Assembly (NCBI GenBank): GCA_964504845.1
Contig: CAZDGR010000004.1
Location: 1-38,194, forward strand
From: an uncultured Rhizobium sp.
GTDB lineage: Bacteria; Pseudomonadota; Alphaproteobacteria; SHVZ01
Direction of reading: 5' to 3'
DNA length: 38,194 nt
Positions 1 through 38,194 of the stretch are shown one piece after another; positions within the stretch are counted from its first letter, which is position 1; the number at the start of each line of letters is the position of its first letter. Position numbers and translations under genes: made by a program. The notes beneath the pieces were generated by a model. That model was not told the origin of the DNA and searched no databases. It saw only the letters and a program-made list of their open reading frames with translations.

Positions 1-407
1 AGAATGCGGGTGCCCTCGGCCGGCGCACCACTTTCCGCGGATCTTGGTGGCAGCTCCGATGAGAAGTTGCCGGCTCGCAGAAGCTCCTGGCTGATCTCGT
101 GGAGACGACCATGCGGTGCGGTCGGCATCGACATGCGGCACTCGATGTTCGCCGCGCCCGCCAGAGCCTGCTGCACCAAGGAGGTCGCCACGTCGCGGGC
201 ATCGCGACCGTAGTAGCGACCATTCTCGACCATGAGATCGACGATCCGCCCTTCGCCCGACGGCTCGACGATGAATGCCGGAGTTACGCCGGCAAAGGGA
301 TCCAGCGTCGCTTCCAGGGCAGGAAAGCGCTCGACGAGCGCCGTGAGCTCGGCGCCTGTGCGGTCGGCTATGCGAGCCTGAACCGCAGCGACTATTGAAT
401 CGGTCAT
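1..407 (-). CDS. Partial CDS running off the left edge; probable N-terminus of a second Maf-like (motility associated factor) glycosyltransferase
   Basis: Not in the ORF track because it has no stop in the window. Manual translation from ATG 407 stays open to the edge: MTDSIVAAVQARIADRTGAELTALVERFPALEATLDPF...RIVDLMVENGRYYGRDARDVATSLVQQAL. This resembles the N-terminal segment of the adjacent Maf (VLNVATKNVAFYTADPRILATHGV). Confidence 0.55.
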   Translation of the reverse strand, partial: MTDSIVAAVQARIADRTGAELTALVERFPALEATLDPFAGVTPAFIVEPSGEGRIVDLMVENGRYYGRDARDVATSLVQQALAGAANIECRMSMPTAPHGRLHEISQELLRAGNFSSELPPRSAESGAPAEGTRI

Positions 408-565
408 CGGCTGTGACAAGGACTGACCTACCCCGATCCGTCGAACGCCGACGGAGGGCGTCCCAGGGGCGAGGAACCTTCGCGGCTCCGGTCGAATACT
501 TCATACTTGAACGGGGCGCAACCCGTGACCCCTGCACCTGGCGCCTTGTGTCCGGCGATGCGCCT

Positions 566-2587
566 ATGGTCTTGTCCGCAGCGATGGCTCAATCCCTCAT
601 CATCGTCGATCCGGCCTCGCCGGTGCTCGCTCGCCGCTACGCCGCCAATCGCGCCATCCTTTCCGGAGTCGCCTCGAACGCTCTCGCCAGGATGGACCTT
701 GCGGAAGCGCCGCCGGGCACCCTGCTGGCCGATGCGGCCGAGCCCGATGTCGTGCTCAACGTCGCAACCAAGAACGTCGCCTTCTACACGGCGGACCCGA
801 GGATCCTCGCCACTCATGGAGTCGCCGCCTTCGTCGACGCGGATCAATGCTTCAAGCCGGGCGTTGCTGCCTATACGCCCGAGGACGAAGTGGCCTATGA
901 ACGCATCGTCGCGATAGACGCGGCATTCGGTGCCTCGCTCATGACGCAACCCAAACCCTATATCGTGCCGTCTCGCTACTCTCCTGTCCTGACCGTATTC
1001 GGGATCGGCCTCGGCTGGCACCTCGAGGCCTTGCTGGAACGATACGATGTCGAGCATCTCATCCTGTTCGAGGCCGACATCGAGGTGTTCCGCGCATCGC
1101 TCTACGCGATCGAGTGGCAGCCGATCGTGGAACGTTTCGCGACGAACGGACGAAGCCTGACCATCATCCTCGAAACCGACCCGCAGTCCGCGATCAACGG
1201 CCTGCTTGCTGCCCTGCAACGCCCGAACCCGGCGCTCATCGTCGGCAGCCGCTATTTCCGTCTCTATCAGTCTCCGCTCATGGATCTCGTTGCCGAGAAC
1301 ATCAGCCAGCGGCTGCCTCTGCTCGGCTACGGCTGGGGCTACTTCAAGGACGAACGACGTCAGATCCTGCAAACGGCGGAGAACGTCGGACGATCCCGGC
1401 GCTGGCTCCGTCGCAGGTGGCCGGCTCTCCTCAGCGCCGATGCGGTCATCGTCGGAGCCGGGCCGTCGTTGGAAAAGTCGCTACATGTCCTCAGGCGCAT
1501 TCGGGATCGTGTCGTCGTCTTTGCAGGCGGCTCCGCGATCCGTCCGTTGCTGCGTGCCGGTCTGGAGCCGGACTTCCATGTCGAGCTTGAGACGGCACCG
1601 TCGACCGCAGCGATACTCCTCGAGCTGGCGGACAAGTCCGTGTTTGACAGGGTCACGCTGCTTGCCTCCAACGGCATGATCCCACAGGCGCTGGAAGTCT
1701 TCCGCAATGCCCACCTGTTCGTTCGCGAGAACTCGGTGAGTTCCAGATTGCTCGGCGACACCGTCGAGGCCGTCCCTGGATGCTACCCTGTTGTGGGAAA
1801 TGCTGCGCTCGGCATCGCGACCACGCTCGGCTTCCGGCGGATCACGCTCTTCGGCGTCGACTTCGGCTACCGCGACCCCAAGCGCCATCACGCCTCCGGC
1901 ACCATCTACATGGACGACACCTCGCAGACGGCGCGCAAGGACCTTGCCGATCTCGGCCTGCCCGACGTCGCCTTGCTCGACTACACGGATACCCGCCACA
2001 CCTTGCCGTCGATCCTCGGCGACACGCTGCTCTCGGACGACACGTTTCATCTGAGCCATGTCGCGATGGAGATATTTCTTGCGCATGCACCGGACTTGAC
2101 CCTGATCCAGTGCGGCGAAGGGGCTCGTCTCGGCCGCGCCGTCAACCTCACTCCGGACCAGCTTGACCCGGAGATCTATGGCGGAGATCGGACTGCGACC
2201 TTGGAGGCGGTTCGGGAACGTTTCGAGTCACCGCCGATGGACAGTGCGGGTTACGGACGAAGAATGTCCCGCCTCGCCGCCGCCGTCGACGATGTCTTCT
2301 TTCAGCTCAGGCGGCTGTTCGCCCGGCCCGCCGAAGACACGGGCGAGTACGCGCACCTGGTCAGCGAGGCCCACGCCCTGCTTCAAAGCGCCGCCCGCGA
2401 TGTGCCCGCGGCCTTCGAGCTGCTCTACGGAATTTTCACCAGCTACTTCAAGGCGACGATCGAGCGGAGCTTCATGACGTCTTCCACCGAAGATCGTCAC
2501 CGATTCACTCGTGTCGCTCGCGAGCATTTCCTGCTTCTCCTCGACGACATCGCCGGGACGCTCGGGCCCCTGCGCGGCGCCCCGTAG
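566..2587 (+). CDS. maf: Maf family (DUF115 / MAF_flag10, MptE-like domain) flagellin glycosyltransferase
   Basis: Motifs VFGIGLGWHLE, LILFEAD, GWGYFKDE, VIVGAGPSL, GLEPDFHVELE, PVVGNAA, LFGVDFG and HHASGTIY are typical of Maf proteins. Start is more likely ATG 566 or 584 than the ORF-track TTG at 395, which overlaps the divergent gene. Confidence 0.85.
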   Translation: MVLSAAMAQSLIIVDPASPVLARRYAANRAILSGVASNALARMDLAEAPPGTLLADAAEPDVVLNVATKNVAFYTADPRILATHGVAAFVDADQCFKPGVAAYTPEDEVAYERIVAIDAAFGASLMTQPKPYIVPSRYSPVLTVFGIGLGWHLEALLERYDVEHLILFEADIEVFRASLYAIEWQPIVERFATNGRSLTIILETDPQSAINGLLAALQRPNPALIVGSRYFRLYQSPLMDLVAENISQRLPLLGYGWGYFKDERRQILQTAENVGRSRRWLRRRWPALLSADAVIVGAGPSLEKSLHVLRRIRDRVVVFAGGSAIRPLLRAGLEPDFHVELETAPSTAAILLELADKSVFDRVTLLASNGMIPQALEVFRNAHLFVRENSVSSRLLGDTVEAVPGCYPVVGNAALGIATTLGFRRITLFGVDFGYRDPKRHHASGTIYMDDTSQTARKDLADLGLPDVALLDYTDTRHTLPSILGDTLLSDDTFHLSHVAMEIFLAHAPDLTLIQCGEGARLGRAVNLTPDQLDPEIYGGDRTATLEAVRERFESPPMDSAGYGRRMSRLAAAVDDVFFQLRRLFARPAEDTGEYAHLVSEAHALLQSAARDVPAAFELLYGIFTSYFKATIERSFMTSSTEDRHRFTRVAREHFLLLLDDIAGTLGPLRGAP

Positions 2588-2593
2588 CGAGCC

Positions 2594-4579
2594 TTATGAC
2601 GTAGCTGCGGACCGGATCGCAAATCCCTCCGCCGGCAACCCGGCACGCGAGCGTCGCCTCATTTCGAGAGCTGCCTCTTCGATCGCTCGGGCAAGCCGAT
2701 TCATGTCGAAGAGAGGTCCGGCGGACCTTCGGATCCGCAGTCGTTCGCGAAGCGCAGCCAGAAGGTCGCGATCGCGCGCGAGCCCGATGAGAAGCTCGGC
2801 ATAAGTCGACGCGTCCGCTGCCACAAGATCCGCAAGGTCCAGATCGATAAGCATGCTGGCGCAGACCCGGCCGGCGAAATCCTTCCCGATCCACGTCGCC
2901 ATCGGACAGCCGATCGAAAGGGCGTCCGAGGCCGTGGTGTGTGCGTTGTAGGGCAAGGTATCGATTGCGAGATCGGCGACGGCGATCCGAGCCAGATGCT
3001 CTGCGTGCACCGCCGGAGGTGCGAAGATGACCCGCTCCGCGACGACGCCGGCCCGGACTGCCTCCTTCCGCAGGTTCGCTCTGGCGGCGGGTCCCGGATC
3101 AAGAAGCCATAGCACCGCGTCCGGTACTGAGCGCAGAACCTGCATCCACACGACGAAGCTGACAGTTTGAATCTTGTAGATCTGGTTGAAGCAGACCAGG
3201 ACCACCGCGTCTTGCGGCAAACCATGTCGTGCGCGGTCCGGCGCGGCAGCGGATGATGGCCCGGTGTCGTGCGGCCAGTAGCAGCCCGGAAGTCGCACCA
3301 ATGCTTCGCGATAGTCGCCCTCGCTTCCCGGCGGCGCGACGATCGAGTCCACCAGGGCATAGTCGTGATAGGCGGCACCGGTCACGCCCGGATAGCCGAA
3401 GTAATTGACCTGCGCAGGAGCAGGTCGTCGGGCGAGGATTCCGGGCCTTGCGCCATAGGTATGGCCGGAGAGGTCGATGAGTACATCTATGCGGTCGGCC
3501 GCGATGCGTGCCGCCGCGGCAGCGTCGTTCAGCGAGCCGAGGTCGACAACTTCCCCGAATACTTTCGCAAGTCGCGCGCGGACCTCGCTGCCATCATCGC
3601 CGGCCCAGCTGTATCCGTAGAGGTCAAGGTTTCCGCGGTTGTGGGCTTCGAGTAGCCCGATCATCTCATAGGCGACGGCGTGACGGCGAAAGTCGCCGCT
3701 GATATAGCCGAGGCGAAGACGCCCACTCTCCGCCGGCGCGTGCCGCGGGACGTGTCTCGCCGCATACTGGGTACTCCATCGTTCGGCGTTGGCGCGCTTG
3801 AGCCTCGCAGGGAGTTCGAGTGCCAGCAAGTGGAACGGCGGTGCTGCCCCGCCCCGCGCCAGCAAGGCGGCGAGATGGCCGGTTCGCCGCGACAGGTCGG
3901 ACCACTCAGCCACCTGCAGCCGCGCATGCAGGCCTTCGGAAAGAGCGATTGCGTTCGTCGGCTCCAGCGCCGCCGCCCGGTCGTAGGCGCGACACGCCGT
4001 CTCCCAATCCCTTGCCTCGCGCGAGCCGTGCCCTGCATTGACCCACGCGCGCACCGAGGTCGGCGCGGCTGCGATCGCACGACGGTGCCAGCGCCCGGCG
4101 GACCGCAGGCCGCGCGTCGCGAGCGCGCCGCCGAGATTCCCGAGCGCGATGCAATCGGTCGGATCGACGCTGACGGCACGACCGAAGTGGATAGCGGCGG
4201 CCTGGAAATCGCCCACATGCGCGAGCCCGTTGCCGAGTTCGATCCACGCGGTGGGCTCGCGCGGCTCGAGGGCCGCGGTCTGCCGGAACGCGATCGCGGC
4301 GCCTTCCGCCTGACCCGCCGCCAGTCGAGCGAGGCCGAGATTGACGGCGATCGGAGCCAATGGAGCGCGGCGCAGCAGCGTCGTCAGAAGGACCGCGGCC
4401 CGCTCCACGTCCCCGGCCTGAAGCTGGGCAACCGCAAGGAAGTGGCTCGCGTCGACGAGATCCGGGAGGAGAGCCAGTGCCCGCCGGTAGTCCGATGCGG
4501 CACCGACCAGATCGGCCGCCAGATGTATCTCGTGACCTCGATGAAGCAGCGCGAGGGCCTCGTCTCGCCTGGAGGTCAC
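2594..4579 (-). CDS. TPR-repeat GT41 glycosyltransferase (OGT/SEC-like)
   Basis: N-terminal TPRs, then GYISGDFRRHAV, DLSGHT, PAPAQVNYFGYPG, CFNQIYKI and DTLPYNAHTTASDAL. Confidence 0.9.
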   Translation of the reverse strand: MTSRRDEALALLHRGHEIHLAADLVGAASDYRRALALLPDLVDASHFLAVAQLQAGDVERAAVLLTTLLRRAPLAPIAVNLGLARLAAGQAEGAAIAFRQTAALEPREPTAWIELGNGLAHVGDFQAAAIHFGRAVSVDPTDCIALGNLGGALATRGLRSAGRWHRRAIAAAPTSVRAWVNAGHGSREARDWETACRAYDRAAALEPTNAIALSEGLHARLQVAEWSDLSRRTGHLAALLARGGAAPPFHLLALELPARLKRANAERWSTQYAARHVPRHAPAESGRLRLGYISGDFRRHAVAYEMIGLLEAHNRGNLDLYGYSWAGDDGSEVRARLAKVFGEVVDLGSLNDAAAAARIAADRIDVLIDLSGHTYGARPGILARRPAPAQVNYFGYPGVTGAAYHDYALVDSIVAPPGSEGDYREALVRLPGCYWPHDTGPSSAAAPDRARHGLPQDAVVLVCFNQIYKIQTVSFVVWMQVLRSVPDAVLWLLDPGPAARANLRKEAVRAGVVAERVIFAPPAVHAEHLARIAVADLAIDTLPYNAHTTASDALSIGCPMATWIGKDFAGRVCASMLIDLDLADLVAADASTYAELLIGLARDRDLLAALRERLRIRRSAGPLFDMNRLARAIEEAALEMRRRSRAGLPAEGFAIRSAATS

Positions 4580-4586
4580 CGCACGG

Positions 4587-5033
4587 TCAGCTCTTTGGCC
4601 CGATAACCGCGCTCCGCCAGTCGTCCTTCGGCGCGACGGCGCGGCTTCCGTCCTTCTTCACCAGCACGAGACCGCCATACTTCCAGACTCGTTCCAGACG
4701 CGACGGCTCTTCCATGATGTAGGCGACGATCTGCTTCGCCGCGCGGCGCTCGAGAACGGGCCGGAGCCCGATCCAATAGGCGAGCGTCACGACCGCGATT
4801 GTGCCCCAGATGATCTTCTGCTCGAAGCCAAAGGCCACCATCCCGCCTAAAATGACTGCGAAAAGCACAAGATAGCCGTAAGCGATCCGGCTCTTGAGGT
4901 GGTCGAAGGGCAATGGGCAATTGGGGTGGCAGAGCCGCTTCAGGTCGACCTCGAACGATAGGTCGGATGATGGAATCGCGGTTTCGAGAACGGCGAATGC
5001 CGCCTGCGTCCGATCCTGGGTTGCGTCGGCCAT
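4587..5033 (-). CDS. Small hypothetical membrane protein (two predicted TM helices)
   Basis: 148 aa with two hydrophobic stretches (IAYGYLVLFAVILGGMVAFG; IIWGTIAVVTLAYWIGL). Stop lies 7 nt before the GT41 start, so it is probably co-transcribed. Confidence 0.7.
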   Translation of the reverse strand: MADATQDRTQAAFAVLETAIPSSDLSFEVDLKRLCHPNCPLPFDHLKSRIAYGYLVLFAVILGGMVAFGFEQKIIWGTIAVVTLAYWIGLRPVLERRAAKQIVAYIMEEPSRLERVWKYGGLVLVKKDGSRAVAPKDDWRSAVIGPKS

Positions 5034-5099
5034 GACGTCTTCCGTTGTGAGGCCCAGGAGATAGCCGCCGACCGGCTGCCTTGCAAGGCACTCCAGGTG

Positions 5100-5516
5100 T
5101 TATCTCAGGCCTCGCGAAACCTCGGGCCAATGACGCTCCATGTACTGGTCGATGGCCTCGACCAGGAGCTCCTCCATGGTCGCGCCACGCGCCGCCGCGA
5201 CGATCTTGATGCGGCGGACGCGATCCTCGTCGACGCGAATGCCGAGCTTTCGCGTCCACGGCCGCCCGCCGAGCCAGGGCATATTGTCGGACGGTTTGCC
5301 GTCGGCGCGAGCCGGCAGTGGCTCGGGAGGTGCCGGGGTGGGTGCCGCGCTCGACTCGCGCGGAGCTGGAGTTGGCGCAGGAGCAGGAGCAGGCACGGCG
5401 ACCACAGGCTCGGACGGCGCGTCGAGCCGCGCATAGCTCGGCGCCTGGATCGGGGCCGCCTGCCCCGGACGACGGATGATCGAAGCATCCATTTGCGGGC
5501 GAGACTTCGGACTCAT
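5100..5516 (-). CDS. Ribbon-helix-helix centromere-binding protein (ParG-like)
   Basis: Pro/Ala-rich disordered N-terminus plus C-terminal RHH-like KLGIRVDEDRVRRIKIVAAARGATMEELLVEAIDQY. Start overlaps the parA stop (ATGA). Confidence 0.75.
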   Translation of the reverse strand: MSPKSRPQMDASIIRRPGQAAPIQAPSYARLDAPSEPVVAVPAPAPAPTPAPRESSAAPTPAPPEPLPARADGKPSDNMPWLGGRPWTRKLGIRVDEDRVRRIKIVAAARGATMEELLVEAIDQYMERHWPEVSRGLR

Positions 5517-6193
5517 ACGGGCTCTCCGGACCGGAGGTTGGTGGCCGGCGCGCCGCGAACGCGGCGAAGCTGACGGTCGATATAGTCGTAGAGCTGGCGA
5601 ATCTCTTTGCTTGCCGACCCGTCGGGATCGTATTCCAAAGCTGCGAGACCCTCGATCATCGCCTCCGAGTAGATGATGCGGTCGATCAGGTCGACCGGCG
5701 CGACCTTGCCGTGCTGGGCGAGGACCCGGGCGGCGTCCCCTTTGAGCCGGGTACGGGCCTTTGCGGCGTTGACCACGAGGACCAGCGGCCTTCCTGCCGC
5801 TTCAACGATGTCGATGGTGGGTCCCACGGCCTCCAGGTCGAGTGGCGAAGGACGTGCTGGCACCACGACCAGGTCGGCGGCCGTCACGCAGGCGCGCGTG
5901 ACATCCAGAAAGGCTGGCGGCGTGTCGATGACCACCAACCGGATGCCCGACCTCTCGGCCGCGGCGATAGCGCCGGCGAGGTCGCCATCGGCACAGGCCA
6001 GCATGACCGGCCCGCTCTCCGTCTTTCGGCGGTTGTAGAGGTGGCTGAGGCTGCCCTGGGGGTCCATGTCGATCATCGCGGCCGGCCCGTGGCCCGCCGC
6101 CTCGGCAGCTGCCGCCAGGTTGAGGGTCAAGGTGGTCTTGCCGACTCCCCCCTTGGTAGCGGCGACGGCGATGACGGGAATTCGATCGCTCAT
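5513..6193 (-). CDS. parA: ParA family partition ATPase (short, type Ib)
   Basis: Deviant Walker A KGGVGKTT, DMDPQGS and VIDTPP; 226 aa with no N-terminal HTH. Confidence 0.92.
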   Translation of the reverse strand: MSDRIPVIAVAATKGGVGKTTLTLNLAAAAEAAGHGPAAMIDMDPQGSLSHLYNRRKTESGPVMLACADGDLAGAIAAAERSGIRLVVIDTPPAFLDVTRACVTAADLVVVPARPSPLDLEAVGPTIDIVEAAGRPLVLVVNAAKARTRLKGDAARVLAQHGKVAPVDLIDRIIYSEAMIEGLAALEYDPDGSASKEIRQLYDYIDRQLRRVRGAPATNLRSGEPV

Positions 6194-6429
6194 GCGAACA
6201 GTCGCTCAGTCGCGTAACCTAGGTGAATGTTCATCGAGCGATCATTCGCATGTTCTCTTCTTCGTTTTGTCGCTCATGCACTACGTGCGCAGACTTCCAC
6301 AGTTCGCGTCAGGCGTCCAGAACACATAGGCGAGAAAGCGCTCAGGCGCCCAATCGCCTGTTTAACCGGAACTACGGGAAAACAAATACTTAACAGGCAA
6401 GCGCGCCGTGCGAACATGCGGACATTCAC
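6186..6429. repeat. Short direct and inverted repeats upstream of parA; candidate centromere/operator (parS/parH-like)
   Basis: TCGCTCATGC at 6186 and 6270, TCGCTCAGTC at 6202, GCGCTCAGGC at 6338. Inverted pairs GTGAATGT(6223)/ACATTCAC(6422) and CGCATGTTC(6247)/GAACATGCG(6412). Confidence 0.35.
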
Positions 6430-6451
6430 TCGGCGCGCTGAGGCGACCAGG

Positions 6452-7567
6452 TCAATCCGCTCTACCGGCCGTCTTTCGCAGCTCCGCGAGGCGGTTCGTC
6501 ACCCGTCGGACGACATCGTCGCTCTCGGCCATGATCGCCCGAAGGGCGCTGACCTGGGCATCGGGGAAAGCGGCAGGAGGCTGCGCGCTCTTGGCCAAGG
6601 CATGCGCCGGGGACGGCCCAGGAGATGCTTCAGGCACGGAAACGGACCGTGGCTTCCAATGCAGCTGTTCCTGTATGCCAGCGAGATCCGCCGCCACCAG
6701 GAAGCGCCAGGAACGCCGCGAGAGCGGCGCGACCAGGATCCCGAGCTCCCGGAGCTCATCCAGCAGCTTCGAGGCCCCGCGGAGGCTGAACCCGAGGACG
6801 CGCGCGACTTGCCTGGGGGACTGAATGGGGTGGGCAATGACCAGATCGACCACGTCCGCCAAGCGGGAGTTCCGCCGACGCGGTCCGAGCTTCGCGTGCC
6901 AGCTCCGCCAGAGTCGGGTCAAACCCTCCAGGTCCCGCACGCCGGCCGACGCCGCTTTGCCGATCCCACGCAGGGACCGGGCGGCCCATGCCCCCGGCGG
7001 GTAGGTCGCAACGTTCTCCGCAGCCCCCCTCAGACCGCCCGAGAGCCAAGCGAGGGGCGAACCGAGAATTCCCCGAGCCGTCAGAAAAGCAGGCAACGCA
7101 ATCATGGCTGCGCTTGGCCCCCGCCCGGCGAGGAGCCACGACCGGAAGCCGAGGACCCCGCTCAGGAGCGCAGGGGCGCCGATGACCGCCTCGAATCCGG
7201 CCAGGGCGGCGTCCACCTCGTCGGTTTCCTCAGGACCTCCGCCAGTTACCATGCGAGGGGTCCGCGCTGTCGTCGACTGGATGCGCCGGAGCATCGCGAC
7301 CGCCCGGGCATCAGCGCCAAAGTCCTTCACGCGGCTTACCGGCAGCGCGCCCGTCACGGCAAACAGTCGTTCTATTTCATAATGATAGCCTTCCGCAGCA
7401 AGGCACTCGATGCTGGCCCGGTAGAGGCTTCGCCGGCACCAAGCCTCGCCTAGCCGGCTGGTCGCAGCAGCATGATCGAGGCGCCCGACGGCAACGGCCG
7501 CGCGCTCTAGATCCGTCCCCACGGACACGGCCACGCGTTGCCAATCGGGGGCTGACCGGTCGATCAT
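6452..7567 (-). CDS. DUF1612 / HTH_13 (RHE_PE00001-like) plasmid protein with C-terminal winged HTH
   Basis: N-terminal AAVAVGRLDHAAATSRLGEAWCRR and C-terminal RRRNSRLADVVDLVIAHP...VARVLGFSLRGASKLLDEL...SRRSWR. Divergent from a tyrosine recombinase, as is common on alphaproteobacterial plasmids. Confidence 0.7.
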   Translation of the reverse strand: MIDRSAPDWQRVAVSVGTDLERAAVAVGRLDHAAATSRLGEAWCRRSLYRASIECLAAEGYHYEIERLFAVTGALPVSRVKDFGADARAVAMLRRIQSTTARTPRMVTGGGPEETDEVDAALAGFEAVIGAPALLSGVLGFRSWLLAGRGPSAAMIALPAFLTARGILGSPLAWLSGGLRGAAENVATYPPGAWAARSLRGIGKAASAGVRDLEGLTRLWRSWHAKLGPRRRNSRLADVVDLVIAHPIQSPRQVARVLGFSLRGASKLLDELRELGILVAPLSRRSWRFLVAADLAGIQEQLHWKPRSVSVPEASPGPSPAHALAKSAQPPAAFPDAQVSALRAIMAESDDVVRRVTNRLAELRKTAGRAD

Positions 7568-7670
7568 TCTGTACCTATCGGACGGTTAGGTTCACTTTGA
7601 GACGATAGGCTGGGATCTCTCCGCCGCCAAGGGACGCGGCAGAATGAAATTCCCTCAGATCCCGGAATGC

Positions 7671-7704
7671 GATCCGTCCGATATTGGCATCTATCGGTCG
7701 GTTC
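7671..7704. other. Putative lox-like recombination site of the adjacent tyrosine recombinase
   Basis: GATCCGTCCGATA-TTGGCATC-TATCGGTCGGTTC: 13-bp imperfect inverted arms (11/13) around an asymmetric 8-bp spacer. A further arm copy TATCGGACGG lies at 7576-7585. Confidence 0.7.
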
Positions 7705-7824
7705 GAATTGGTCTCCGACGCTCTCTCGCTCTACTCTGAGTTCGTGAGCACACCGGACAGGCCCGAAACGCCCTCTAGGAGCGTCGCGACGACCCCGACG
7801 ATCGCGCCGACGGCCGGAGCGGTC

Positions 7825-8766
7825 ATGGCAGGGGAGGGCGCGCTTGCCCGACACGCTTTCACGGCCGAGTCTTTCATGGCCCAGGCTCGGGCGGCCAATA
7901 CCCGGCGAGCCTATCGCTCGTCCTTCGCCGACTATGTCGGCTGGTGCCAGCGCCTGGGCCTGGAGCCTCTGTCGGCCGACCCACAACTCATCGGCATGTA
8001 TCTGGCCGGCCTGCCTGAGCTCCAGTTCAAATATGCGACCATTCGCATGAGGCTCTCGGCGATCGCGGCCGCCCATCGGGCCGCCGGCCTTGCCCTCGAC
8101 CTCAAGGACCCGCGTATAGCCCGCGTTATGGAAGGCATCGCCCGCTCGATCGGAACCCGGGTCACGCCAGCGAAACCGGTTCTCGCCGACGAGCTCGCCC
8201 GGATGGTGCGGGCCCTGCCGGCAAGTCCGCTCGGAACGCGCAACCGGGCACTGCTGCTGATCGGCTTCGGCGCCGCGACCCGCCGCTCGGAGCTCGTCGC
8301 CCTCGACCTCGAAGATGTCACGGTCACCGACGCCGGCCTCAAGTTGCTGATCCGTTTCTCAAAGACCGATCAGACAGGGGCGGGGGAGGAGGTCGGTATT
8401 CATCGCTCCGGCGATCCTAGGCTTTGTCCGGTCGATGCGCTCGAGTCCTGGCTGCAGCTCCGCGGCCGGCAGCCCGGCGCGCTCTTTTGCCAGATGACCC
8501 GCACGGGCAACGTCCGTCCTGTCCGGCTGTCGGATCGTGGCGTCGTCCGCGCGGTCAAGGCTGCAGCGGTCGCGATCGGCCTCGCGCCCGAGGGCTACGC
8601 CGGCCACAGCCTGCGCGCCGGACTCGCTACCTCCGCTTCGAACGCCGGCGCCGATCTGCTTCACATCATGAGCCAGACCCGGCATCGTTCGGTCGAGACC
8701 GTGCGCCGATACGTCCGCGATGCAGAAATCTGGCGGAACAACGTCACCCGGCTGGTCTTGCCCTAG
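7825..8766 (+). CDS. Site-specific tyrosine recombinase (Cre/IntA-like plasmid resolvase)
   Basis: SAM-like N-domain ANTRRAYRSSFADY. Catalytic R (RRSEL), K (SKTDQ), HSLR, H (TRHRS) and Y (VRRYVR). ATG 7825 follows GGAG; GTG 7744 is an alternative start. Confidence 0.92.
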   Translation: MAGEGALARHAFTAESFMAQARAANTRRAYRSSFADYVGWCQRLGLEPLSADPQLIGMYLAGLPELQFKYATIRMRLSAIAAAHRAAGLALDLKDPRIARVMEGIARSIGTRVTPAKPVLADELARMVRALPASPLGTRNRALLLIGFGAATRRSELVALDLEDVTVTDAGLKLLIRFSKTDQTGAGEEVGIHRSGDPRLCPVDALESWLQLRGRQPGALFCQMTRTGNVRPVRLSDRGVVRAVKAAAVAIGLAPEGYAGHSLRAGLATSASNAGADLLHIMSQTRHRSVETVRRYVRDAEIWRNNVTRLVLP

Positions 8767-8894
8767 GCAAACCTCTGACGCCGCCGACCTAGCGCGATCA
8801 GGGCGACCTATGCGAACGTGCGCCTTATGCGCTCGAGACGCCGCCGCCCCTGGGATCGAAAAGCCCTCTTCCTTGTCCGGATGAAACAGGCCGC

Positions 8895-10097
8895 GTGAGC
8901 GACGCGGGACGCGTCCTGCCGCGCCTGGGCGTCCGCTGGGCCTTCACCGACTTTTCGGGCTGGGGCGTCTTCGGGACCAACCTTGCGCGCGACCTCGCTC
9001 GCCGTGGGCTCGCCGATCCGGTCCCGCTTTACCTCGACGATCTCCTGACCGACGAAACCAAGGACGATCCGCTTCTTGCCCCCGCACTCACGGCCCAGCG
9101 CGAGATGGCGCCGCGCCTGGCGGCGGAGCAGCCGGTTCATCTGGATTTCCCAGTCCTTCATGGCCTCGGAAACGGGCTCGCCGCCGGCCGGCTGAGCGAG
9201 CGCGTTTTCGGAAAGCCTGATATCGGCATGGTCTTCCTCGAGGACACGCGCCCTGGCGCCGCCGCATCGCTGGCCGCTCGCTACCACCTGCTGCTCGCCG
9301 GATCAGCCTGGAACGGCGACGTGCTGCGCGGATTCGGCATCGACCGCGTTACGGTCTGTCCGCAAGGCGTGGATACCGTCCTGTTTCGCCCGCAACCGCG
9401 CCGGGGCGTCTTCGGCAATCGCTTCACCGTCTTCAGCGGCGGTAAGCTTGAGTTTCGCAAAGGCCAGGACATCGTCATCGCGGCCTTCCGGATCTTCCAC
9501 GCCCGGCATCCCGACGCGCTGCTCCTAACCGCCTGGGCCTCTCCCTTCCCCGACGCCGCAGCAGACCTCGTGCATTCGCCGCATCGCACCGGCGCTCCGG
9601 CAGCGGCCGACAGCCCCGAAGCCGTCTCCCGCTGGCTGGCTCAAAACGGCGTCCCGCTGGACAGCATGGCGCTGCTGCCGGCGGTCTCGAACGGCTCCCT
9701 GGCACCCTGGCTCAGCGAGGTCGATGCCGCTGTCTTCGTCAGCCGGGCAGAGGGCGGCACCAATCTGGCGGCCATGGAAGCGCTTGCCTGCGGCGTGCCG
9801 ACCATCCTTTCGGCCAACACCGGGCACCGTGATCTCATCGCATCGGTTCCCTGCCTCGCCCTCGACTGCCAGGCGCTCGTCACACCAAATCCTGCCGCCG
9901 CCGGAACCGACGGTTGGGGCGAGACCGACCCTATGGCGGTGGTCGAGGCGCTCGAACGGCTCTATGCGCGCCGGGAAGAGGCGAGGGCGATCGGCCGCGA
10001 CGCGGCCACTGCGATGGCCGCAACGTGGTCCTGGCCACGGCGCATCGATGGCATTCTTGCTGCGCTTGCCGCAGTCGGCGCTTGGCCGCCCGCATGA
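8895..10097 (+). CDS. GT4 family (GT-B) glycosyltransferase
   Basis: GVDTVLFRP, FSGGKLEFRKGQD and the EX7E motif EGGTNLAAMEALACGVP. Confidence 0.85.
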   Translation: MSDAGRVLPRLGVRWAFTDFSGWGVFGTNLARDLARRGLADPVPLYLDDLLTDETKDDPLLAPALTAQREMAPRLAAEQPVHLDFPVLHGLGNGLAAGRLSERVFGKPDIGMVFLEDTRPGAAASLAARYHLLLAGSAWNGDVLRGFGIDRVTVCPQGVDTVLFRPQPRRGVFGNRFTVFSGGKLEFRKGQDIVIAAFRIFHARHPDALLLTAWASPFPDAAADLVHSPHRTGAPAAADSPEAVSRWLAQNGVPLDSMALLPAVSNGSLAPWLSEVDAAVFVSRAEGGTNLAAMEALACGVPTILSANTGHRDLIASVPCLALDCQALVTPNPAAAGTDGWGETDPMAVVEALERLYARREEARAIGRDAATAMAATWSWPRRIDGILAALAAVGAWPPA

Positions 10098-12322
10098 GCA
10101 CCGACGCCGGGACACGGCTCGACCAGCTCTATGGAGAAGCCCTCGAAAGAGCCGCCCAAGGGGAGCTTGCCGGCGCCGGCGGCTTGCTGCGGCGCGTTGC
10201 GGCCTACAGCCCCTCCCTGCCGGAACCGATCATGGCACTCGGCGCGCTGGCGCTCCGCGGCGGCAACGCAACGCCCGCGCTGCGCTTTCTGGCGCGAGCG
10301 CTCGGAGTGGATCCGCTCAATCCTCACGGTCTCTACAATCGGGCCTTGGCGTTGGAGGCCCTGGGCCGCGAGCCGGACGCGAGCGCGAACCTTCGCCGTG
10401 CGTTGGCGAGCGCGCCGGGCTTCGCCGCCGTGCAGGGCGCCCTCGGCCGCGCCGAGCTTCGTTCGAGCAACGTGGCGCCAGCAGCACTCCGGTTGCGCCG
10501 CGCCCTCGCCTCCACGCCACGGGATCCGGATCTCCACATTGACCTCGGGCACGCGCTGCGCGCGGCCGGCCAGCATATCGCGGCGATCGCCAGGTATCGC
10601 GAAGGCGCACGCCTTGCGACGGACGCGGCCGGCCCATTGATCAATCTCGGTGCCAGCCTGGTCGAGGGCGGGCACCTGGCGGAGGCGGCGACGATCTGCC
10701 GCCGGGCGCTGGCCCTGGCGCCGACATCCGCCGATGCGTTCTACAACATGGCCAAGGCCGAATCCGACGGCGACCGCAGCGGCTCGCTCGTCCGCGCCCT
10801 CGCGATCGACCCCAGCTTCGCCGCCGCGCATCTCGATCTCGGCGTATGCAGACATGCACAGGATCGCTTGCCGGATGCGCTGGCCCACTACCGGACCGCC
10901 GCGGCGCTGGATCCTGGCCTGGCCAAGGCGCCGCACAATACCGGCGCACTCCTGATGCAGCGGGGTCTCACGCTTCAGGCAGAGCCCTTGTTTCGCCGTG
11001 CGATCGTGCTCGACCCGGCCAGCCCGGCGCTGATGAGCGATCTTCTGTTCTGCCTCTGCTTCCTCGAGACGCCCGACCTGGACGCCGTCTTCGCCGAGCA
11101 TCGACGCTTCGACCGTCGCTTCGCCTGCAAAGGAACCGCCCCACCCGCCTTCAGCAATGGCCGCGATCCCGATCGGGTACTGCGTATCGGCTATGTCTCC
11201 TCGAACCTTCACCGCCACCCGGTGGGCCACGCGCTGCTCGGCCTCTTCGAGCACCGCGATCGCCGGAAGATCGAGATCACCGCCTATGCAGGCCCATCCC
11301 CGGTCGACGAAATGACTTGCCGCCTGCGGATGTCGGCCGATCGCTGGATCGACACAGACCGCATGCCGGACGAGGTTCTCGCCGCAACTGTGCGGCAGCA
11401 CGAGATCGACATTCTGGTCGATTGCATCGGACACCTGCCGCAAGGACGGCTGCTGGCCTTCGCCCGACGGGCAGCGCCGATCCAGATCGGCTTTCCGGTC
11501 TACCCCAACACCACCGGGCTGACCGAAATGGACTATCGCATCGCCGACGCTGAGGTCGCCCCACCCTCAACCGATCGTCATCACGTTGAACGCCTGATCA
11601 GGCTTCCTGACGTCTATGCCTGCTATCGTCCGGCCGCAGACGACGTCATCCCGCCGGCCCTGCCGCCGGTGGATCGGGCGGGGGTCTTCACCTTCGCTTC
11701 CTTCAACAATCCGGCGAAGCTGGGAAACGCTGTCCTCTCGGCCTGGGCGGAAATCCTCAGGCTCGTGCCGAACGCGCGCCTGATCCTGAAGTGGCGAGGA
11801 CTCGACGTGAGTTCCGCGCCCGTCGTCGAGCTGCGTCGCCTGGGGGTGGCGCCCGAGCGGATTGTCGTCGCCGGCTGGTCAGCCAATGCCTATTCTCCCT
11901 ATCTCGACGTCGACTGCTGCCTCGATCCCTTCGTCAATGGCGGGAATACCACCTACGACGCGCTTTGGATGGGTGTGCCCGTCCTCACTTTGCGCGGACG
12001 CCATCTCTTTGCCCGAGTCGGAGCAAGCCTCCTTGCCCAGGTCGGGCTCCGCGAACTGGCCGTCGACAACGTCGGTGCCTACATCGGCACCGCCATCGCC
12101 CTCGCCGGCGATCGCGACCGGCTCCGACGGATCCGCCATCACCTCAGGGAGCGCGTCGCGGCTTCCCCGCTTACCGACGGCCGGCGCTATGCCGGGCATG
12201 TCGGCTCGGCGTACCGGGCAGTCTGGCGGCGCTGGTGCGATGGCCTGGCCCCGGCAGCTCTGACGATGGATACAGATGGCGGGATTGCGTGGTCGCCGAC
12301 AAATGCGCCGGTGCGCTTTTGA
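10094..12322 (+). CDS. TPR-repeat GT41 glycosyltransferase (SPINDLY-like)
   Basis: ATG 10094 overlaps the upstream TGA. Many TPRs, then GYVSSNLHRHPVG, YPNTTGL, FASFNNPAKL and NTTYDALWMGVP. Confidence 0.9.
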   Translation: MSTDAGTRLDQLYGEALERAAQGELAGAGGLLRRVAAYSPSLPEPIMALGALALRGGNATPALRFLARALGVDPLNPHGLYNRALALEALGREPDASANLRRALASAPGFAAVQGALGRAELRSSNVAPAALRLRRALASTPRDPDLHIDLGHALRAAGQHIAAIARYREGARLATDAAGPLINLGASLVEGGHLAEAATICRRALALAPTSADAFYNMAKAESDGDRSGSLVRALAIDPSFAAAHLDLGVCRHAQDRLPDALAHYRTAAALDPGLAKAPHNTGALLMQRGLTLQAEPLFRRAIVLDPASPALMSDLLFCLCFLETPDLDAVFAEHRRFDRRFACKGTAPPAFSNGRDPDRVLRIGYVSSNLHRHPVGHALLGLFEHRDRRKIEITAYAGPSPVDEMTCRLRMSADRWIDTDRMPDEVLAATVRQHEIDILVDCIGHLPQGRLLAFARRAAPIQIGFPVYPNTTGLTEMDYRIADAEVAPPSTDRHHVERLIRLPDVYACYRPAADDVIPPALPPVDRAGVFTFASFNNPAKLGNAVLSAWAEILRLVPNARLILKWRGLDVSSAPVVELRRLGVAPERIVVAGWSANAYSPYLDVDCCLDPFVNGGNTTYDALWMGVPVLTLRGRHLFARVGASLLAQVGLRELAVDNVGAYIGTAIALAGDRDRLRRIRHHLRERVAASPLTDGRRYAGHVGSAYRAVWRRWCDGLAPAALTMDTDGGIAWSPTNAPVRF

Positions 12323-12440
12323 ATACTTGCCGGTGCGCCTTGATGTATCATTGCCGCTGCCCGCGCCGCTGCGGTACACGTGCCCGGCAGCACCGGCTCG
12401 AACGGCCGGACAGGCCCCCTCAGTAGCCAGGACGGTGTCC

Positions 12441-13628
12441 GTGTCGCTTCAATCCTGCAGCCGTTGCGTGATGCCGGAAACGGCTGAAACCCTTTCCTTC
12501 AGCCAGGAGGGAGTCTGCTCCGTCTGCCGGCAGATCGAGGTCAAGCAGACCGTCGTCGACTGGAGCGAACGCGGCCAGGAGCTTCAGCGCATCGCCGAGT
12601 CCGTGCGCGGCAAGGGCGACTACGACTGCATCGTGCCGTTCTCCGGCGGCAAGGACTCGACCTACACGCTCTGGTACGTGGTCAAGGAACTGAAGCTGAA
12701 GCCGCTCGTGGTTCGCTTCGACCACGGCTTCCTCAGGCCAACGGTCATCGACAACAGCCTCAAGACCTTCCGCATGCTCGGCGTTGACGTGCACCACTTC
12801 ACGCCGAACTGGCAAGTAGTGCGCAAGTTGATGTTCGAGTCGCTGCGTCGCCGGGGAGATTTCTGCTGGCACTGCCACACCGGCATCTACTCCTACCCGA
12901 TGTGGGTCGCGACCTGGCAGTCGATCCCGCTGATCATCTGGGGCGAGCCCTCGGCCGAGTATGCGTCGTTCTACAAGTACGACGAGATCGAGGTGCACGA
13001 CGAGGAGCGCTACAACCTCATCATCAATCTCGGGATCAATCCCGAGGACATGCAGGGCATGCTCGACGACTCGATCTCGCCCTATCCGGTCACCGCCCGC
13101 GACCTCAAGCCCTACGCGATGCCGCCGATGGCGCTGCTCAAGGAAAAGGGCGTCAGGCAGATGTTCCTCGGCAACTACGTTCCCTGGGACGTCCGCAAGC
13201 AGGTCGACATCATCAAGCAGGACCTGGACTGGAAGGGCGACCAGGTCGAAGGGATTCCTCCGGACTACGACTACGAGAAGATCGAGTGCTTTCTCCAGGG
13301 CGTGCGCGACTACATCAAGTTTCTGAAGCGCGGCTTCGGGCGCACCGCGCATCTGGCCTCGATCGACATCCGCAACGGGCGGATGTCGAGAGAGAAGGGG
13401 GCCGAGCTGGTCGCGACCTATGACGGGCGCCGGCCGCCGTCGCTCGATCTCTTCCTTGAGTTCCTCGGCATCGACGAGCCGAGATTCATGGAGATCGTCG
13501 CACCCCACGTCGTTCATCCCCATGAGATGCCGACGCTCGAGGAGGTCAAGGCCTCCGCACAGAACTGGCGCACCTGGGACTACGAGCAGTGGTCCCGCGC
13601 CGGCAGAACGGCCAAGACCGAGGTCTGA
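12441..13628 (+). CDS. N-acetyl sugar amidotransferase (PseA/WbuX/AglA-like)
   Basis: N-terminal CxxC...CxxC (CSRCVMPET, CSVC), PP-loop SGGKDS, CWHCH, GEPSAEY and KRGFGR...SIDIRNG. GTG start at 12441 (or 12435) follows AGGA. Confidence 0.9.
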   Translation: MSLQSCSRCVMPETAETLSFSQEGVCSVCRQIEVKQTVVDWSERGQELQRIAESVRGKGDYDCIVPFSGGKDSTYTLWYVVKELKLKPLVVRFDHGFLRPTVIDNSLKTFRMLGVDVHHFTPNWQVVRKLMFESLRRRGDFCWHCHTGIYSYPMWVATWQSIPLIIWGEPSAEYASFYKYDEIEVHDEERYNLIINLGINPEDMQGMLDDSISPYPVTARDLKPYAMPPMALLKEKGVRQMFLGNYVPWDVRKQVDIIKQDLDWKGDQVEGIPPDYDYEKIECFLQGVRDYIKFLKRGFGRTAHLASIDIRNGRMSREKGAELVATYDGRRPPSLDLFLEFLGIDEPRFMEIVAPHVVHPHEMPTLEEVKASAQNWRTWDYEQWSRAGRTAKTEV

Positions 13629-14254
13629 TGCGCCTCTCGATCGTCGACTGCGGCGTCAACAACCTCGCTTCGGTCAGCAATGCGGTGGCTGCCGCGGGAT
13701 TCACGCCTGAAGTCGTGACCGAGCCCGAACAGATCCTCGCCGCCGACCGCCTGGTGCTGCCAGGGATCGGCGCCGCAGCCGAGGCGCTGAGCCGCCTGCG
13801 ATCGCGCAACCTCGATCACGCCCTGGACGAAGCGGTGCGCAAGCGCGGCAGGCCGCTGCTCGGCATCTGCCTCGGCATGCAGATGCTGGCCGAGAGGCTT
13901 CTCGAGTACGGCGAGCACGTCGGACTCGGCTGGATCGCCGGCGATGTCGTCGCGCTGGACGCTATTGACGGCTTCGCCGAGCGGTCGCCGCACATGGGCT
14001 GGAACACGATCGACGTCGCGGAGACGGCCGATGTCCTGCTCGGCAGGCCGCGCGGCGAGCGCAGCTACTATTTTTGCCACTCCTACACGCTCGTGACCCC
14101 GGACTCCGACAGCGTCATCGCCACGACGGATCATGGCCGATCGTTGGTGGCGGCGATCCGCTTCGGCAGCGTCGTCGCTACCCAGTTCCACCCTGAGCGC
14201 AGTCACGTCAACGGCGCCCGGCTTTTCGCCGCCTTCGGGGCATGGGCGCCATGA
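13628..14254 (+). CDS. hisH: HisH-like glutamine amidotransferase subunit (HisH2/WbuY type)
   Basis: NNLASV, LVLPGIG, GICLGMQ (catalytic Cys), HMGWN, YFCHSY and QFHPE. ATG overlaps the upstream TGA. Confidence 0.92.
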   Translation: MRLSIVDCGVNNLASVSNAVAAAGFTPEVVTEPEQILAADRLVLPGIGAAAEALSRLRSRNLDHALDEAVRKRGRPLLGICLGMQMLAERLLEYGEHVGLGWIAGDVVALDAIDGFAERSPHMGWNTIDVAETADVLLGRPRGERSYYFCHSYTLVTPDSDSVIATTDHGRSLVAAIRFGSVVATQFHPERSHVNGARLFAAFGAWAP

Positions 14255-15024
14255 GCGTCCGCCGGCGGCTGATCCCGAGCCTGCTGCTTCGGCGTGGCCG
14301 GCTGGTGAAGGGCGTCCGCTACGCCGAGCATCGGGATGCCGGGCATCCCGTCGGTACCGCTCGCGCCCACAATGCCCAGGGCGCGGATGAGCTGGCTCTG
14401 ATCGACATCGACGCCGCGCGCGAGGGGCGGGCGCCCGATCTCGATACGCTTCGCGCCGTCGCTGCGGTCACCTTCGTGCCGCTGACCTTCGCCGGTGGCG
14501 TCACAGATACCGACGTCGCACGGGCCTGCATCGCCGGCGGCGCCGACAAGGTGATGGTAACCGCTGCGGCGCTCGAACGTCCCACCCTGATCGACGAGCT
14601 GGCGCACGTGCTCGGCGTCCAGGCCGTGGTGCTCGGCCTCGATCTCGTACGCGATGGCGACGGCGGGTATCTTCTTTACGATCATTGCCGCCAAGTCGCT
14701 CTCAAGGATCGTGGCTGGAGGTCCTGGGTGAAAGAGGCCGAGTCCCGCGGCGTCGGAGAGATCCGCGCCATGGCGGTCGACCGGGAAGGGTCGCGCACAG
14801 GCCTTGATCTCGCCCTCCATGCCGAGATTGCGCACCTGACGCGCCTGCCGATCATCCTCGAAGGAGGGGCCGGTACCCTGAAGCATCTGGACGAAGCCTT
14901 CGCCGCGGACGTGATGGGAATCAGCCTCGGGACCATGCTGGTTTTCTCGGACAACAACATCTTCAAGCTGAAACAATTTCTCGGCGCGCGCGGCCATCTG
15001 GTCCGCCGTCTGGAGAGTGTGTGA
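14251..15024 (+). CDS. hisF: HisF-like cyclase-fold subunit (HisF2/WbuZ type)
   Basis: LIPSLLL..GRLVKG, GADELALIDIDA, VPLTFAGGV, GADKV, GVGEI, DREG and GGAG. ATGA overlap with hisH. Confidence 0.88.
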   Translation: MSVRRRLIPSLLLRRGRLVKGVRYAEHRDAGHPVGTARAHNAQGADELALIDIDAAREGRAPDLDTLRAVAAVTFVPLTFAGGVTDTDVARACIAGGADKVMVTAAALERPTLIDELAHVLGVQAVVLGLDLVRDGDGGYLLYDHCRQVALKDRGWRSWVKEAESRGVGEIRAMAVDREGSRTGLDLALHAEIAHLTRLPIILEGGAGTLKHLDEAFAADVMGISLGTMLVFSDNNIFKLKQFLGARGHLVRRLESV

Positions 15025-15028
15025 CGCG

Positions 15029-15568
15029 ATGCGCCTCGATCGACCTATCGTCACCTCCCGACTGACGCTACAGGTTCTCGACGAGGCGGCGGCGAGTGGA
15101 CCATATCTGGCATGGATGCGGGATCCGGACGTTCTGCGCTTCCTTGAGGCGCGTCACGGGAAGCATGACGCGCAGTCCCTGGCGGCCTTCATCCGCTCGG
15201 CCAACAACAGCGAGGACGCCCTGCTTCTCGGCATCTTCGAGCGTTCGACCGTCCGCCATATCGGGAACATCAAACTCGGGCCCATCGATCGCCCCAACCG
15301 CCGTGGCGAAATCGGGATCATGATCGGCGAGCGCATCTGCTGGGGTCACGGGTACGCCCGCGAAGCTATCGAGGCCCTAGCCGATTACGCCTTCAACGTA
15401 CTCTGTCTGCATAAGCTGACGGCGGGCTATCTGGCGCCGAACTCGGCATCGGGCAGAGCGTTCGAAGCAGTCGGCTTCATCATCGAGGCCCGTTATGCAC
15501 AGCATTTCCTGCTGGATGACACCTGGGTCGATGGCGTGCGCATTGCTCGCTTCGCCCCGGTCCGTTAA
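15029..15568 (+). CDS. GNAT (RimJ/RimL-like; PseH-like) N-acetyltransferase
   Basis: RLTLQ, HIGNIKLGPID, GEIGIMIGER..WGHGYAREAI and N.AS.RAFEAVGF. Confidence 0.85.
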   Translation: MRLDRPIVTSRLTLQVLDEAAASGPYLAWMRDPDVLRFLEARHGKHDAQSLAAFIRSANNSEDALLLGIFERSTVRHIGNIKLGPIDRPNRRGEIGIMIGERICWGHGYAREAIEALADYAFNVLCLHKLTAGYLAPNSASGRAFEAVGFIIEARYAQHFLLDDTWVDGVRIARFAPVR

Positions 15569-17454
15569 CGGCCGATCGAGGCGGTCGCTTCACGCAGGCG
15601 CGTCGCAATCGCGGTTCGAAACGCCTCGCGGCTGAAACGCCGGCGTGCCTCGCGGGTTGTTGCCTCGATCTGTCTGTGCCGCTCGCCTTCCGGCAAGCGA
15701 TGCGCCCCTTCGATCGCCGCCTCGATCTCTTCCAGGCTGCAGGTCTCCAGTATGATGCCGCAGCCCGGCGGTAAATCGATCCCGCATTGTCGGGAAAGGA
15801 TCGGAAAGAGCCCCGCCTGCATGCAGGTGATCGCCGAAGTCGACTGCCCTTCGCTTGCCGACGGCGCGACAAACCCTATGCAGGCGGCGGTCAAGCAGGC
15901 GAAGTCGAACGATACCGGCGACATCGAGCCGAGCACCCTGATCGTGCCTGACCGGCTTATGCGATCGCCGTAGGTCGTCCGAAACCACGCCTCGTCTGCA
16001 GCGGGCCCCACGACATCAAGCCGCCAGTCTGGACGCCTGAGAAAGACCTCCACAACCCGGTCGAGGCCCTTCAGTGCCGCACCGTGACCTGAAAACCAGA
16101 GCCACCGTCGCGGGTCCACGGTGGTTCGGCTTGCGTCCGGTTGCCGAAGAGGGGCGCCCGACGGCGACACCAGCCGTATCTTGTCCTGCATCGCCGCTTC
16201 ATAGGTCGCGCGAGTCACATTGTTGCCGAAGAGCCAACACTCGTCGGCCAGGCGAAGGGAGGCGATCTCGCCCGCGACGTCGCCGAGGCTGCGCACCGGC
16301 GGCGCCGTCACCCCTGTTCGCTGCTTTAGCTCTCGAAGGCGCCGAGCCTCCTGCTCATTCTGGAAGTCTGGACTACTGCCGGTGAGCAGCATGATTTTGC
16401 GGCAGTCAACGCGCAGGCGGGGCGCATGACGGCTGAGCGCGCTGTGCAGGCAGAAGACACCGTCATAGGTCTCAGGGTTCGCCCATGCATCGAACAGACC
16501 CGTCAGGTCGACGGCAAAACCATGTTCGAGAAGCATGCGGGCAATGACCCGGCTTTCCCACTGATTGCTGTGGCGGGAAAACCGTTCGTCAGTTTCAGGT
16601 AGGAGCACGCCGCCGGCGTTATAGCCGAACAGGAATACGCCCCTTTTCCGACGATCGAGCGGCGACAGACGCGTGACGTCCCCGATCTTCTCGACGCCGA
16701 TCCTGCCAATGCCAGGGACATCGAGACGTTCCGGTGGATCGTTCGTGAGGATGTGGATCGTCGCAGCGTAGGCCGCGCGGCTGCCGATGCTTGCCGGATC
16801 GGCCGCGAGATCGGCATGGAAAGAGGTGGCCGCTTCCTCGAGATGACCCGTCGCGACCAATGCAAGCCCGCGATCGAAGTCGTCGGACACCCCAATAGGC
16901 CTCTGCGCCTTCGTCCGACATAATGTGTCGATCGCTTTCAGGAGACTGCGGGCGACGTCAATCAGCTCCGGCCGACCGTGAAGCAAGGTCCGTAGGCGCC
17001 GGCTGACCGCACCAGCCTTTCCTGCCGCGATGCGCAAGGCTGCGTGCTGAAGTTCGTGCCCCAGGTTCGGCACCAGCGCACAGACACGTCCGAGGCCGAC
17101 CCCGTCGTCGTTCGTGTCTAGTTGGCGCCGCAGGTTCCAGCCTTGAACCGCCTGCGGCGACAGCGCGAGTCCGCGCCGCACGGTGCGGCCCACCTCGGCG
17201 ATCCGACCTTTGGAGAGTTGTAGCGCTGCGAGGTTGAGACAAGCGGCGCCGTCGACTTCCGCCCAAACAGCACGACGAAACATGGCGAGCGCCAGCTCGC
17301 CAAGCTCGAGGCTGACAAGCGCTATTCCCAGAAGCTGGAAACCTGCGCCATTGCCAGGCGAGACCGACAGCGCGCTGCGCGCCAAGCGGACCGCACGCCA
17401 ATGTTCCCCTGATCGGAGGGCCGCCTCTACTTCGCCTATCTTGTCACCGATCAA
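15565..17454 (-). CDS. Degenerate-TPR + GT-B (GT4-like) glycosyltransferase
   Basis: TPR-like N-half. C-half carries HSNQWES, LLTGSSP, WFSGHGAALKGLD and PSASEGQSTSAITCMQAGL. Confidence 0.75.
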   Translation of the reverse strand: MIGDKIGEVEAALRSGEHWRAVRLARSALSVSPGNGAGFQLLGIALVSLELGELALAMFRRAVWAEVDGAACLNLAALQLSKGRIAEVGRTVRRGLALSPQAVQGWNLRRQLDTNDDGVGLGRVCALVPNLGHELQHAALRIAAGKAGAVSRRLRTLLHGRPELIDVARSLLKAIDTLCRTKAQRPIGVSDDFDRGLALVATGHLEEAATSFHADLAADPASIGSRAAYAATIHILTNDPPERLDVPGIGRIGVEKIGDVTRLSPLDRRKRGVFLFGYNAGGVLLPETDERFSRHSNQWESRVIARMLLEHGFAVDLTGLFDAWANPETYDGVFCLHSALSRHAPRLRVDCRKIMLLTGSSPDFQNEQEARRLRELKQRTGVTAPPVRSLGDVAGEIASLRLADECWLFGNNVTRATYEAAMQDKIRLVSPSGAPLRQPDASRTTVDPRRWLWFSGHGAALKGLDRVVEVFLRRPDWRLDVVGPAADEAWFRTTYGDRISRSGTIRVLGSMSPVSFDFACLTAACIGFVAPSASEGQSTSAITCMQAGLFPILSRQCGIDLPPGCGIILETCSLEEIEAAIEGAHRLPEGERHRQIEATTREARRRFSREAFRTAIATRLREATASIGR

Positions 17455-17460
17455 AGGTGA

Positions 17461-18645
17461 TCACCCGCGACGATGCCAGGCTACGAGGCGATCGACCACG
17501 GCCTTGGCGCCGTTCTCCGCATCCCAAGCCCGGGCCAAGCGCCTGGCTTCTGCGGCGCGGGCCGGAAGGTCTGCGATCGCGCGACGTATCGCTGCGTCAA
17601 CAGCCTCCGGAGTCCACTCACAGAATGTCACCGGCTCCCCGCCTAGCCGCCGGACGGAAGCGCTCATCCACGTGTCCTCCGGCACGACGACAACCCGGCC
17701 GGCAGACAGCGCTTCACAAAAGACCGCCGAACTGGCGATGCGGTACGCCGAGGCGAGATAAGGCAGACAGACGATATCGGCCGCATCCAGGAGGCGGCGA
17801 TAGGCCGATGGATCCAATGATCCTTCGATGAGAGCGGTATCGCTTCCGGCCGTCGCGAACCGTCGCACTTCGGCAATCTGCCCGGTCGCGCTGAGGCTTT
17901 CTCCGGTATCGAATGTCTGTATTGCCAGCCGATAGGACCGATCGCCGGCGCGCGCGAGTTCGCACAGCCTCGGCAGCAGGTGGAAACCCTTCATGTATCG
18001 TGCGTCGCCGAAGTAGCCGACGACGGGCCTATCTGTCGGCGGTGGGCGATGCTCGGGCGAGGGCACAGTGAAGGGCAGGGGCAAGGTCGCAAAGTCGAGC
18101 CCGAGCGTCGCGCGGTGAACCTCCGCATTCTCCTCGGTCTCGCAGCAAAGCACGGCCGGGCGAGCCGTCGTCGACAGCACCAGCGCAGGAACTTTCAGCC
18201 GCGGACCCTCGCCTGCGTAGGCATCCAGATCGTAGCGAAACAGACAGACCAAGGTCGGCAGCGACGGTCCCGCGATCAGCGACAGCCATTGCGCGAGGCC
18301 GACGATCTGCCGCGACGTGGTGGCGGGTACGAAGACCAGCGTCCCGGGACCGAGCTCGGCGGTCAGCGGGACGAGATCGCGGTGGAAAACCGCGTTGAGC
18401 GCAATATGCGTCCAGGCCGCACCGACTTCGGCGTCGCCAGGAATGTCATTCAGAACTGCCCGGCCGAGCGTGGTGAAATGTCCAACGGCACCGATAGCTT
18501 CGGCGACTGCCGGCTCGATGCCGCGATAGGCGAAAATCCGCGTCTCGATGCCGCGCGCGCGGGCCTCCCTCGCGATGCCCTCGAGATAGTTGAAGTTGTG
18601 ACCGCTGAACGTCGCCAGATCGGGATCGAGAACGACGAGCTTCAC
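17461..18645 (-). CDS. GT-B (GT4-like) glycosyltransferase
   Basis: Likely start GTG 18645 (VKLVVLDPDLATFSGHNFNY), since the ORF-track start overlaps the upstream gene. Motifs YFGDARYMKGF, ADIVCLPY and YRIASSAVFCEAL. Confidence 0.8.
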   Translation of the reverse strand: MKLVVLDPDLATFSGHNFNYLEGIAREARARGIETRIFAYRGIEPAVAEAIGAVGHFTTLGRAVLNDIPGDAEVGAAWTHIALNAVFHRDLVPLTAELGPGTLVFVPATTSRQIVGLAQWLSLIAGPSLPTLVCLFRYDLDAYAGEGPRLKVPALVLSTTARPAVLCCETEENAEVHRATLGLDFATLPLPFTVPSPEHRPPPTDRPVVGYFGDARYMKGFHLLPRLCELARAGDRSYRLAIQTFDTGESLSATGQIAEVRRFATAGSDTALIEGSLDPSAYRRLLDAADIVCLPYLASAYRIASSAVFCEALSAGRVVVVPEDTWMSASVRRLGGEPVTFCEWTPEAVDAAIRRAIADLPARAAEARRLARAWDAENGAKAVVDRLVAWHRRG

Positions 18646-18728
18646 TCTGCAGCCCTTCGAGATTTCCGCATCACAATCTCCGTGCTTCCTAGGCGAGGCA
18701 AGGGATTTGGTCCCCCGGCAGAAGGTCC

Positions 18729-20675
18729 TCAGTCGGCGTGCAGATCCATGAGTACGGCCTCGACGACCGACGTCCAATCGTTCGGCGCAGGCTGACGATA
18801 CAGGCGCAGAGTCGGGTACCAGGGGCTGTCGCTGCGGCCGAGAAGCCAGCGCCAGTCCGGCGAAAAAGGCAGCAGGGTCCACCCGGGCCTGCCGAGCGCA
18901 CCGACCAGATGCATGACCGACGTATCGACACCGATGACCAGGTCGAGGCCGGCTATCACCGCTGCCGTGTCCGTAAAGTCGCTCAGTTGCGTCGGATTCT
19001 CGATCTTCGTGGCGTCAGTCGAGAGGTCGTCGATGTCGCCCGCGCGCGACCCGACCTGCAGCGGCACGATGGTGATTCCGGAAATGCTGCAGAGCCCGGC
19101 GATGAGACCTCGGAGGGACTTCGCGTCGAGGGAACGGTTCCTGTCGTTCCTGTGCTGTGGATTTCCGGCCCAGACAAGGCCGATCCGACGGCCACACGGG
19201 CGAGGGTCATGCGGCGGAACAGTGAGATAGGGGACGCGGGCCGGAACTGTGCGCAAACTCGTCCCCAGCCTGTGCGCCAGGCTTAGCAGCGGCACATGCA
19301 CGTCGAAGAAGGGCAAGGGATCGCCCTTCGCGACCACCATGGCAACTCCAGAGACGTCGGCCATCAAGCGCACCAGCGCCGGCTGGCACTCGAGGATCAC
19401 GCGAAATCCCATGGCCGCGAGAGGCGCCAGATAGCGGACGAACTGGATTGTATCGCCGAGGCCTTGCTCGGCATGCACCAGGATCGTCCGCCCTGCCCCC
19501 GGTTCGCCCTGCCAAACCGGCTCCAGGAAGGGGCGACGCCAGCCGGCGAAGGCGCGCAACGTCCAGCGCTCCTCGTAGTCGGCAAAGCCCCGCTCCAGGT
19601 CGCCCGACACCAGCCGCGAGACTCCGCGGTTCCATTGCGCCTCGCCATCCGCGTAGCCCGCGGACATCGCCCGATCGAACCACCGAATTGCCGGACCGAT
19701 ATCGTTCCACGCCAGATCCTGCGAGCCAAGATTGTTGAGGGCGTGAACGTGAGAAGGTTCGTGGAGGAGGGCGCGATGGTGCCAGCGGCGCGCCTCAGTC
19801 GAGCCGGGCGGCAAGGCGGTTCCGAGATTGGTCATCGCACCGGCACTGTCCGGCGCCAAGGTCACCGCCCGGCAAAACCAGCGAAGCGTGTCGGCCAGTT
19901 GATCCAGCTCACGTAACGCGGCTCCAAGATTGGCAACAGCCTCGACAAGCCGCGGCTCCAGCGCCAGCGCCCGCCGATAGCAGCAACCTGCCGCGCCCGC
20001 CCGGCCGTCGGCCCAGTGGCGGCCGCCCAGGCGGTGCCATCCGGCCGCCCGGTATCGGTCCAGCACGATCGCGCGCATGGCCTTCTGCAGACGTTCGCCG
20101 TTCCCGGTCTCGACGATCTCGGGGTCCGCGAATGCGTCCCATCCGTCGACGCGATCGGGAGCCAATGCCAAACCGCGGCGAAGCGCGCCGATGCTCTCAC
20201 GCTTCTGGCCAAGCCGTCCGCATGCGAGGCCGACGCCGATCAGGGCGGCGGCCGACAGGGGCGAGATTGCCAGGGCGCGACCGAATGCCTGAAGCGATAC
20301 CGGTGCGGCTCGGTCCATCCAAGCGGCGCCGGTCCTAATCCAGCCTTCGGCCTGGTCCGGTGAAAGCGTTGCGGCCCGTCGAAGCGACCGCATGCGCACG
20401 CCTACCTCCGGGTGCACCGACGCAAGCGCGACCAGTGCTTCGACGTCGAGAGCAGAGATGCTCAGCAGTCGCAGAAGCCATTGGCTCGCGCCAACGTCCT
20501 GGCCGAGCCGCTGTGCGCACGCCGCCAGGTTGCTGAGGCTGTCGAGCCCGACTGGCAAGAGCGCCACCGCCCTCCGGAGAGCGAGGCCAGCTTCTGCCGG
20601 ACGATCGGCCAGCAGCGCGCGGGTGCCGGCCTCTGCCCAGGCAGCTCCGGGATCGATCCCGACGACCGAGGTCAC
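18729..20675 (-). CDS. TPR-repeat + GT9-like glycosyltransferase
   Basis: TPRs, then YEERW, EQGLGDTIQFVRY, IGLVWAGNPQHRNDRNRS, DFTDTAAVIAGLDLVIGVDTSVMHLVGALG and DWRW...SPWYPTLRLYRQ. Start estimated at GTG 20675. Confidence 0.88.
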   Translation of the reverse strand: MTSVVGIDPGAAWAEAGTRALLADRPAEAGLALRRAVALLPVGLDSLSNLAACAQRLGQDVGASQWLLRLLSISALDVEALVALASVHPEVGVRMRSLRRAATLSPDQAEGWIRTGAAWMDRAAPVSLQAFGRALAISPLSAAALIGVGLACGRLGQKRESIGALRRGLALAPDRVDGWDAFADPEIVETGNGERLQKAMRAIVLDRYRAAGWHRLGGRHWADGRAGAAGCCYRRALALEPRLVEAVANLGAALRELDQLADTLRWFCRAVTLAPDSAGAMTNLGTALPPGSTEARRWHHRALLHEPSHVHALNNLGSQDLAWNDIGPAIRWFDRAMSAGYADGEAQWNRGVSRLVSGDLERGFADYEERWTLRAFAGWRRPFLEPVWQGEPGAGRTILVHAEQGLGDTIQFVRYLAPLAAMGFRVILECQPALVRLMADVSGVAMVVAKGDPLPFFDVHVPLLSLAHRLGTSLRTVPARVPYLTVPPHDPRPCGRRIGLVWAGNPQHRNDRNRSLDAKSLRGLIAGLCSISGITIVPLQVGSRAGDIDDLSTDATKIENPTQLSDFTDTAAVIAGLDLVIGVDTSVMHLVGALGRPGWTLLPFSPDWRWLLGRSDSPWYPTLRLYRQPAPNDWTSVVEAVLMDLHAD

Positions 20676-20706
20676 GACGTTCGACCGGGCATGACCGACC
20701 GTCGCT

Positions 20707-21420
20707 TCAACGATCGCGGGCCGGATGCCCCGACAGGGCGCGGCGCTCCCCTTCCGCAATCTCGCCTTCCGACATCTGCGTACGCAACAGATCCATGTTC
20801 TCTTCCGCCTCCGGCTGGCCCGATCCGGCGGCCAGCTTGAACCACGCATATGCCTCGACGGTGGAGCCTGCAGTCTCGCCCTCGGCGATCATCACCCCAA
20901 ATAGGTTCTGAGCATCGGGCAGGCCCGCTTCCGCCGCCAGCCGCAGCCAGTGGGTCGCCTTCTCGGGATCGGCGGGAACACCCATACCGTGCCGATAAGC
21001 CTCGCCCAGCTTCAGCATCGCCATGGGAAAGTCGCCGAGTGCAGACTTCTGATACCAGCTCACCGCTCCCGGAAAATCGACGAGGCCGCCTTCCCCTCTC
21101 TCGGCCAGCAGTCCCAGGTTGAAGGCGGCCGTGGCATTGCCGTGCCACGCTGCTCGCTCGAGCCACTGCTTGGCCAAGCCGATGTCGTGCGGCAGCCCGC
21201 CGAGCCCGACCAGGTACAGCCCGCCCAGATATGCCTGTGCGTCCGCGTCGTCCTGCTCGGCGAGCCTGCGGAGAAGCGGGACGGCAGCCGCGAAGTCGCT
21301 CCGCTGCATCATGGCCATCGCACGCGCCAGATCGTCCGCAGCCCCCGCCGGCGGCATCCCGAGGAGCAGCGCCAGACCGAGCAACGCCGTGACGACGACT
21401 GATCGGGACGACCGCATCAT
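20707..21420 (-). CDS. Sel1-repeat protein with N-terminal signal peptide
   Basis: Basic N-terminus, hydrophobic core and AGA cleavage-like site. Sel1 repeats AQAYLGGLYLVGLGG, AAFNLG, AMLKLGEAYRHGMGVPAD and AYAWFKLAA. Confidence 0.88.
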   Translation of the reverse strand: MMRSSRSVVVTALLGLALLLGMPPAGAADDLARAMAMMQRSDFAAAVPLLRRLAEQDDADAQAYLGGLYLVGLGGLPHDIGLAKQWLERAAWHGNATAAFNLGLLAERGEGGLVDFPGAVSWYQKSALGDFPMAMLKLGEAYRHGMGVPADPEKATHWLRLAAEAGLPDAQNLFGVMIAEGETAGSTVEAYAWFKLAAGSGQPEAEENMDLLRTQMSEGEIAEGERRALSGHPARDR

Positions 21421-21464
21421 TGCTTGTCCTCTCCGCCGCTGAGGCGAGCCGCAGATAGCATCCC

Positions 21465-23486
21465 TTAGCCCCCTTCCTCGGCCTGCTCAACCATCCAGCC
21501 ATACGCAGCCTCGAGCTTTCGCGCCATGTCATTGGCATCTGTCAGGGAAGAGCACGCCATCGCCGCCCGCAGCGAAGTCCGGAGGCCAGCCCGTCCGGCC
21601 TCGTCGGCGGCCAGCTTCACCGCGATCTCCCGATAGGACTCGACGTCCGAGGCGATGAGGTCGTCCGCTCCGACGGCACGGAGGATGGCAGCTGATTGCC
21701 GCTCGATGATCGACCGGCCTCGGAGGCTGACGACCGGAACGCCCATCCACAGCGCCTCGCACGTCGTCACTCCGCCAGTAAACGGAAACGGGTCGAGGGC
21801 GATGTCGATATCTCCATACTCGGCCAGCATGTCGTGGTGCGGCGAGGCGCCCGCAAGTTCCAGACGGTCCGGCGCGATGCCGTGTGCCTGAAACCGACGC
21901 CTCATGATCGCGGCGACCGACGGCTCCGTCATCGACCACCATTTCAGACGGAGTCGCGACTCCGGCAACTCCTTCATGATGCTCGCCCAAACCGCGATCA
22001 CCTCGTCGCCTATCTTGGGCGGATAGTTGAAACATCCGAAGCGAACCCAGCCGTTCCGCATGCCGGGTGGAGGCGCGGGCGCCGGTGCATCGGCCGGAGG
22101 GATGTAACAAAAACGTGGGCGGTTGAGCCGAAAGGGCTGTTCAGCGAGATGCTGGTCGGCACCTTCAGGCGAATGGTCGCCGTCGGTCAGGAACCAGTCG
22201 ATCGAGGCAAGACCGGTGGTAAAGAAGCTCTCGATCCAGGTCGCCTGAACACGGGCGGGGCGGCGGGCAAAGACGTCGAGGCGGTTCCCGGGCGTGTGGC
22301 CGGCAAGGTCCACCAGCACATCGACGCGGTCGCCACGGATCGCCTGTGCAGCGGCTTGGTCGCTCAGACCAGAGATGTCTCTGGTGCCCCGAAGCGCCGG
22401 CCCAAGATCCAGTGCGCCAGGCGTTCCTCGCCGCGCCTGAACGTAGGCAAAGACCTCCACGGCTTCCGGATCGTGCCGGGCGATGGCCGACAACCCGAGA
22501 TGCCTCGTGGACGCGAGTGTGAAGGTGGAAACATAGCCGATCCGCGGACGCGTCGCCGCCGGTCGTGCCGGATATCTCGCCGATACCGGCTTGCGGCTCC
22601 ACCACGCCCCCGCAGTCTTCGCTTGAGCGGCGCTCATCCCCGGCAGGTAAGCGAGCACCATCAGAAGATTTGAAAGAAACGTCGCCCTGCCGGGTTCGAT
22701 AGCCAGCGCGCGACGATGCGCTGTCGCGGCCGAGGAGGGTGAGACCGCCTCCTGGCTCGCATTACCGAAATTGGTGTGCGCCTCGCTGGAAGCCGGTTCG
22801 AGCACGAGCGCCCTGCGGGCCGCACGGGTCGCAGCCGTGAGACGCCCGAGGTCATGACTGGCCAGCGCCGTGTTCGACCAGGCCGCCGCGTGCAGGGGCC
22901 TGCACGACAGGCTGCGGGCGAAGGATCTGGCGCCGGCCGTGATGTCTCCATCATCATAGGCCAGACTGCCGGAACTGTTCAGGCCATCCGCATCGGCCGG
23001 AAAGCGCGCGACTGCTTGGCGCAGGATACGGCGCGCCTGCCTTCGATCGGTTCGGGCCAGGGCCAAGCCAAGCCGAAGCAGCCTTTCGGCGGCCGGATCG
23101 ATCGCCACCGCGCGACGCATCCAGTTGACCCGTTCCCGCTCGCCGCTCTGCGCGGCGCTCAGCAGATCCATGAGCGCCGGCATCACCGGCGCGATGGCAA
23201 GCGCCCGGGCCATCATTTTCGGCGTAGCCGCGTCGATCTCTGCCGCCGCGAGGCAGGTGTTGACCACCACGCGGACGTCACCCGGCGCCAAGGCTGAAGC
23301 GCGTGCAAGCAGACGGCTCGCCGACCGCGCGGTCCCGGCCGCCAGGTCCCGCGCCGCATAACCGTTCAGGGCATCGATGTCGGCCGGGCCGAGAGCGATC
23401 GCCTGTCGATACGCGGGCCGCGCGCCCTCGAGGTCGCCGGCCCGATGACGCGCGAGAGCCGAGGCGAGGGCAGAGGCGACGGTCAT
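21465..23486 (-). CDS. TPR-repeat GT41 glycosyltransferase (SPINDLY-like, atypical active-site loop)
   Basis: TPRs, SNLLMVL, RIGYVS (no HPV/HSV His after it), DLAGHT, FGCFNYPPKI and DPFPFTGGVTTCEALWMGVP. Confidence 0.88.
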   Translation of the reverse strand: MTVASALASALARHRAGDLEGARPAYRQAIALGPADIDALNGYAARDLAAGTARSASRLLARASALAPGDVRVVVNTCLAAAEIDAATPKMMARALAIAPVMPALMDLLSAAQSGERERVNWMRRAVAIDPAAERLLRLGLALARTDRRQARRILRQAVARFPADADGLNSSGSLAYDDGDITAGARSFARSLSCRPLHAAAWSNTALASHDLGRLTAATRAARRALVLEPASSEAHTNFGNASQEAVSPSSAATAHRRALAIEPGRATFLSNLLMVLAYLPGMSAAQAKTAGAWWSRKPVSARYPARPAATRPRIGYVSTFTLASTRHLGLSAIARHDPEAVEVFAYVQARRGTPGALDLGPALRGTRDISGLSDQAAAQAIRGDRVDVLVDLAGHTPGNRLDVFARRPARVQATWIESFFTTGLASIDWFLTDGDHSPEGADQHLAEQPFRLNRPRFCYIPPADAPAPAPPPGMRNGWVRFGCFNYPPKIGDEVIAVWASIMKELPESRLRLKWWSMTEPSVAAIMRRRFQAHGIAPDRLELAGASPHHDMLAEYGDIDIALDPFPFTGGVTTCEALWMGVPVVSLRGRSIIERQSAAILRAVGADDLIASDVESYREIAVKLAADEAGRAGLRTSLRAAMACSSLTDANDMARKLEAAYGWMVEQAEEGG

Positions 23487-23605
23487 GTCCGTTTGCGGAG
23501 GAGGAGTTGCTCGTTGGTGCGAGACGCGCTTGGGCTCGTAGCACGCCCCCCAGGAGGCGTCGATACCGCTTGTTCCTCGCCGGCAGCGCGGCTAAGTCGT
23601 CCTTC

Positions 23606-25444
23606 ATGCCGCCTTCCCCGCGTCCCGCGACCGGCACGCTTCTCCTGACGTTTCGCGTCGCGATCGCGCAGTCCCCGGCCGATATCGCTGCCCTCGTCGC
23701 TTTTGGCAGCCGGCTTGCGGATGCCGGAGATCCCGCCGTCTCGCGCCTCTGGATCGATCGCGCTTTGGCGACGTCGACCACGGAACCGGGTCTGTACGAG
23801 GCCGCGGCGGCCGTGACGCTGCGCACCGGCGATTTCTCGGCAGCATCTCAACGGCTGCGCCGGGTGCTGGCGTCCGACCCGCGCCACGTTTCCGGTCACC
23901 TCGCACTTGCGCGTGCCTATCACGCCCTGAGGCAACGGGAGAGTTGGCACCCGGCGGTCGGGCGCGCCGTCGCGCTGGACCCGCACTCGACCGAGAGCTG
24001 GCGCATCGCCTCGTCGCTGCTGCGTTCGTCCGGACGGCTGGCCGAGGCGCGCGCCACCGGCCGACGCGCCGCGAGCCTCTCTCCCGCCGATCCCGGTGCC
24101 CTGGTCGAGACGGCGCGAGCCGAGCACGCACTCGGCTTGGTTCCTGTGGCCGCGAACCGCATCGAACGCGCACTTGCCTGCGCGCCCGACAACGCCGACA
24201 ACGCCAACCTGTCGGCCCTGATCAATGCCTATGCCGGCCCCGTATCGCTTCTCGGAGCCGCGGTTCGCCGGCATGCCGTGCTCGCGCGGCGCTCACGGAC
24301 CCGTCCGCCGCCTTTGCATGATCCGCGCGCCGAGCGTCCGCTTCGGGTCGGCTACGTCTCGGCCGATCTCCACGACCATCCGGTTGGCCACACGCTGATC
24401 GGACTGATCGAAGGGCATGATCGCGAGCGCCAGTCCGTCTTCTGCTACGCTTCGGTATCGCAACCCGACTGGCTGACCGCACGCTTCCGAGCCGCCGCAA
24501 GCGCCTTCCGGCCTGTCTTCGGCCTGAGCGATGAGGCGTTGCGCAAGGTCATCGAAGCAGACCGTATCGACGTCCTGGTCCATGTCGCGGCGCGCTTCTC
24601 CGGAAATCGCCCGGGCCTGGCAGCCGTGCGAGCATCAGCCGTGCAGATCGCCATGTTCGACGTTACGTCGGCAGGGACCCGCGACATCGACGCGACCCTC
24701 TCTGATCGCGATCTGCATCCGACGGAGTCAGGCGAGTATTTTGCGGAACCGGTGCGGCTGCTGCCCGCTTCCTGCCTGTTCTCGCCGCCGCCCGCTCCCG
24801 ACATTCCGCCGCTGCCGGCGCGAGCGAGAGGTCATATTACTTTCGGGTCTGCCAACAATCCGGCGAAATGGTCCGCCGAGACGCTATCGCTCTGGGCAAG
24901 GATCCTCGATCGCTTGCCCGGCGCCAGGCTCTGGCTCAAGTTCTACGACCGTACCGGCGACGTCTCGACCGAAGCGGTCTTGCGCCAGCGCCTTTACGAG
25001 CATGGGCTGCCGCCTGACAGAGTGGACTTCGGCGCCGGCGCACTCACCAAGGTCGACCACCTGGCTGCGCTTGGGGCCGTCGATGTCGCCCTGGACCCGC
25101 ACCCTTTCGGCGGCGCGACGGCAAGCTTCGAGGCTCTCTGGATGGGCCTCCCGATCGTTACCCTCGCCGGAGATCGCCTGGTCGGCCGGACCAGCGCCAT
25201 GCTGCTCCGCCACGCCGGACTTTCCGATCTTGTCGCCGCGACACCCGCTGACTACGTCGATGTCGCCTGCCGGCTGGCAACCGACAATGGGCGGCTGCAA
25301 GAGTTGCGGCAGGTCCTACGGAAGCGCCTTGAAGCGTCACCGATCTTGGACCGTGCCGCCTACGTCGCGACCGTCGAGCGCGCCTATCGCGAGGCCTGGG
25401 CATCGGCCTGCGAGCGGCACCATCGCCTCCACATGTCGCGATAG
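23606..25444 (+). CDS. TPR-repeat GT41 glycosyltransferase (SPINDLY-like)
   Basis: GYVSADLHDHPVG, FGSANNPAKW and DPHPFGGATASFEALWMG. ATG 23606 chosen to avoid overlap with the divergent gene. Confidence 0.88.
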   Translation: MPPSPRPATGTLLLTFRVAIAQSPADIAALVAFGSRLADAGDPAVSRLWIDRALATSTTEPGLYEAAAAVTLRTGDFSAASQRLRRVLASDPRHVSGHLALARAYHALRQRESWHPAVGRAVALDPHSTESWRIASSLLRSSGRLAEARATGRRAASLSPADPGALVETARAEHALGLVPVAANRIERALACAPDNADNANLSALINAYAGPVSLLGAAVRRHAVLARRSRTRPPPLHDPRAERPLRVGYVSADLHDHPVGHTLIGLIEGHDRERQSVFCYASVSQPDWLTARFRAAASAFRPVFGLSDEALRKVIEADRIDVLVHVAARFSGNRPGLAAVRASAVQIAMFDVTSAGTRDIDATLSDRDLHPTESGEYFAEPVRLLPASCLFSPPPAPDIPPLPARARGHITFGSANNPAKWSAETLSLWARILDRLPGARLWLKFYDRTGDVSTEAVLRQRLYEHGLPPDRVDFGAGALTKVDHLAALGAVDVALDPHPFGGATASFEALWMGLPIVTLAGDRLVGRTSAMLLRHAGLSDLVAATPADYVDVACRLATDNGRLQELRQVLRKRLEASPILDRAAYVATVERAYREAWASACERHHRLHMSR

Positions 25445-27072
25445 GCCGTCTCGAAGTAGCCCGCCTGACTTTTCCCGTCGCAGAGCGGCGAGCTCCGCAT
25501 CCTTTCCCGCAGATCGAGGCGCAGCGCCGCAAGCTTTCCGAGATCGCGCGCGACCGAGGCGGCGATTGACCCGAACTCAGCCGGCGTCCGTGCGACGAAC
25601 TCGCCCAGACCCAGGCGATCCATGACCGCGTAGCCGACACGCCCGGCGAACCGCTCTCCAAGCAGCGTGATGACGGGAACGCCCATCCACAGCGCTTCGA
25701 AGCTGGAGGTCCATCCGCCGAACGGAAACGGATCCAGCGCGATGTCGATGTCGTTCCAGAGAGCAAGCTGCTCGGTCCGCGTATGGTCGCCTCCGCCGAA
25801 CACGATACGGTCGGCGCTCACGCCCTCTGCGGCGAACATGCCGAGGACGCGCCGCTGCACCGATGCGTCGGCATACCAGTCGACGTACTTGAGTCCAATC
25901 CGCGAAGCAGGCACGGCGCGCAGCGCCGCTGCCCAGGCAGAGATGGTGGTCGGCGTCAGTTTCGCTGGATTGCTGAAGGAACCGAAAGTGACACGCCCAG
26001 TCCTGAGCGCCGGCAAAGGCTGGACCGGCGGAGCCTGGTCGTCCGGCGGTTGCAGGAAGAAGCACGGCAGGCGAGCTACCGTTTCGGTGAACCGTTCACT
26101 CCAGCCTTGCCCGTCAGCGGGGTGGAGGCGGGGGTCCGATATCCAGTAATCGACAACCTCCAGACCGCTGGTCGACACGTCGTCCAGGCTCACCTGGATC
26201 GGCGCCGGTCGGTGCGCGGTCACCAGCAGGCGATTGTGCGCGCTGTGGCCACCGACGACGACCAAGATGTCGACACCGTCGGTTCTTATCTGTTTGGCGA
26301 GTTCCTCGTCCGATAGGCCGGCGACCTGACGCCACACCGCGCTTCGGCTTCGGCAGCGTTCGGTGAGATCGTCCGAGAAGCGGATCGAAGCATAGGCGTT
26401 GACCTGAACGAGCTGCGGATCGTGGTTCTCGAGCAGTTCGACCAGGATGCGACCGAGCGGATGGTCGCGAAAGTCTTGAGACACGTATCCCACGACGATC
26501 CTGCGCTCGGGATCGACCGAGTTGGCGTGGCGCCGATCCGCCCGATAGAGCGGCCGGGCGTAGAGGTCTTCCCAGCGGCGATACTCGGCGAACAACGCCT
26601 CACTCGTGAGGCGGTCGTCGTAGCTCATGGTGAAGAGAAGGTTGCTGTGCAGGGCGCTGGTCGGCGCGATGGCGATGGTACGCCGGTAGGCGAGGAGCGA
26701 CTCCTCTACGAAGCCGCCGGCCTTGAGAGCCTGGGCCGTGTTGTTGTGGGCCGTCTGATCGGCCGGAATCATCGCCAGCGTCCGGCGCCCGATGCGGATT
26801 GCCGGCTCCACGAGCCCGTAGCGGGACAAGGTGCCTGCAAGGTTTCCGAAGATCATCGTGTTGTACGCATCTCGTGCCAGCGCCCTGCCATAGGCGGTGG
26901 TTGCGGCGACGAGGTCGAAGCGAAGGTCGGCGAGGACCCCCATCAGGTTTAGGATGGCCGGCTCCTGCGGCGCATCCGCCAGCGCCCGGCGCGCCCAGGT
27001 CTCCGCGCCGGCGATATCGCCATTGCGATGATGCTCCTCCGCCTTGAGAAACGGATCGACGGCTGCGGTCAT
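25384..27072 (-). CDS. TPR-repeat GT41 glycosyltransferase (SPINDLY-like)
   Basis: ATG 27072 overlaps the upstream TGA. Motifs HSNLLF, GYVSQDFRDHPLG, FGSFSNPAKL and DPFPFGGWTSSFEALWMGVP. Confidence 0.9.
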   Translation of the reverse strand: MTAAVDPFLKAEEHHRNGDIAGAETWARRALADAPQEPAILNLMGVLADLRFDLVAATTAYGRALARDAYNTMIFGNLAGTLSRYGLVEPAIRIGRRTLAMIPADQTAHNNTAQALKAGGFVEESLLAYRRTIAIAPTSALHSNLLFTMSYDDRLTSEALFAEYRRWEDLYARPLYRADRRHANSVDPERRIVVGYVSQDFRDHPLGRILVELLENHDPQLVQVNAYASIRFSDDLTERCRSRSAVWRQVAGLSDEELAKQIRTDGVDILVVVGGHSAHNRLLVTAHRPAPIQVSLDDVSTSGLEVVDYWISDPRLHPADGQGWSERFTETVARLPCFFLQPPDDQAPPVQPLPALRTGRVTFGSFSNPAKLTPTTISAWAAALRAVPASRIGLKYVDWYADASVQRRVLGMFAAEGVSADRIVFGGGDHTRTEQLALWNDIDIALDPFPFGGWTSSFEALWMGVPVITLLGERFAGRVGYAVMDRLGLGEFVARTPAEFGSIAASVARDLGKLAALRLDLRERMRSSPLCDGKSQAGYFETAYRDMWRRWCRSQADAQASR

Positions 27073-28453
27073 GCGCGCACGGCCTCTTTCGCCATTGAAA
27101 CCAATTCCCGCTCCACCTCGGCAGCGACCGCCTGCCAATCGTCCGCGCGAGGCTGACGGACCAGCCGCATCGTCGGGTACCAGGGCGTATCCGAACGGTC
27201 GAGCATCCACCGCCAGTCCGCCGGGGTCGGCTCATCGGTCACCCGCATGGCCACGAATTGGACATCCCGTATCCCGCAGAGGCGGTCGAGAGCCTCGAGG
27301 GGAAAGGAGCGCCGCCGGTCGTCCCGATGGGCCGGATTCCCCTGCCAGCAAAGCCCTATGCGCAACGCCCGTGCGGCGCCGAGGCGTTCCCGCCATGCGC
27401 GGCGGCCGGCAACCTGCGGCGCCGGGTCAGGAGTGGCGGCGGGAACGGTTTCCGCTGTCGTACCGAACAGTCCCGGCAAGCTCGTCAGTCGGCAATTCCT
27501 GTCGTGATCCAGCACGTTCTCATCCGAGACAACGACATCCGCCACGACATCCAGCGTCTTCAGAAGGCGCACGGGTCGAGCCTGAACCGGAAGGATCGTT
27601 CGGAGACCCCGTCGCGCAGCGAGCTGGGCATAGCGGCAGAACTGGACTGTATCCCTGAGCTCCTGCTTGGCAAAAAGGAGGGGCGTCTTGCCGGAGGCGG
27701 CCTCACCTCGCAATCGCCGATGGCGGGGCGGGCGGGGCGCCTGCGCGCCCGGCACATCGAAGCGGGCCTCCGCATCAGGCCAAGCCTCTGCAGGCCTACC
27801 GGCGAGCAGCCGTGCGACCGCCCGAATCCAGGCCGCATGGGGAAAGCAGGAGTGAGTCGCCAGGGCGCGGTCGGTCCACTTCTCCGCAGCCGGGAGCGTC
27901 CGGCGCGTACTTCGAAAATGGCGTTATTGTTCAGGCTCTCCGACTGCGCCGGCTGAAGTGCGAGCGCCTTCCAGTTCTCGCGTCCCCCTTCGTCGAGCCG
28001 GTCCTCGCGTCTGAGACCGATCCCGAAGTTGCCGCGGGCCGGTGGATCCTGATCATCCCGTGCAAACGCGCGATCGAGCCACATCCGCTCGGTGGCGAAA
28101 TCGTCTTCGCCGACCGTCGTCGAGATCGAGGCCGCATAGAGTCCTGACATTGGCTCCAGGGCAAGCGGGCGCCGCAGGAGCCGCGCCGCCGTCGGTTTGT
28201 CCGCGCGATCGATGCAGACCCCCGCAAACGCAGCCAGGTGAACCGGCGACGTTGGCACGATCGCGACGCTCCGCCCGAGCCAGCGGACCGGGCCGTCTTC
28301 CTCGCCGGAACCTTTGAGCGCGACGCCCATGAGATGCAGCGCTACACCGTCGGAAGGGAGCCCCACCAGATGATGGCGGGCAAGGCGGACAGCGGCCGGG
28401 ACCTGGCCCCGTTGCAGGGCTTCGACTGCCAATGCGAGTTGGGGGTCAAGCAA
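27069..28453 (-). pseudogene. Pseudogenised TPR + GT9-like glycosyltransferase
   Basis: The TPR N-half (LDPQLALAVEALQRG...) and the GT9 C-half lie in different frames, with the shift near 27885-27900. EQGLGD has decayed to KQELRD. The DFxDTAA..LDLVIxVDT..HLAGAxG block present in both paralogs is missing before DWRW (junction near 27219-27240). Confidence 0.8.
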
Positions 28454-30008
28454 AGCGCGCTCGCAGGTCGTCGGCAACCCGCCGCGCCACCGACAGCCAG
28501 GATTCGTCCGGAGCGCGGCGCAGCAGGCGTGCACCGGGGTACCATGGCGTGTCCTCGCGATAACGCAGCCAGCGCCATGCCGGGTTTGGCGCCAACAGTA
28601 TCCACAGCGGACTCCCCATCGCCCCTGCCAGATGCGCGACGGACGTCTCCACTGAGATGACCAGGTCAAGCTCGGAGATCGCCGCCGCCGTGTCGGCAAA
28701 ATCCTCGAACTCCTCACCGACAGCCAGCAGACCGGGCCGATCGACGGGCAGGACGGAGCCCTTCTGCAGCGACACGAACGACAGGCCTTCCAGCGCCAGG
28801 ATCGGCTCCAGGTCGGAGAGCTGGCACGACCGCTTCTGGTCGAAACCGCTTCCCGGATTGCCGGCCCAGCAGAGGCCGATACGCGGCCGACGCGCAAGCG
28901 CAAGGCGTCGGGCCCAAGCAGCCTTGAGCTCGGGCGGTGGCCGGAGGTGGGGCGTAGGCGGCGGTACCGTATCGACCGTGGTCGCAAACAGGGCGGGCAG
29001 GCTCTCCATCGGCAGGTACTGGTCGTAGGTTCCCGGAGGTGGCGGCGCCGCTCCGCGCTCGATCACGCGGTCGGTGCCCGCGTAGCCGTCAAGCAGGCGG
29101 CGAAGGCCGGACTTCACCTCAAGCGTGAGGGCGCCGACCCGGGCGCGGGCCAGGGGGATATAGCGGAGGAAGTTGAAGACGTCTCCATAACCGATCTCGT
29201 CATGCACGAGCAGGCGTCCGGGGAATGGCGCGCCATTCCATCGCGGCGCGGAAAGCTCATGGGGATATGCCCGCTGAACCTCGAACCGGACGTCGAAGTC
29301 GCTGAAGCCTTGCTGCCAGTCGCCTTGCCCAAGAAGGGTCAAGGTCCGGTTCCAGCGCGCCTTGGGATGACGCGGCTCGATGGCGACGGCGCGGCCCGCA
29401 GCGACGACCGCCGTATCCCGGTCGCGGCGCTCTTCGAAGATTCCGCCTAGGTTCAACCAACCCTCGAATATCGCCGGCGCGAGAGCGACCGCGCGGCGAG
29501 TACAGGTGAGGCCATAGGCCCAGTCATCGTCTTCGACAGCTGCCCGACCACGGTTGATCCAGGCAAGCGGCTGGTGCGGATCGGCGGCGAGGACCGCATC
29601 GAGGATAGTCCGCGCACCGGCGACAGCGCCCCGATCGAGCAATACCGCCGCCAGGCTGGTCGCCAGGCCCAAATCGGCGGGTTCGATCGCCATGGCGCGC
29701 TGGAGGCTGGGTACCGCTGCGACCCGCTCTCGCGATCCGCGCTCGAGCCAGGCCGGCATATAGGCAGGGTCCAGCGCCAGGGAGCGCCTCAGCGCCCGCC
29801 GCGACTTCCCGTCCACGGGTGCCGCGACCGCAAACGCGAATTGAACGCCGGCATCGTCGATGGTCGCATTCGAGCGATCGAGCCAGAAGGACGCCGCCGC
29901 TTCGCCTCGCCTGAAGGCGGCAAGCCCGAGATCCACGAGAGCTTGAGCTGAAGAAGGAGTTTCCACCAGCTGCCGCCGGACCGCGGAATCGTCACCGGGG
30001 CCGCTCAT
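28446..30008 (-). CDS. TPR-repeat + GT9-like glycosyltransferase
   Basis: TPRs, EIGYGDVFNFLRY, IGLCWAGNP, DFADTAAAISELDLVISVETSVAHLAGAMG and WRW...TPWYPGARLLR. Confidence 0.88.
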   Translation of the reverse strand: MSGPGDDSAVRRQLVETPSSAQALVDLGLAAFRRGEAAASFWLDRSNATIDDAGVQFAFAVAAPVDGKSRRALRRSLALDPAYMPAWLERGSRERVAAVPSLQRAMAIEPADLGLATSLAAVLLDRGAVAGARTILDAVLAADPHQPLAWINRGRAAVEDDDWAYGLTCTRRAVALAPAIFEGWLNLGGIFEERRDRDTAVVAAGRAVAIEPRHPKARWNRTLTLLGQGDWQQGFSDFDVRFEVQRAYPHELSAPRWNGAPFPGRLLVHDEIGYGDVFNFLRYIPLARARVGALTLEVKSGLRRLLDGYAGTDRVIERGAAPPPPGTYDQYLPMESLPALFATTVDTVPPPTPHLRPPPELKAAWARRLALARRPRIGLCWAGNPGSGFDQKRSCQLSDLEPILALEGLSFVSLQKGSVLPVDRPGLLAVGEEFEDFADTAAAISELDLVISVETSVAHLAGAMGSPLWILLAPNPAWRWLRYREDTPWYPGARLLRRAPDESWLSVARRVADDLRARFA

Positions 30009-30068
30009 CGATCTCGTGCCGCCGCTCGCATCCGTGACCGATCCGCTTTGTTCAGCGTAACCCCGACT

Positions 30069-32735
30069 CTATGCCTTGGAGGAATGAGTCGCCACGTCCG
30101 CGGGAGCGGGAAATTTCAGTTCCGCGGGTGGAGCGATCCTTCCATGACATTCCTTGAACCGCTGACCCGATCCGCACGGGCACATCTGCAGGCGCTTGAC
30201 GCGGATGACCGGCTCCGGCGCGCGCGCTCCCGGATTTTCCGCCGGGGGTGTCCGATCGGGAACAAGCCTGGAAATCGACCGAGCGACGCTCTTGCTGATC
30301 TCGCCCAGCATCTCCTCGAAGAAGCTGTAGGCCTCCTTCTTGTATTCTTGCAGAGGCACCAGCATCGCGGCCCCCCGGAGCGCCACGCCGAAACGAAGGT
30401 GCTCGAGAGAGGCAAGCTGATGGCGCCAGCACTGGTCGAGGGCCGTCATCACGACATATCGAGTTACCCGAGGCCGCTCTTTCGGATCGAAGGCTTCAAG
30501 CCGCTGCCGCCAAAGGTCGGCGACGCACACTTCGAGCCGCTGCAGAATCTCCTCGTCCGCGATTCCTTCCTCGGCCGCCCATTCGTCCACGGGAACAATC
30601 AGGTTGAACAGGTCCAGCAGATCGGCCTTAAGGCCGGCCAGATCCCACTGCTCGGCATAGGCGGTCGGCGGTATCCGCGCGGCCACCATCTTGGCCATCA
30701 CCTCGGTCCGCATCGCGACCAGCCGATGATCGAGGTCCTCGTCTGCCAAAATCTCCCGGCGCAGGCCGTAGATGAGCTTTCGCTGCTCATTGGCCACGTC
30801 GTCGAAGTCGAGAAGGCGCATGCGGCTGTCGAGCATCATCTCCTCGACCGTGCCCTGGGCCTTTCGGATGGCGCGGGTCAGCCACGAATGGAACATCGCG
30901 GCCCCCTGGTCGAGACCAATCTTGTCCAGCCGGCGCCGAAGCCGATCGGCGCCGCCAAAGATGCGGATCAGCTCGTCGTCGAGGGAAAGCATGAAAACGG
31001 ACTCGCCGGGATCCCCCTGGCGGCCGGCGCGGCCGATCAGCTGATCGTCGATGCGGCGGCAATGAAAGCGCTCGGTGCCCATGATCAACAGGCCGCCGGC
31101 AGCGCGGGCGGCCTGACGCGCCTCGGTGACCTCGCGGGTAACAGTCTCGGTCACCCGCCGGATCTCCTCCGGATCGCTCAAGCCTGCCGTTGCCTGCGCT
31201 ATCCGGAAAGCGACGTTTCCTCCGAGCTGGATGTCGGTGCCACGGCCGGCCATGTTGGTTGCGACGGTCACTGCTCCCGGGCGGCCGGCTTCGGCAATGA
31301 TTTCAGCCTCGCGCTCGTGGTGTCGGGCGTTGAGCACCTCATGGACGATGCCATGCCGCGAGAGCTCGGCGGACAAGGTCTCCGACTGGCCGACCGACGT
31401 GGTCCCGATCAGGATCGGCTGCCCCCGCGCGTGCCGCTCTTTCGTGCGCACGACAATTGCTGCGATCTTCTCCACCGCCGTCCGATAGACCTCGTCCTCG
31501 CTGTCGATGCGGATCATCGGCTGGTTGGTGGGGATCTCGACGACCGAGAGCCCATAGATCCGCCGATACTCCTCGGCGTCCATGGAAGCGGTGCCGGTCA
31601 TGCCGGCGATCCGCCGATAAAGACGGAAATAGTTCTGATAGGTCGTCTGGGCGACCGTGTTTCCCTGGTTGCGGAGCGGTAGCCCTTCCTTGGCCTCAAG
31701 TGCTTCGTGCAGACCGTCACCCAGGCGCCGGCCTGAGAGCATGCGGCCCCGCAATTCGTCGACGATCACAACGTCGCCGTCCTTGACGATATAGTCCTTG
31801 TCGCGCCGATAGATATTACGGGCATGCAACGCCTGACTCACGACCTGCACAAGCCAGAGGTTCTCGTGGTCGTAGAGGTGCCCTTGCTTGATGAGACCGG
31901 CCGTTTGCAATAGCTGTTCGATCTGGTCTATGCCGTCTTCGGTCAGCTGGACCTTGCGCTGCTTCTCGTCGATGTCGAGGTTATCGGGGTCAAGCCGCTG
32001 GACCAATCGGTCGACTTCATAACAGGCATTGGAGGTCTCCTGAGACGGCGTCATGATCTCGATCGGCATTCGAGCTTCATCGATCAGAACGGAGTCGACT
32101 TCGTCGATGATGGCATAGTCGAGACCCCGCTGGGTCATCTCCTCCAGGGAGTTCTTGAGGTTGTCCCGCAGGTAGTCGAAGGCGAACTCGGTGTGAACGC
32201 CGTAGATGATGTCGGCCTGATAGGCTCGCTTGCGGGCTTCCATCTCCATCCCGCTGGTAAGGCTGGCGACCTCGAGCCCGAGAAAACGATAAACCGCGCC
32301 CATCCACTCCGCGTCGCGCTTGGCGAGGTAGTCGTTCACGGTGACGACATGAACGCCCTTGCCGGCCAGCGTGTTGAGGAAGGCCGGCATGGTCGCCGCC
32401 AGCGTCTTGCCTTCGCCGGTCCTCATCTCGGCGACATGACCTTGGTGAAGCGCGATGCCGCCCATGACCTGGACGTCGAACGGACGCTGACCAAGAACGC
32501 GCTTCGCGGTCTCGCGCACGACAGCGAAGGCGTCGACCAGCAGATCGTCCAGAGGCGCGCCGTCTGCCGCACGCTGCTTCAGGGACAGTCCTGTTGCGCG
32601 CAGTTCGTCGTCTGACATCGCCGAGAGCGCCGGCTCCCTCGCCGCGACCTCACGGCAAAGCCGAGCGATCTCGCGGCGCGAGGTGGCAGTTGAGAGGCGG
32701 CGAATTCCGTCGCCGATGACTTTGAGAGCTTTCAT
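30069..32735 (-). CDS. secA: Preprotein translocase ATPase SecA, divergent accessory paralog (SecA2-like)
   Basis: MRTGEGKT, VVTVNDYLAKRD, FDYLRDN, DEVDSVLIDEAR, GMTGTA, ATNMAGRGTDI, GRQGDPG, IRA1 region and C-terminal SEC-C CPCGSGQRFKECHG. ATG 32735 is the likely start. Confidence 0.95.
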   Translation of the reverse strand: MKALKVIGDGIRRLSTATSRREIARLCREVAAREPALSAMSDDELRATGLSLKQRAADGAPLDDLLVDAFAVVRETAKRVLGQRPFDVQVMGGIALHQGHVAEMRTGEGKTLAATMPAFLNTLAGKGVHVVTVNDYLAKRDAEWMGAVYRFLGLEVASLTSGMEMEARKRAYQADIIYGVHTEFAFDYLRDNLKNSLEEMTQRGLDYAIIDEVDSVLIDEARMPIEIMTPSQETSNACYEVDRLVQRLDPDNLDIDEKQRKVQLTEDGIDQIEQLLQTAGLIKQGHLYDHENLWLVQVVSQALHARNIYRRDKDYIVKDGDVVIVDELRGRMLSGRRLGDGLHEALEAKEGLPLRNQGNTVAQTTYQNYFRLYRRIAGMTGTASMDAEEYRRIYGLSVVEIPTNQPMIRIDSEDEVYRTAVEKIAAIVVRTKERHARGQPILIGTTSVGQSETLSAELSRHGIVHEVLNARHHEREAEIIAEAGRPGAVTVATNMAGRGTDIQLGGNVAFRIAQATAGLSDPEEIRRVTETVTREVTEARQAARAAGGLLIMGTERFHCRRIDDQLIGRAGRQGDPGESVFMLSLDDELIRIFGGADRLRRRLDKIGLDQGAAMFHSWLTRAIRKAQGTVEEMMLDSRMRLLDFDDVANEQRKLIYGLRREILADEDLDHRLVAMRTEVMAKMVAARIPPTAYAEQWDLAGLKADLLDLFNLIVPVDEWAAEEGIADEEILQRLEVCVADLWRQRLEAFDPKERPRVTRYVVMTALDQCWRHQLASLEHLRFGVALRGAAMLVPLQEYKKEAYSFFEEMLGEISKSVARSISRLVPDRTPPAENPGARAPEPVIRVKRLQMCPCGSGQRFKECHGRIAPPAELKFPAPADVATHSSKA

Positions 32736-32828
32736 GATCGACCCGACCTTTGCGACGCCTTCCAAGTGAGCACGACAAAACGCCGCACCGGCCAAAGCGC
32801 ACCCCGCCTGGGAGATGGTGTGAAAATC

Positions 32829-33224
32829 TCAGGCATTCACGATATCGCCGTAGTTCTTTTCTTCGAGGATGCTTGAACCGAGGCGGTCGTCGATGCGCCG
32901 CTTGATCTGCGCACGCTCGCGGTTGAGGTCGAACGCCCGCAGGCACAGTTCCGCTAGGCGGCCGTCGACGGGCCCGTGCCTGCGGCTTTCATAGACCCTG
33001 TCAGTCAGTATCCAGATCTCGTCATTGATCTGCTCGAGTTCAATACACAAGCGACGGAGATCATCATCCAGGCTCAGAGCCCGGTTCTGCACTTGCTTCA
33101 GACGATCCAGTTCGGAAGTAACATTGGCCCGTTTCGACGCTTCGACCAGTCGTCTTTGCTTTATTTCGAGTATTGTAATGCGGTCTAGGAGCTCTCCCGG
33201 GGAGATCTCGATTTGAACTAGCAT
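32829..33224 (-). CDS. DUF6165-like small helical protein
   Basis: IEISPGELLDRITILEIK...INDEIWILTD...NRERAQIKRRID...SSILEEKNY matches the DUF6165 pattern as I recall it. This family is often found beside TPR-glycosyltransferases. Confidence 0.78.
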   Translation of the reverse strand: MLVQIEISPGELLDRITILEIKQRRLVEASKRANVTSELDRLKQVQNRALSLDDDLRRLCIELEQINDEIWILTDRVYESRRHGPVDGRLAELCLRAFDLNRERAQIKRRIDDRLGSSILEEKNYGDIVNA

Positions 33225-33323
33225 TCGCGGCCCTCTGAGTGTCAATCTGCTGGTACCATCCCCCCAGAGGTGCGTTCAAGAGAGCGTTCGTCGCTTCCGG
33301 CGCGCAGGAACGGGTAGTATTTT

Positions 33324-34406
33324 ATGTCGTCTGCTTCACGCTCTCCGCGACCGCTTCGCGTCGCGGTGGCCGGCCTCGGTTTCGGTTACGCTGTACATCT
33401 TCCGAGTTGGCTTGGCCAGACGGGGATCGAAGTCGTCGGGATCGCCTCGAGACGTCGTGACAAGGCCACCGAGCTAGCTAGCCGACACGGGATCTCCGTG
33501 GCAACGGATGACATCACCGAGCTTCTGTCACTCGAACCCGACATCTTCTCGCTCGCCCTTCCGCCCGACGTCGCCGCGGCCGCCGCCCGTCAGGCTCTGG
33601 AACGCGGAGTTGCCATCATCAGCGAGAAGCCAATTGCCGGCACATTCAACGAAGCGGCGGCGCTGGCCGCCCTCGCAGGCAACCGGACCACGGCAGTCAA
33701 TTTCAGCTTTTCCGAACTCGACACGTTCCAGACGCTCCGACGGCATCTTGCCTCGAACGAATTCGGGGCGCCAATCAGCGCGGACCTGACGTGGCGGACC
33801 GAGTCCTATGCCCACAAGCATCGGATCTGGAGTTGGAAGACGGACCTCCAGCGCTTTGGCGGCGTAATCACCAGCTTCGCCAGTCACGTGACCCACCTGG
33901 TCGAGTGGCTCCTAGGGCCGGTACGCATGCTCGAGGCGTCCCTCGATGACCGACGTACCCGCGCCTTCGCACCGCCCGGTACAAAGCCCGCCTGGGATCA
34001 AGCGGAGATCCTGCTGCATCACCACAACAATGCCGTCTTCCGGGCGGTACTCGACAACGCAGCCCCCGGCGAGGACGTCCACGAGTGGAACATCCGCTGC
34101 GCGGCAGGGAGCTACCGCCTCGTCAAGCATGGGCCGGGTATCATGACCGGGCTGGTGCTCTACCGCATAGGACCAGACGGCACTGAGGAAGTCGTCACCC
34201 AAGACCGCCATCAGGACAGCGCCGGGGGCCGTGTCCTGCCGTTCCGGCGGCTGCTCGATCGTTTCGTCGGCGCCGTTCGAGCCGAGGGCACGTGCGAACC
34301 TAGCTTTGCACATGGCTGCCGCGTCCAGTATCTGATGGCAAAGATCGAAGCCTCCGCCTCTGCTACTTCCGCCCTAGCGTGCGATGACGTCGTTCTCAGC
34401 GCCTGA
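33324..34406 (+). CDS. Gfo/Idh/MocA family NAD(P)-dependent oxidoreductase
   Basis: Rossmann VAVAGLGFG, EKP motif and GGVITSFASH. Confidence 0.88.
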   Translation: MSSASRSPRPLRVAVAGLGFGYAVHLPSWLGQTGIEVVGIASRRRDKATELASRHGISVATDDITELLSLEPDIFSLALPPDVAAAAARQALERGVAIISEKPIAGTFNEAAALAALAGNRTTAVNFSFSELDTFQTLRRHLASNEFGAPISADLTWRTESYAHKHRIWSWKTDLQRFGGVITSFASHVTHLVEWLLGPVRMLEASLDDRRTRAFAPPGTKPAWDQAEILLHHHNNAVFRAVLDNAAPGEDVHEWNIRCAAGSYRLVKHGPGIMTGLVLYRIGPDGTEEVVTQDRHQDSAGGRVLPFRRLLDRFVGAVRAEGTCEPSFAHGCRVQYLMAKIEASASATSALACDDVVLSA

Positions 34407-35019
34407 TCAGAACTATTTCCTCGCGCTCGCCGACTATTCGCGCGACTTCACCGCGCGTCTCGGCCTCGACAGCGAAGCTCAGCCCCTGGATCAGCTGCTG
34501 GGCGAGTTGAAGCCGCGCCTCGAGGGAATGCGCGACGCCGAGACCGCGATTATCGGTTCAATCCCTCAAACGATGGCTCGCCGTTCGCGCGACGACGCGC
34601 GGGCGATCGGACTCAATACAGTGAGCTTGCTTGCCGACAGGCTTACGATCCTTATCGTCAAGGAGTGGAACCTGCGCGAGCGCGGCGCCAATCCGGCCGG
34701 CGCCGATGTCCTGGCCCAGTCCGAGATTCCGGAGATCTGCCGAGCCCTTTCCCAGGTGGAGCCGGACCAAGCCCTCTATATCGGCAAGCTTTCCAAAATC
34801 CGTGCCGGCGCCATGGCGGCAACCTGGGCCGAGGCCTATTACGGGCTCCTGACCGCAAACCTTCTGCTCTGGGAAGCCCAGGAGATCCTCTACCGGCGCG
34901 ACATCCTGGAACTGCCGGCCGACGAGGTCCGCTCCTACATCCGCTGGTTCTCGCTCGGCAACATGTTGCGGAACGAGTACATGGCGCTCTGCGAGCAGCT
35001 GTTCTGGCACCGATCCTAA
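34384..35019 (+). CDS. Hypothetical helical protein with DUF6165/DUF4254-like motifs
   Basis: TVSLLADRLTILIVKEW...ANLLLWEAQE...NMLRNEYM. Overlaps the oxidoreductase stop region and ends just before the GT41 gene. Confidence 0.65.
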   Translation: MTSFSAPDQNYFLALADYSRDFTARLGLDSEAQPLDQLLGELKPRLEGMRDAETAIIGSIPQTMARRSRDDARAIGLNTVSLLADRLTILIVKEWNLRERGANPAGADVLAQSEIPEICRALSQVEPDQALYIGKLSKIRAGAMAATWAEAYYGLLTANLLLWEAQEILYRRDILELPADEVRSYIRWFSLGNMLRNEYMALCEQLFWHRS

Positions 35020-35032
35020 GGATGCCGAAGTC

Positions 35033-37036
35033 GTGAGCGTGACCAGGCCGGGCTTCGAGGCGGATGAGGAAAGATCGGAGTCCCTTCTCCGCCAGGCCGT
35101 CGGTGCCGGCATGGCGGGTGATCACGCGCGTGCCTCGCGCCTGATCACCGCCTCCCTCGCACTGGTACCCGACCGCGGCGAGCTCTGGGCCAACTTGGCG
35201 ATCGCCGCGCGATCCGTCGGAGAAGCCGCCCGGCCAGAAGTCTGCGCCCGCCGCGCGCTGACGCTTCGTGCCGATCGTCATGAGATCTGGGCGCTGCTGG
35301 CCGACATCCTTACACCGTCGAATCCCGAAGGAGCGCGCAAGGCCTGCCGAACCGTCCTTGCACTCGAACCGCTTCATGCAACGACATGGACCAATCTGGC
35401 ACTGCTCTTACGCCAGCAGTCCCACCGGAGCGGGACTCTCGCCTACAGCCGTCGCGCGATCACCATCGACACAGCGAGTGTCGAGAACTGGAACAATTTC
35501 GGTCTCGCGCTAACCGATCTCGGCAGGCTGGGCGAGGCTAGAGCAGCCTTCGAGGTCGGCATCTCAATCGACGGCCGCCTTGCCTCGCCACACGCGAACC
35601 TGGCCAACATCCTGGTCAACAGCGCCCATGTCGAGGAGGGATTGGCTAGCTATCGTCGGGCGATCGCACTTGATCCGCACCACGCGGAAGGTCTCAACGG
35701 CCTTGCCGGCGGGCTCAAGGATCAGAGCCTGACCGAGCTCGCGACCATGATCGCGCGCTCGGCGATGGCCTGTGATCCCGTCAGCATTGCCGCGGCCAAG
35801 ACCTACCTGGCGTGTCTGCTTCATCTGCCTGGCCTCTCGCCGGCTCGCCTGTATGACGAGCACCGGCGCGTCGTGGGCAGCTTCGAGACGGAAATCCAGC
35901 CGCTGCCCGCGAGCCCTAACACCCGTGATAAGACGCGCCGTCTGGTCGTCGGCTATGTCTCGTCCGATCTGCGTGGCCACCCTGTCGCTCGATATCTGAA
36001 GGCGGCTTTCGAGTATCGGAATACCGAGCGGATTCGCGTGATCGTCTACTCCGACGTGCGGGCCGAGGATGCGGAAACGGCATGGTATCGTTCGAGGACC
36101 GATCTCTGGCGTGACGTGCAGGGCCTTCGTGACGACGCGGTGGGCAAGCTCGTACGCGCTGACGGCGTCGATATCTTGGTCGTCCCTGCCGCTCACTTTG
36201 ACGACAACCGTCTTCTGCTCGCGGCCCATGGCGCGGCCCCTATCCAGATCTCCGCCTTCGCAGGAACTACGACGGGAGTCTTGCGCTCCACCCACTGGCT
36301 TACCGACGCTGTGCTTCATCCCGACGGAATTGCCGAGCGCTTCACCGAAACGCTGCAGCGGCTGCCGGTTCTTCATTTCTTTCGGCCGCCGGCCGGGGAT
36401 CCACCGATCGTGGAGCCACCGATGAGAACCAAAGGGTTTGTGACCTTCGGCTGTTTCGTCAGTCCGGCCCGTATCAATCCCACCGTGATCCGTTCATGGT
36501 CGCGCATCCTGGCGCGGCTGCCGACGGCGAAGCTGGTGCTCAAGAACCGGACCGCTTACCGCAACAGAGAGATCCAGTCCCGCTATCGCCGGCTGTTCGA
36601 ATCCGCCGGCGGCGACTTCGATCGCGTACAGCTGATGACGTCGGACGACAGCCGCTACGATCACCAGAAACGCTACAACGACATCGACATCGTCCTGGAT
36701 ACCTTTCCCTTCACCGGTGCCTCGGCGAGTTTCGATGCGTTGTGGATGGGCGTGCCGGTCATCACACTATCCGGGTGGGGCTTCGTGCAGCGGATGACGG
36801 AATCCCTTCACGTGCCGCTGGGACTCGAGGAGCTGGTGGCGGGGACCACGGACGAGTACGAGGAACTAGCCGTATCCCTCGCGCATGATCCGGTCCGATT
36901 GCTCGCGCTCAGGCAAGATCTCCGTCAGCGAATTGCAGGATCCATCCTGTGCGACGGCCCGGCCTACGCGCGGTCTCTCGAGGCGGCCTATCGTGCTATA
37001 TGGGAGCGGTGGTGCGAGGCGGCGCCGATCTGCTAG
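35033..37036 (+). CDS. TPR-repeat GT41 glycosyltransferase (SPINDLY-like)
   Basis: TPRs, GYVSSDLRGHPVA, FGCFVSPARI and DTFPFTGASASFDALWMGVP. Confidence 0.9.
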   Translation: MSVTRPGFEADEERSESLLRQAVGAGMAGDHARASRLITASLALVPDRGELWANLAIAARSVGEAARPEVCARRALTLRADRHEIWALLADILTPSNPEGARKACRTVLALEPLHATTWTNLALLLRQQSHRSGTLAYSRRAITIDTASVENWNNFGLALTDLGRLGEARAAFEVGISIDGRLASPHANLANILVNSAHVEEGLASYRRAIALDPHHAEGLNGLAGGLKDQSLTELATMIARSAMACDPVSIAAAKTYLACLLHLPGLSPARLYDEHRRVVGSFETEIQPLPASPNTRDKTRRLVVGYVSSDLRGHPVARYLKAAFEYRNTERIRVIVYSDVRAEDAETAWYRSRTDLWRDVQGLRDDAVGKLVRADGVDILVVPAAHFDDNRLLLAAHGAAPIQISAFAGTTTGVLRSTHWLTDAVLHPDGIAERFTETLQRLPVLHFFRPPAGDPPIVEPPMRTKGFVTFGCFVSPARINPTVIRSWSRILARLPTAKLVLKNRTAYRNREIQSRYRRLFESAGGDFDRVQLMTSDDSRYDHQKRYNDIDIVLDTFPFTGASASFDALWMGVPVITLSGWGFVQRMTESLHVPLGLEELVAGTTDEYEELAVSLAHDPVRLLALRQDLRQRIAGSILCDGPAYARSLEAAYRAIWERWCEAAPIC

Positions 37037-37040
37037 CTGT

Positions 37041-38018
37041 TCACGTTGTCTTCGCCAGCACCAACCGCGCCTGCCCTTGCAGATAGGACTTGGTGGCTGG
37101 TACAGCTGGCAACGACGGATGAATGGTGAGTCCCCGCGCGGAGACGTCAACCTTGGCGCCGTCATAAACCGCAAGCACGTCCGGTAGGATTGCTTTCACG
37201 CGATAGGCGAAGGCCGCGGTCGCCTGGTATGCCGCCCCGAACTGCTGTGCCAGCACCGACCACGGGATTTCGATTGACCGCGACAGCCGCGGCAGCCGAT
37301 GCGCGAGCCAGACATAGAGGTCGAGGCAGAGCGGCGAACCCTTGAGATAGGCGATCGCCCGTGGATCCAGTGGTACCGCGTGATTGCGCAGGTGCTCGTA
37401 GAATTGCGGCGTGAGAACAATGGCCTTCGGGAAGAACGTTCCTTCGTCGGCAGCCCAGAGATGCAACCCGCCCTCTACCAGTTGCTGGTCGTGAATGACC
37501 GACTCTTGGGTTTCGGTGTGATCCCACTGGAAGGTGAAGGAGCATCGAGAGATGCGCAGCGCCTGCTCTCGGATAGCCCTGATGCTGCCGCGTTCGCCGC
37601 CGGTTACCGGAATCCCGAGGCTGCGGATCCACGCCGTCATTGACTTGCCGAGGCTGATGGAGCGCGACTTGATGCCTTCGGTCATCAGGTAGACCAGGAT
37701 CAGCCGGGCCTTGGCGCCGTAAGGGACACCGACCACGCGCATCTGGCCGTCGGTGACGATAGCGCCAGGCGTGATGATCAGGTGGAACTTGCCGTTGGAC
37801 CGGATCCAGCGGGACTCGTCGTTCTCCGGGCGCATGTGAGGCAGGCCGGCAAGGCAGAAGCCCGAATGGAGGTAGGAGATGTCCTCCTCGATCGAACTCA
37901 TGATCTCGTGCGCGGCTTCCAGCCGCCGAAGCTCGCGGCGCGGTGCTGACTGGCTCTCGGCTTCCCTGAGAAGCTGCTTGAAGCCCTTGAGCAGAAGCTG
38001 GTTGTGAATCTCGGCCAT
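37041..38018 (-). CDS. repA: Plasmid replication initiator protein RepA (RepA_C-like)
   Basis: YLHSGFCLAGLPH, GVPYGAKARLIL, ISLGKSMTAWI, TGGERGSI, HAVPLD, LDLYVWLAHRL and IPWSVLAQQFG. ATG 38018 is the likely start. Confidence 0.88.
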   Translation of the reverse strand: MAEIHNQLLLKGFKQLLREAESQSAPRRELRRLEAAHEIMSSIEEDISYLHSGFCLAGLPHMRPENDESRWIRSNGKFHLIITPGAIVTDGQMRVVGVPYGAKARLILVYLMTEGIKSRSISLGKSMTAWIRSLGIPVTGGERGSIRAIREQALRISRCSFTFQWDHTETQESVIHDQQLVEGGLHLWAADEGTFFPKAIVLTPQFYEHLRNHAVPLDPRAIAYLKGSPLCLDLYVWLAHRLPRLSRSIEIPWSVLAQQFGAAYQATAAFAYRVKAILPDVLAVYDGAKVDVSARGLTIHPSLPAVPATKSYLQGQARLVLAKTT

Positions 38019-38194
38019 TTCCGGGGATGTCGGTGAATGCGGGCGCACACTATCAGCGGGCTCGGCGTGCGGCCAAGGATAGCGGCGGGCACTTCGGCCC
38101 TTATCCTCGCGATCCTTTCTATGGCGCGTTGAATCTCTGAGAGGCTGTCGGCGCCTATATCCGAATACAAGGTTCTTATAGAGGTATAGAGCTT

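What the first reader, a model, noticed from the sequence alone, without database searches (positions are those of the whole stretch)
566..37036. Plasmid-borne protein-glycosylation island with its own SecA: candidate Gram-negative accessory glycoprotein export system
Seen: about 14 glycosyltransferase-like genes (6 TPR-GT41, 3 TPR-GT9-like including one pseudogene, 3 GT4-like, 1-2 Maf), sugar-tailoring enzymes, a Sel1 protein and a second SecA, interleaved with rep/par/resolvase genes. No Wzx/Wzy, Wzm/Wzt or priming glycosyltransferase is present. Known: GT41 (OGT, SPINDLY, HMW1C), Maf and TPR + GT-B FlmG all glycosylate proteins, and in streptococci and staphylococci SecA2 loci with dedicated glycosyltransferases export heavily glycosylated serine-rich proteins. 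Inference: this is an analogous mobile module in an alphaproteobacterium that glycosylates proteins in the cytoplasm and exports them through a specialised SecA. I do not recognise it as a described system.
Basis: partly seen in the sequence, partly recalled or inferred. Interest (0 to 1): 0.9.

Follow-up and report, generated by a model that had tools for sequence, protein, structure and literature searches.

The report
Plasmid glycosylation island with second SecA
This stretch is a third of a roughly 110-kb plasmid in a freshwater alphaproteobacterium that carries dozens of protein-type sugar transferases together with extra copies of the export proteins SecA and SecB, its own secretion machine and a likely surface-layer protein, so it may be the first accessory Sec export route seen in a double-membraned bacterium.

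Summary
The window is a whole MAG contig. It holds 6 TPR-GT41 genes, one complete Maf plus the start of a second, 3 TPR-GT9-like genes (one frameshifted) and 3 GT4-like genes (only one above Pfam cut-offs). It also holds a WbuX/HisH/HisF/GNAT/GFO sugar-tailoring set, a Sel1 protein, ParA, a tyrosine recombinase, RepA and a complete SecA.

This SecA is a true paralogue. It is 49-52% identical to housekeeping SecA and passes the canonical SecA models, but fails all four Gram-positive SecA2 models. It belongs to a rare clade of 9 clusters on a long stem branch.

The island is syntenic in two sister species. It is one third of a plasmid of about 110 kb that also encodes a SecB paralogue, the MAG's only detected T2SS, a nonulosonic-acid pathway, about 30 soluble glycosyltransferases and a secreted all-beta Slr4-like protein. 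No polysaccharide export machinery was found.

- GT41 genes are expanded genus-wide and sit among chromosomal flagellin genes, so flagellin may be the glycosylation target.
- Related plasmids lack SecA2.
- The gene context of the more distant SecA2 relatives could not be retrieved.

My best reading is that SecA2 and SecB2 feed the plasmid's Slr4-like cargo to its T2SS, possibly after glycosylation.

The parts
3..419 (-). N-terminal part of a second Maf gene; its 3' part runs off the contig.
   Evidence: tblastn gives 66.7% identity to G002 Maf2 residues 1-135. No Pfam hit on this fragment alone.
395..2587 (+). Maf-type glycosyltransferase (Maf1); a likely start is near 566.
   Evidence: PF20157 at 121.7 bits and PF01973 at 108.5 bits. 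71% identical to the G002 orthologue.
2594..4579 (-). TPR-GT41 glycosyltransferase a.
   Evidence: PF13844 at 260.6 bits plus TPR repeats.
4587..5033 (-). Conserved 148-aa protein of unknown function.
   Evidence: No Pfam or NCBIfam family. 82-83% identical in G001 and G002.
5513..6193 (-). ParA-type partition ATPase.
   Evidence: AAA_31, CbiA and MipZ hits. dN/dS 0.097.
6452..7567 (-). HTH_13 / RHE_PE00001-like plasmid protein, possibly a partition or replication partner.
   Evidence: PF11972 at 23.4 bits (below the 26.1 cut-off). NF040876 at 53 bits (below cut-off).
7684..8766 (+). Tyrosine recombinase.
   Evidence: PF00589 at 61.3 bits and PF02899 at 26.1 bits.
8895..10097 (+). GT4 glycosyltransferase.
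   Evidence: PF20706 at 36.1 bits and PF00534 at 35.7 bits.
9914..12322 (+). TPR-GT41 glycosyltransferase b.
   Evidence: PF13844 at 145.2 bits.
12276..13628 (+). WbuX-type N-acetyl sugar amidotransferase.
   Evidence: TIGR03573 at 333 bits, cut-off 203.
13589..14254 (+). HisH-like glutamine amidotransferase.
   Evidence: PF00117 at 64.4 bits.
14242..15024 (+). HisF-like cyclase subunit.
   Evidence: PF00977 at 155.4 bits.
15017..15568 (+). GNAT acetyltransferase.
   Evidence: PF13302 at 83.5 bits. A weak PseH-like hit at 29 bits is below the cut-off.
15565..17454 (-). TPR plus GT4-like protein.
   Evidence: Glyco_trans_1_4 at 24.2 bits, below the cut-off of 27. 65% identical to the G002 orthologue, dN/dS 0.18.
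17461..18882 (-). GT4-like protein (weak match).
   Evidence: Glyco_trans_1_4 at 18.9 bits, below the cut-off. 71-79% identical orthologues.
18729..20849 (-). TPR-GT9-like glycosyltransferase.
   Evidence: TPR repeats plus PF01075 at 22.9 bits, cut-off 22.
20707..21420 (-). Sel1-repeat protein with a signal peptide.
   Evidence: PF08238 at 84.8 bits. N-terminal hydrophobic segment.
21465..23486 (-). TPR-GT41 glycosyltransferase c.
   Evidence: PF13844 at 121.6 bits.
23303..25444 (+). TPR-GT41 glycosyltransferase d.
   Evidence: PF13844 at 128.8 bits.
25384..27210 (-). TPR-GT41 glycosyltransferase e.
   Evidence: PF13844 at 120.5 bits.
27096..28453 (-). Frameshifted TPR-GT9-like gene, either a pseudogene or an assembly error.
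   Evidence: The G002 514-aa orthologue aligns in frame -1 (28453-27815) and in frame -3 (27992-27096).
28446..30008 (-). TPR-GT9-like paralogue, immediately downstream of secA2.
   Evidence: TPR only in Pfam. 75% identical to the G002 orthologue, and the orthologue is 35% identical to the product of 18729-20849.
30069..32735 (-). SecA2, a full-length accessory SecA paralogue.
   Evidence: All SecA Pfam domains are present. It passes NF009538 and TIGR00963 and fails four SecA2 models. It forms a monophyletic clade with a 1.45 stem branch. dN/dS 0.117.
32829..33245 (-). DUF6165 protein, directly upstream of secA2 on the same strand.
   Evidence: PF19662 at 33.1 bits, cut-off 27. The adjacency is kept in G002.
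33324..34406 (+). GFO/IDH/MocA sugar oxidoreductase.
   Evidence: PF01408 at 61.8 bits and PF22725 at 48.1 bits.
34384..35019 (+). Conserved 211-aa protein of unknown function.
   Evidence: No family found. 73-77% identical orthologues.
35033..37036 (+). TPR-GT41 glycosyltransferase f.
   Evidence: PF13844 at 98.9 bits.
37041..38192 (-). RepA plasmid replication initiator; the likely start is near 38018-38048.
   Evidence: PF04796 at 115.2 bits. 96% identical in G001 and G002. The nearest plasmid RepA proteins are 42-47% identical, from Roseomonas, Azospirillum and Tistrella.

Best explanation
The window is about one third of a roughly 110-kb RepA/ParA plasmid with no conjugation genes seen. 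The plasmid is conserved in three species of one uncultured freshwater alphaproteobacterial genus. It combines two things.

(a) A cytoplasmic protein-glycosylation arsenal: about 30 soluble, mostly TPR-fused glycosyltransferases of protein-targeting families (GT41/FlmG-like, GT9-like, GT4-like, GT61), two Maf genes, and a nonulosonic-acid and acetamidino-sugar pathway.

(b) A self-contained export line: SecB2, SecA2 (with DUF6165), a complete T2SS, and a secreted all-beta Slr4-like surface protein with a Sec signal peptide.

Most likely mechanism (all steps inferred):
1. SecB2 keeps the abundant plasmid-encoded pre-protein unfolded and hands it to the intact zinc-finger tail of SecA2.
2. SecA2 drives it through the housekeeping SecYEG channel. 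No SecY2 is present.
3. The plasmid T2SS then puts it on the cell surface, as proposed for Slr4 and reported for Aeromonas S-layers.

This parallels the SecA2-dependent S-layer export of C. difficile and B. anthracis.

Some of the TPR-GTs may glycosylate this cargo before export, with HMW1C/HMW1 and Aah/AIDA-I as recalled precedents. I put that step at about 0.3. Others, above all the Mafs and FlmG-like GT41s, probably glycosylate flagellins.
For: SecA2 is a real, functional paralogue:
- All SecA domains and motifs are intact.
- It scores 1019 bits on the canonical SecA model.
- It is only 49-52% identical to every housekeeping SecA found: 41 genomes, and 301 genomes where none exceeds 52%.
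- The clade is monophyletic with a stem of 1.45 substitutions per site (39 rows).
- dN/dS is 0.117.
- G000 also holds a SecA1 fragment that is 87-92% identical to the genus SecA1, and G002 holds both copies.

Gene order DUF6165-secA2-TPRGT9-TPRGT9(psi)-GT41 is co-directional with gaps of 94 bp or less. It is syntenic in G001 and G002.

The same replicon carries:
- SecB2, PF02556 at 89-98 bits, 32% identical to SecB1.
- GspD, E, F, G and a weak GspK. This is the only GspD/E/F set found in G000.
- A 458-aa secreted protein.

Evidence on the 458-aa protein:
- 2 of 32 family members weakly hit Pfam Slr4.
- 23 of its 30 nearest ESM-Atlas hits are clusters in which 10-20% of members carry Slr4, score 0.97.
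- The AlphaFold2 model is all-beta, pLDDT 86, with Ig-like adhesin folds as nearest matches.
- In G004 it lies beside gspE-F-G-...-D, as Slr4 does in the passages I read of PMC7821379.
- RNA-library contigs of 3 of 4 runs, from 3 studies, cover this ORF.

No polytopic membrane protein other than GspF lies on the 110-kb sister contig.
Against: - No experiment and no direct computational link ties SecA2 to any cargo.
- Related GT-rich plasmids in G004 (88% complete) and G009 (95% complete) have no SecA2. G004 has the Slr4-like gene, the T2SS and SecB-like genes, and G009 has a SecB-like gene. SecA2 is therefore dispensable for this kind of plasmid.
- PF13844 gives 31-51 matches even in the genomes with none of this plasmid's markers (G008, G003, G011). 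Chromosomal GT41 genes lie between flagellin genes in G008 C9, G002 C89 and G000 C234. Maf and FlmG are flagellin enzymes (passages of PMC7591256). The glycosylation arsenal may therefore have nothing to do with Sec cargo.
- High Ser/Thr content (17-34%) is a trait of the whole Slr4-like family, not a mark of glycosylation.
- The query itself has no Slr4 Pfam hit.
- The gene context of the more distant SecA2-clade members (60-78% identical) could not be retrieved.
- All genomes are MAGs.
Confidence: 0.45

Rival explanations
1. This is a flagellin-glycosylation plasmid. The TPR-GT41 (FlmG-like), Maf and nonulosonic-acid genes decorate chromosomally encoded flagellins, which leave through the flagellar export apparatus. 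SecA2, SecB2, the T2SS and the Slr4-like gene form a separate surface-protein module that merely shares the replicon, and its cargo is not glycosylated in the cytoplasm.
For: - Flagellin genes were found in 5 of 5 genomes searched.
- GT41 genes lie between flagellin genes on chromosomal contigs of G008, G002 and G000.
- Maf matches were found in 2 of 5 genomes and only on plasmid contigs.
- FlmG (TPR plus GT-B) and Maf are the known cytoplasmic flagellin O-glycosyltransferases (passages of PMC7591256).
- NeuB, two CMP-sugar cytidylyltransferase-family (CTP_transf_3) genes and a PseB-like gene are on the plasmid.
Against: - About 30 glycosyltransferases is far more than the flagellin islands I know of (recalled).
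- No flagellar gene lies on the 110-kb contig.
- secA2 is embedded co-directionally among TPR-GT genes, not placed with the T2SS or the Slr4-like gene.
- GT9-like, GT61 and GT4 types are not known flagellin enzymes (recalled).
Confidence: 0.3
2. SecA2 and SecB2 are general-purpose extra copies. They raise Sec capacity or buffer the burden of the plasmid's secreted and T2SS proteins, without a dedicated cargo or any link to glycosylation.
For: - SecA2 keeps every canonical domain and the SecB-binding zinc finger, and still passes the housekeeping SecA models.
- Related plasmids manage without it.
- 26 of 1631 genomes carry more than one solitary SecB (passage of PMC4257090).
Against: - The long stem branch (1.45) followed by purifying selection, together with 19 clade-fixed substitutions at sites invariant in the 9 SecA1 sequences aligned with them, points to a changed function rather than simple extra dosage.
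- A second full-length SecA was seen in only 1 of 300 other alphaproteobacterial genomes sampled.
Confidence: 0.15
3. The glycosyltransferases build a polysaccharide (O-antigen, capsule or EPS) rather than glycoproteins.
For: GT4- and GT9-like folds, WbuX/HisH/HisF, NeuB, a pyruvyl transferase and a carbamoyltransferase also occur in polysaccharide loci.
Against: - No Wzx, Wzy, ABC permease, WaaL or priming transferase was found. GspF is the only polytopic membrane protein on the 110-kb contig, and the window has none.
- Most of the GTs carry TPR arrays and are GT41-type.
Confidence: 0.05
4. This is a binning artefact: the plasmid contigs belong to another organism, so the 'second SecA' is not a paralogue within one cell.
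For: G000 is a MAG of 561 contigs with 4.3% estimated contamination.
Against: - The replicon is binned in three independent MAGs of the same genus, and related RepA plasmids occur in two more.
- The GC content is similar: 65.8% for the contig against 67.6% for the genome.
- The same GT41 family is expanded on the chromosomal contigs.
- SecA2 is 52% or less identical to any housekeeping SecA found, so it is not another organism's SecA1.
Confidence: 0.03

Closest known systems
SecA2-only accessory export of S-layer proteins in Clostridioides difficile and Bacillus anthracis (as summarised in a passage of PMC7821379).
   Same: A second SecA ATPase exists beside an essential SecA1. No SecY2 is seen here, which matches C. 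difficile as that passage describes it. A very abundant surface-layer-type protein is the candidate cargo.
   Different: - The host is a diderm alphaproteobacterium.
- SecA2 here is full length, with HWD, C-terminal linker and zinc finger.
- It scores below the cut-offs of TIGR04397, TIGR03714, TIGR04221 and NF012136.
- It arose separately, from within or near alphaproteobacterial SecA.
- It comes with a SecB paralogue and a T2SS, and it is plasmid-borne.
   Same: An accessory SecA is clustered with cytoplasmic glycosyltransferases, and a Ser/Thr-rich secreted surface protein sits on the same replicon.
   Different: There is no SecY2, no Asp proteins and no serine-rich repeat protein. The GT families differ, the SecA2 is not homologous at family level, and the cargo link is not shown.
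Slr4 S-layer protein with adjacent dedicated T2SS operon in marine Gammaproteobacteria (PMC7821379, passages read).
   Same: A secreted protein of about 450-570 aa with a Sec signal peptide lies beside gspE, F, G, K and D in G004. Pfam Slr4 hits are weak in 2 of 32 relatives, and ESM features are Slr4-like.
   Different: - The query itself has no Slr4 Pfam hit.
- The host is an alphaproteobacterium and the gene is on a plasmid.
- It is accompanied by SecA2, SecB2 and about 30 GTs.
- In G000-G002 the gene is 17-26 kb from the T2SS.
FlmG (TPR plus GT-B) and Maf cytoplasmic flagellin O-glycosylation with pseudaminic or legionaminic acid (PMC7591256, passages read).
   Same: TPR-fused soluble GT-B enzymes, Maf genes, NeuB and CMP-sugar cytidylyltransferase-family genes are present. 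Chromosomal GT41 paralogues lie among flagellin genes.
   Different: There are tens of paralogues instead of one. They are on a plasmid without flagellar genes, mixed with Sec and T2SS export genes. Orthology to FlmG was not tested.
Secondary SecA_DEAD-domain proteins linked to T1SS-like genes in PVC bacteria and some Proteobacteria (PMC4452313, passages read).
   Same: A second SecA_DEAD-containing protein occurs in Gram-negative lineages, with a conserved neighbourhood.
   Different: Those proteins lack all or most of SecA_SW and sit beside T1SS-related genes. This one has every SecA domain and sits among GTs. The supplementary tables that list the proteobacterial cases could not be read.

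Membership tests
Canonical SecA (NF009538 / TIGR00963) | Score above the curated equivalog cut-offs, with DEAD, PPXD, NBD2, wing/scaffold and SEC-C domains. | tested here: met
   NF009538 at 1019.5 bits (cut-off 814) and TIGR00963 at 911.6 bits (cut-off 800). Five SecA Pfam domains are present. Motifs GEGKT, DEVD, TNMAGRGTDI and CPCGSG are present (the motif strings were chosen from recall and from the printed sequence).
Gram-positive SecA2 families (TIGR04397, TIGR03714, TIGR04221, NF012136) | Score above each model's curated cut-off. | tested here: not met
   768.5 against 1085, 676 against 930, 551.1 against 725, and 550.1 against 1100.
aSec (SecA2/SecY2) glycoprotein export system | A SecY2 channel paralogue beside secA2. 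| tested here: not met
   No polytopic membrane protein in the window. Only GspF is polytopic on the 110-kb G002 contig.
aSec (SecA2/SecY2) glycoprotein export system | Asp1-3 accessory proteins and a serine-rich repeat adhesin. | tested here: not met
   No such Pfam family appeared among the ORFs scanned. The Ser/Thr-rich protein folds as three beta domains, not as a repeat tract.
GT41 (PF13844) | Pfam gathering score for the GT41 catalytic region, with N-terminal TPRs. | tested here: met
   6 of 6 candidate genes score 98.9-260.6 bits against a cut-off of 25, all with TPR hits.
Maf flagellin glycosyltransferase | Maf_flag10_N plus MptE-like domains. | tested here: met
   121.7 and 108.5 bits. 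The target protein was not testable.
FlmG-class flagellin O-glycosyltransferase | Orthology to FlmG and action on flagellin. | not tested
   The TPR plus GT-B architecture is shared, and chromosomal paralogues flank flagellin genes. No FlmG sequence was compared.
Slr4 S-layer protein (PF19526) | Pfam match. | tested here: inconclusive
   The query has 0 families. 2 of 32 relatives hit, best E-value 3.8e-4. 23 of the 30 nearest ESM hits are clusters in which 10-20% of members carry Slr4.
Slr4 S-layer protein (PF19526) | Adjacent dedicated T2SS operon and a Sec signal peptide. | tested here: met
   Adjacent in G004 C88, and on the same replicon in G000-G002. Hydrophobic, Sec-signal-like N-termini are visible in the 32 aligned members; I read these by eye and ran no signal-peptide predictor.
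Type II secretion system | GspD secretin, GspE ATPase, GspF platform and GspG pseudopilin. | tested here: met
   Secretin 149 bits, T2SSE 450.6 bits, T2SSF 160.9 bits, T2SSG 108.6 bits, and T2SSK 23 bits (below cut-off). These lie outside the window, on G002 C175 and on G000 C177 and C58.
RepA_C plasmid | RepA_C initiator plus a partition ATPase, and a circular replicon. | tested here: met
   RepA_C at 115.2 bits and ParA. G000 C177 joins the genes at both ends of G002 C175. The circle is inferred and was not closed by reads.
Bacterial autotransporter heptosyltransferases (Aah/TibC), as a model for the TPR-GT9-like genes | GT9 fold acting on a protein. | not tested
   There is only a marginal PF01075 hit at 22.9 bits against a cut-off of 22 in one gene. 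The resemblance to Aah/TibC is recalled.

The most novel reading that the evidence does not exclude
This would be the first accessory Sec pathway of a diderm bacterium. A plasmid-borne SecA2/SecB2 pair, with DUF6165 as a possible accessory factor, would be specialised to export a cytoplasmically O-glycosylated Slr4-like S-layer protein through SecYEG and on to a dedicated T2SS. The system would have evolved independently of the Gram-positive SecA2 systems and converged on the same solution for S-layer or glycoprotein export.
Probability: 0.25. Interest if true: 0.9.

Novelty: new variant of a known kind. Interest (0 to 1): 0.7.

Why it matters
Accessory SecA2 systems are treated as a feature of Gram-positive bacteria. 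The review passage I read places SecA, SecE, SecY and SecG paralogues in Actinobacteria and Firmicutes (PMC4257090).

This finding is a distinct proteobacterial SecA2 clade under purifying selection. It travels with a SecB paralogue, a T2SS, an S-layer-like cargo and a very large set of protein-type glycosyltransferases on one plasmid. That gives a compact natural test bed for three questions:
- Why do cells evolve a second SecA?
- Can glycosylated pre-proteins pass SecYEG in diderm bacteria?
- How do TPR-fused glycosyltransferases choose their protein targets?

The plasmid sequence is held by DNA runs from 8 studies of freshwater, river, aquatic, subsurface and wastewater samples. It may therefore shape the cell surface of a common environmental lineage.

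Tried and rejected
1. Context of distant SecA2 relatives.
- The genome-contig scan with SecA2 was swamped by housekeeping SecA. 593 relatives were found, 80 kept, all 51% or less identical.
- The metagenome-contig scan with P0007 did not return its own contig. 174 relatives were found, 80 kept, all 48% or less.
- As a result, the gene context of SecA2-clade members P0004-P0009 is unknown.

2. PLSDB plasmids. 147 records match SecA2, the 40 listed are all 47.6% or less identical and none of the 147 reaches 60%. No close plasmid-borne relative was found.

3. I tried using 'longest_contig' values as a fingerprint to co-locate SecB2 with SecA2. The values did not match even for G002, so I dropped the idea.

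4. First impression from 5 genomes that SecB2 occurs only where SecA2 does. This was rejected after one search showed second SecB genes in G004, G006, G009 and G010, which lack SecA2.

5. Ser/Thr richness as evidence of glycosylation. Rejected, because the whole family has 17-34% Ser+Thr.

6. A less hydrophobic signal peptide in the SecA2-linked members (1.68 against about 2.0-2.3). A few unlinked members are equally low, so this is not used.

7. Profile search of the Slr4-like alignment against PDB sequences gave 0 hits. Foldseek gave only generic Ig-like adhesins with TM-scores of 0.15-0.26.

8. The promoter and terminator scan of 25000-33600 found no more sites than shuffled sequence. It gives no operon evidence either way.

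9. Rfam gave no hits on the window or on L024.

10. RNA runs.
- Five RNA runs and one probably-DNA run hold 5-8% of the words of the secA2 stretch.
- In one search, run X15 laid nothing. Most of L024 outside 8845-10139, 2428-2848 and 16054-16341 had no cover or only very short pieces. This proves nothing, because these are contigs.

11. Tools not used or not available.
- Complex prediction was not used, because a SecA-tail/SecB pair would pass by likeness to solved structures.
The supplementary tables of PMC4452313, which list proteobacterial secondary SecA_DEAD proteins, may bear on the novelty claim.

12. Literature searches for a described Gram-negative SecA2 or glycosylation export system and for DUF6165 (0 papers) found none. 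Only the listings, plus the passages cited, were read.

Full report
WHAT THE WINDOW IS

The 38,194-bp window is the whole of contig C4 of a MAG (G000). The MAG has 561 contigs, 4.48 Mb, 90.85% completeness and 4.3% contamination. The contig GC is 65.8% against 67.6% for the genome.

Because of the high GC content I chose coding frames by GC3 pattern. I then scanned the chosen ORFs against Pfam and NCBIfam.

CHECK OF THE OBSERVATION

Glycosyltransferases:
- Six TPR-GT41 genes match PF13844 at 98.9-260.6 bits (cut-off 25).
- One complete Maf is present (PF20157 at 121.7 bits, PF01973 at 108.5 bits).
- The N-terminal 135 residues of a second Maf lie at the left contig end.
- There are three TPR-GT9-like genes. 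One has a marginal PF01075 hit (22.9 bits, cut-off 22). One shows only TPR in Pfam but is a 35-36% paralogue of the first. One is split between two reading frames at about 27.8-28.0 kb.
- There are three GT4-like genes. Only 8895-10097 passes Pfam cut-offs; the other two score 24.2 and 18.9 bits against a cut-off of 27.

Sugar tailoring and other genes:
- WbuX amidotransferase (TIGR03573, 333 bits), HisH-like, HisF-like, a GNAT and a GFO/IDH/MocA oxidoreductase.
- A Sel1 protein with a signal peptide, and DUF6165.
- ParA, an HTH_13 / RHE_PE00001-like gene, a tyrosine recombinase (not a resolvase) and RepA_C.
- A SecA with all five SecA Pfam domains.

A hydropathy scan shows no polytopic membrane protein in the window.

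THE SECA IS A GENUINE, SPECIALISED PARALOGUE

Presence of both copies:
- G000 has a second SecA fragment at the end of contig C170. It is 87-92% identical to the housekeeping SecA of sister species.
- G002 has both full-length genes.

Sequence features of the window copy:
- It keeps the Walker A and B motifs, the NBD2 motif and the C-terminal zinc finger.
- It passes the canonical SecA equivalog models (1019.5 bits against 814; 911.6 against 800).
- It fails all four Gram-positive SecA2 models.

Distance from housekeeping SecA:
- It is 49-52% identical to the genus SecA1 and at most 52% to any housekeeping SecA found in 41 relatives and in a spread of 301 alphaproteobacterial genomes. In that spread no other genome has a match above 52%. 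Only 1 of the 300 others, G078 (5% contamination), has two matches at E <= 1e-180. Two of the 300 genomes, G221 and G048, are flagged unpublished.

Size of the clade:
- Of the 8000 best word-sharing candidates scored from the 5.8-billion-protein collection, the 120 best were listed. Nine clusters are 60-96% identical, and identity then drops sharply to 51% or less.

Phylogeny:
- I built a tree of 39 rows. Nine rows were dropped because their longest ORF was not SecA: L009, L014, L047, L055, L088, L036, L035, L102 and L085.
- The tree makes the SecA2 clade monophyletic (SH-aLRT 100) on a stem of 1.45 substitutions per site.
- The clade attaches in the unresolved base of alphaproteobacterial SecA1. 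It is not sister to the genus's own SecA1.

Selection:
- dN/dS between G000 and G002 is 0.117.
- Nineteen sites are fixed differently in six aligned SecA2-clade sequences and nine aligned SecA1 sequences.

CONSERVATION OF THE LINKAGE

- The whole window is syntenic, gene for gene, in G001 (contig C2) and G002 (contig C175). Amino-acid identity is 56-96% and dS is about 0.5-1.5.
- DUF6165, secA2, two TPR-GT9-like genes and a GT41 gene lie on one strand with gaps of 94 bp or less.
- The GTDB order holds only 12 species genomes. SecA2 is found in 3 of the 12.

THE REST OF THE REPLICON

- G002 C175 is 109,866 bp long.
- G000 contigs C177, C58, C189, C4, C196 and C5 tile it.
- C177 joins the genes at its two ends. 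The replicon is therefore most likely a circle of about 110 kb, with a small unassembled gap in G002.
- Apart from RepA, ParA and the recombinase, I saw no conjugation genes.

Besides the window genes, the replicon carries:
- GspD, GspE, GspF, GspG and a weak GspK. This is the only GspD/E/F set detected in G000.
- A SecB paralogue (PF02556, 89-98 bits), 32% identical to the chromosomal SecB.
- Sugar-pathway genes: NeuB, a PseB-like dehydratase, two cytidylyltransferases, an aminotransferase, a carbamoyltransferase, an RmlD-like reductase, a pyruvyl transferase, an SDR, a second GFO-type oxidoreductase and an aldo-keto reductase.
- A TPR-GT61 and a Glyco_trans_1_2 protein.
- Many more TPR-GT41 and TPR-GT9 paralogues. 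The total is about 30 glycosyltransferase genes.
- GspF is the only polytopic membrane protein on the contig. There is therefore no Wzx, Wzy, ABC permease, ligase or priming transferase.

THE CANDIDATE CARGO

- A 458-aa protein is encoded at G000 C5:8873-10249. It has a Sec-type signal peptide and 32% Ser+Thr.
- It is 87-88% identical in G001 and G002 and 49% identical in G004.
- It has no Pfam or NCBIfam family.
- It belongs to a small family. 45 representatives score E <= 1e-3 among 1.84 billion, and most are 440-470 aa.
- 2 of 32 aligned members weakly hit Pfam Slr4.
- 23 of the 30 nearest ESM-Atlas hits are clusters in which 10-20% of members carry Slr4, at a score of 0.97.
- The AlphaFold2 model is confident (pLDDT 86, pTM 0.76) and all-beta.
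- Its nearest PDB folds are multi-Ig-like adhesins and pilins, with low TM-scores.
- In G004 the gene lies directly beside gspE-F-G-...-D. This matches the arrangement described for Slr4 in P. tunicata in the passages I read of PMC7821379. The same passage recalls that C. difficile and B. anthracis export their S-layer proteins through SecA2, and that Aeromonas uses a dedicated T2SS.
- RNA-library contigs of 3 of 4 runs, from 3 studies, cover this ORF between 8845 and 10139. These are contigs, so they show presence in RNA libraries, not expression level.

WHAT WEAKENS THE GLYCOPROTEIN-EXPORT READING

(i) PF13844 matches are abundant genus-wide: 72 in G000, 74 in G002, 51 in G008, 42 in G003 and 31 in G011. 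Matches are not copy numbers, and a gene usually gives two.

Chromosomal GT41 genes lie between flagellin genes:
- In G008 C9, flagellin genes sit at 226.5-228.0 kb and 237.4-239.8 kb, with GT41 genes at 229.4-235.9 kb.
- In G002 C89, flagellin genes sit at 35-39 kb and 49-50 kb, with GT41 genes at 41-47.5 kb.
- G000 C234 shows the same arrangement.

FlmG (TPR plus GT-B) and Maf are the known cytoplasmic flagellin O-glycosyltransferases (passages of PMC7591256). Maf matches occur only on the plasmid contigs, in 2 of 5 genomes. A large part of the GT arsenal may therefore serve flagellin, which does not use Sec.

(ii) Related RepA plasmids (74-78% identical RepA) are also GT-rich. They occur in G004, with the Slr4-like gene, the T2SS and SecB-like genes, and in G009, with a SecB-like gene. 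Neither has SecA2. Second SecB genes also occur in G006 and G010.

(iii) Ser/Thr richness and signal peptides are family-wide traits.

(iv) The gene context of the more distant SecA2 relatives could not be obtained.

MECHANISM I THINK MOST LIKELY

What is shown:
- The gene content, synteny, paralogy and purifying selection.
- The lack of membrane polysaccharide machinery.
- The signal peptide on the Slr4-like protein.
- The T2SS adjacency in G004.
- Cover of the Slr4-like ORF by RNA-library contigs.

What is inferred:
- SecB2 holds the abundant Slr4-like pre-protein unfolded and docks on the zinc-finger tail of SecA2.
- SecA2 drives it through the housekeeping SecYEG channel.
- The plasmid T2SS places it on the surface.
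- A subset of the TPR-GTs may glycosylate it in the cytoplasm beforehand. The precedents of HMW1C/HMW1 and Aah/AIDA-I are recalled, not checked here.
- The Mafs and FlmG-like enzymes probably act on flagellins.
- DUF6165 could be an accessory factor. This is pure speculation from its adjacency to secA2.

COMPARISON WITH KNOWN SYSTEMS

- The system works like the SecA2-only S-layer export systems of Firmicutes and like Slr4 or Aeromonas T2SS-dependent S-layers. It is a member of none of the SecA2 families.
- It is not an aSec SecA2/SecY2 system: it has no SecY2, no Asp proteins and no serine-rich repeat protein.
- It differs from the secondary SecA_DEAD proteins of PVC bacteria and some Proteobacteria, which lack SecA_SW and sit beside T1SS-like genes (PMC4452313, passages).
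- My literature searches found no described Gram-negative SecA2 or glycosylation export system and no paper on DUF6165. The supplementary tables of PMC4452313 could not be read.

VERDICT

This is a new variant of accessory Sec systems in a diderm bacterium, on a remarkable glycosyltransferase-laden plasmid. The link between SecA2 and glycoproteins remains unproven, and flagellin glycosylation is a strong partial rival.

DNA runs from 8 studies of freshwater, river, aquatic, subsurface and wastewater samples hold 43-84% of the sampled words of the secA2 stretch. The best holder may be the source sample of the window.

Noticed in passing
G000 C5 (L024):2600-2872(-); G002 C175:100841-101116(+): A 91-aa ORF with no Pfam or Rfam family is 100% identical at protein level between G000 and G002, while neighbouring genes are about 65-70% identical. 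It is 97% identical in G004 and 84% in G009. RNA-library contigs of run X16 cover 2428-2848.
   Followed up: partly
G008 C9:226-240 kb; G002 C89:35-50 kb; G000 C234:388-6173: GT41 (TPR-GT) genes are massively expanded in this genus and family, with 31-74 PF13844 matches per genome. They are interleaved with multiple short flagellin genes on chromosomal contigs.
   Followed up: partly
G002 C175:82904-83761(+); G000 C5:23397-24212(-): A second secreted protein of 285 aa has a signal peptide, 23% Ser+Thr and an internal duplication. It has no Pfam family and has a 43% paralogue on G000 C32.
   Followed up: no
window 27096-28453(-): A TPR-GT9-like gene is split between two reading frames, whereas its G002 orthologue is intact (514 aa). 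A better-conserved copy (66% identical) lies on G000 C227.
   Followed up: partly
G002 C175:13904-15781(-); G009 C8:29323-30948(-): A 625-aa protein with a C-terminal HTH_3 domain is conserved on the related plasmids (55% identical in G009, 87% in G000). It may be a plasmid-specific regulator.
   Followed up: no
PLSDB records NZ_CP072868.1 (Rhizobium sp. NLR16a, 489 kb), NZ_CP042265.1 (Qingshengfaniella, 517 kb) and NZ_LR134420.1 (Legionella adelaidensis, 189 kb): Other records filed as plasmids carry an annotated secA that is 45-47% identical to SecA2. I did not check whether these are chromids, mislabelled chromosomes or true second copies.
   Followed up: no
G078 C119:97247-99808 and C53:2491-4989: This is the only other genome of the 300 sampled alphaproteobacteria with two full-length SecA matches, both 49-50% identical to SecA2. 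Its contamination is 5%, so this may be a mixed bin.
   Followed up: no
G000 C58 (L027):3064-3662(-): Two small ORFs of 85 and 105 aa lie just upstream of secB2 on the same strand. The 105-aa ORF covers the place that is 75% identical to a 91-aa ORF in the same position in G002. The G002 ORF has no Pfam family.
   Followed up: no

Follow-up and report, generated by a model that had tools for sequence, protein, structure and literature searches.

Cre, encoded by the phage-plasmid P1, is a two-domain simple tyrosine recombinase that acts on a site of 13-8-13 geometry, loxP, and resolves dimers of its replicon (accessible part of PMC8138268). Plasmids carry Cre-type enzymes as well. SCre, from Shewanella sp. 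ANA-3, uses a 13-8-13 site, SloxP, with two arm mismatches (Suzuki and Nakayama, 2011, PMC3082901), and YR9, from a plasmid of the alphaproteobacterium Sphingomonas koreensis (NZ_CP018821.1), recombines lox9, a 13-8-13 site upstream of its gene, in E. coli, working alone (Jelicic et al., 2023, PMC10250229). About 500 Cre-type recombinase/site pairs have been predicted, of which 17 were tested in E. coli (8 active, 9 inactive); active sites feature a GATA-type motif adjoining the spacer and a T at arm position 7 (PMC10250229). Cre-like recombinases near repABC have been proposed as dimer resolvers (PMC10194956), and both the one encoded by CDS5 of pSmeLPU88b and the serine recombinase RinQ adjoin replication/partition genes. 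Resolution sites frequently serve as regulatory regions too (PMC6312765), and the TnpS/TnpT/rst system of the Tn4651 subgroup is defined by a tyrosine recombinase gene and a divergent helper gene with the site between them (PMC7157771).

Here we analyze a locus that combines several of these traits, in a window (the whole stretch of DNA analyzed) of 38,194 nucleotides from a freshwater alphaproteobacterium, on a contig assigned to a plasmid. A lox-like palindrome lies between a Cre-type recombinase gene and a divergent gene, next to a partition cassette (Table 1). As judged from sequence and conservation, the palindrome is likely to be the target of the recombinase, and the two are likely to form a multimer-resolution module. 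Their plasmid is probably circular, with a size of about 110–120 kb.

Table 1. Features of the recombinase locus and of the plasmid backbone in the window.
Feature	Position	Strand	Remarks
Ribbon-helix-helix (RHH) partner of ParA	5100–5516	-	Partition cassette
ParA-type ATPase	5513–6193	-	Partition cassette 5100–6193 of the same plasmid
Divergent gene, 371 aa, candidate helper or regulator	6452–7567	-	Remote RHE_PE00001/Y4cF relative
Lone extra half-site, lineage-specific	7576–7588	-	9–21 nt upstream of the divergent gene's start
Lox-like core site, 13-8-13; putative crossover site and operator	7671–7704		Arms 7671–7683 and 7692–7704, spacer 7684–7691
Putative leaderless promoter of the recombinase	7708–7743	+	TAnnnT hexamer 7732–7737, 6 nt before the start
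Cre-type tyrosine recombinase (340 aa if read from the inferred GTG, 313 aa from ATG 7825)	7744–8766	+	PF02899 and PF00589
RepA (RepA_C), plasmid replication initiator	37041–38048	-	PF04796, E 3.8e-33

Results

The recombinase reading frame is intact. Its product has a core-binding and a catalytic domain and, at 340 aa, is of the simple type (300–400 aa, these two domains and no arm-binding domain); residues 1–28 are unstructured in the model. The catalytic set is complete (R180, K207, H288, R291, H314 and Y323), with all six positions unchanged in 30 of 30 aligned recombinases, and a His occupies the position of Cre Trp315. A phmmer search of PDB sequences gave Cre as the best match (E 8e-12, against 3.3e-6 for XerD), and among the Foldseek matches listed, ranks 1–32 were Cre or an engineered variant (best E 4.3e-12, TM about 0.6), with XerA and XerD at ranks 34–35. 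Among solved structures the recombinase is thus nearer Cre than Xer or lambda Int. Identity as XerC/XerD acting at dif was rejected, with scores of 43 bits against equivalog cut-offs of 330–335 and a spacer of 8 bp rather than an 11-6-11 site. The accessible part of PMC8138268 gives no subgroup for this recombinase.

We regarded as lox-like a site no more than 1 kb from the gene with 13–15 bp inverted arms, at most two mismatches and an 8-bp spacer. The predicted geometry of the core site was confirmed: the arms are complementary at 11/13 positions (12/14 with the flanking pair, 15/18 on extension) around an asymmetric spacer. There are two arm mismatches, one of them within the conserved inner 8 bp, and the site carries a GATA-type motif and lies less than 1 kb from the gene. 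Arm position 7 is T in the left arm and A in the right, and on a matrix of orthologous arms the two score 21.4 and 13.7 bits, respectively. Within this genome the core site is the best match to the site pattern (19/20), and nothing better than 16/20 was found as a second copy. Geometry by itself is common, since 418 of 4,459,770 genome positions reach at least 11/13 in 13-8-13 form (0.094 per kb); it is conservation, not geometry, that sets the site beyond chance.

That conservation is marked. Over 12 genomes of the family, the site pattern has a single match, always adjoining the gene, in the five with a recombinase 68–100% identical to this one, and no match in the remaining seven, which are those lacking a close recombinase; a reversed-pattern control matched in 2/12. 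As the pattern was built from these same orthologs, its uniqueness and its absence are the informative parts, and the five site-bearing assemblies are 79–91% complete, so that a second site could be missed. For the six orthologous sites, mean pairwise identity is 0.88 in the left arm, 0.81 in the right arm and 0.63 in the spacer, against 0.28 and 0.39 in the 30 bp upstream and downstream. The check proposed with the original prediction, conservation of the palindrome beside homologous recombinases, therefore came out in its favor: the site is kept beside 5/5 close homologs, while the flanks have diverged. Farther out, among six plasmid homologs at 46–50% identity, the site is clear in two, weak in three and lacking in one. 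One genome (G008) has a good site adjoining a recombinase that has lost its N-terminal domain and its catalytic tyrosine, showing that retention of the site does not require an intact neighbor. These comparisons make the core site very probably the cognate target of the recombinase, and the earlier claim that a plasmid here encodes an intact Cre-like enzyme and carries a lox-geometry site belonging to it is supported.

The spacing between site and gene is also fixed. The start codon lies 38–39 bp past the site in 6/6 loci, with a hexamer 6 nt before it in each, and the likely start here is the GTG, 39 bp downstream of the core site; the distance of about 120 nt given originally had been measured from the ATG at 7825 and needs correcting. 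From spacing alone we infer a leaderless recombinase promoter whose -35 position would start about 3 bp past the right arm. A consensus promoter scan did not call this promoter, and its sole match (7538–7567, against 0.3 expected) is uninformative. With the site abutting the putative promoter at a constant distance from the start, autoregulatory binding, as had been proposed, appears likely, and autorepression of the recombinase by its own site is reasonably probable.

The extra arm is beyond chance but lineage-specific. Positions 7576–7585 are perfectly complementary to 7674–7683, and on a matrix made without the arms of this genome the extra arm is the top score of 8,943,102 genome positions. 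It has no equivalent in any of the four intact orthologous loci (L009, L010, L011 and L005). The original prediction paired it with a degenerate arm at 7553–7565; the complementarity was upheld, whereas the pairing was not. The claimed partner scores -0.2 bits on the orthologous-arm matrix, a score that 26,687 genome positions equal and that about one position in the interval would reach by chance, and the gap between the two is 10 bp, not 8 bp. A second full site at 7553–7588, which is likewise not conserved, was thus rejected, and a partner at chance together with a wrong gap indicates a lone extra half-site.

Contigs from four sequencing runs, which vary at just about 7–10 of 700 positions and so have low power, have the extra arm unchanged. 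Contigs X8 and X9, from two other studies, carry a further left-arm variant of the core site (7679 C>T). The contigs of the four runs contain no joints at the core site, although rare variants drop out of contigs.

The divergent protein has a helical N-terminal part followed by a winged HTH. It had been labeled DUF1612, an assignment that failed: a Pfam search gave no match to PF07756, on which true family members score 164–183 bits, and returned HTH_13 alone, under its cut-off (23.4 against 26.1 bits). It is nevertheless remotely homologous to RHE_PE00001 over its full length (hhalign probability 97.9% across 293 columns, including the C-terminal HTH_13), scoring 53 bits on the NCBIfam model RHE_PE00001 (NF040876) against a cut-off of 250; across 401 genomes of the class that model gave two weak matches, none past the cut-off. 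Among the Atlas neighbors of the protein, 31–65% of members have HTH_13 and 11–20% DUF1612. A profile search returned 2,523 clusters at E <=0.001, without genomic context, and a structure model built from eight sequences (pLDDT 46.8) was too poor for a structure search.

A relative of this gene lies head-to-head with the recombinase in 6/6 close loci, even where the pair has reassorted. DNA on the divergent side varies sharply among loci whose recombinases are near-identical: in locus L011 the divergent protein is 39% identical and the recombinase 81%, and in genomes G003 and G008 the divergent protein is of a different subtype. When plasmid loci were queried with the RHE_PE00001-like gene, a recombinase was directly head-to-head in 12 of 18 by raw count (six tyrosine, six serine) and separated by one gene in a further one; in five no recombinase adjoined. 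These 18 include close kin (L065–L068 are 85–90% alike, L063 and L064 82%) and all sit in rep/par regions, so the linkage may merely reflect a shared backbone. In two loci (L038 and L040) similar palindromes stand beside the divergent gene with a serine recombinase as neighbor. In R. etli the RHE_PE00001 gene sits after repC, and a homolog of our recombinase was not found on p42e; the R. etli protein itself matches 975 plasmid records.

The plasmid assignment is supported by the surrounding genes. A Pfam profile search places both RepA and ParA on the recombinase contig. In genomes G007 and G011 the recombinase shares its contig with a RepA 96% identical to this one; in genome G006 (98% complete) a search for RepA found none. 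The ParA/RHH cassette scores 163.5 bits on NF041546, slightly below the cut-off of 180, and its gene order is the same in loci L009, L010 and L011. Both ends of the 109,866-bp contig of G007 place in order on contig C177 of the present genome, so that circularity is drawn from two assemblies combined; neither the window nor the G007 contig has a terminal overlap that would indicate it directly. Homologs of the recombinase are present in 965 plasmid records. A viral origin was rejected, with no site-pattern match and no related locus among viral contigs, as was a tRNA attachment site, there being no tRNA anywhere in the window. A scan of 36 ORFs, with all 10 of at least 600 aa among them, found no transposase.

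Discussion

The site is single per replicon and beside its recombinase, albeit in incomplete genomes, on a plasmid that carries RepA and ParA and whose circularity is inferred from two assemblies. Dimer resolution, the role originally suggested, is on these grounds quite likely the main one. The sequence, its conservation, the single copy per assembled genome, the catalytic residues and the plasmid context are direct observations; binding, recombination, dimer resolution and repression would follow from them by analogy with Cre-type enzymes. Each 13-bp arm would be bound by one recombinase monomer. Recombination between sister plasmids would give a dimer with two directly repeated sites, which a tetramer would synapse; Tyr323 would then cut at the spacer edges and two monomer plasmids would be released, which the ParA/RHH cassette next door could partition. 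With about 3 bp between the end of the right arm and the putative -35, enzyme bound there would also reduce transcription of its own gene. In addition, the lone arm would be a third binding position in this lineage, most simply repressing the divergent gene, with no crossover.

Resolution could instead depend on a helper, as in TnpS/TnpT: crossover would still occur at the core site, but the divergent protein, bound in the 176-bp intergenic region, would be required for resolution to be efficient or directional, the extra arm serving as an accessory position. The layout that defines TnpS/TnpT and the head-to-head partners in the close and the plasmid loci fit such a scheme, and TnpI relies on extra copies of its own motif for resolution selectivity (accessible part of PMC2847244). 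YR9, however, works alone and has no such neighbor, and most plasmid homologs at 46–50% identity are annotated without one; the R. etli arrangement, the five plasmid loci with no adjoining recombinase, the kinship and shared rep/par setting of the others, and the absence of the extra arm from the intact orthologous loci also speak against it. We hold dependence on a helper to be unlikely. Less probable still is a site used mainly for replicon fusion or exchange (cointegration, module shuffling), or one that delimits an integrated element. Recombination at simple lox-type sites can be reversed, as established for Cre, and the sharp variation of the divergent side is what exchange near the site would give. 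But all five genomes have one site each, so that the cointegration also envisaged originally is unsupported (within assemblies of the stated completeness), the spacers differ among relatives, which would block exchange among them, and neither a tRNA in the window, a transposase among the ORFs scanned nor joints at the site in the contigs of the four runs were found.

That the palindrome is an operator only, for the recombinase or for the divergent HTH protein, and is never recombined, would explain the constant distance to the start codon, the site retained beside the broken recombinase of G008, and the palindromes beside serine recombinases in L038 and L040. We consider this very unlikely given the exact 8-bp spacer and the arm motif of sites proven to recombine, the intact and strongly conserved catalytic residues, and the same kind of site at YR9, where there is no divergent HTH gene. 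A chance palindrome, for all that this genome has roughly one such repeat per 11 kb, is refuted by six loci in which the same position holds conserved arms amid divergent flanks and by co-occurrence of site and gene across 12 genomes, and its likelihood is negligible.

The neighboring gene is a more valuable lead than the recombinase/site pair. RHE_PE00001/Y4cF-like proteins have a Fic-like N-terminus plus a winged HTH, and to our knowledge none has an assigned function. One family member, RHE_PE00001, is essential in Rhizobium etli (Landeta et al., 2011, as described in citing papers). We offer, as a tentative and rather improbable idea, that these proteins may be a general resolution helper for alphaproteobacterial plasmids and chromids, binding the resolution region and steering a Cre-type tyrosine recombinase or a serine resolvase to monomers. 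If so, a widespread plasmid family would gain a function and its essentiality on a secondary chromosome a testable reason, and the idea could be tested in minimal form at the present locus, whose core site is short and defined and whose enzyme is Cre-like.

Comparison with known systems

A Tn4651-type TnpS/TnpT resolvase was rejected for this locus: no tnpA was found among the 36 ORFs and the second inverted-repeat pair is lacking, its fourth arm being at chance. Unlike that system, which has two inverted pairs, the locus has a single pair and a lone arm; it also has no Tn3 transposase in the window, and its divergent protein is an RHE_PE00001 relative. The rhizobial repABC-linked examples that we retrieved do have an RHE_PE00001 gene head-to-head with a palindrome between, but with enzymes of about 29–30% identity to the present one and palindromes centered on 9 bp. 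Cre itself is about 22–23% identical, with the His noted above at its Trp315 position, and relatives of this locus, in contrast to P1, were not found in viral contigs.

Over 302 aa, YR9 is 30% identical to the recombinase. In both arms, lox9 and the core site have the inner 8 bp in common, and the arms match at 7–10 of 13 positions; differences lie in the outer 5 bp of each arm and in the spacer, leaving 18 of 34 overall. lox9 also lies farther upstream of its gene, and neither an RHE_PE00001-like divergent gene nor a par cassette adjoins YR9. A tyrosine recombinase other than YR9 is also present on the YR9 plasmid, at locus L048. SloxM1 arms share the same inner 8 bp too, whereas the outer arm and the spacer of the SCre system are different and its host is a gammaproteobacterium. 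Because these inner 8 bp are common to lox9 and SloxM1, orthogonality to existing pairs is doubtful, and the suggestion of a new orthogonal pair is weakened further by the roughly 500 such pairs already predicted (PMC10250229). Cross-reactivity of recombinase/site pairs does not simply track site similarity. The pair belongs to a type from which genome-engineering tools have already been drawn, and how far it would serve as an orthogonal one is uncertain. It adds to the roughly 500 one candidate that, with a site conserved across the genus, is backed better than most predicted ones.

Identification of a lox-like site beside a Cre-type recombinase

The 34-mer upstream of the recombinase gene is as the original prediction described it: its two arms pair at 11 of their 13 positions, at 12 of 14 once the flanking pair is counted and at 15 of 18 on further extension, and they enclose an asymmetric 8-bp spacer. 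This geometry is weak evidence alone, because 418 of 4,459,770 positions in the same genome have 13-8-13 repeats as good or better. Scored against a pattern made of the inner 10 bases from both arms, the site reaches 19 of 20 and the genome's runner-up 16 of 20. Contigs of four public sequencing runs, from near-identical strains, reveal between them one spacer change (X3, X5) and one left-arm change (X8, X9). A lone 13-mer within a TPR/GT41 coding region matches the left arm at 12 of 13 positions (17.6 bits), has no partner arm, and is probably a chance occurrence.

Features of the window
Feature	Position	Strand	Description
Divergent gene	6452-7567	-	remote RHE_PE00001/Y4cF relative
Lone extra arm	7576-7588		9-21 nt upstream of divergent gene start
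Lox-like site, 13-8-13	7671-7704		13-bp arms and asymmetric 8-bp spacer
Recombinase	7744-8766	+	Cre-type tyrosine recombinase
Arm-like 13-mer	26535-26547		within TPR/GT41 coding region
Second SecA	30069-32795	-	among TPR/GT41 glycosyltransferase genes
Dense glycosylation cluster	395-4579, 8895-12322, 15565-30008, 35033-37036		

The recombinase has core-binding and catalytic domains (Pfam), and its closest solved relative is Cre both by sequence (E 8e-12) and by fold (predicted model, pLDDT 83.9); XerC/XerD models give about 43 bits vs cut-offs near 330. Residues R180, K207, H288, R291, H314, and Y323 are invariant in all 30 sequences of an alignment of the query with 29 of 120 listed homologs. 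An ATG or GTG lies 38–39 bp past the site in all six close loci, with a TAnnnT hexamer 6 nt ahead of the start, and four close database homologs cover 99–100% of the 340-aa form. We infer that the recombinase starts at the GTG at 7744 on a leaderless message, with the right arm abutting the predicted -35 position; a scan for consensus promoters did not detect the promoter that this implies.

Conservation of the site

The search for the palindrome beside homologs, which the original prediction had proposed, found it conserved, as all five genomes with a close recombinase carry the site adjoining the gene. Of the other 11 family genomes, 4 have a close relative of the recombinase (68–79% identical), and a further one (81%) lies on a metagenome contig, L011. 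Among the 12 family genomes, which are kin rather than independent and whose assemblies are 74–98% complete, the site pattern (20 specified bases, at most 3 mismatches) has exactly one match in each of five, always adjoining the recombinase gene, and is absent from all seven lacking a close recombinase; since it was derived from these same orthologs, its uniqueness and absence are the informative parts. A reversed control pattern matched in 2 of the 12. Across the six orthologous sites, pairwise identity averages 0.88 for the left arm, 0.81 for the right arm and 0.63 for the spacer, and falls to 0.28 (upstream) and 0.39 (downstream) in the 30-bp flanks.

Beyond close relatives, conservation is mixed. 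Six plasmid homologs at 46–50% identity, taken from 965 records with a recombinase homolog, include two with a clear 8-bp-spacer site (L026, L027), three with a weak one, and one with none. Among ten class-level homologs at 35–40%, the centre of a related palindrome is 9 bp long in six and 8 bp in one, and no palindrome is visible in three. Palindromes with 9-bp centres, seen beside more distant Cre-type homologs (L015, L017–L021, L043, L065–L068), would be missed or misregistered by an 8-bp-only search. At L034:391-1143 (contig C67 of family genome G008), the recombinase is missing its N-terminal domain, and its C-terminus breaks off ahead of the catalytic tyrosine. The locus still retains the divergent gene, the site, and the spacing to the promoter, a pattern compatible with recent decay, with action in trans, or with an operator role.

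The extra arm had been proposed to pair with a degenerate arm at 7553-7565, and only the former stood. On a matrix of 10 orthologous arms that excluded the window's genome, it is the highest-scoring 13-mer among 8,943,102 genome positions, with about 4e-5 such arms expected in the intergenic interval, and is therefore not due to chance. The claimed partner scores -0.2 bits, with 26,687 positions equal or better, and is separated from it by a 10-bp gap, which rules out a second full site at 7553-7588. No arm occurs at the aligned stretch in the orthologous loci L009, L010, and L011, and in these loci and L005 the third-best arm score does not exceed 9.5 bits, vs 22.5 in the window. We read the extra arm as a lineage-specific additional putative binding position, for which gain here and loss elsewhere are both possible.

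The replicon

The window is an entire contig, with genes for a RepA_C initiator, for a ParA ATPase and its RHH partner, for a SecA, and for glycosylation. Gene order near the site is preserved in genomes G007 and G011, where a 96% identical RepA lies on the same contig. RepA is present in three of the five genomes searched; it was not found in G006 (98% complete) or G008 (82% complete), and in G003 initiator and recombinase lie on separate contigs. Both ends of the 109,866-bp contig of G007 align, in order, to contig C177 of the window's genome, seven contigs of which (122,888 bp) cover it, pointing to a circular plasmid of about 110–120 kb.

Among the products of the glycosylation cluster are six or more TPR plus GT41 proteins, a Maf-type flagellin glycosyltransferase, and GT4 and GT9 enzymes. 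The plasmid's second SecA is 80–81% identical to the G007 and G011 copies on the same replicon and 51–52% to the family's other SecA genes.

The divergent gene and the proposed mechanism

The original label of DUF1612, whose N-terminus is described as remote Fic-like (PMC2686095), did not hold for the divergent gene: its protein does not reach the DUF1612 or NF040876 cut-offs but aligns over its length to R. etli RHE_PE00001. Relatives, in different subtypes, lie head-to-head with the recombinase in all six close loci. We surveyed 18 plasmid loci hand-picked from lists spread over the ranking (9 of 73 found with the window's protein and 9 of 975 with RHE_PE00001, counting the R. etli replicon p42e itself), and a recombinase is directly head-to-head with the RHE_PE00001-like gene in 12, being of the tyrosine type in L037, L043, and L065–L068 and of the serine type in L036 (internally deleted), L038, L040, L042, L063, and L064. 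One gene intervenes in L035, and none of the other five (L039, L041, L062, L069, p42e) has a recombinase beside the gene. Because several loci are close kin and the count is uncontrolled, this linkage is a lead only. On p42e, RHE_PE00001, described as essential (PMC9022086), directly follows repC (L046:176-1312, with L047), and the search of that replicon for homologs of the window's recombinase was negative. Lox-like palindromes persist next to the RHE_PE00001-like gene at L040:2831-2865 and L038 about 2910-2945, though the recombinase adjoining it there is of the serine type; the L040 palindrome is almost the same as the one in L043, whose recombinase is a tyrosine enzyme. This suggests that the recombinase was replaced, with a tniB/tniQ-type transposon end taking its place in L040.

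The best reading is that recombinase and site form a self-contained multimer-resolution module. One recombinase monomer would bind each arm, a dimer's two directly repeated sites would be brought into synapsis, strands would be exchanged at the spacer edges via Tyr323, and monomers would be released for partition; this sequence of steps is modelled on Cre-type enzymes generally. As the site-to-promoter spacing is fixed, the recombinase would probably also repress its own promoter. The main rival, that resolution additionally needs the divergent protein, has a precedent in TnpS/TnpT (PMC7157771) and seems unlikely; against it, YR9, the recombinase of a Sphingomonas koreensis plasmid (L048), works alone without such a neighbour (PMC10250229). 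No paper linking the RHE_PE00001 family to resolution was found in the literature searched, most subscription papers being outside its reach. That the RHE_PE00001-like neighbour is a resolution helper seems unlikely. Cre-like recombinases beside repABC have previously been put forward as dimer resolvers of rhizobial plasmids (PMC10194956).

Comparison with known recombinase/site pairs

TniA/TniB-type genes (Mu transposase plus NTPase) directly adjoin Cre-type loci on two plasmids (L022:405-2204 and L048:7014-11551), a placement reminiscent of resolution-site-hunting transposons. A second module on the YR9 plasmid is laid out like that of the window (L048:11664-18353: tyrosine recombinase, palindrome, divergent gene, parB, parA, RepA); in it, the 8-bp spacer is identical to that of SloxM1, a site of the Shewanella plasmid recombinase SCre, and RepA is 37% identical to the window's.

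The same proximity-plus-palindrome rule was used by Jelicic et al. to predict about 500 pairs, of which 8 of 17 tested were active (PMC10250229). Six rows of their prediction table share the window's left-arm inner 8 bp, and the window's site is none of these six. YR9 is 30% identical to the window's recombinase and, unlike it, has no RHE_PE00001-like divergent neighbour; its site, lox9, matches the window's at 7–10 of 13 arm positions and 18 of 34 overall. SloxM1 (SCre/SloxP, PMC3082901) has the same inner 8 bp as the window's arms. Given these resemblances, cross-reaction with known pairs is plausible, but not certain, as a cross-test of pairs gave no simple rule (PMC10250229). The window's pair is a real, conserved, and ordinary Cre-type recombinase/lox-like member on an alphaproteobacterial plasmid, and a new example of its kind.

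Follow-up and report, generated by a model that had tools for sequence, protein, structure and literature searches.

A SecA paralog encoded in a glycosyltransferase-rich island on an alphaproteobacterial plasmid

A gene for a divergent SecA lies among glycosyltransferase genes in the 38,194-nucleotide stretch of DNA analyzed here (the window), which raises the question as to whether it encodes a functional accessory SecA and what such a protein might export. In the initial annotation, a substrate-specialised SecA2 using the host SecYEG was proposed, as in the SecA2-only systems of mycobacteria and Listeria. The host is a freshwater alphaproteobacterium.

A second secA gene beside the canonical one

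The secA paralog (secA2, protein SecA2) was identified at positions 30069-32735 of the minus strand on the basis of its Pfam and NCBIfam SecA matches, its placement in a clade of its own and its dN/dS values. It encodes a full-length protein of 888 aa with six Pfam SecA domains. The open frame (30069-32795) extends upstream as far as a TTG at 32795, the plausible ATG being that at 32735. The whole SecA domain set, namely the DEAD motor (NBD1), PPXD, NBD2 and scaffold/wing, is present: the matches include SecA_DEAD (PF07517, 367 bits), P-loop_SecA (PF21090, 265 bits), SecA_SW (PF07516, 161.6 bits, spanning positions 3-198 of the 200 in the profile), SecA_PP_bind (PF01043, 108 bits), SEC-C (PF02810, 27.4 bits versus a cut-off of 20.4) and also DEAD. 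SecA2 passes two NCBIfam SecA equivalogs, TIGR00963 (911.6 > 800) and NF009538 (1019.5 > 814), scoring about 280 bits below the host SecA on the same NCBIfam model. In the PDB, it is matched best by E. coli SecA (about 739 bits), to which it is 45% identical, the identity with the canonical SecA of the host genus being about 51%. An extra C-terminal tail of about 20 aa, ending in HSSKA, is conserved in the SecA2 clade and specific to it.

Judging from the genome sequences of the genus, secA2 is a true paralog occurring beside a canonical secA, the existence of which had been left to be checked. In the genome carrying the window (G000, contig C4), a canonical secA begins on contig C170 and is interrupted by the contig end after 170 aa, which show about 92% identity to the canonical SecAs of the sister genomes. 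G001 carries the two genes on C2 and, as a fragment, on C326, and in G002 both are full length (C175 and C5). A single SecY match (PF00344) was obtained in G001 (79% complete) and in G002 (91% complete), which therefore have a "SecA2-only" layout. The incompleteness of the G000 MAG accounts for its lack of an assembled SecY and of the larger part of its canonical secA. As regards expression, which the initial annotation had also singled out for checking, seven pieces lying inside secA2 (149-345 nt, 0-2 mismatches) were found among RNA-library contigs from 4 runs in 3 studies; these matches fit transcription of the gene but do not prove it.

Age, selection and conserved residues

SecA2 falls in a clade of its own, made up of 12 rows (SH-aLRT 100), the stem of which measures 0.87 substitutions per site. 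The sister group (89) consists of 57 canonical alphaproteobacterial rows; the canonical SecAs of the host genus are placed elsewhere. The dN/dS values of secA2 range from 0.07 to 0.13, versus 0.10-0.19 for the canonical secA of the genus, and its frame is open in G000, G001, G002 and a metagenome locus, L101. These data do not agree with a recent duplicate under relaxed selection, which the initial annotation had named as an outcome that would contradict it; by these comparisons, the gene is old, well kept and under purifying selection. It was found in three of the order's 12 genomes, and a sample of 400 further genomes from the class yielded no copy. Its absence from nine genomes of the order means that the lineage can do without it, and no more than that. 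The distant clade members P0007-P0010 show 60-64% identity, and the link between secA2 and glycosyltransferases was seen in the one genus-level lineage whose gene contexts were compared.

Among 65 canonical SecA rows, 290 columns were near-invariant (each at least 95% conserved). The SecA2 clade keeps 217 of them. Another 48 carry a replacement in at least 80% of the clade, many of these replacements being invariant inside it, and the remaining 25 are mixed. The departures from consensus previously noted at four motifs were all found in the SecA2 translation (YGVHTEFAFD, DEARMPIEI, RFHCRRIDDQLIGR and GAAMLVP), and all of them lie on columns belonging to this near-invariant set. In the pairwise alignment with E. 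coli SecA, they are N179H, G183A, T221M, L223I, I224E, S226M, H562F, E563H, S564C, N569D, R572I, Y794A, Q796M and D798V. The motif VI residue R572 is replaced by Ile in all 12 clade members, and the N-terminal FG..NDR motif is altered in SecA2. The residues retained are K108 of Walker A, D209 and E210 of the DEVD motif, R509, R565, R566, R574 and R577; the Walker A lysine, the DEVD Walker B motif and the arginines of motifs V and VI are those which we take to be catalytic in SecA, their positions here being assigned via the alignment. The Cys/His residues of the Zn finger are also kept, with a CPCGSG...CHG motif invariant across the clade, and the reported retention of the Walker motifs and SEC-C finger was thus confirmed. 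The SEC-C zinc finger of SecA is the docking site of SecB. The tip of the two-helix finger varies inside the clade (T in four members, A in three, Y in two, and S, L and I in one each), which could mean that the translocation function is relaxed rather than adapted.

Organization of the plasmid and candidate partners

The secA2 gene is part of a co-oriented run on the minus strand. The stop codon (32829) of a DUF6165 gene (32829..33245, 138 aa; PF19662, 33.1 bits versus a cut-off of 27) lies 93 nt before the secA2 ATG, and the secA2 stop (30069) lies 60 nt before the next start (30008), both spacings being the same as those initially given. The nearest ESM atlas clusters to the DUF6165 gene product are likewise DUF6165; elsewhere, this family adjoins GT9 genes in 3 of the 13 loci examined, without SecA. 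The gene downstream of secA2 (28446..30008) encodes a 520-aa TPR protein whose C-terminal half resembles GT9, as indicated by TPR Pfam matches and paralog identity. It has orthologs in G001, G002 and L101 (73-77% identity) and is 34% identical, over its full length, to an intact 514-aa TPR-GT9-like gene of G001. It is followed by a TPR-GT9-like pseudogene (27096..28453). With the intact G001 gene as the query, tblastn matched the pseudogene in two segments that are not in the same frame; the frame shifts near 27815-27896, and 47 aa are missing internally. Its dN is 0.25-0.42 versus 0.12-0.18 for the neighbours, and the counterpart is intact (514 aa) in G001, G002 and L101. The run ends with a TPR-GT41 glycosyltransferase of 608 aa (25384..27210; PF13844, 120.5 bits), the orthologs of which are 82-83% identical (dN/dS 0.13); at 25384 it meets a convergent TPR-GT41 gene on the plus strand (23303-25444). 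Of the identities initially assigned to the run, the TPR proteins, the pseudogene and the TPR-GT41 were recovered, while the "GT9" of the 520-aa protein, which gave no Pfam GT9 match of its own, denotes 34-35% identity to paralogs with weak GT9 matches (22.9 and 30.1 bits). The order DUF6165-secA2-TPR-GT9-TPR-GT9-TPR-GT41 is common to G001, G002 and L101. The Pfam search of the window yielded no secY or asp genes, in keeping with the earlier statement on secY2 and asp, and no HlyD or OEP genes.

Beyond what had been noted initially, the setting is a plasmid, and other contigs encode a SecB paralog along with a type II secretion system and a possible cargo. The window represents a single contig of a plasmid of the RepA/ParA type: a RepA replication protein is encoded at 37041..38048 on the minus strand (RepA_C, 115.7 bits) and a ParA-type partition ATPase at 5513..6193, also on the minus strand (Pfam AAA_31, CbiA, MipZ and ParA; 90% identical in G001). 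RepA is 96% identical in G001 and G002, a related RepA (78%) occurs in G004, and the nearest PLSDB matches (43-47%) are from Roseomonas, Azospirillum and Tistrella plasmids. Divergently from the run, and syntenic in G001 and G002, the plus strand carries a GFO/IDH/MocA oxidoreductase gene (33324-34406), a 211-aa ORF (34384-35019) and a TPR-GT41 gene (35033-37036), as annotated by Pfam. The rest of the island, annotated by Pfam and synteny, comprises on the plus strand a Maf glycosyltransferase gene (395-2587), an integrase gene (7684-8766), a GT4 gene (8895-10097), a TPR-GT41 gene (9914-12322), PP-loop ATPase-like, HisH, HisF and GNAT genes (12276-15568) and the convergent TPR-GT41 gene mentioned above, and on the minus strand two TPR-GT41 genes (2594-4579 and 21465-23486), a GT1-like gene (15565-17454), a gene of unknown function (17461-18882) and a TPR-GT9 gene (18729-20849). 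Neither a signal peptide nor a clear membrane helix is present in the TPR-GT41 and TPR-GT9 enzymes.

In G002, a plasmid contig of 110 kb carries RepA, ParA, GspD/E/F/G, the SecB paralog, 13 TPR-GT41, three Maf and NeuB. TPR proteins and TPR-glycosyltransferases number at least 18 in all on this contig, which also encodes sugar synthesis and an Ig-like secreted protein rich in Ser/Thr; its counterparts in G000 are pieces on C5, C58, C177 and C196. The prime candidate for the cargo of SecA2 is P0123, a 450-aa protein with a Sec signal peptide, 31% Ser/Thr and tandem Ig-like domains, the predicted structure of which is all-beta and Ig-like (pLDDT 86.9). Its orthologs (87-88% identity) occur in exactly the three genomes with SecA2. 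P0123 gave no match to Pfam Slr4 (PF19526) at E<=10, and its 49% identical homolog in G004, which adjoins gspE and gspF, gave E=0.66; PF19526 was matched at E<=0.01 in 2 of the 33 members of the P0123 family (best 3.8e-4) and is present in 10-16% of the members of the nearest ESM-atlas clusters, which is a lead only. No SecA2 was found in G004 (88% complete), despite its related RepA, P0123 homolog and SecB paralog, and a SecB paralog occurs in 8 of the order's 12 genomes. The other components can therefore be present where SecA2 is absent.

Known systems and possible roles of SecA2

SecA2 has the six-domain architecture, Walker A/B motifs, R509 and SEC-C of the canonical proteobacterial SecA (E. 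coli, PDB 2fsf/2vda/6gox/6s0k), from which it differs in being plasmid-borne and non-universal, in its 48 replaced near-invariant columns and in its HSSKA tail. With the Gram-positive SecA2-only systems, which include C. difficile SecA2 (S-layer SlpA, PDB 6sxh/6t4h), Listeria SecA2 and mycobacterial SecA2 (PDB 4uaq), it shares the status of an additional SecA accompanying the essential SecA, a single SecY, and a genetic neighbourhood that includes a candidate surface protein and the genes for glycosylating it. However, the present SecA2 is of independent origin, branching with alphaproteobacterial SecAs, keeps the helical wing and Zn-finger tail, and is plasmid-encoded along with a SecB paralog; since the host is diderm, a type II system would also be needed afterwards. 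The likeness to mycobacteria and Listeria initially drawn thus holds for the one-SecY layout and not for family membership: SecA2 falls below the cut-offs of all four NCBIfam models, namely mycobacterial SecA2 (TIGR04221, 551.1 < 725, the host canonical SecA scoring higher, at 607.6), Listeria SecA2 (NF012136, 550.1 < 1100), B. anthracis SecA2 (TIGR04397, 768.5 < 1085) and the streptococcal/staphylococcal accessory SecA2 (TIGR03714, 676 < 930, with no second SecY), and is therefore outside these families.

In the accessory Sec system (SecA2/SecY2/Asp/Gtf), which serves the serine-rich-repeat glycoproteins of streptococci and staphylococci, a SecA paralog is genetically linked to cytoplasmic glycosyltransferases and a Ser/Thr-rich secreted surface protein. 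A similar link to protein glycosyltransferases and a Ser/Thr-rich secreted protein exists here, but no SecY2/Asp was found, TPR-GT41 and TPR-GT9 stand in place of GtfA/B, and the putative cargo is an Ig-like protein of 450 aa rather than a giant SRR adhesin; this parallel is drawn in part from PMC4452313. The same paper describes secondary SecA_DEAD proteins in Planctomycetes, Verrucomicrobia and some Proteobacteria, including some Alphaproteobacteria, which are likewise second SecA-like genes in Gram-negatives; they miss all or most of SecA_SW and have type-I-secretion-like neighbours, whereas SecA2 has a full SecA_SW and SEC-C, glycosyltransferase neighbours and no HlyD/OEP in the window. 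As to the S-layer, PMC7821379 states that the S-layer proteins of C. difficile and B. anthracis are exported through SecA2 and that a type II system is dedicated to Slr4; in the passages searched, no SecA2 is reported for Slr4. P0123 resembles Slr4 in being an all-beta surface protein with a Sec signal peptide and a link to gsp genes (adjoining in G004, on the same contig in G002), the difference being the lack of a Pfam Slr4 match mentioned above.

We conclude that secA2 very probably encodes a functional accessory SecA. The paralogy, age, purifying selection, catalytic motifs, plasmid location and gene order are directly supported, as is the co-residence of secA2 with SecB2, the type II system, the cargo candidate and the glycosyltransferases. 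As regards substrate and mechanism, we infer that plasmid preproteins with Sec signal peptides, P0123 in particular, would be glycosylated in the cytoplasm by TPR-GT41 and TPR-GT9; the plasmid SecB paralog might keep them export-competent, docking on the retained SEC-C zinc finger; ATP hydrolysis by SecA2 would push them through the single host SecYEG, and the plasmid type II system would then move them across the outer membrane. The changes at the N-terminus, PPXD stem, R572I, scaffold helix, two-helix-finger tip and HSSKA tail may be adaptations to the cargo or partners. The substrate specialisation and use of host SecYEG initially proposed would be part of this chain, and taken as a whole, a SecA2-only export route that evolved apart from the Gram-positive SecA2 and serves plasmid-encoded glycoprotein cargo has, in our estimation, an even chance of being correct.

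SecA2 might instead be a general-capacity or back-up SecA, free of any substrate specialisation, which, along with SecB, provides more Sec throughput for all the products of the plasmid, among them the secretin, the pseudopilins and an abundant surface protein. We consider this unlikely, even though SecA2 exceeds both canonical equivalog cut-offs with all its domains and catalytic residues, and ordinary secA genes do occur on PLSDB plasmids and chromids: a spare copy is expected to be canonical-like, yet 48 columns were replaced and then fixed, a new conserved tail is present, the stem amounts to 0.87 substitutions per site, and the gene is located inside a glycosyltransferase operon, away from the secretion genes. 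That SecA2 does not translocate at all, but acts as a cytoplasmic holdase or scaffold offering signal peptides or unfolded chains to the TPR-glycosyltransferases, possibly with its HSSKA tail docked to a TPR domain, while the housekeeping SecA exports, is quite improbable. The location of secA2 between the DUF6165 and TPR-GT9-like genes, a pairing occurring without SecA in 3 of 13 loci, speaks for such a role, as do the clade-specific tail, the lost or variable tip Tyr, the replaced D798 and the fusion, reported in PMC4452313, of TPR repeats to a second SecA in a spirochaete, but purifying selection on the full ATPase motor, PPXD, scaffold/wing and Zn finger equals that on the canonical SecA in strength, which exceeds the needs of a holdase. 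A decaying duplicate, or the housekeeping SecA of a contaminant brought in by an assembly or binning artefact, is largely refuted and highly improbable. The G000 MAG does consist of 561 contigs with 4.3% contamination, its canonical secA was seen as a 170-aa fragment only, and one neighbour of secA2 is a pseudogene; against this, the frame is open in all four loci with dN/dS of 0.07-0.13, the contig carries RepA and ParA, the same island is found in three MAGs of one genus, both genes are complete in G002, and it is the adjacent pseudogene that shows what decay looks like locally (frameshift, deletion and raised dN).

Returning to an export role for SecA2, a further step would be to see here the first Gram-negative accessory Sec pathway, a self-contained plasmid glycoprotein line in which cytoplasmic TPR-GT41 and TPR-GT9 would modify a Ser/Thr-rich surface protein, which would then pass from SecB2/SecA2 through the SecYEG of the host and a type II system of its own to the surface, possibly to an S-layer; this we advance tentatively, as a possibility that is more doubtful than probable. 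If it were true, the pathway would be convergent with those by which Gram-positive SecA2 proteins export S-layer and serine-rich-repeat glycoproteins, and the remodelled two-helix finger, PPXD stem and HSSKA tail would let a SecA handle, or couple to, glycosylated chains.

The best reading of the RepA/ParA plasmid is that its main business is to make glycosylated surface proteins. Flagellins leave via the flagellar apparatus and not via Sec, and the genus has several flagellin genes of about 280 aa; much of the island (Maf, the nonulosonate genes and the TPR-GTs) could serve flagellin glycosylation instead.

The secA2 gene and its co-oriented neighbors

The window corresponds to the entire 38,194-bp contig C4 of the source MAG, an assembly of 561 contigs that is 90.9% complete with 4.3% contamination. 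The open frame of secA2 runs from 32795 to 30069 on the minus strand, and N-terminal alignment with other SecAs places the start at the ATG at 32735, giving a protein of 888 aa. All the SecA Pfam domains were found in this protein: SecA_DEAD (367 bits), SecA_PP_bind (108 bits), P-loop_SecA (265 bits), SecA_SW (162 bits), and the SEC-C zinc finger (27.4 bits). The gene belongs to a run of genes on the minus strand, in which the DUF6165 gene (32829-33245) has its stop 93 nt upstream of secA2, and the gene of a 520-aa TPR protein starts at 30008, 60 nt downstream. The run continues with a TPR-GT9-like pseudogene (27096-28453), whose frame changes near 27815-27896 and which has lost 47 internal residues from its catalytic half, and the last gene is that of a 608-aa TPR-GT41 protein (25384-27210). 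The orthologs of the pseudogene are intact in the sister genomes G001 and G002 and in the metagenome locus L101, where they encode TPR-GT9-like proteins of 514 aa, so that the decay is confined to the source MAG; its dN is raised (0.25-0.42) at a dS similar to that of its neighbors.

Since the four unusual SecA motifs quoted in the initial annotation are all present in the translation, along with the gene layout, that observation is confirmed with two small corrections. The order of the genes in the TPR-GT9 run was found as described, the GT9 label of the 520-aa protein resting on its similarity to paralogs that themselves match GT9 weakly. The co-orientation likewise holds, and the run ends at 25384, where it meets a convergent TPR-GT41 gene on the plus strand. 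Scanning 25000-33600 gave no excess of promoters (1 vs. 0.9 in shuffled sequences) or terminators (5 vs. 5.5), and a weak hairpin between DUF6165 and secA2 (32801-32784) is not above chance.

The DUF6165 family was identified in 29 of the 201 sampled genomes of the class (a tally including one unpublished genome, G051), and the source MAG carries a second copy elsewhere. Among 13 DUF6165 loci in other genomes, genes of GT9 (the heptosyltransferase family) adjoin in three, a TPR protein gene in one, and flagellin and sulfotransferase genes in one (loci L135, L137, L138, L140, and L143). Since it recurs beside GT9 genes, DUF6165 looks like a partner of GT9-type enzymes, which suggests that it may be a GT9 accessory factor, secA2 being located within the DUF6165-GT9 module. 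That DUF6165 might be a partner specific to SecA2 was rejected in view of this recurrence and of the distribution of the family, as compared with SecA2, which was found in 0/400 other sampled genomes of the class.

Distribution, age, and maintenance of the paralog

A separate canonical secA, which the initial annotation had set as a point to be checked, is present in the source genome: the first 170 residues of the canonical protein (MFGALARRLFGTVNDR...) lie at the edge of contig C170, and over 157 residues from that start they show 91-93% identity with the canonical SecAs of the sister genomes. The identity of the fragment with SecA2 is 52.6%. The remainder of this gene was not found in the assembly. 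Both genes are complete in G002 (contigs C5 and C175), and G001 carries the paralog and a fragment of the canonical SecA; the SecA in the window is a true paralog. It occurs in three of the 12 genomes of the order, seven others having only the canonical SecA (in one case a C-terminal fragment alone) and two, G005 and G007, giving no SecA match. No copy was detected among 400 other genomes of the class, sampled evenly, at E <= 1e-290, two first-look candidates being scored per genome. A contig search with SecA2 gave 593 relatives, dominated by canonical SecAs, the best 80 of which show 38-55% identity and include no members of the paralog clade. The clade-specific pattern CRRID[DN]QLIGR was found at a single metagenome locus, L101, which has the same gene order as the window and is probably from the same lineage. 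Among PLSDB plasmids (tblastn, 147 records), SecA2 had no match at >=60% identity, the best matches being ordinary secA genes on chromids or mislabeled chromosomes.

In a search of 5.8 billion clustered proteins, nine clusters are close to SecA2, namely P0002 (96% identity), P0003-P0006 (77-81%), and P0007-P0010 (60-64%), beyond which the identity falls to <=51% and the proteins are ordinary alphaproteobacterial SecAs. A maximum-likelihood tree (77 rows, 899 columns, IQ-TREE quick search, LG+G4) was built from 12 paralogs, 12 canonical SecAs from genome loci (eight from the host genus or family, three from other relatives in the class, and one from G002), 17 SecAs, outgroups among them, from the contig-search relatives, and every third protein of the clustered-protein list. 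The 12 paralogs form one clade (SH-aLRT 100) whose stem measures 0.87 substitutions per site and which is sister (support 89) to 57 canonical alphaproteobacterial SecAs. The SecAs proper to the host genus are nested deep within the canonical group. The long branch may have influenced exactly where the clade attaches; wherever that is, the paralog is not a recent duplicate of the host gene.

Among the orthologs of G000 (the source MAG), G001, and G002, the dN/dS of secA2 is 0.07-0.13 (Nei-Gojobori), equal to or below that of the canonical secA within the genus (0.10-0.19) and similar to that of the genes neighboring secA2 (0.13-0.18). One rival explanation is that SecA2 is simply a product of decay or an artefact, and such decay does exist in the run, in the pseudogene; these dN/dS values and the separate clade on its long stem speak against a recent duplicate under relaxed selection, an outcome that the initial annotation named as refuting its reading. 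The paralog is real, old, selectively maintained, and plasmid-borne, in a Gram-negative lineage. Between G000 and G002, dS is 0.9-1.0 for plasmid genes and 0.24, roughly a quarter as much, for the chromosomal secA fragment; plasmids and hosts have therefore not diverged simply in parallel.

The stretch is present in 14 DNA runs from eight studies (word share >= 0.42), of riverine, freshwater, subsurface, aquatic, and wastewater habitats, and one of these runs may be the source sample. In metatranscriptomes (four libraries from three studies), seven pieces of contigs measuring 149-345 nt match secA2 (30371-32627) with 0-2 mismatches; as these are assembled contigs and DNA may have been carried over, the pieces are only consistent with transcription. 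Shorter pieces (35-40 nt, 2-4 mismatches) correspond to conserved motifs of secA genes of other organisms, and the almost nil cover outside secA2 does not mark those parts as silent.

Relationship with known SecA2 systems and changes in the protein

SecA2 systems are textbook Gram-positive biology. The protein analyzed here exceeds the cut-offs of two NCBI SecA equivalog models (1019.5 vs. 814 and 911.6 vs. 800), on which it scores about 280 and 210 bits, respectively, lower than the SecA of the host genus. It lies below the cut-off of all four SecA2 models (streptococcal, mycobacterial, Listeria, and B. anthracis), on each of which the canonical SecA of the host outscores it. Among solved structures, E. 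coli SecA is the nearest (about 739 bits), ahead of C. difficile SecA2 (598 bits) and M. tuberculosis SecA2 (381 bits). Given these scores, it is SecA2-like by the logic of the genome and outside every known SecA2 family. A mycobacterial or Listeria type of system, as proposed in the initial annotation, therefore agrees with the genomes as regards a second SecA in the presence of one SecY, a single copy of which was identified in both G001 and G002, and fails as regards family membership.

The secondary SecA_DEAD proteins of PVC bacteria and some Proteobacteria, as described in the available portions of PMC4452313, have no wing/scaffold and have T1SS-like neighbors, and SecA2 differs from them on both points; the second SecAs of Gram-negative bacteria in those portions are only truncated, T1SS-linked SecA_DEAD proteins. 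No full-length accessory SecA in a proteobacterium was found in the literature on SecA2 in Alphaproteobacteria, Gram-negative type II secretion, and S-layer glycosylation, represented mainly by titles and the openings of abstracts, or in the available portions of PMC4452313, 10.1101/202358, and PMC13592688, although the supplementary tables of PMC4452313 might list alphaproteobacterial cases. A second SecA of Treponema azotonutricium fused to TPR repeats is also mentioned in the portions available (PMC4452313), and might be an independent link between accessory SecAs and TPR domains.

Among the 290 columns that are >=95% conserved in 65 canonical rows, the paralog clade keeps 217, 48 are replaced in >=80% of its members, and 25 are mixed. 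Many of these replacements are invariant within the clade, for example (E. coli numbering, pairwise alignment) L223I, I224E, S226M, Y236C, T340R, Q355E, E368Q, S564C, R572I, and M595I, and replacements held invariant in this way are the signature of a function that has shifted and is still maintained. They occur in all the domains, affecting three of the four conserved columns at the N-terminus, 23% of those in the wing/scaffold, 21% in the PPXD, 11-14% in NBD1, and 14% in NBD2. Since the Walker A lysine, DEVD, R509, R565/R566, and R574/R577 are kept, as are the zinc ligands, SecA2 is expected from its sequence to be an active ATPase, the roles of these residues being taken as generally understood. 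The residue aligned with E. coli Y794, which we take to be the tip of the two-helix finger contacting the moving chain, varies within the clade (T in four, A in three, Y in two, and S, L, and I), and the Asp after this position is Val or Ile.

All the canonical rows terminate just past the zinc finger, after which the paralogs carry a clade-specific addition of about 20 codons (30069-30140, minus strand, in secA2). It ends in HSS[KNM]A in eight of the 10 distinct clade sequences and has HSS in one more. By analogy with EEVD or SKL tails, one idea is that it might dock on a TPR domain; a complex prediction for residues 829-888 with the adjacent 520-aa TPR-GT9-like protein (score 0.00, without controls) speaks neither for nor against this.

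Plasmid setting, candidate cargo, and possible role

The window also carries RepA (RepA_C, 115.7 bits) and, according to Pfam, ParA, an integrase, a Maf glycosyltransferase, and GT4 and GT1-like genes. Its TPR-glycosyltransferases comprise six TPR-GT41 and two intact and one broken TPR-GT9-like genes. A cluster on the plus strand (12276-15568) encodes PP-loop ATPase-like, HisH, HisF, and GNAT proteins, a set which, with Maf (395-2587, plus strand), is characteristic of flagellin glycosylation and of modification with nonulosonic acids. Other plasmid contigs carry NeuB, CMP-transferase, and aminotransferase genes. A crude hydropathy scan detected no signal peptides or clear membrane helices in the window proteins.

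Gene order is conserved across the whole island in G001 and G002, with 60-96% amino-acid identity. Its counterpart in G002 is part of the 110-kb contig C175, which carries in all 13 genes with a GT41 match and nine further TPR proteins (one with a GT9 match, and three being island genes), together with three Maf, GT61, GT4, NeuB, and two CMP-sugar synthetase-like genes, a SecB paralog, and a 469-aa secreted protein with 31% Ser+Thr. Such an expansion of TPR-glycosyltransferases on one replicon is extraordinary. As no end overlap of this contig was found, the circle is not closed. In the source MAG, the orthologous pieces are on contigs C5, C58, C177, and C196. The type II secretion genes GspD (secretin), GspE, GspF, and GspG are located at G002:C175:1021-11177 (L112) and on C58 and C177 of the source MAG. 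The SecB paralog (SecB2; G000:C58:2601-3014, minus strand; G002:C175:20822-21235, plus strand; G001:C1:2683-3099, minus strand) shows 32% identity with the chromosomal SecB and lies above the Pfam cut-off and below all the NCBIfam SecB cut-offs. Since eight of the 12 genomes of the order have such a second copy, among them relatives that lack SecA2, it is more widely spread than SecA2. No signal peptidase I gene was found on the plasmid contigs.

The candidate cargo P0123 (G000:C5:8873-10249; G002:C175:93474-94838) is a Ser/Thr-rich secreted protein (31% Ser+Thr) of about 450 aa. Its signal peptide of 36 residues has a long hydrophobic core rich in Gly and Thr, and the remaining part, about 420 residues, is rich in Thr, Ser, Ala, and Gly. 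Orthologs with 87-88% identity are present in exactly the three SecA2 genomes, and the related genome G004, which has no SecA2, carries a 49% homolog directly beside gspE and gspF. TPR-GT41, GT61, and GT17-TPR genes are its neighbors. The family of P0123 has no name and counts 45 representatives, most of them about 450 aa long. The AlphaFold2 model (alignment of 33 family members) is all-beta (pLDDT 86.9, pTM 0.77), and its Foldseek matches are confined to the tandem Ig-like domains found in surface adhesins (TM <= 0.27), generic matches which therefore give no specific family. In a protein-language-model atlas, the S-layer family Slr4 is carried by 10-16% of the members of the nearest clusters; by Pfam, P0123 itself has no Slr4 match and two of 33 relatives have one at E <= 0.01, and the likeness to Slr4 is by this measure at best marginal. 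In the available portions of PMC7821379, Slr4 has a Sec signal peptide and adjoins a dedicated type II operon, and the S-layer proteins of C. difficile and B. anthracis are exported with SecA2. Another secreted protein of 261 aa, P0122 (G000:C5:23394-24179; L119:3394-4179), to which no family was assigned, has a signal peptide and contains the motif WWS.S.PGR.Y..EV in duplicate; its gene sits among TPR-GT41 genes.

secA2 is embedded in protein-glycosylation genes and is co-resident with SecB2, the type II secretion system, and a plausible cargo. In the best-supported reading, it encodes an accessory SecA of the SecA2-only type that evolved independently and serves the secreted glycoprotein(s) of the plasmid; the export mechanism so proposed is plausible but unproven. 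This reading is weakened by the fact that related plasmids (G004 and G009) have the type II system, the SecB paralog, and a homolog of P0123 but no SecA2, and by the variation of the finger-tip residue within the clade. SecA2 might instead be a general spare SecA, as its complete set of SecA domains would allow; the 48 replaced columns speak against this. It might also be a cytoplasmic holdase or a scaffold for the glycosyltransferases among which it lies. Much of the island could serve flagellin glycosylation, which likewise weakens the accessory-export reading; several genes for flagellins of about 280 aa are present in the host genus.

If the accessory-export reading is true, these plasmids offer a natural test of the way in which a SecA motor becomes adapted to a special cargo, the starting point being 48 fixed replacements at sites that are invariant elsewhere, and of whether glycosylated chains can pass through the standard SecYEG. 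They would also be mobile elements that supply, besides cargo and decoration enzymes, targeting factors of their own for the inner membrane and a secretion system for the outer one. Automated annotation labels secA2 plain "SecA", so that counts in such lineages will be wrong wherever a genome survey takes secA to be a single-copy marker.
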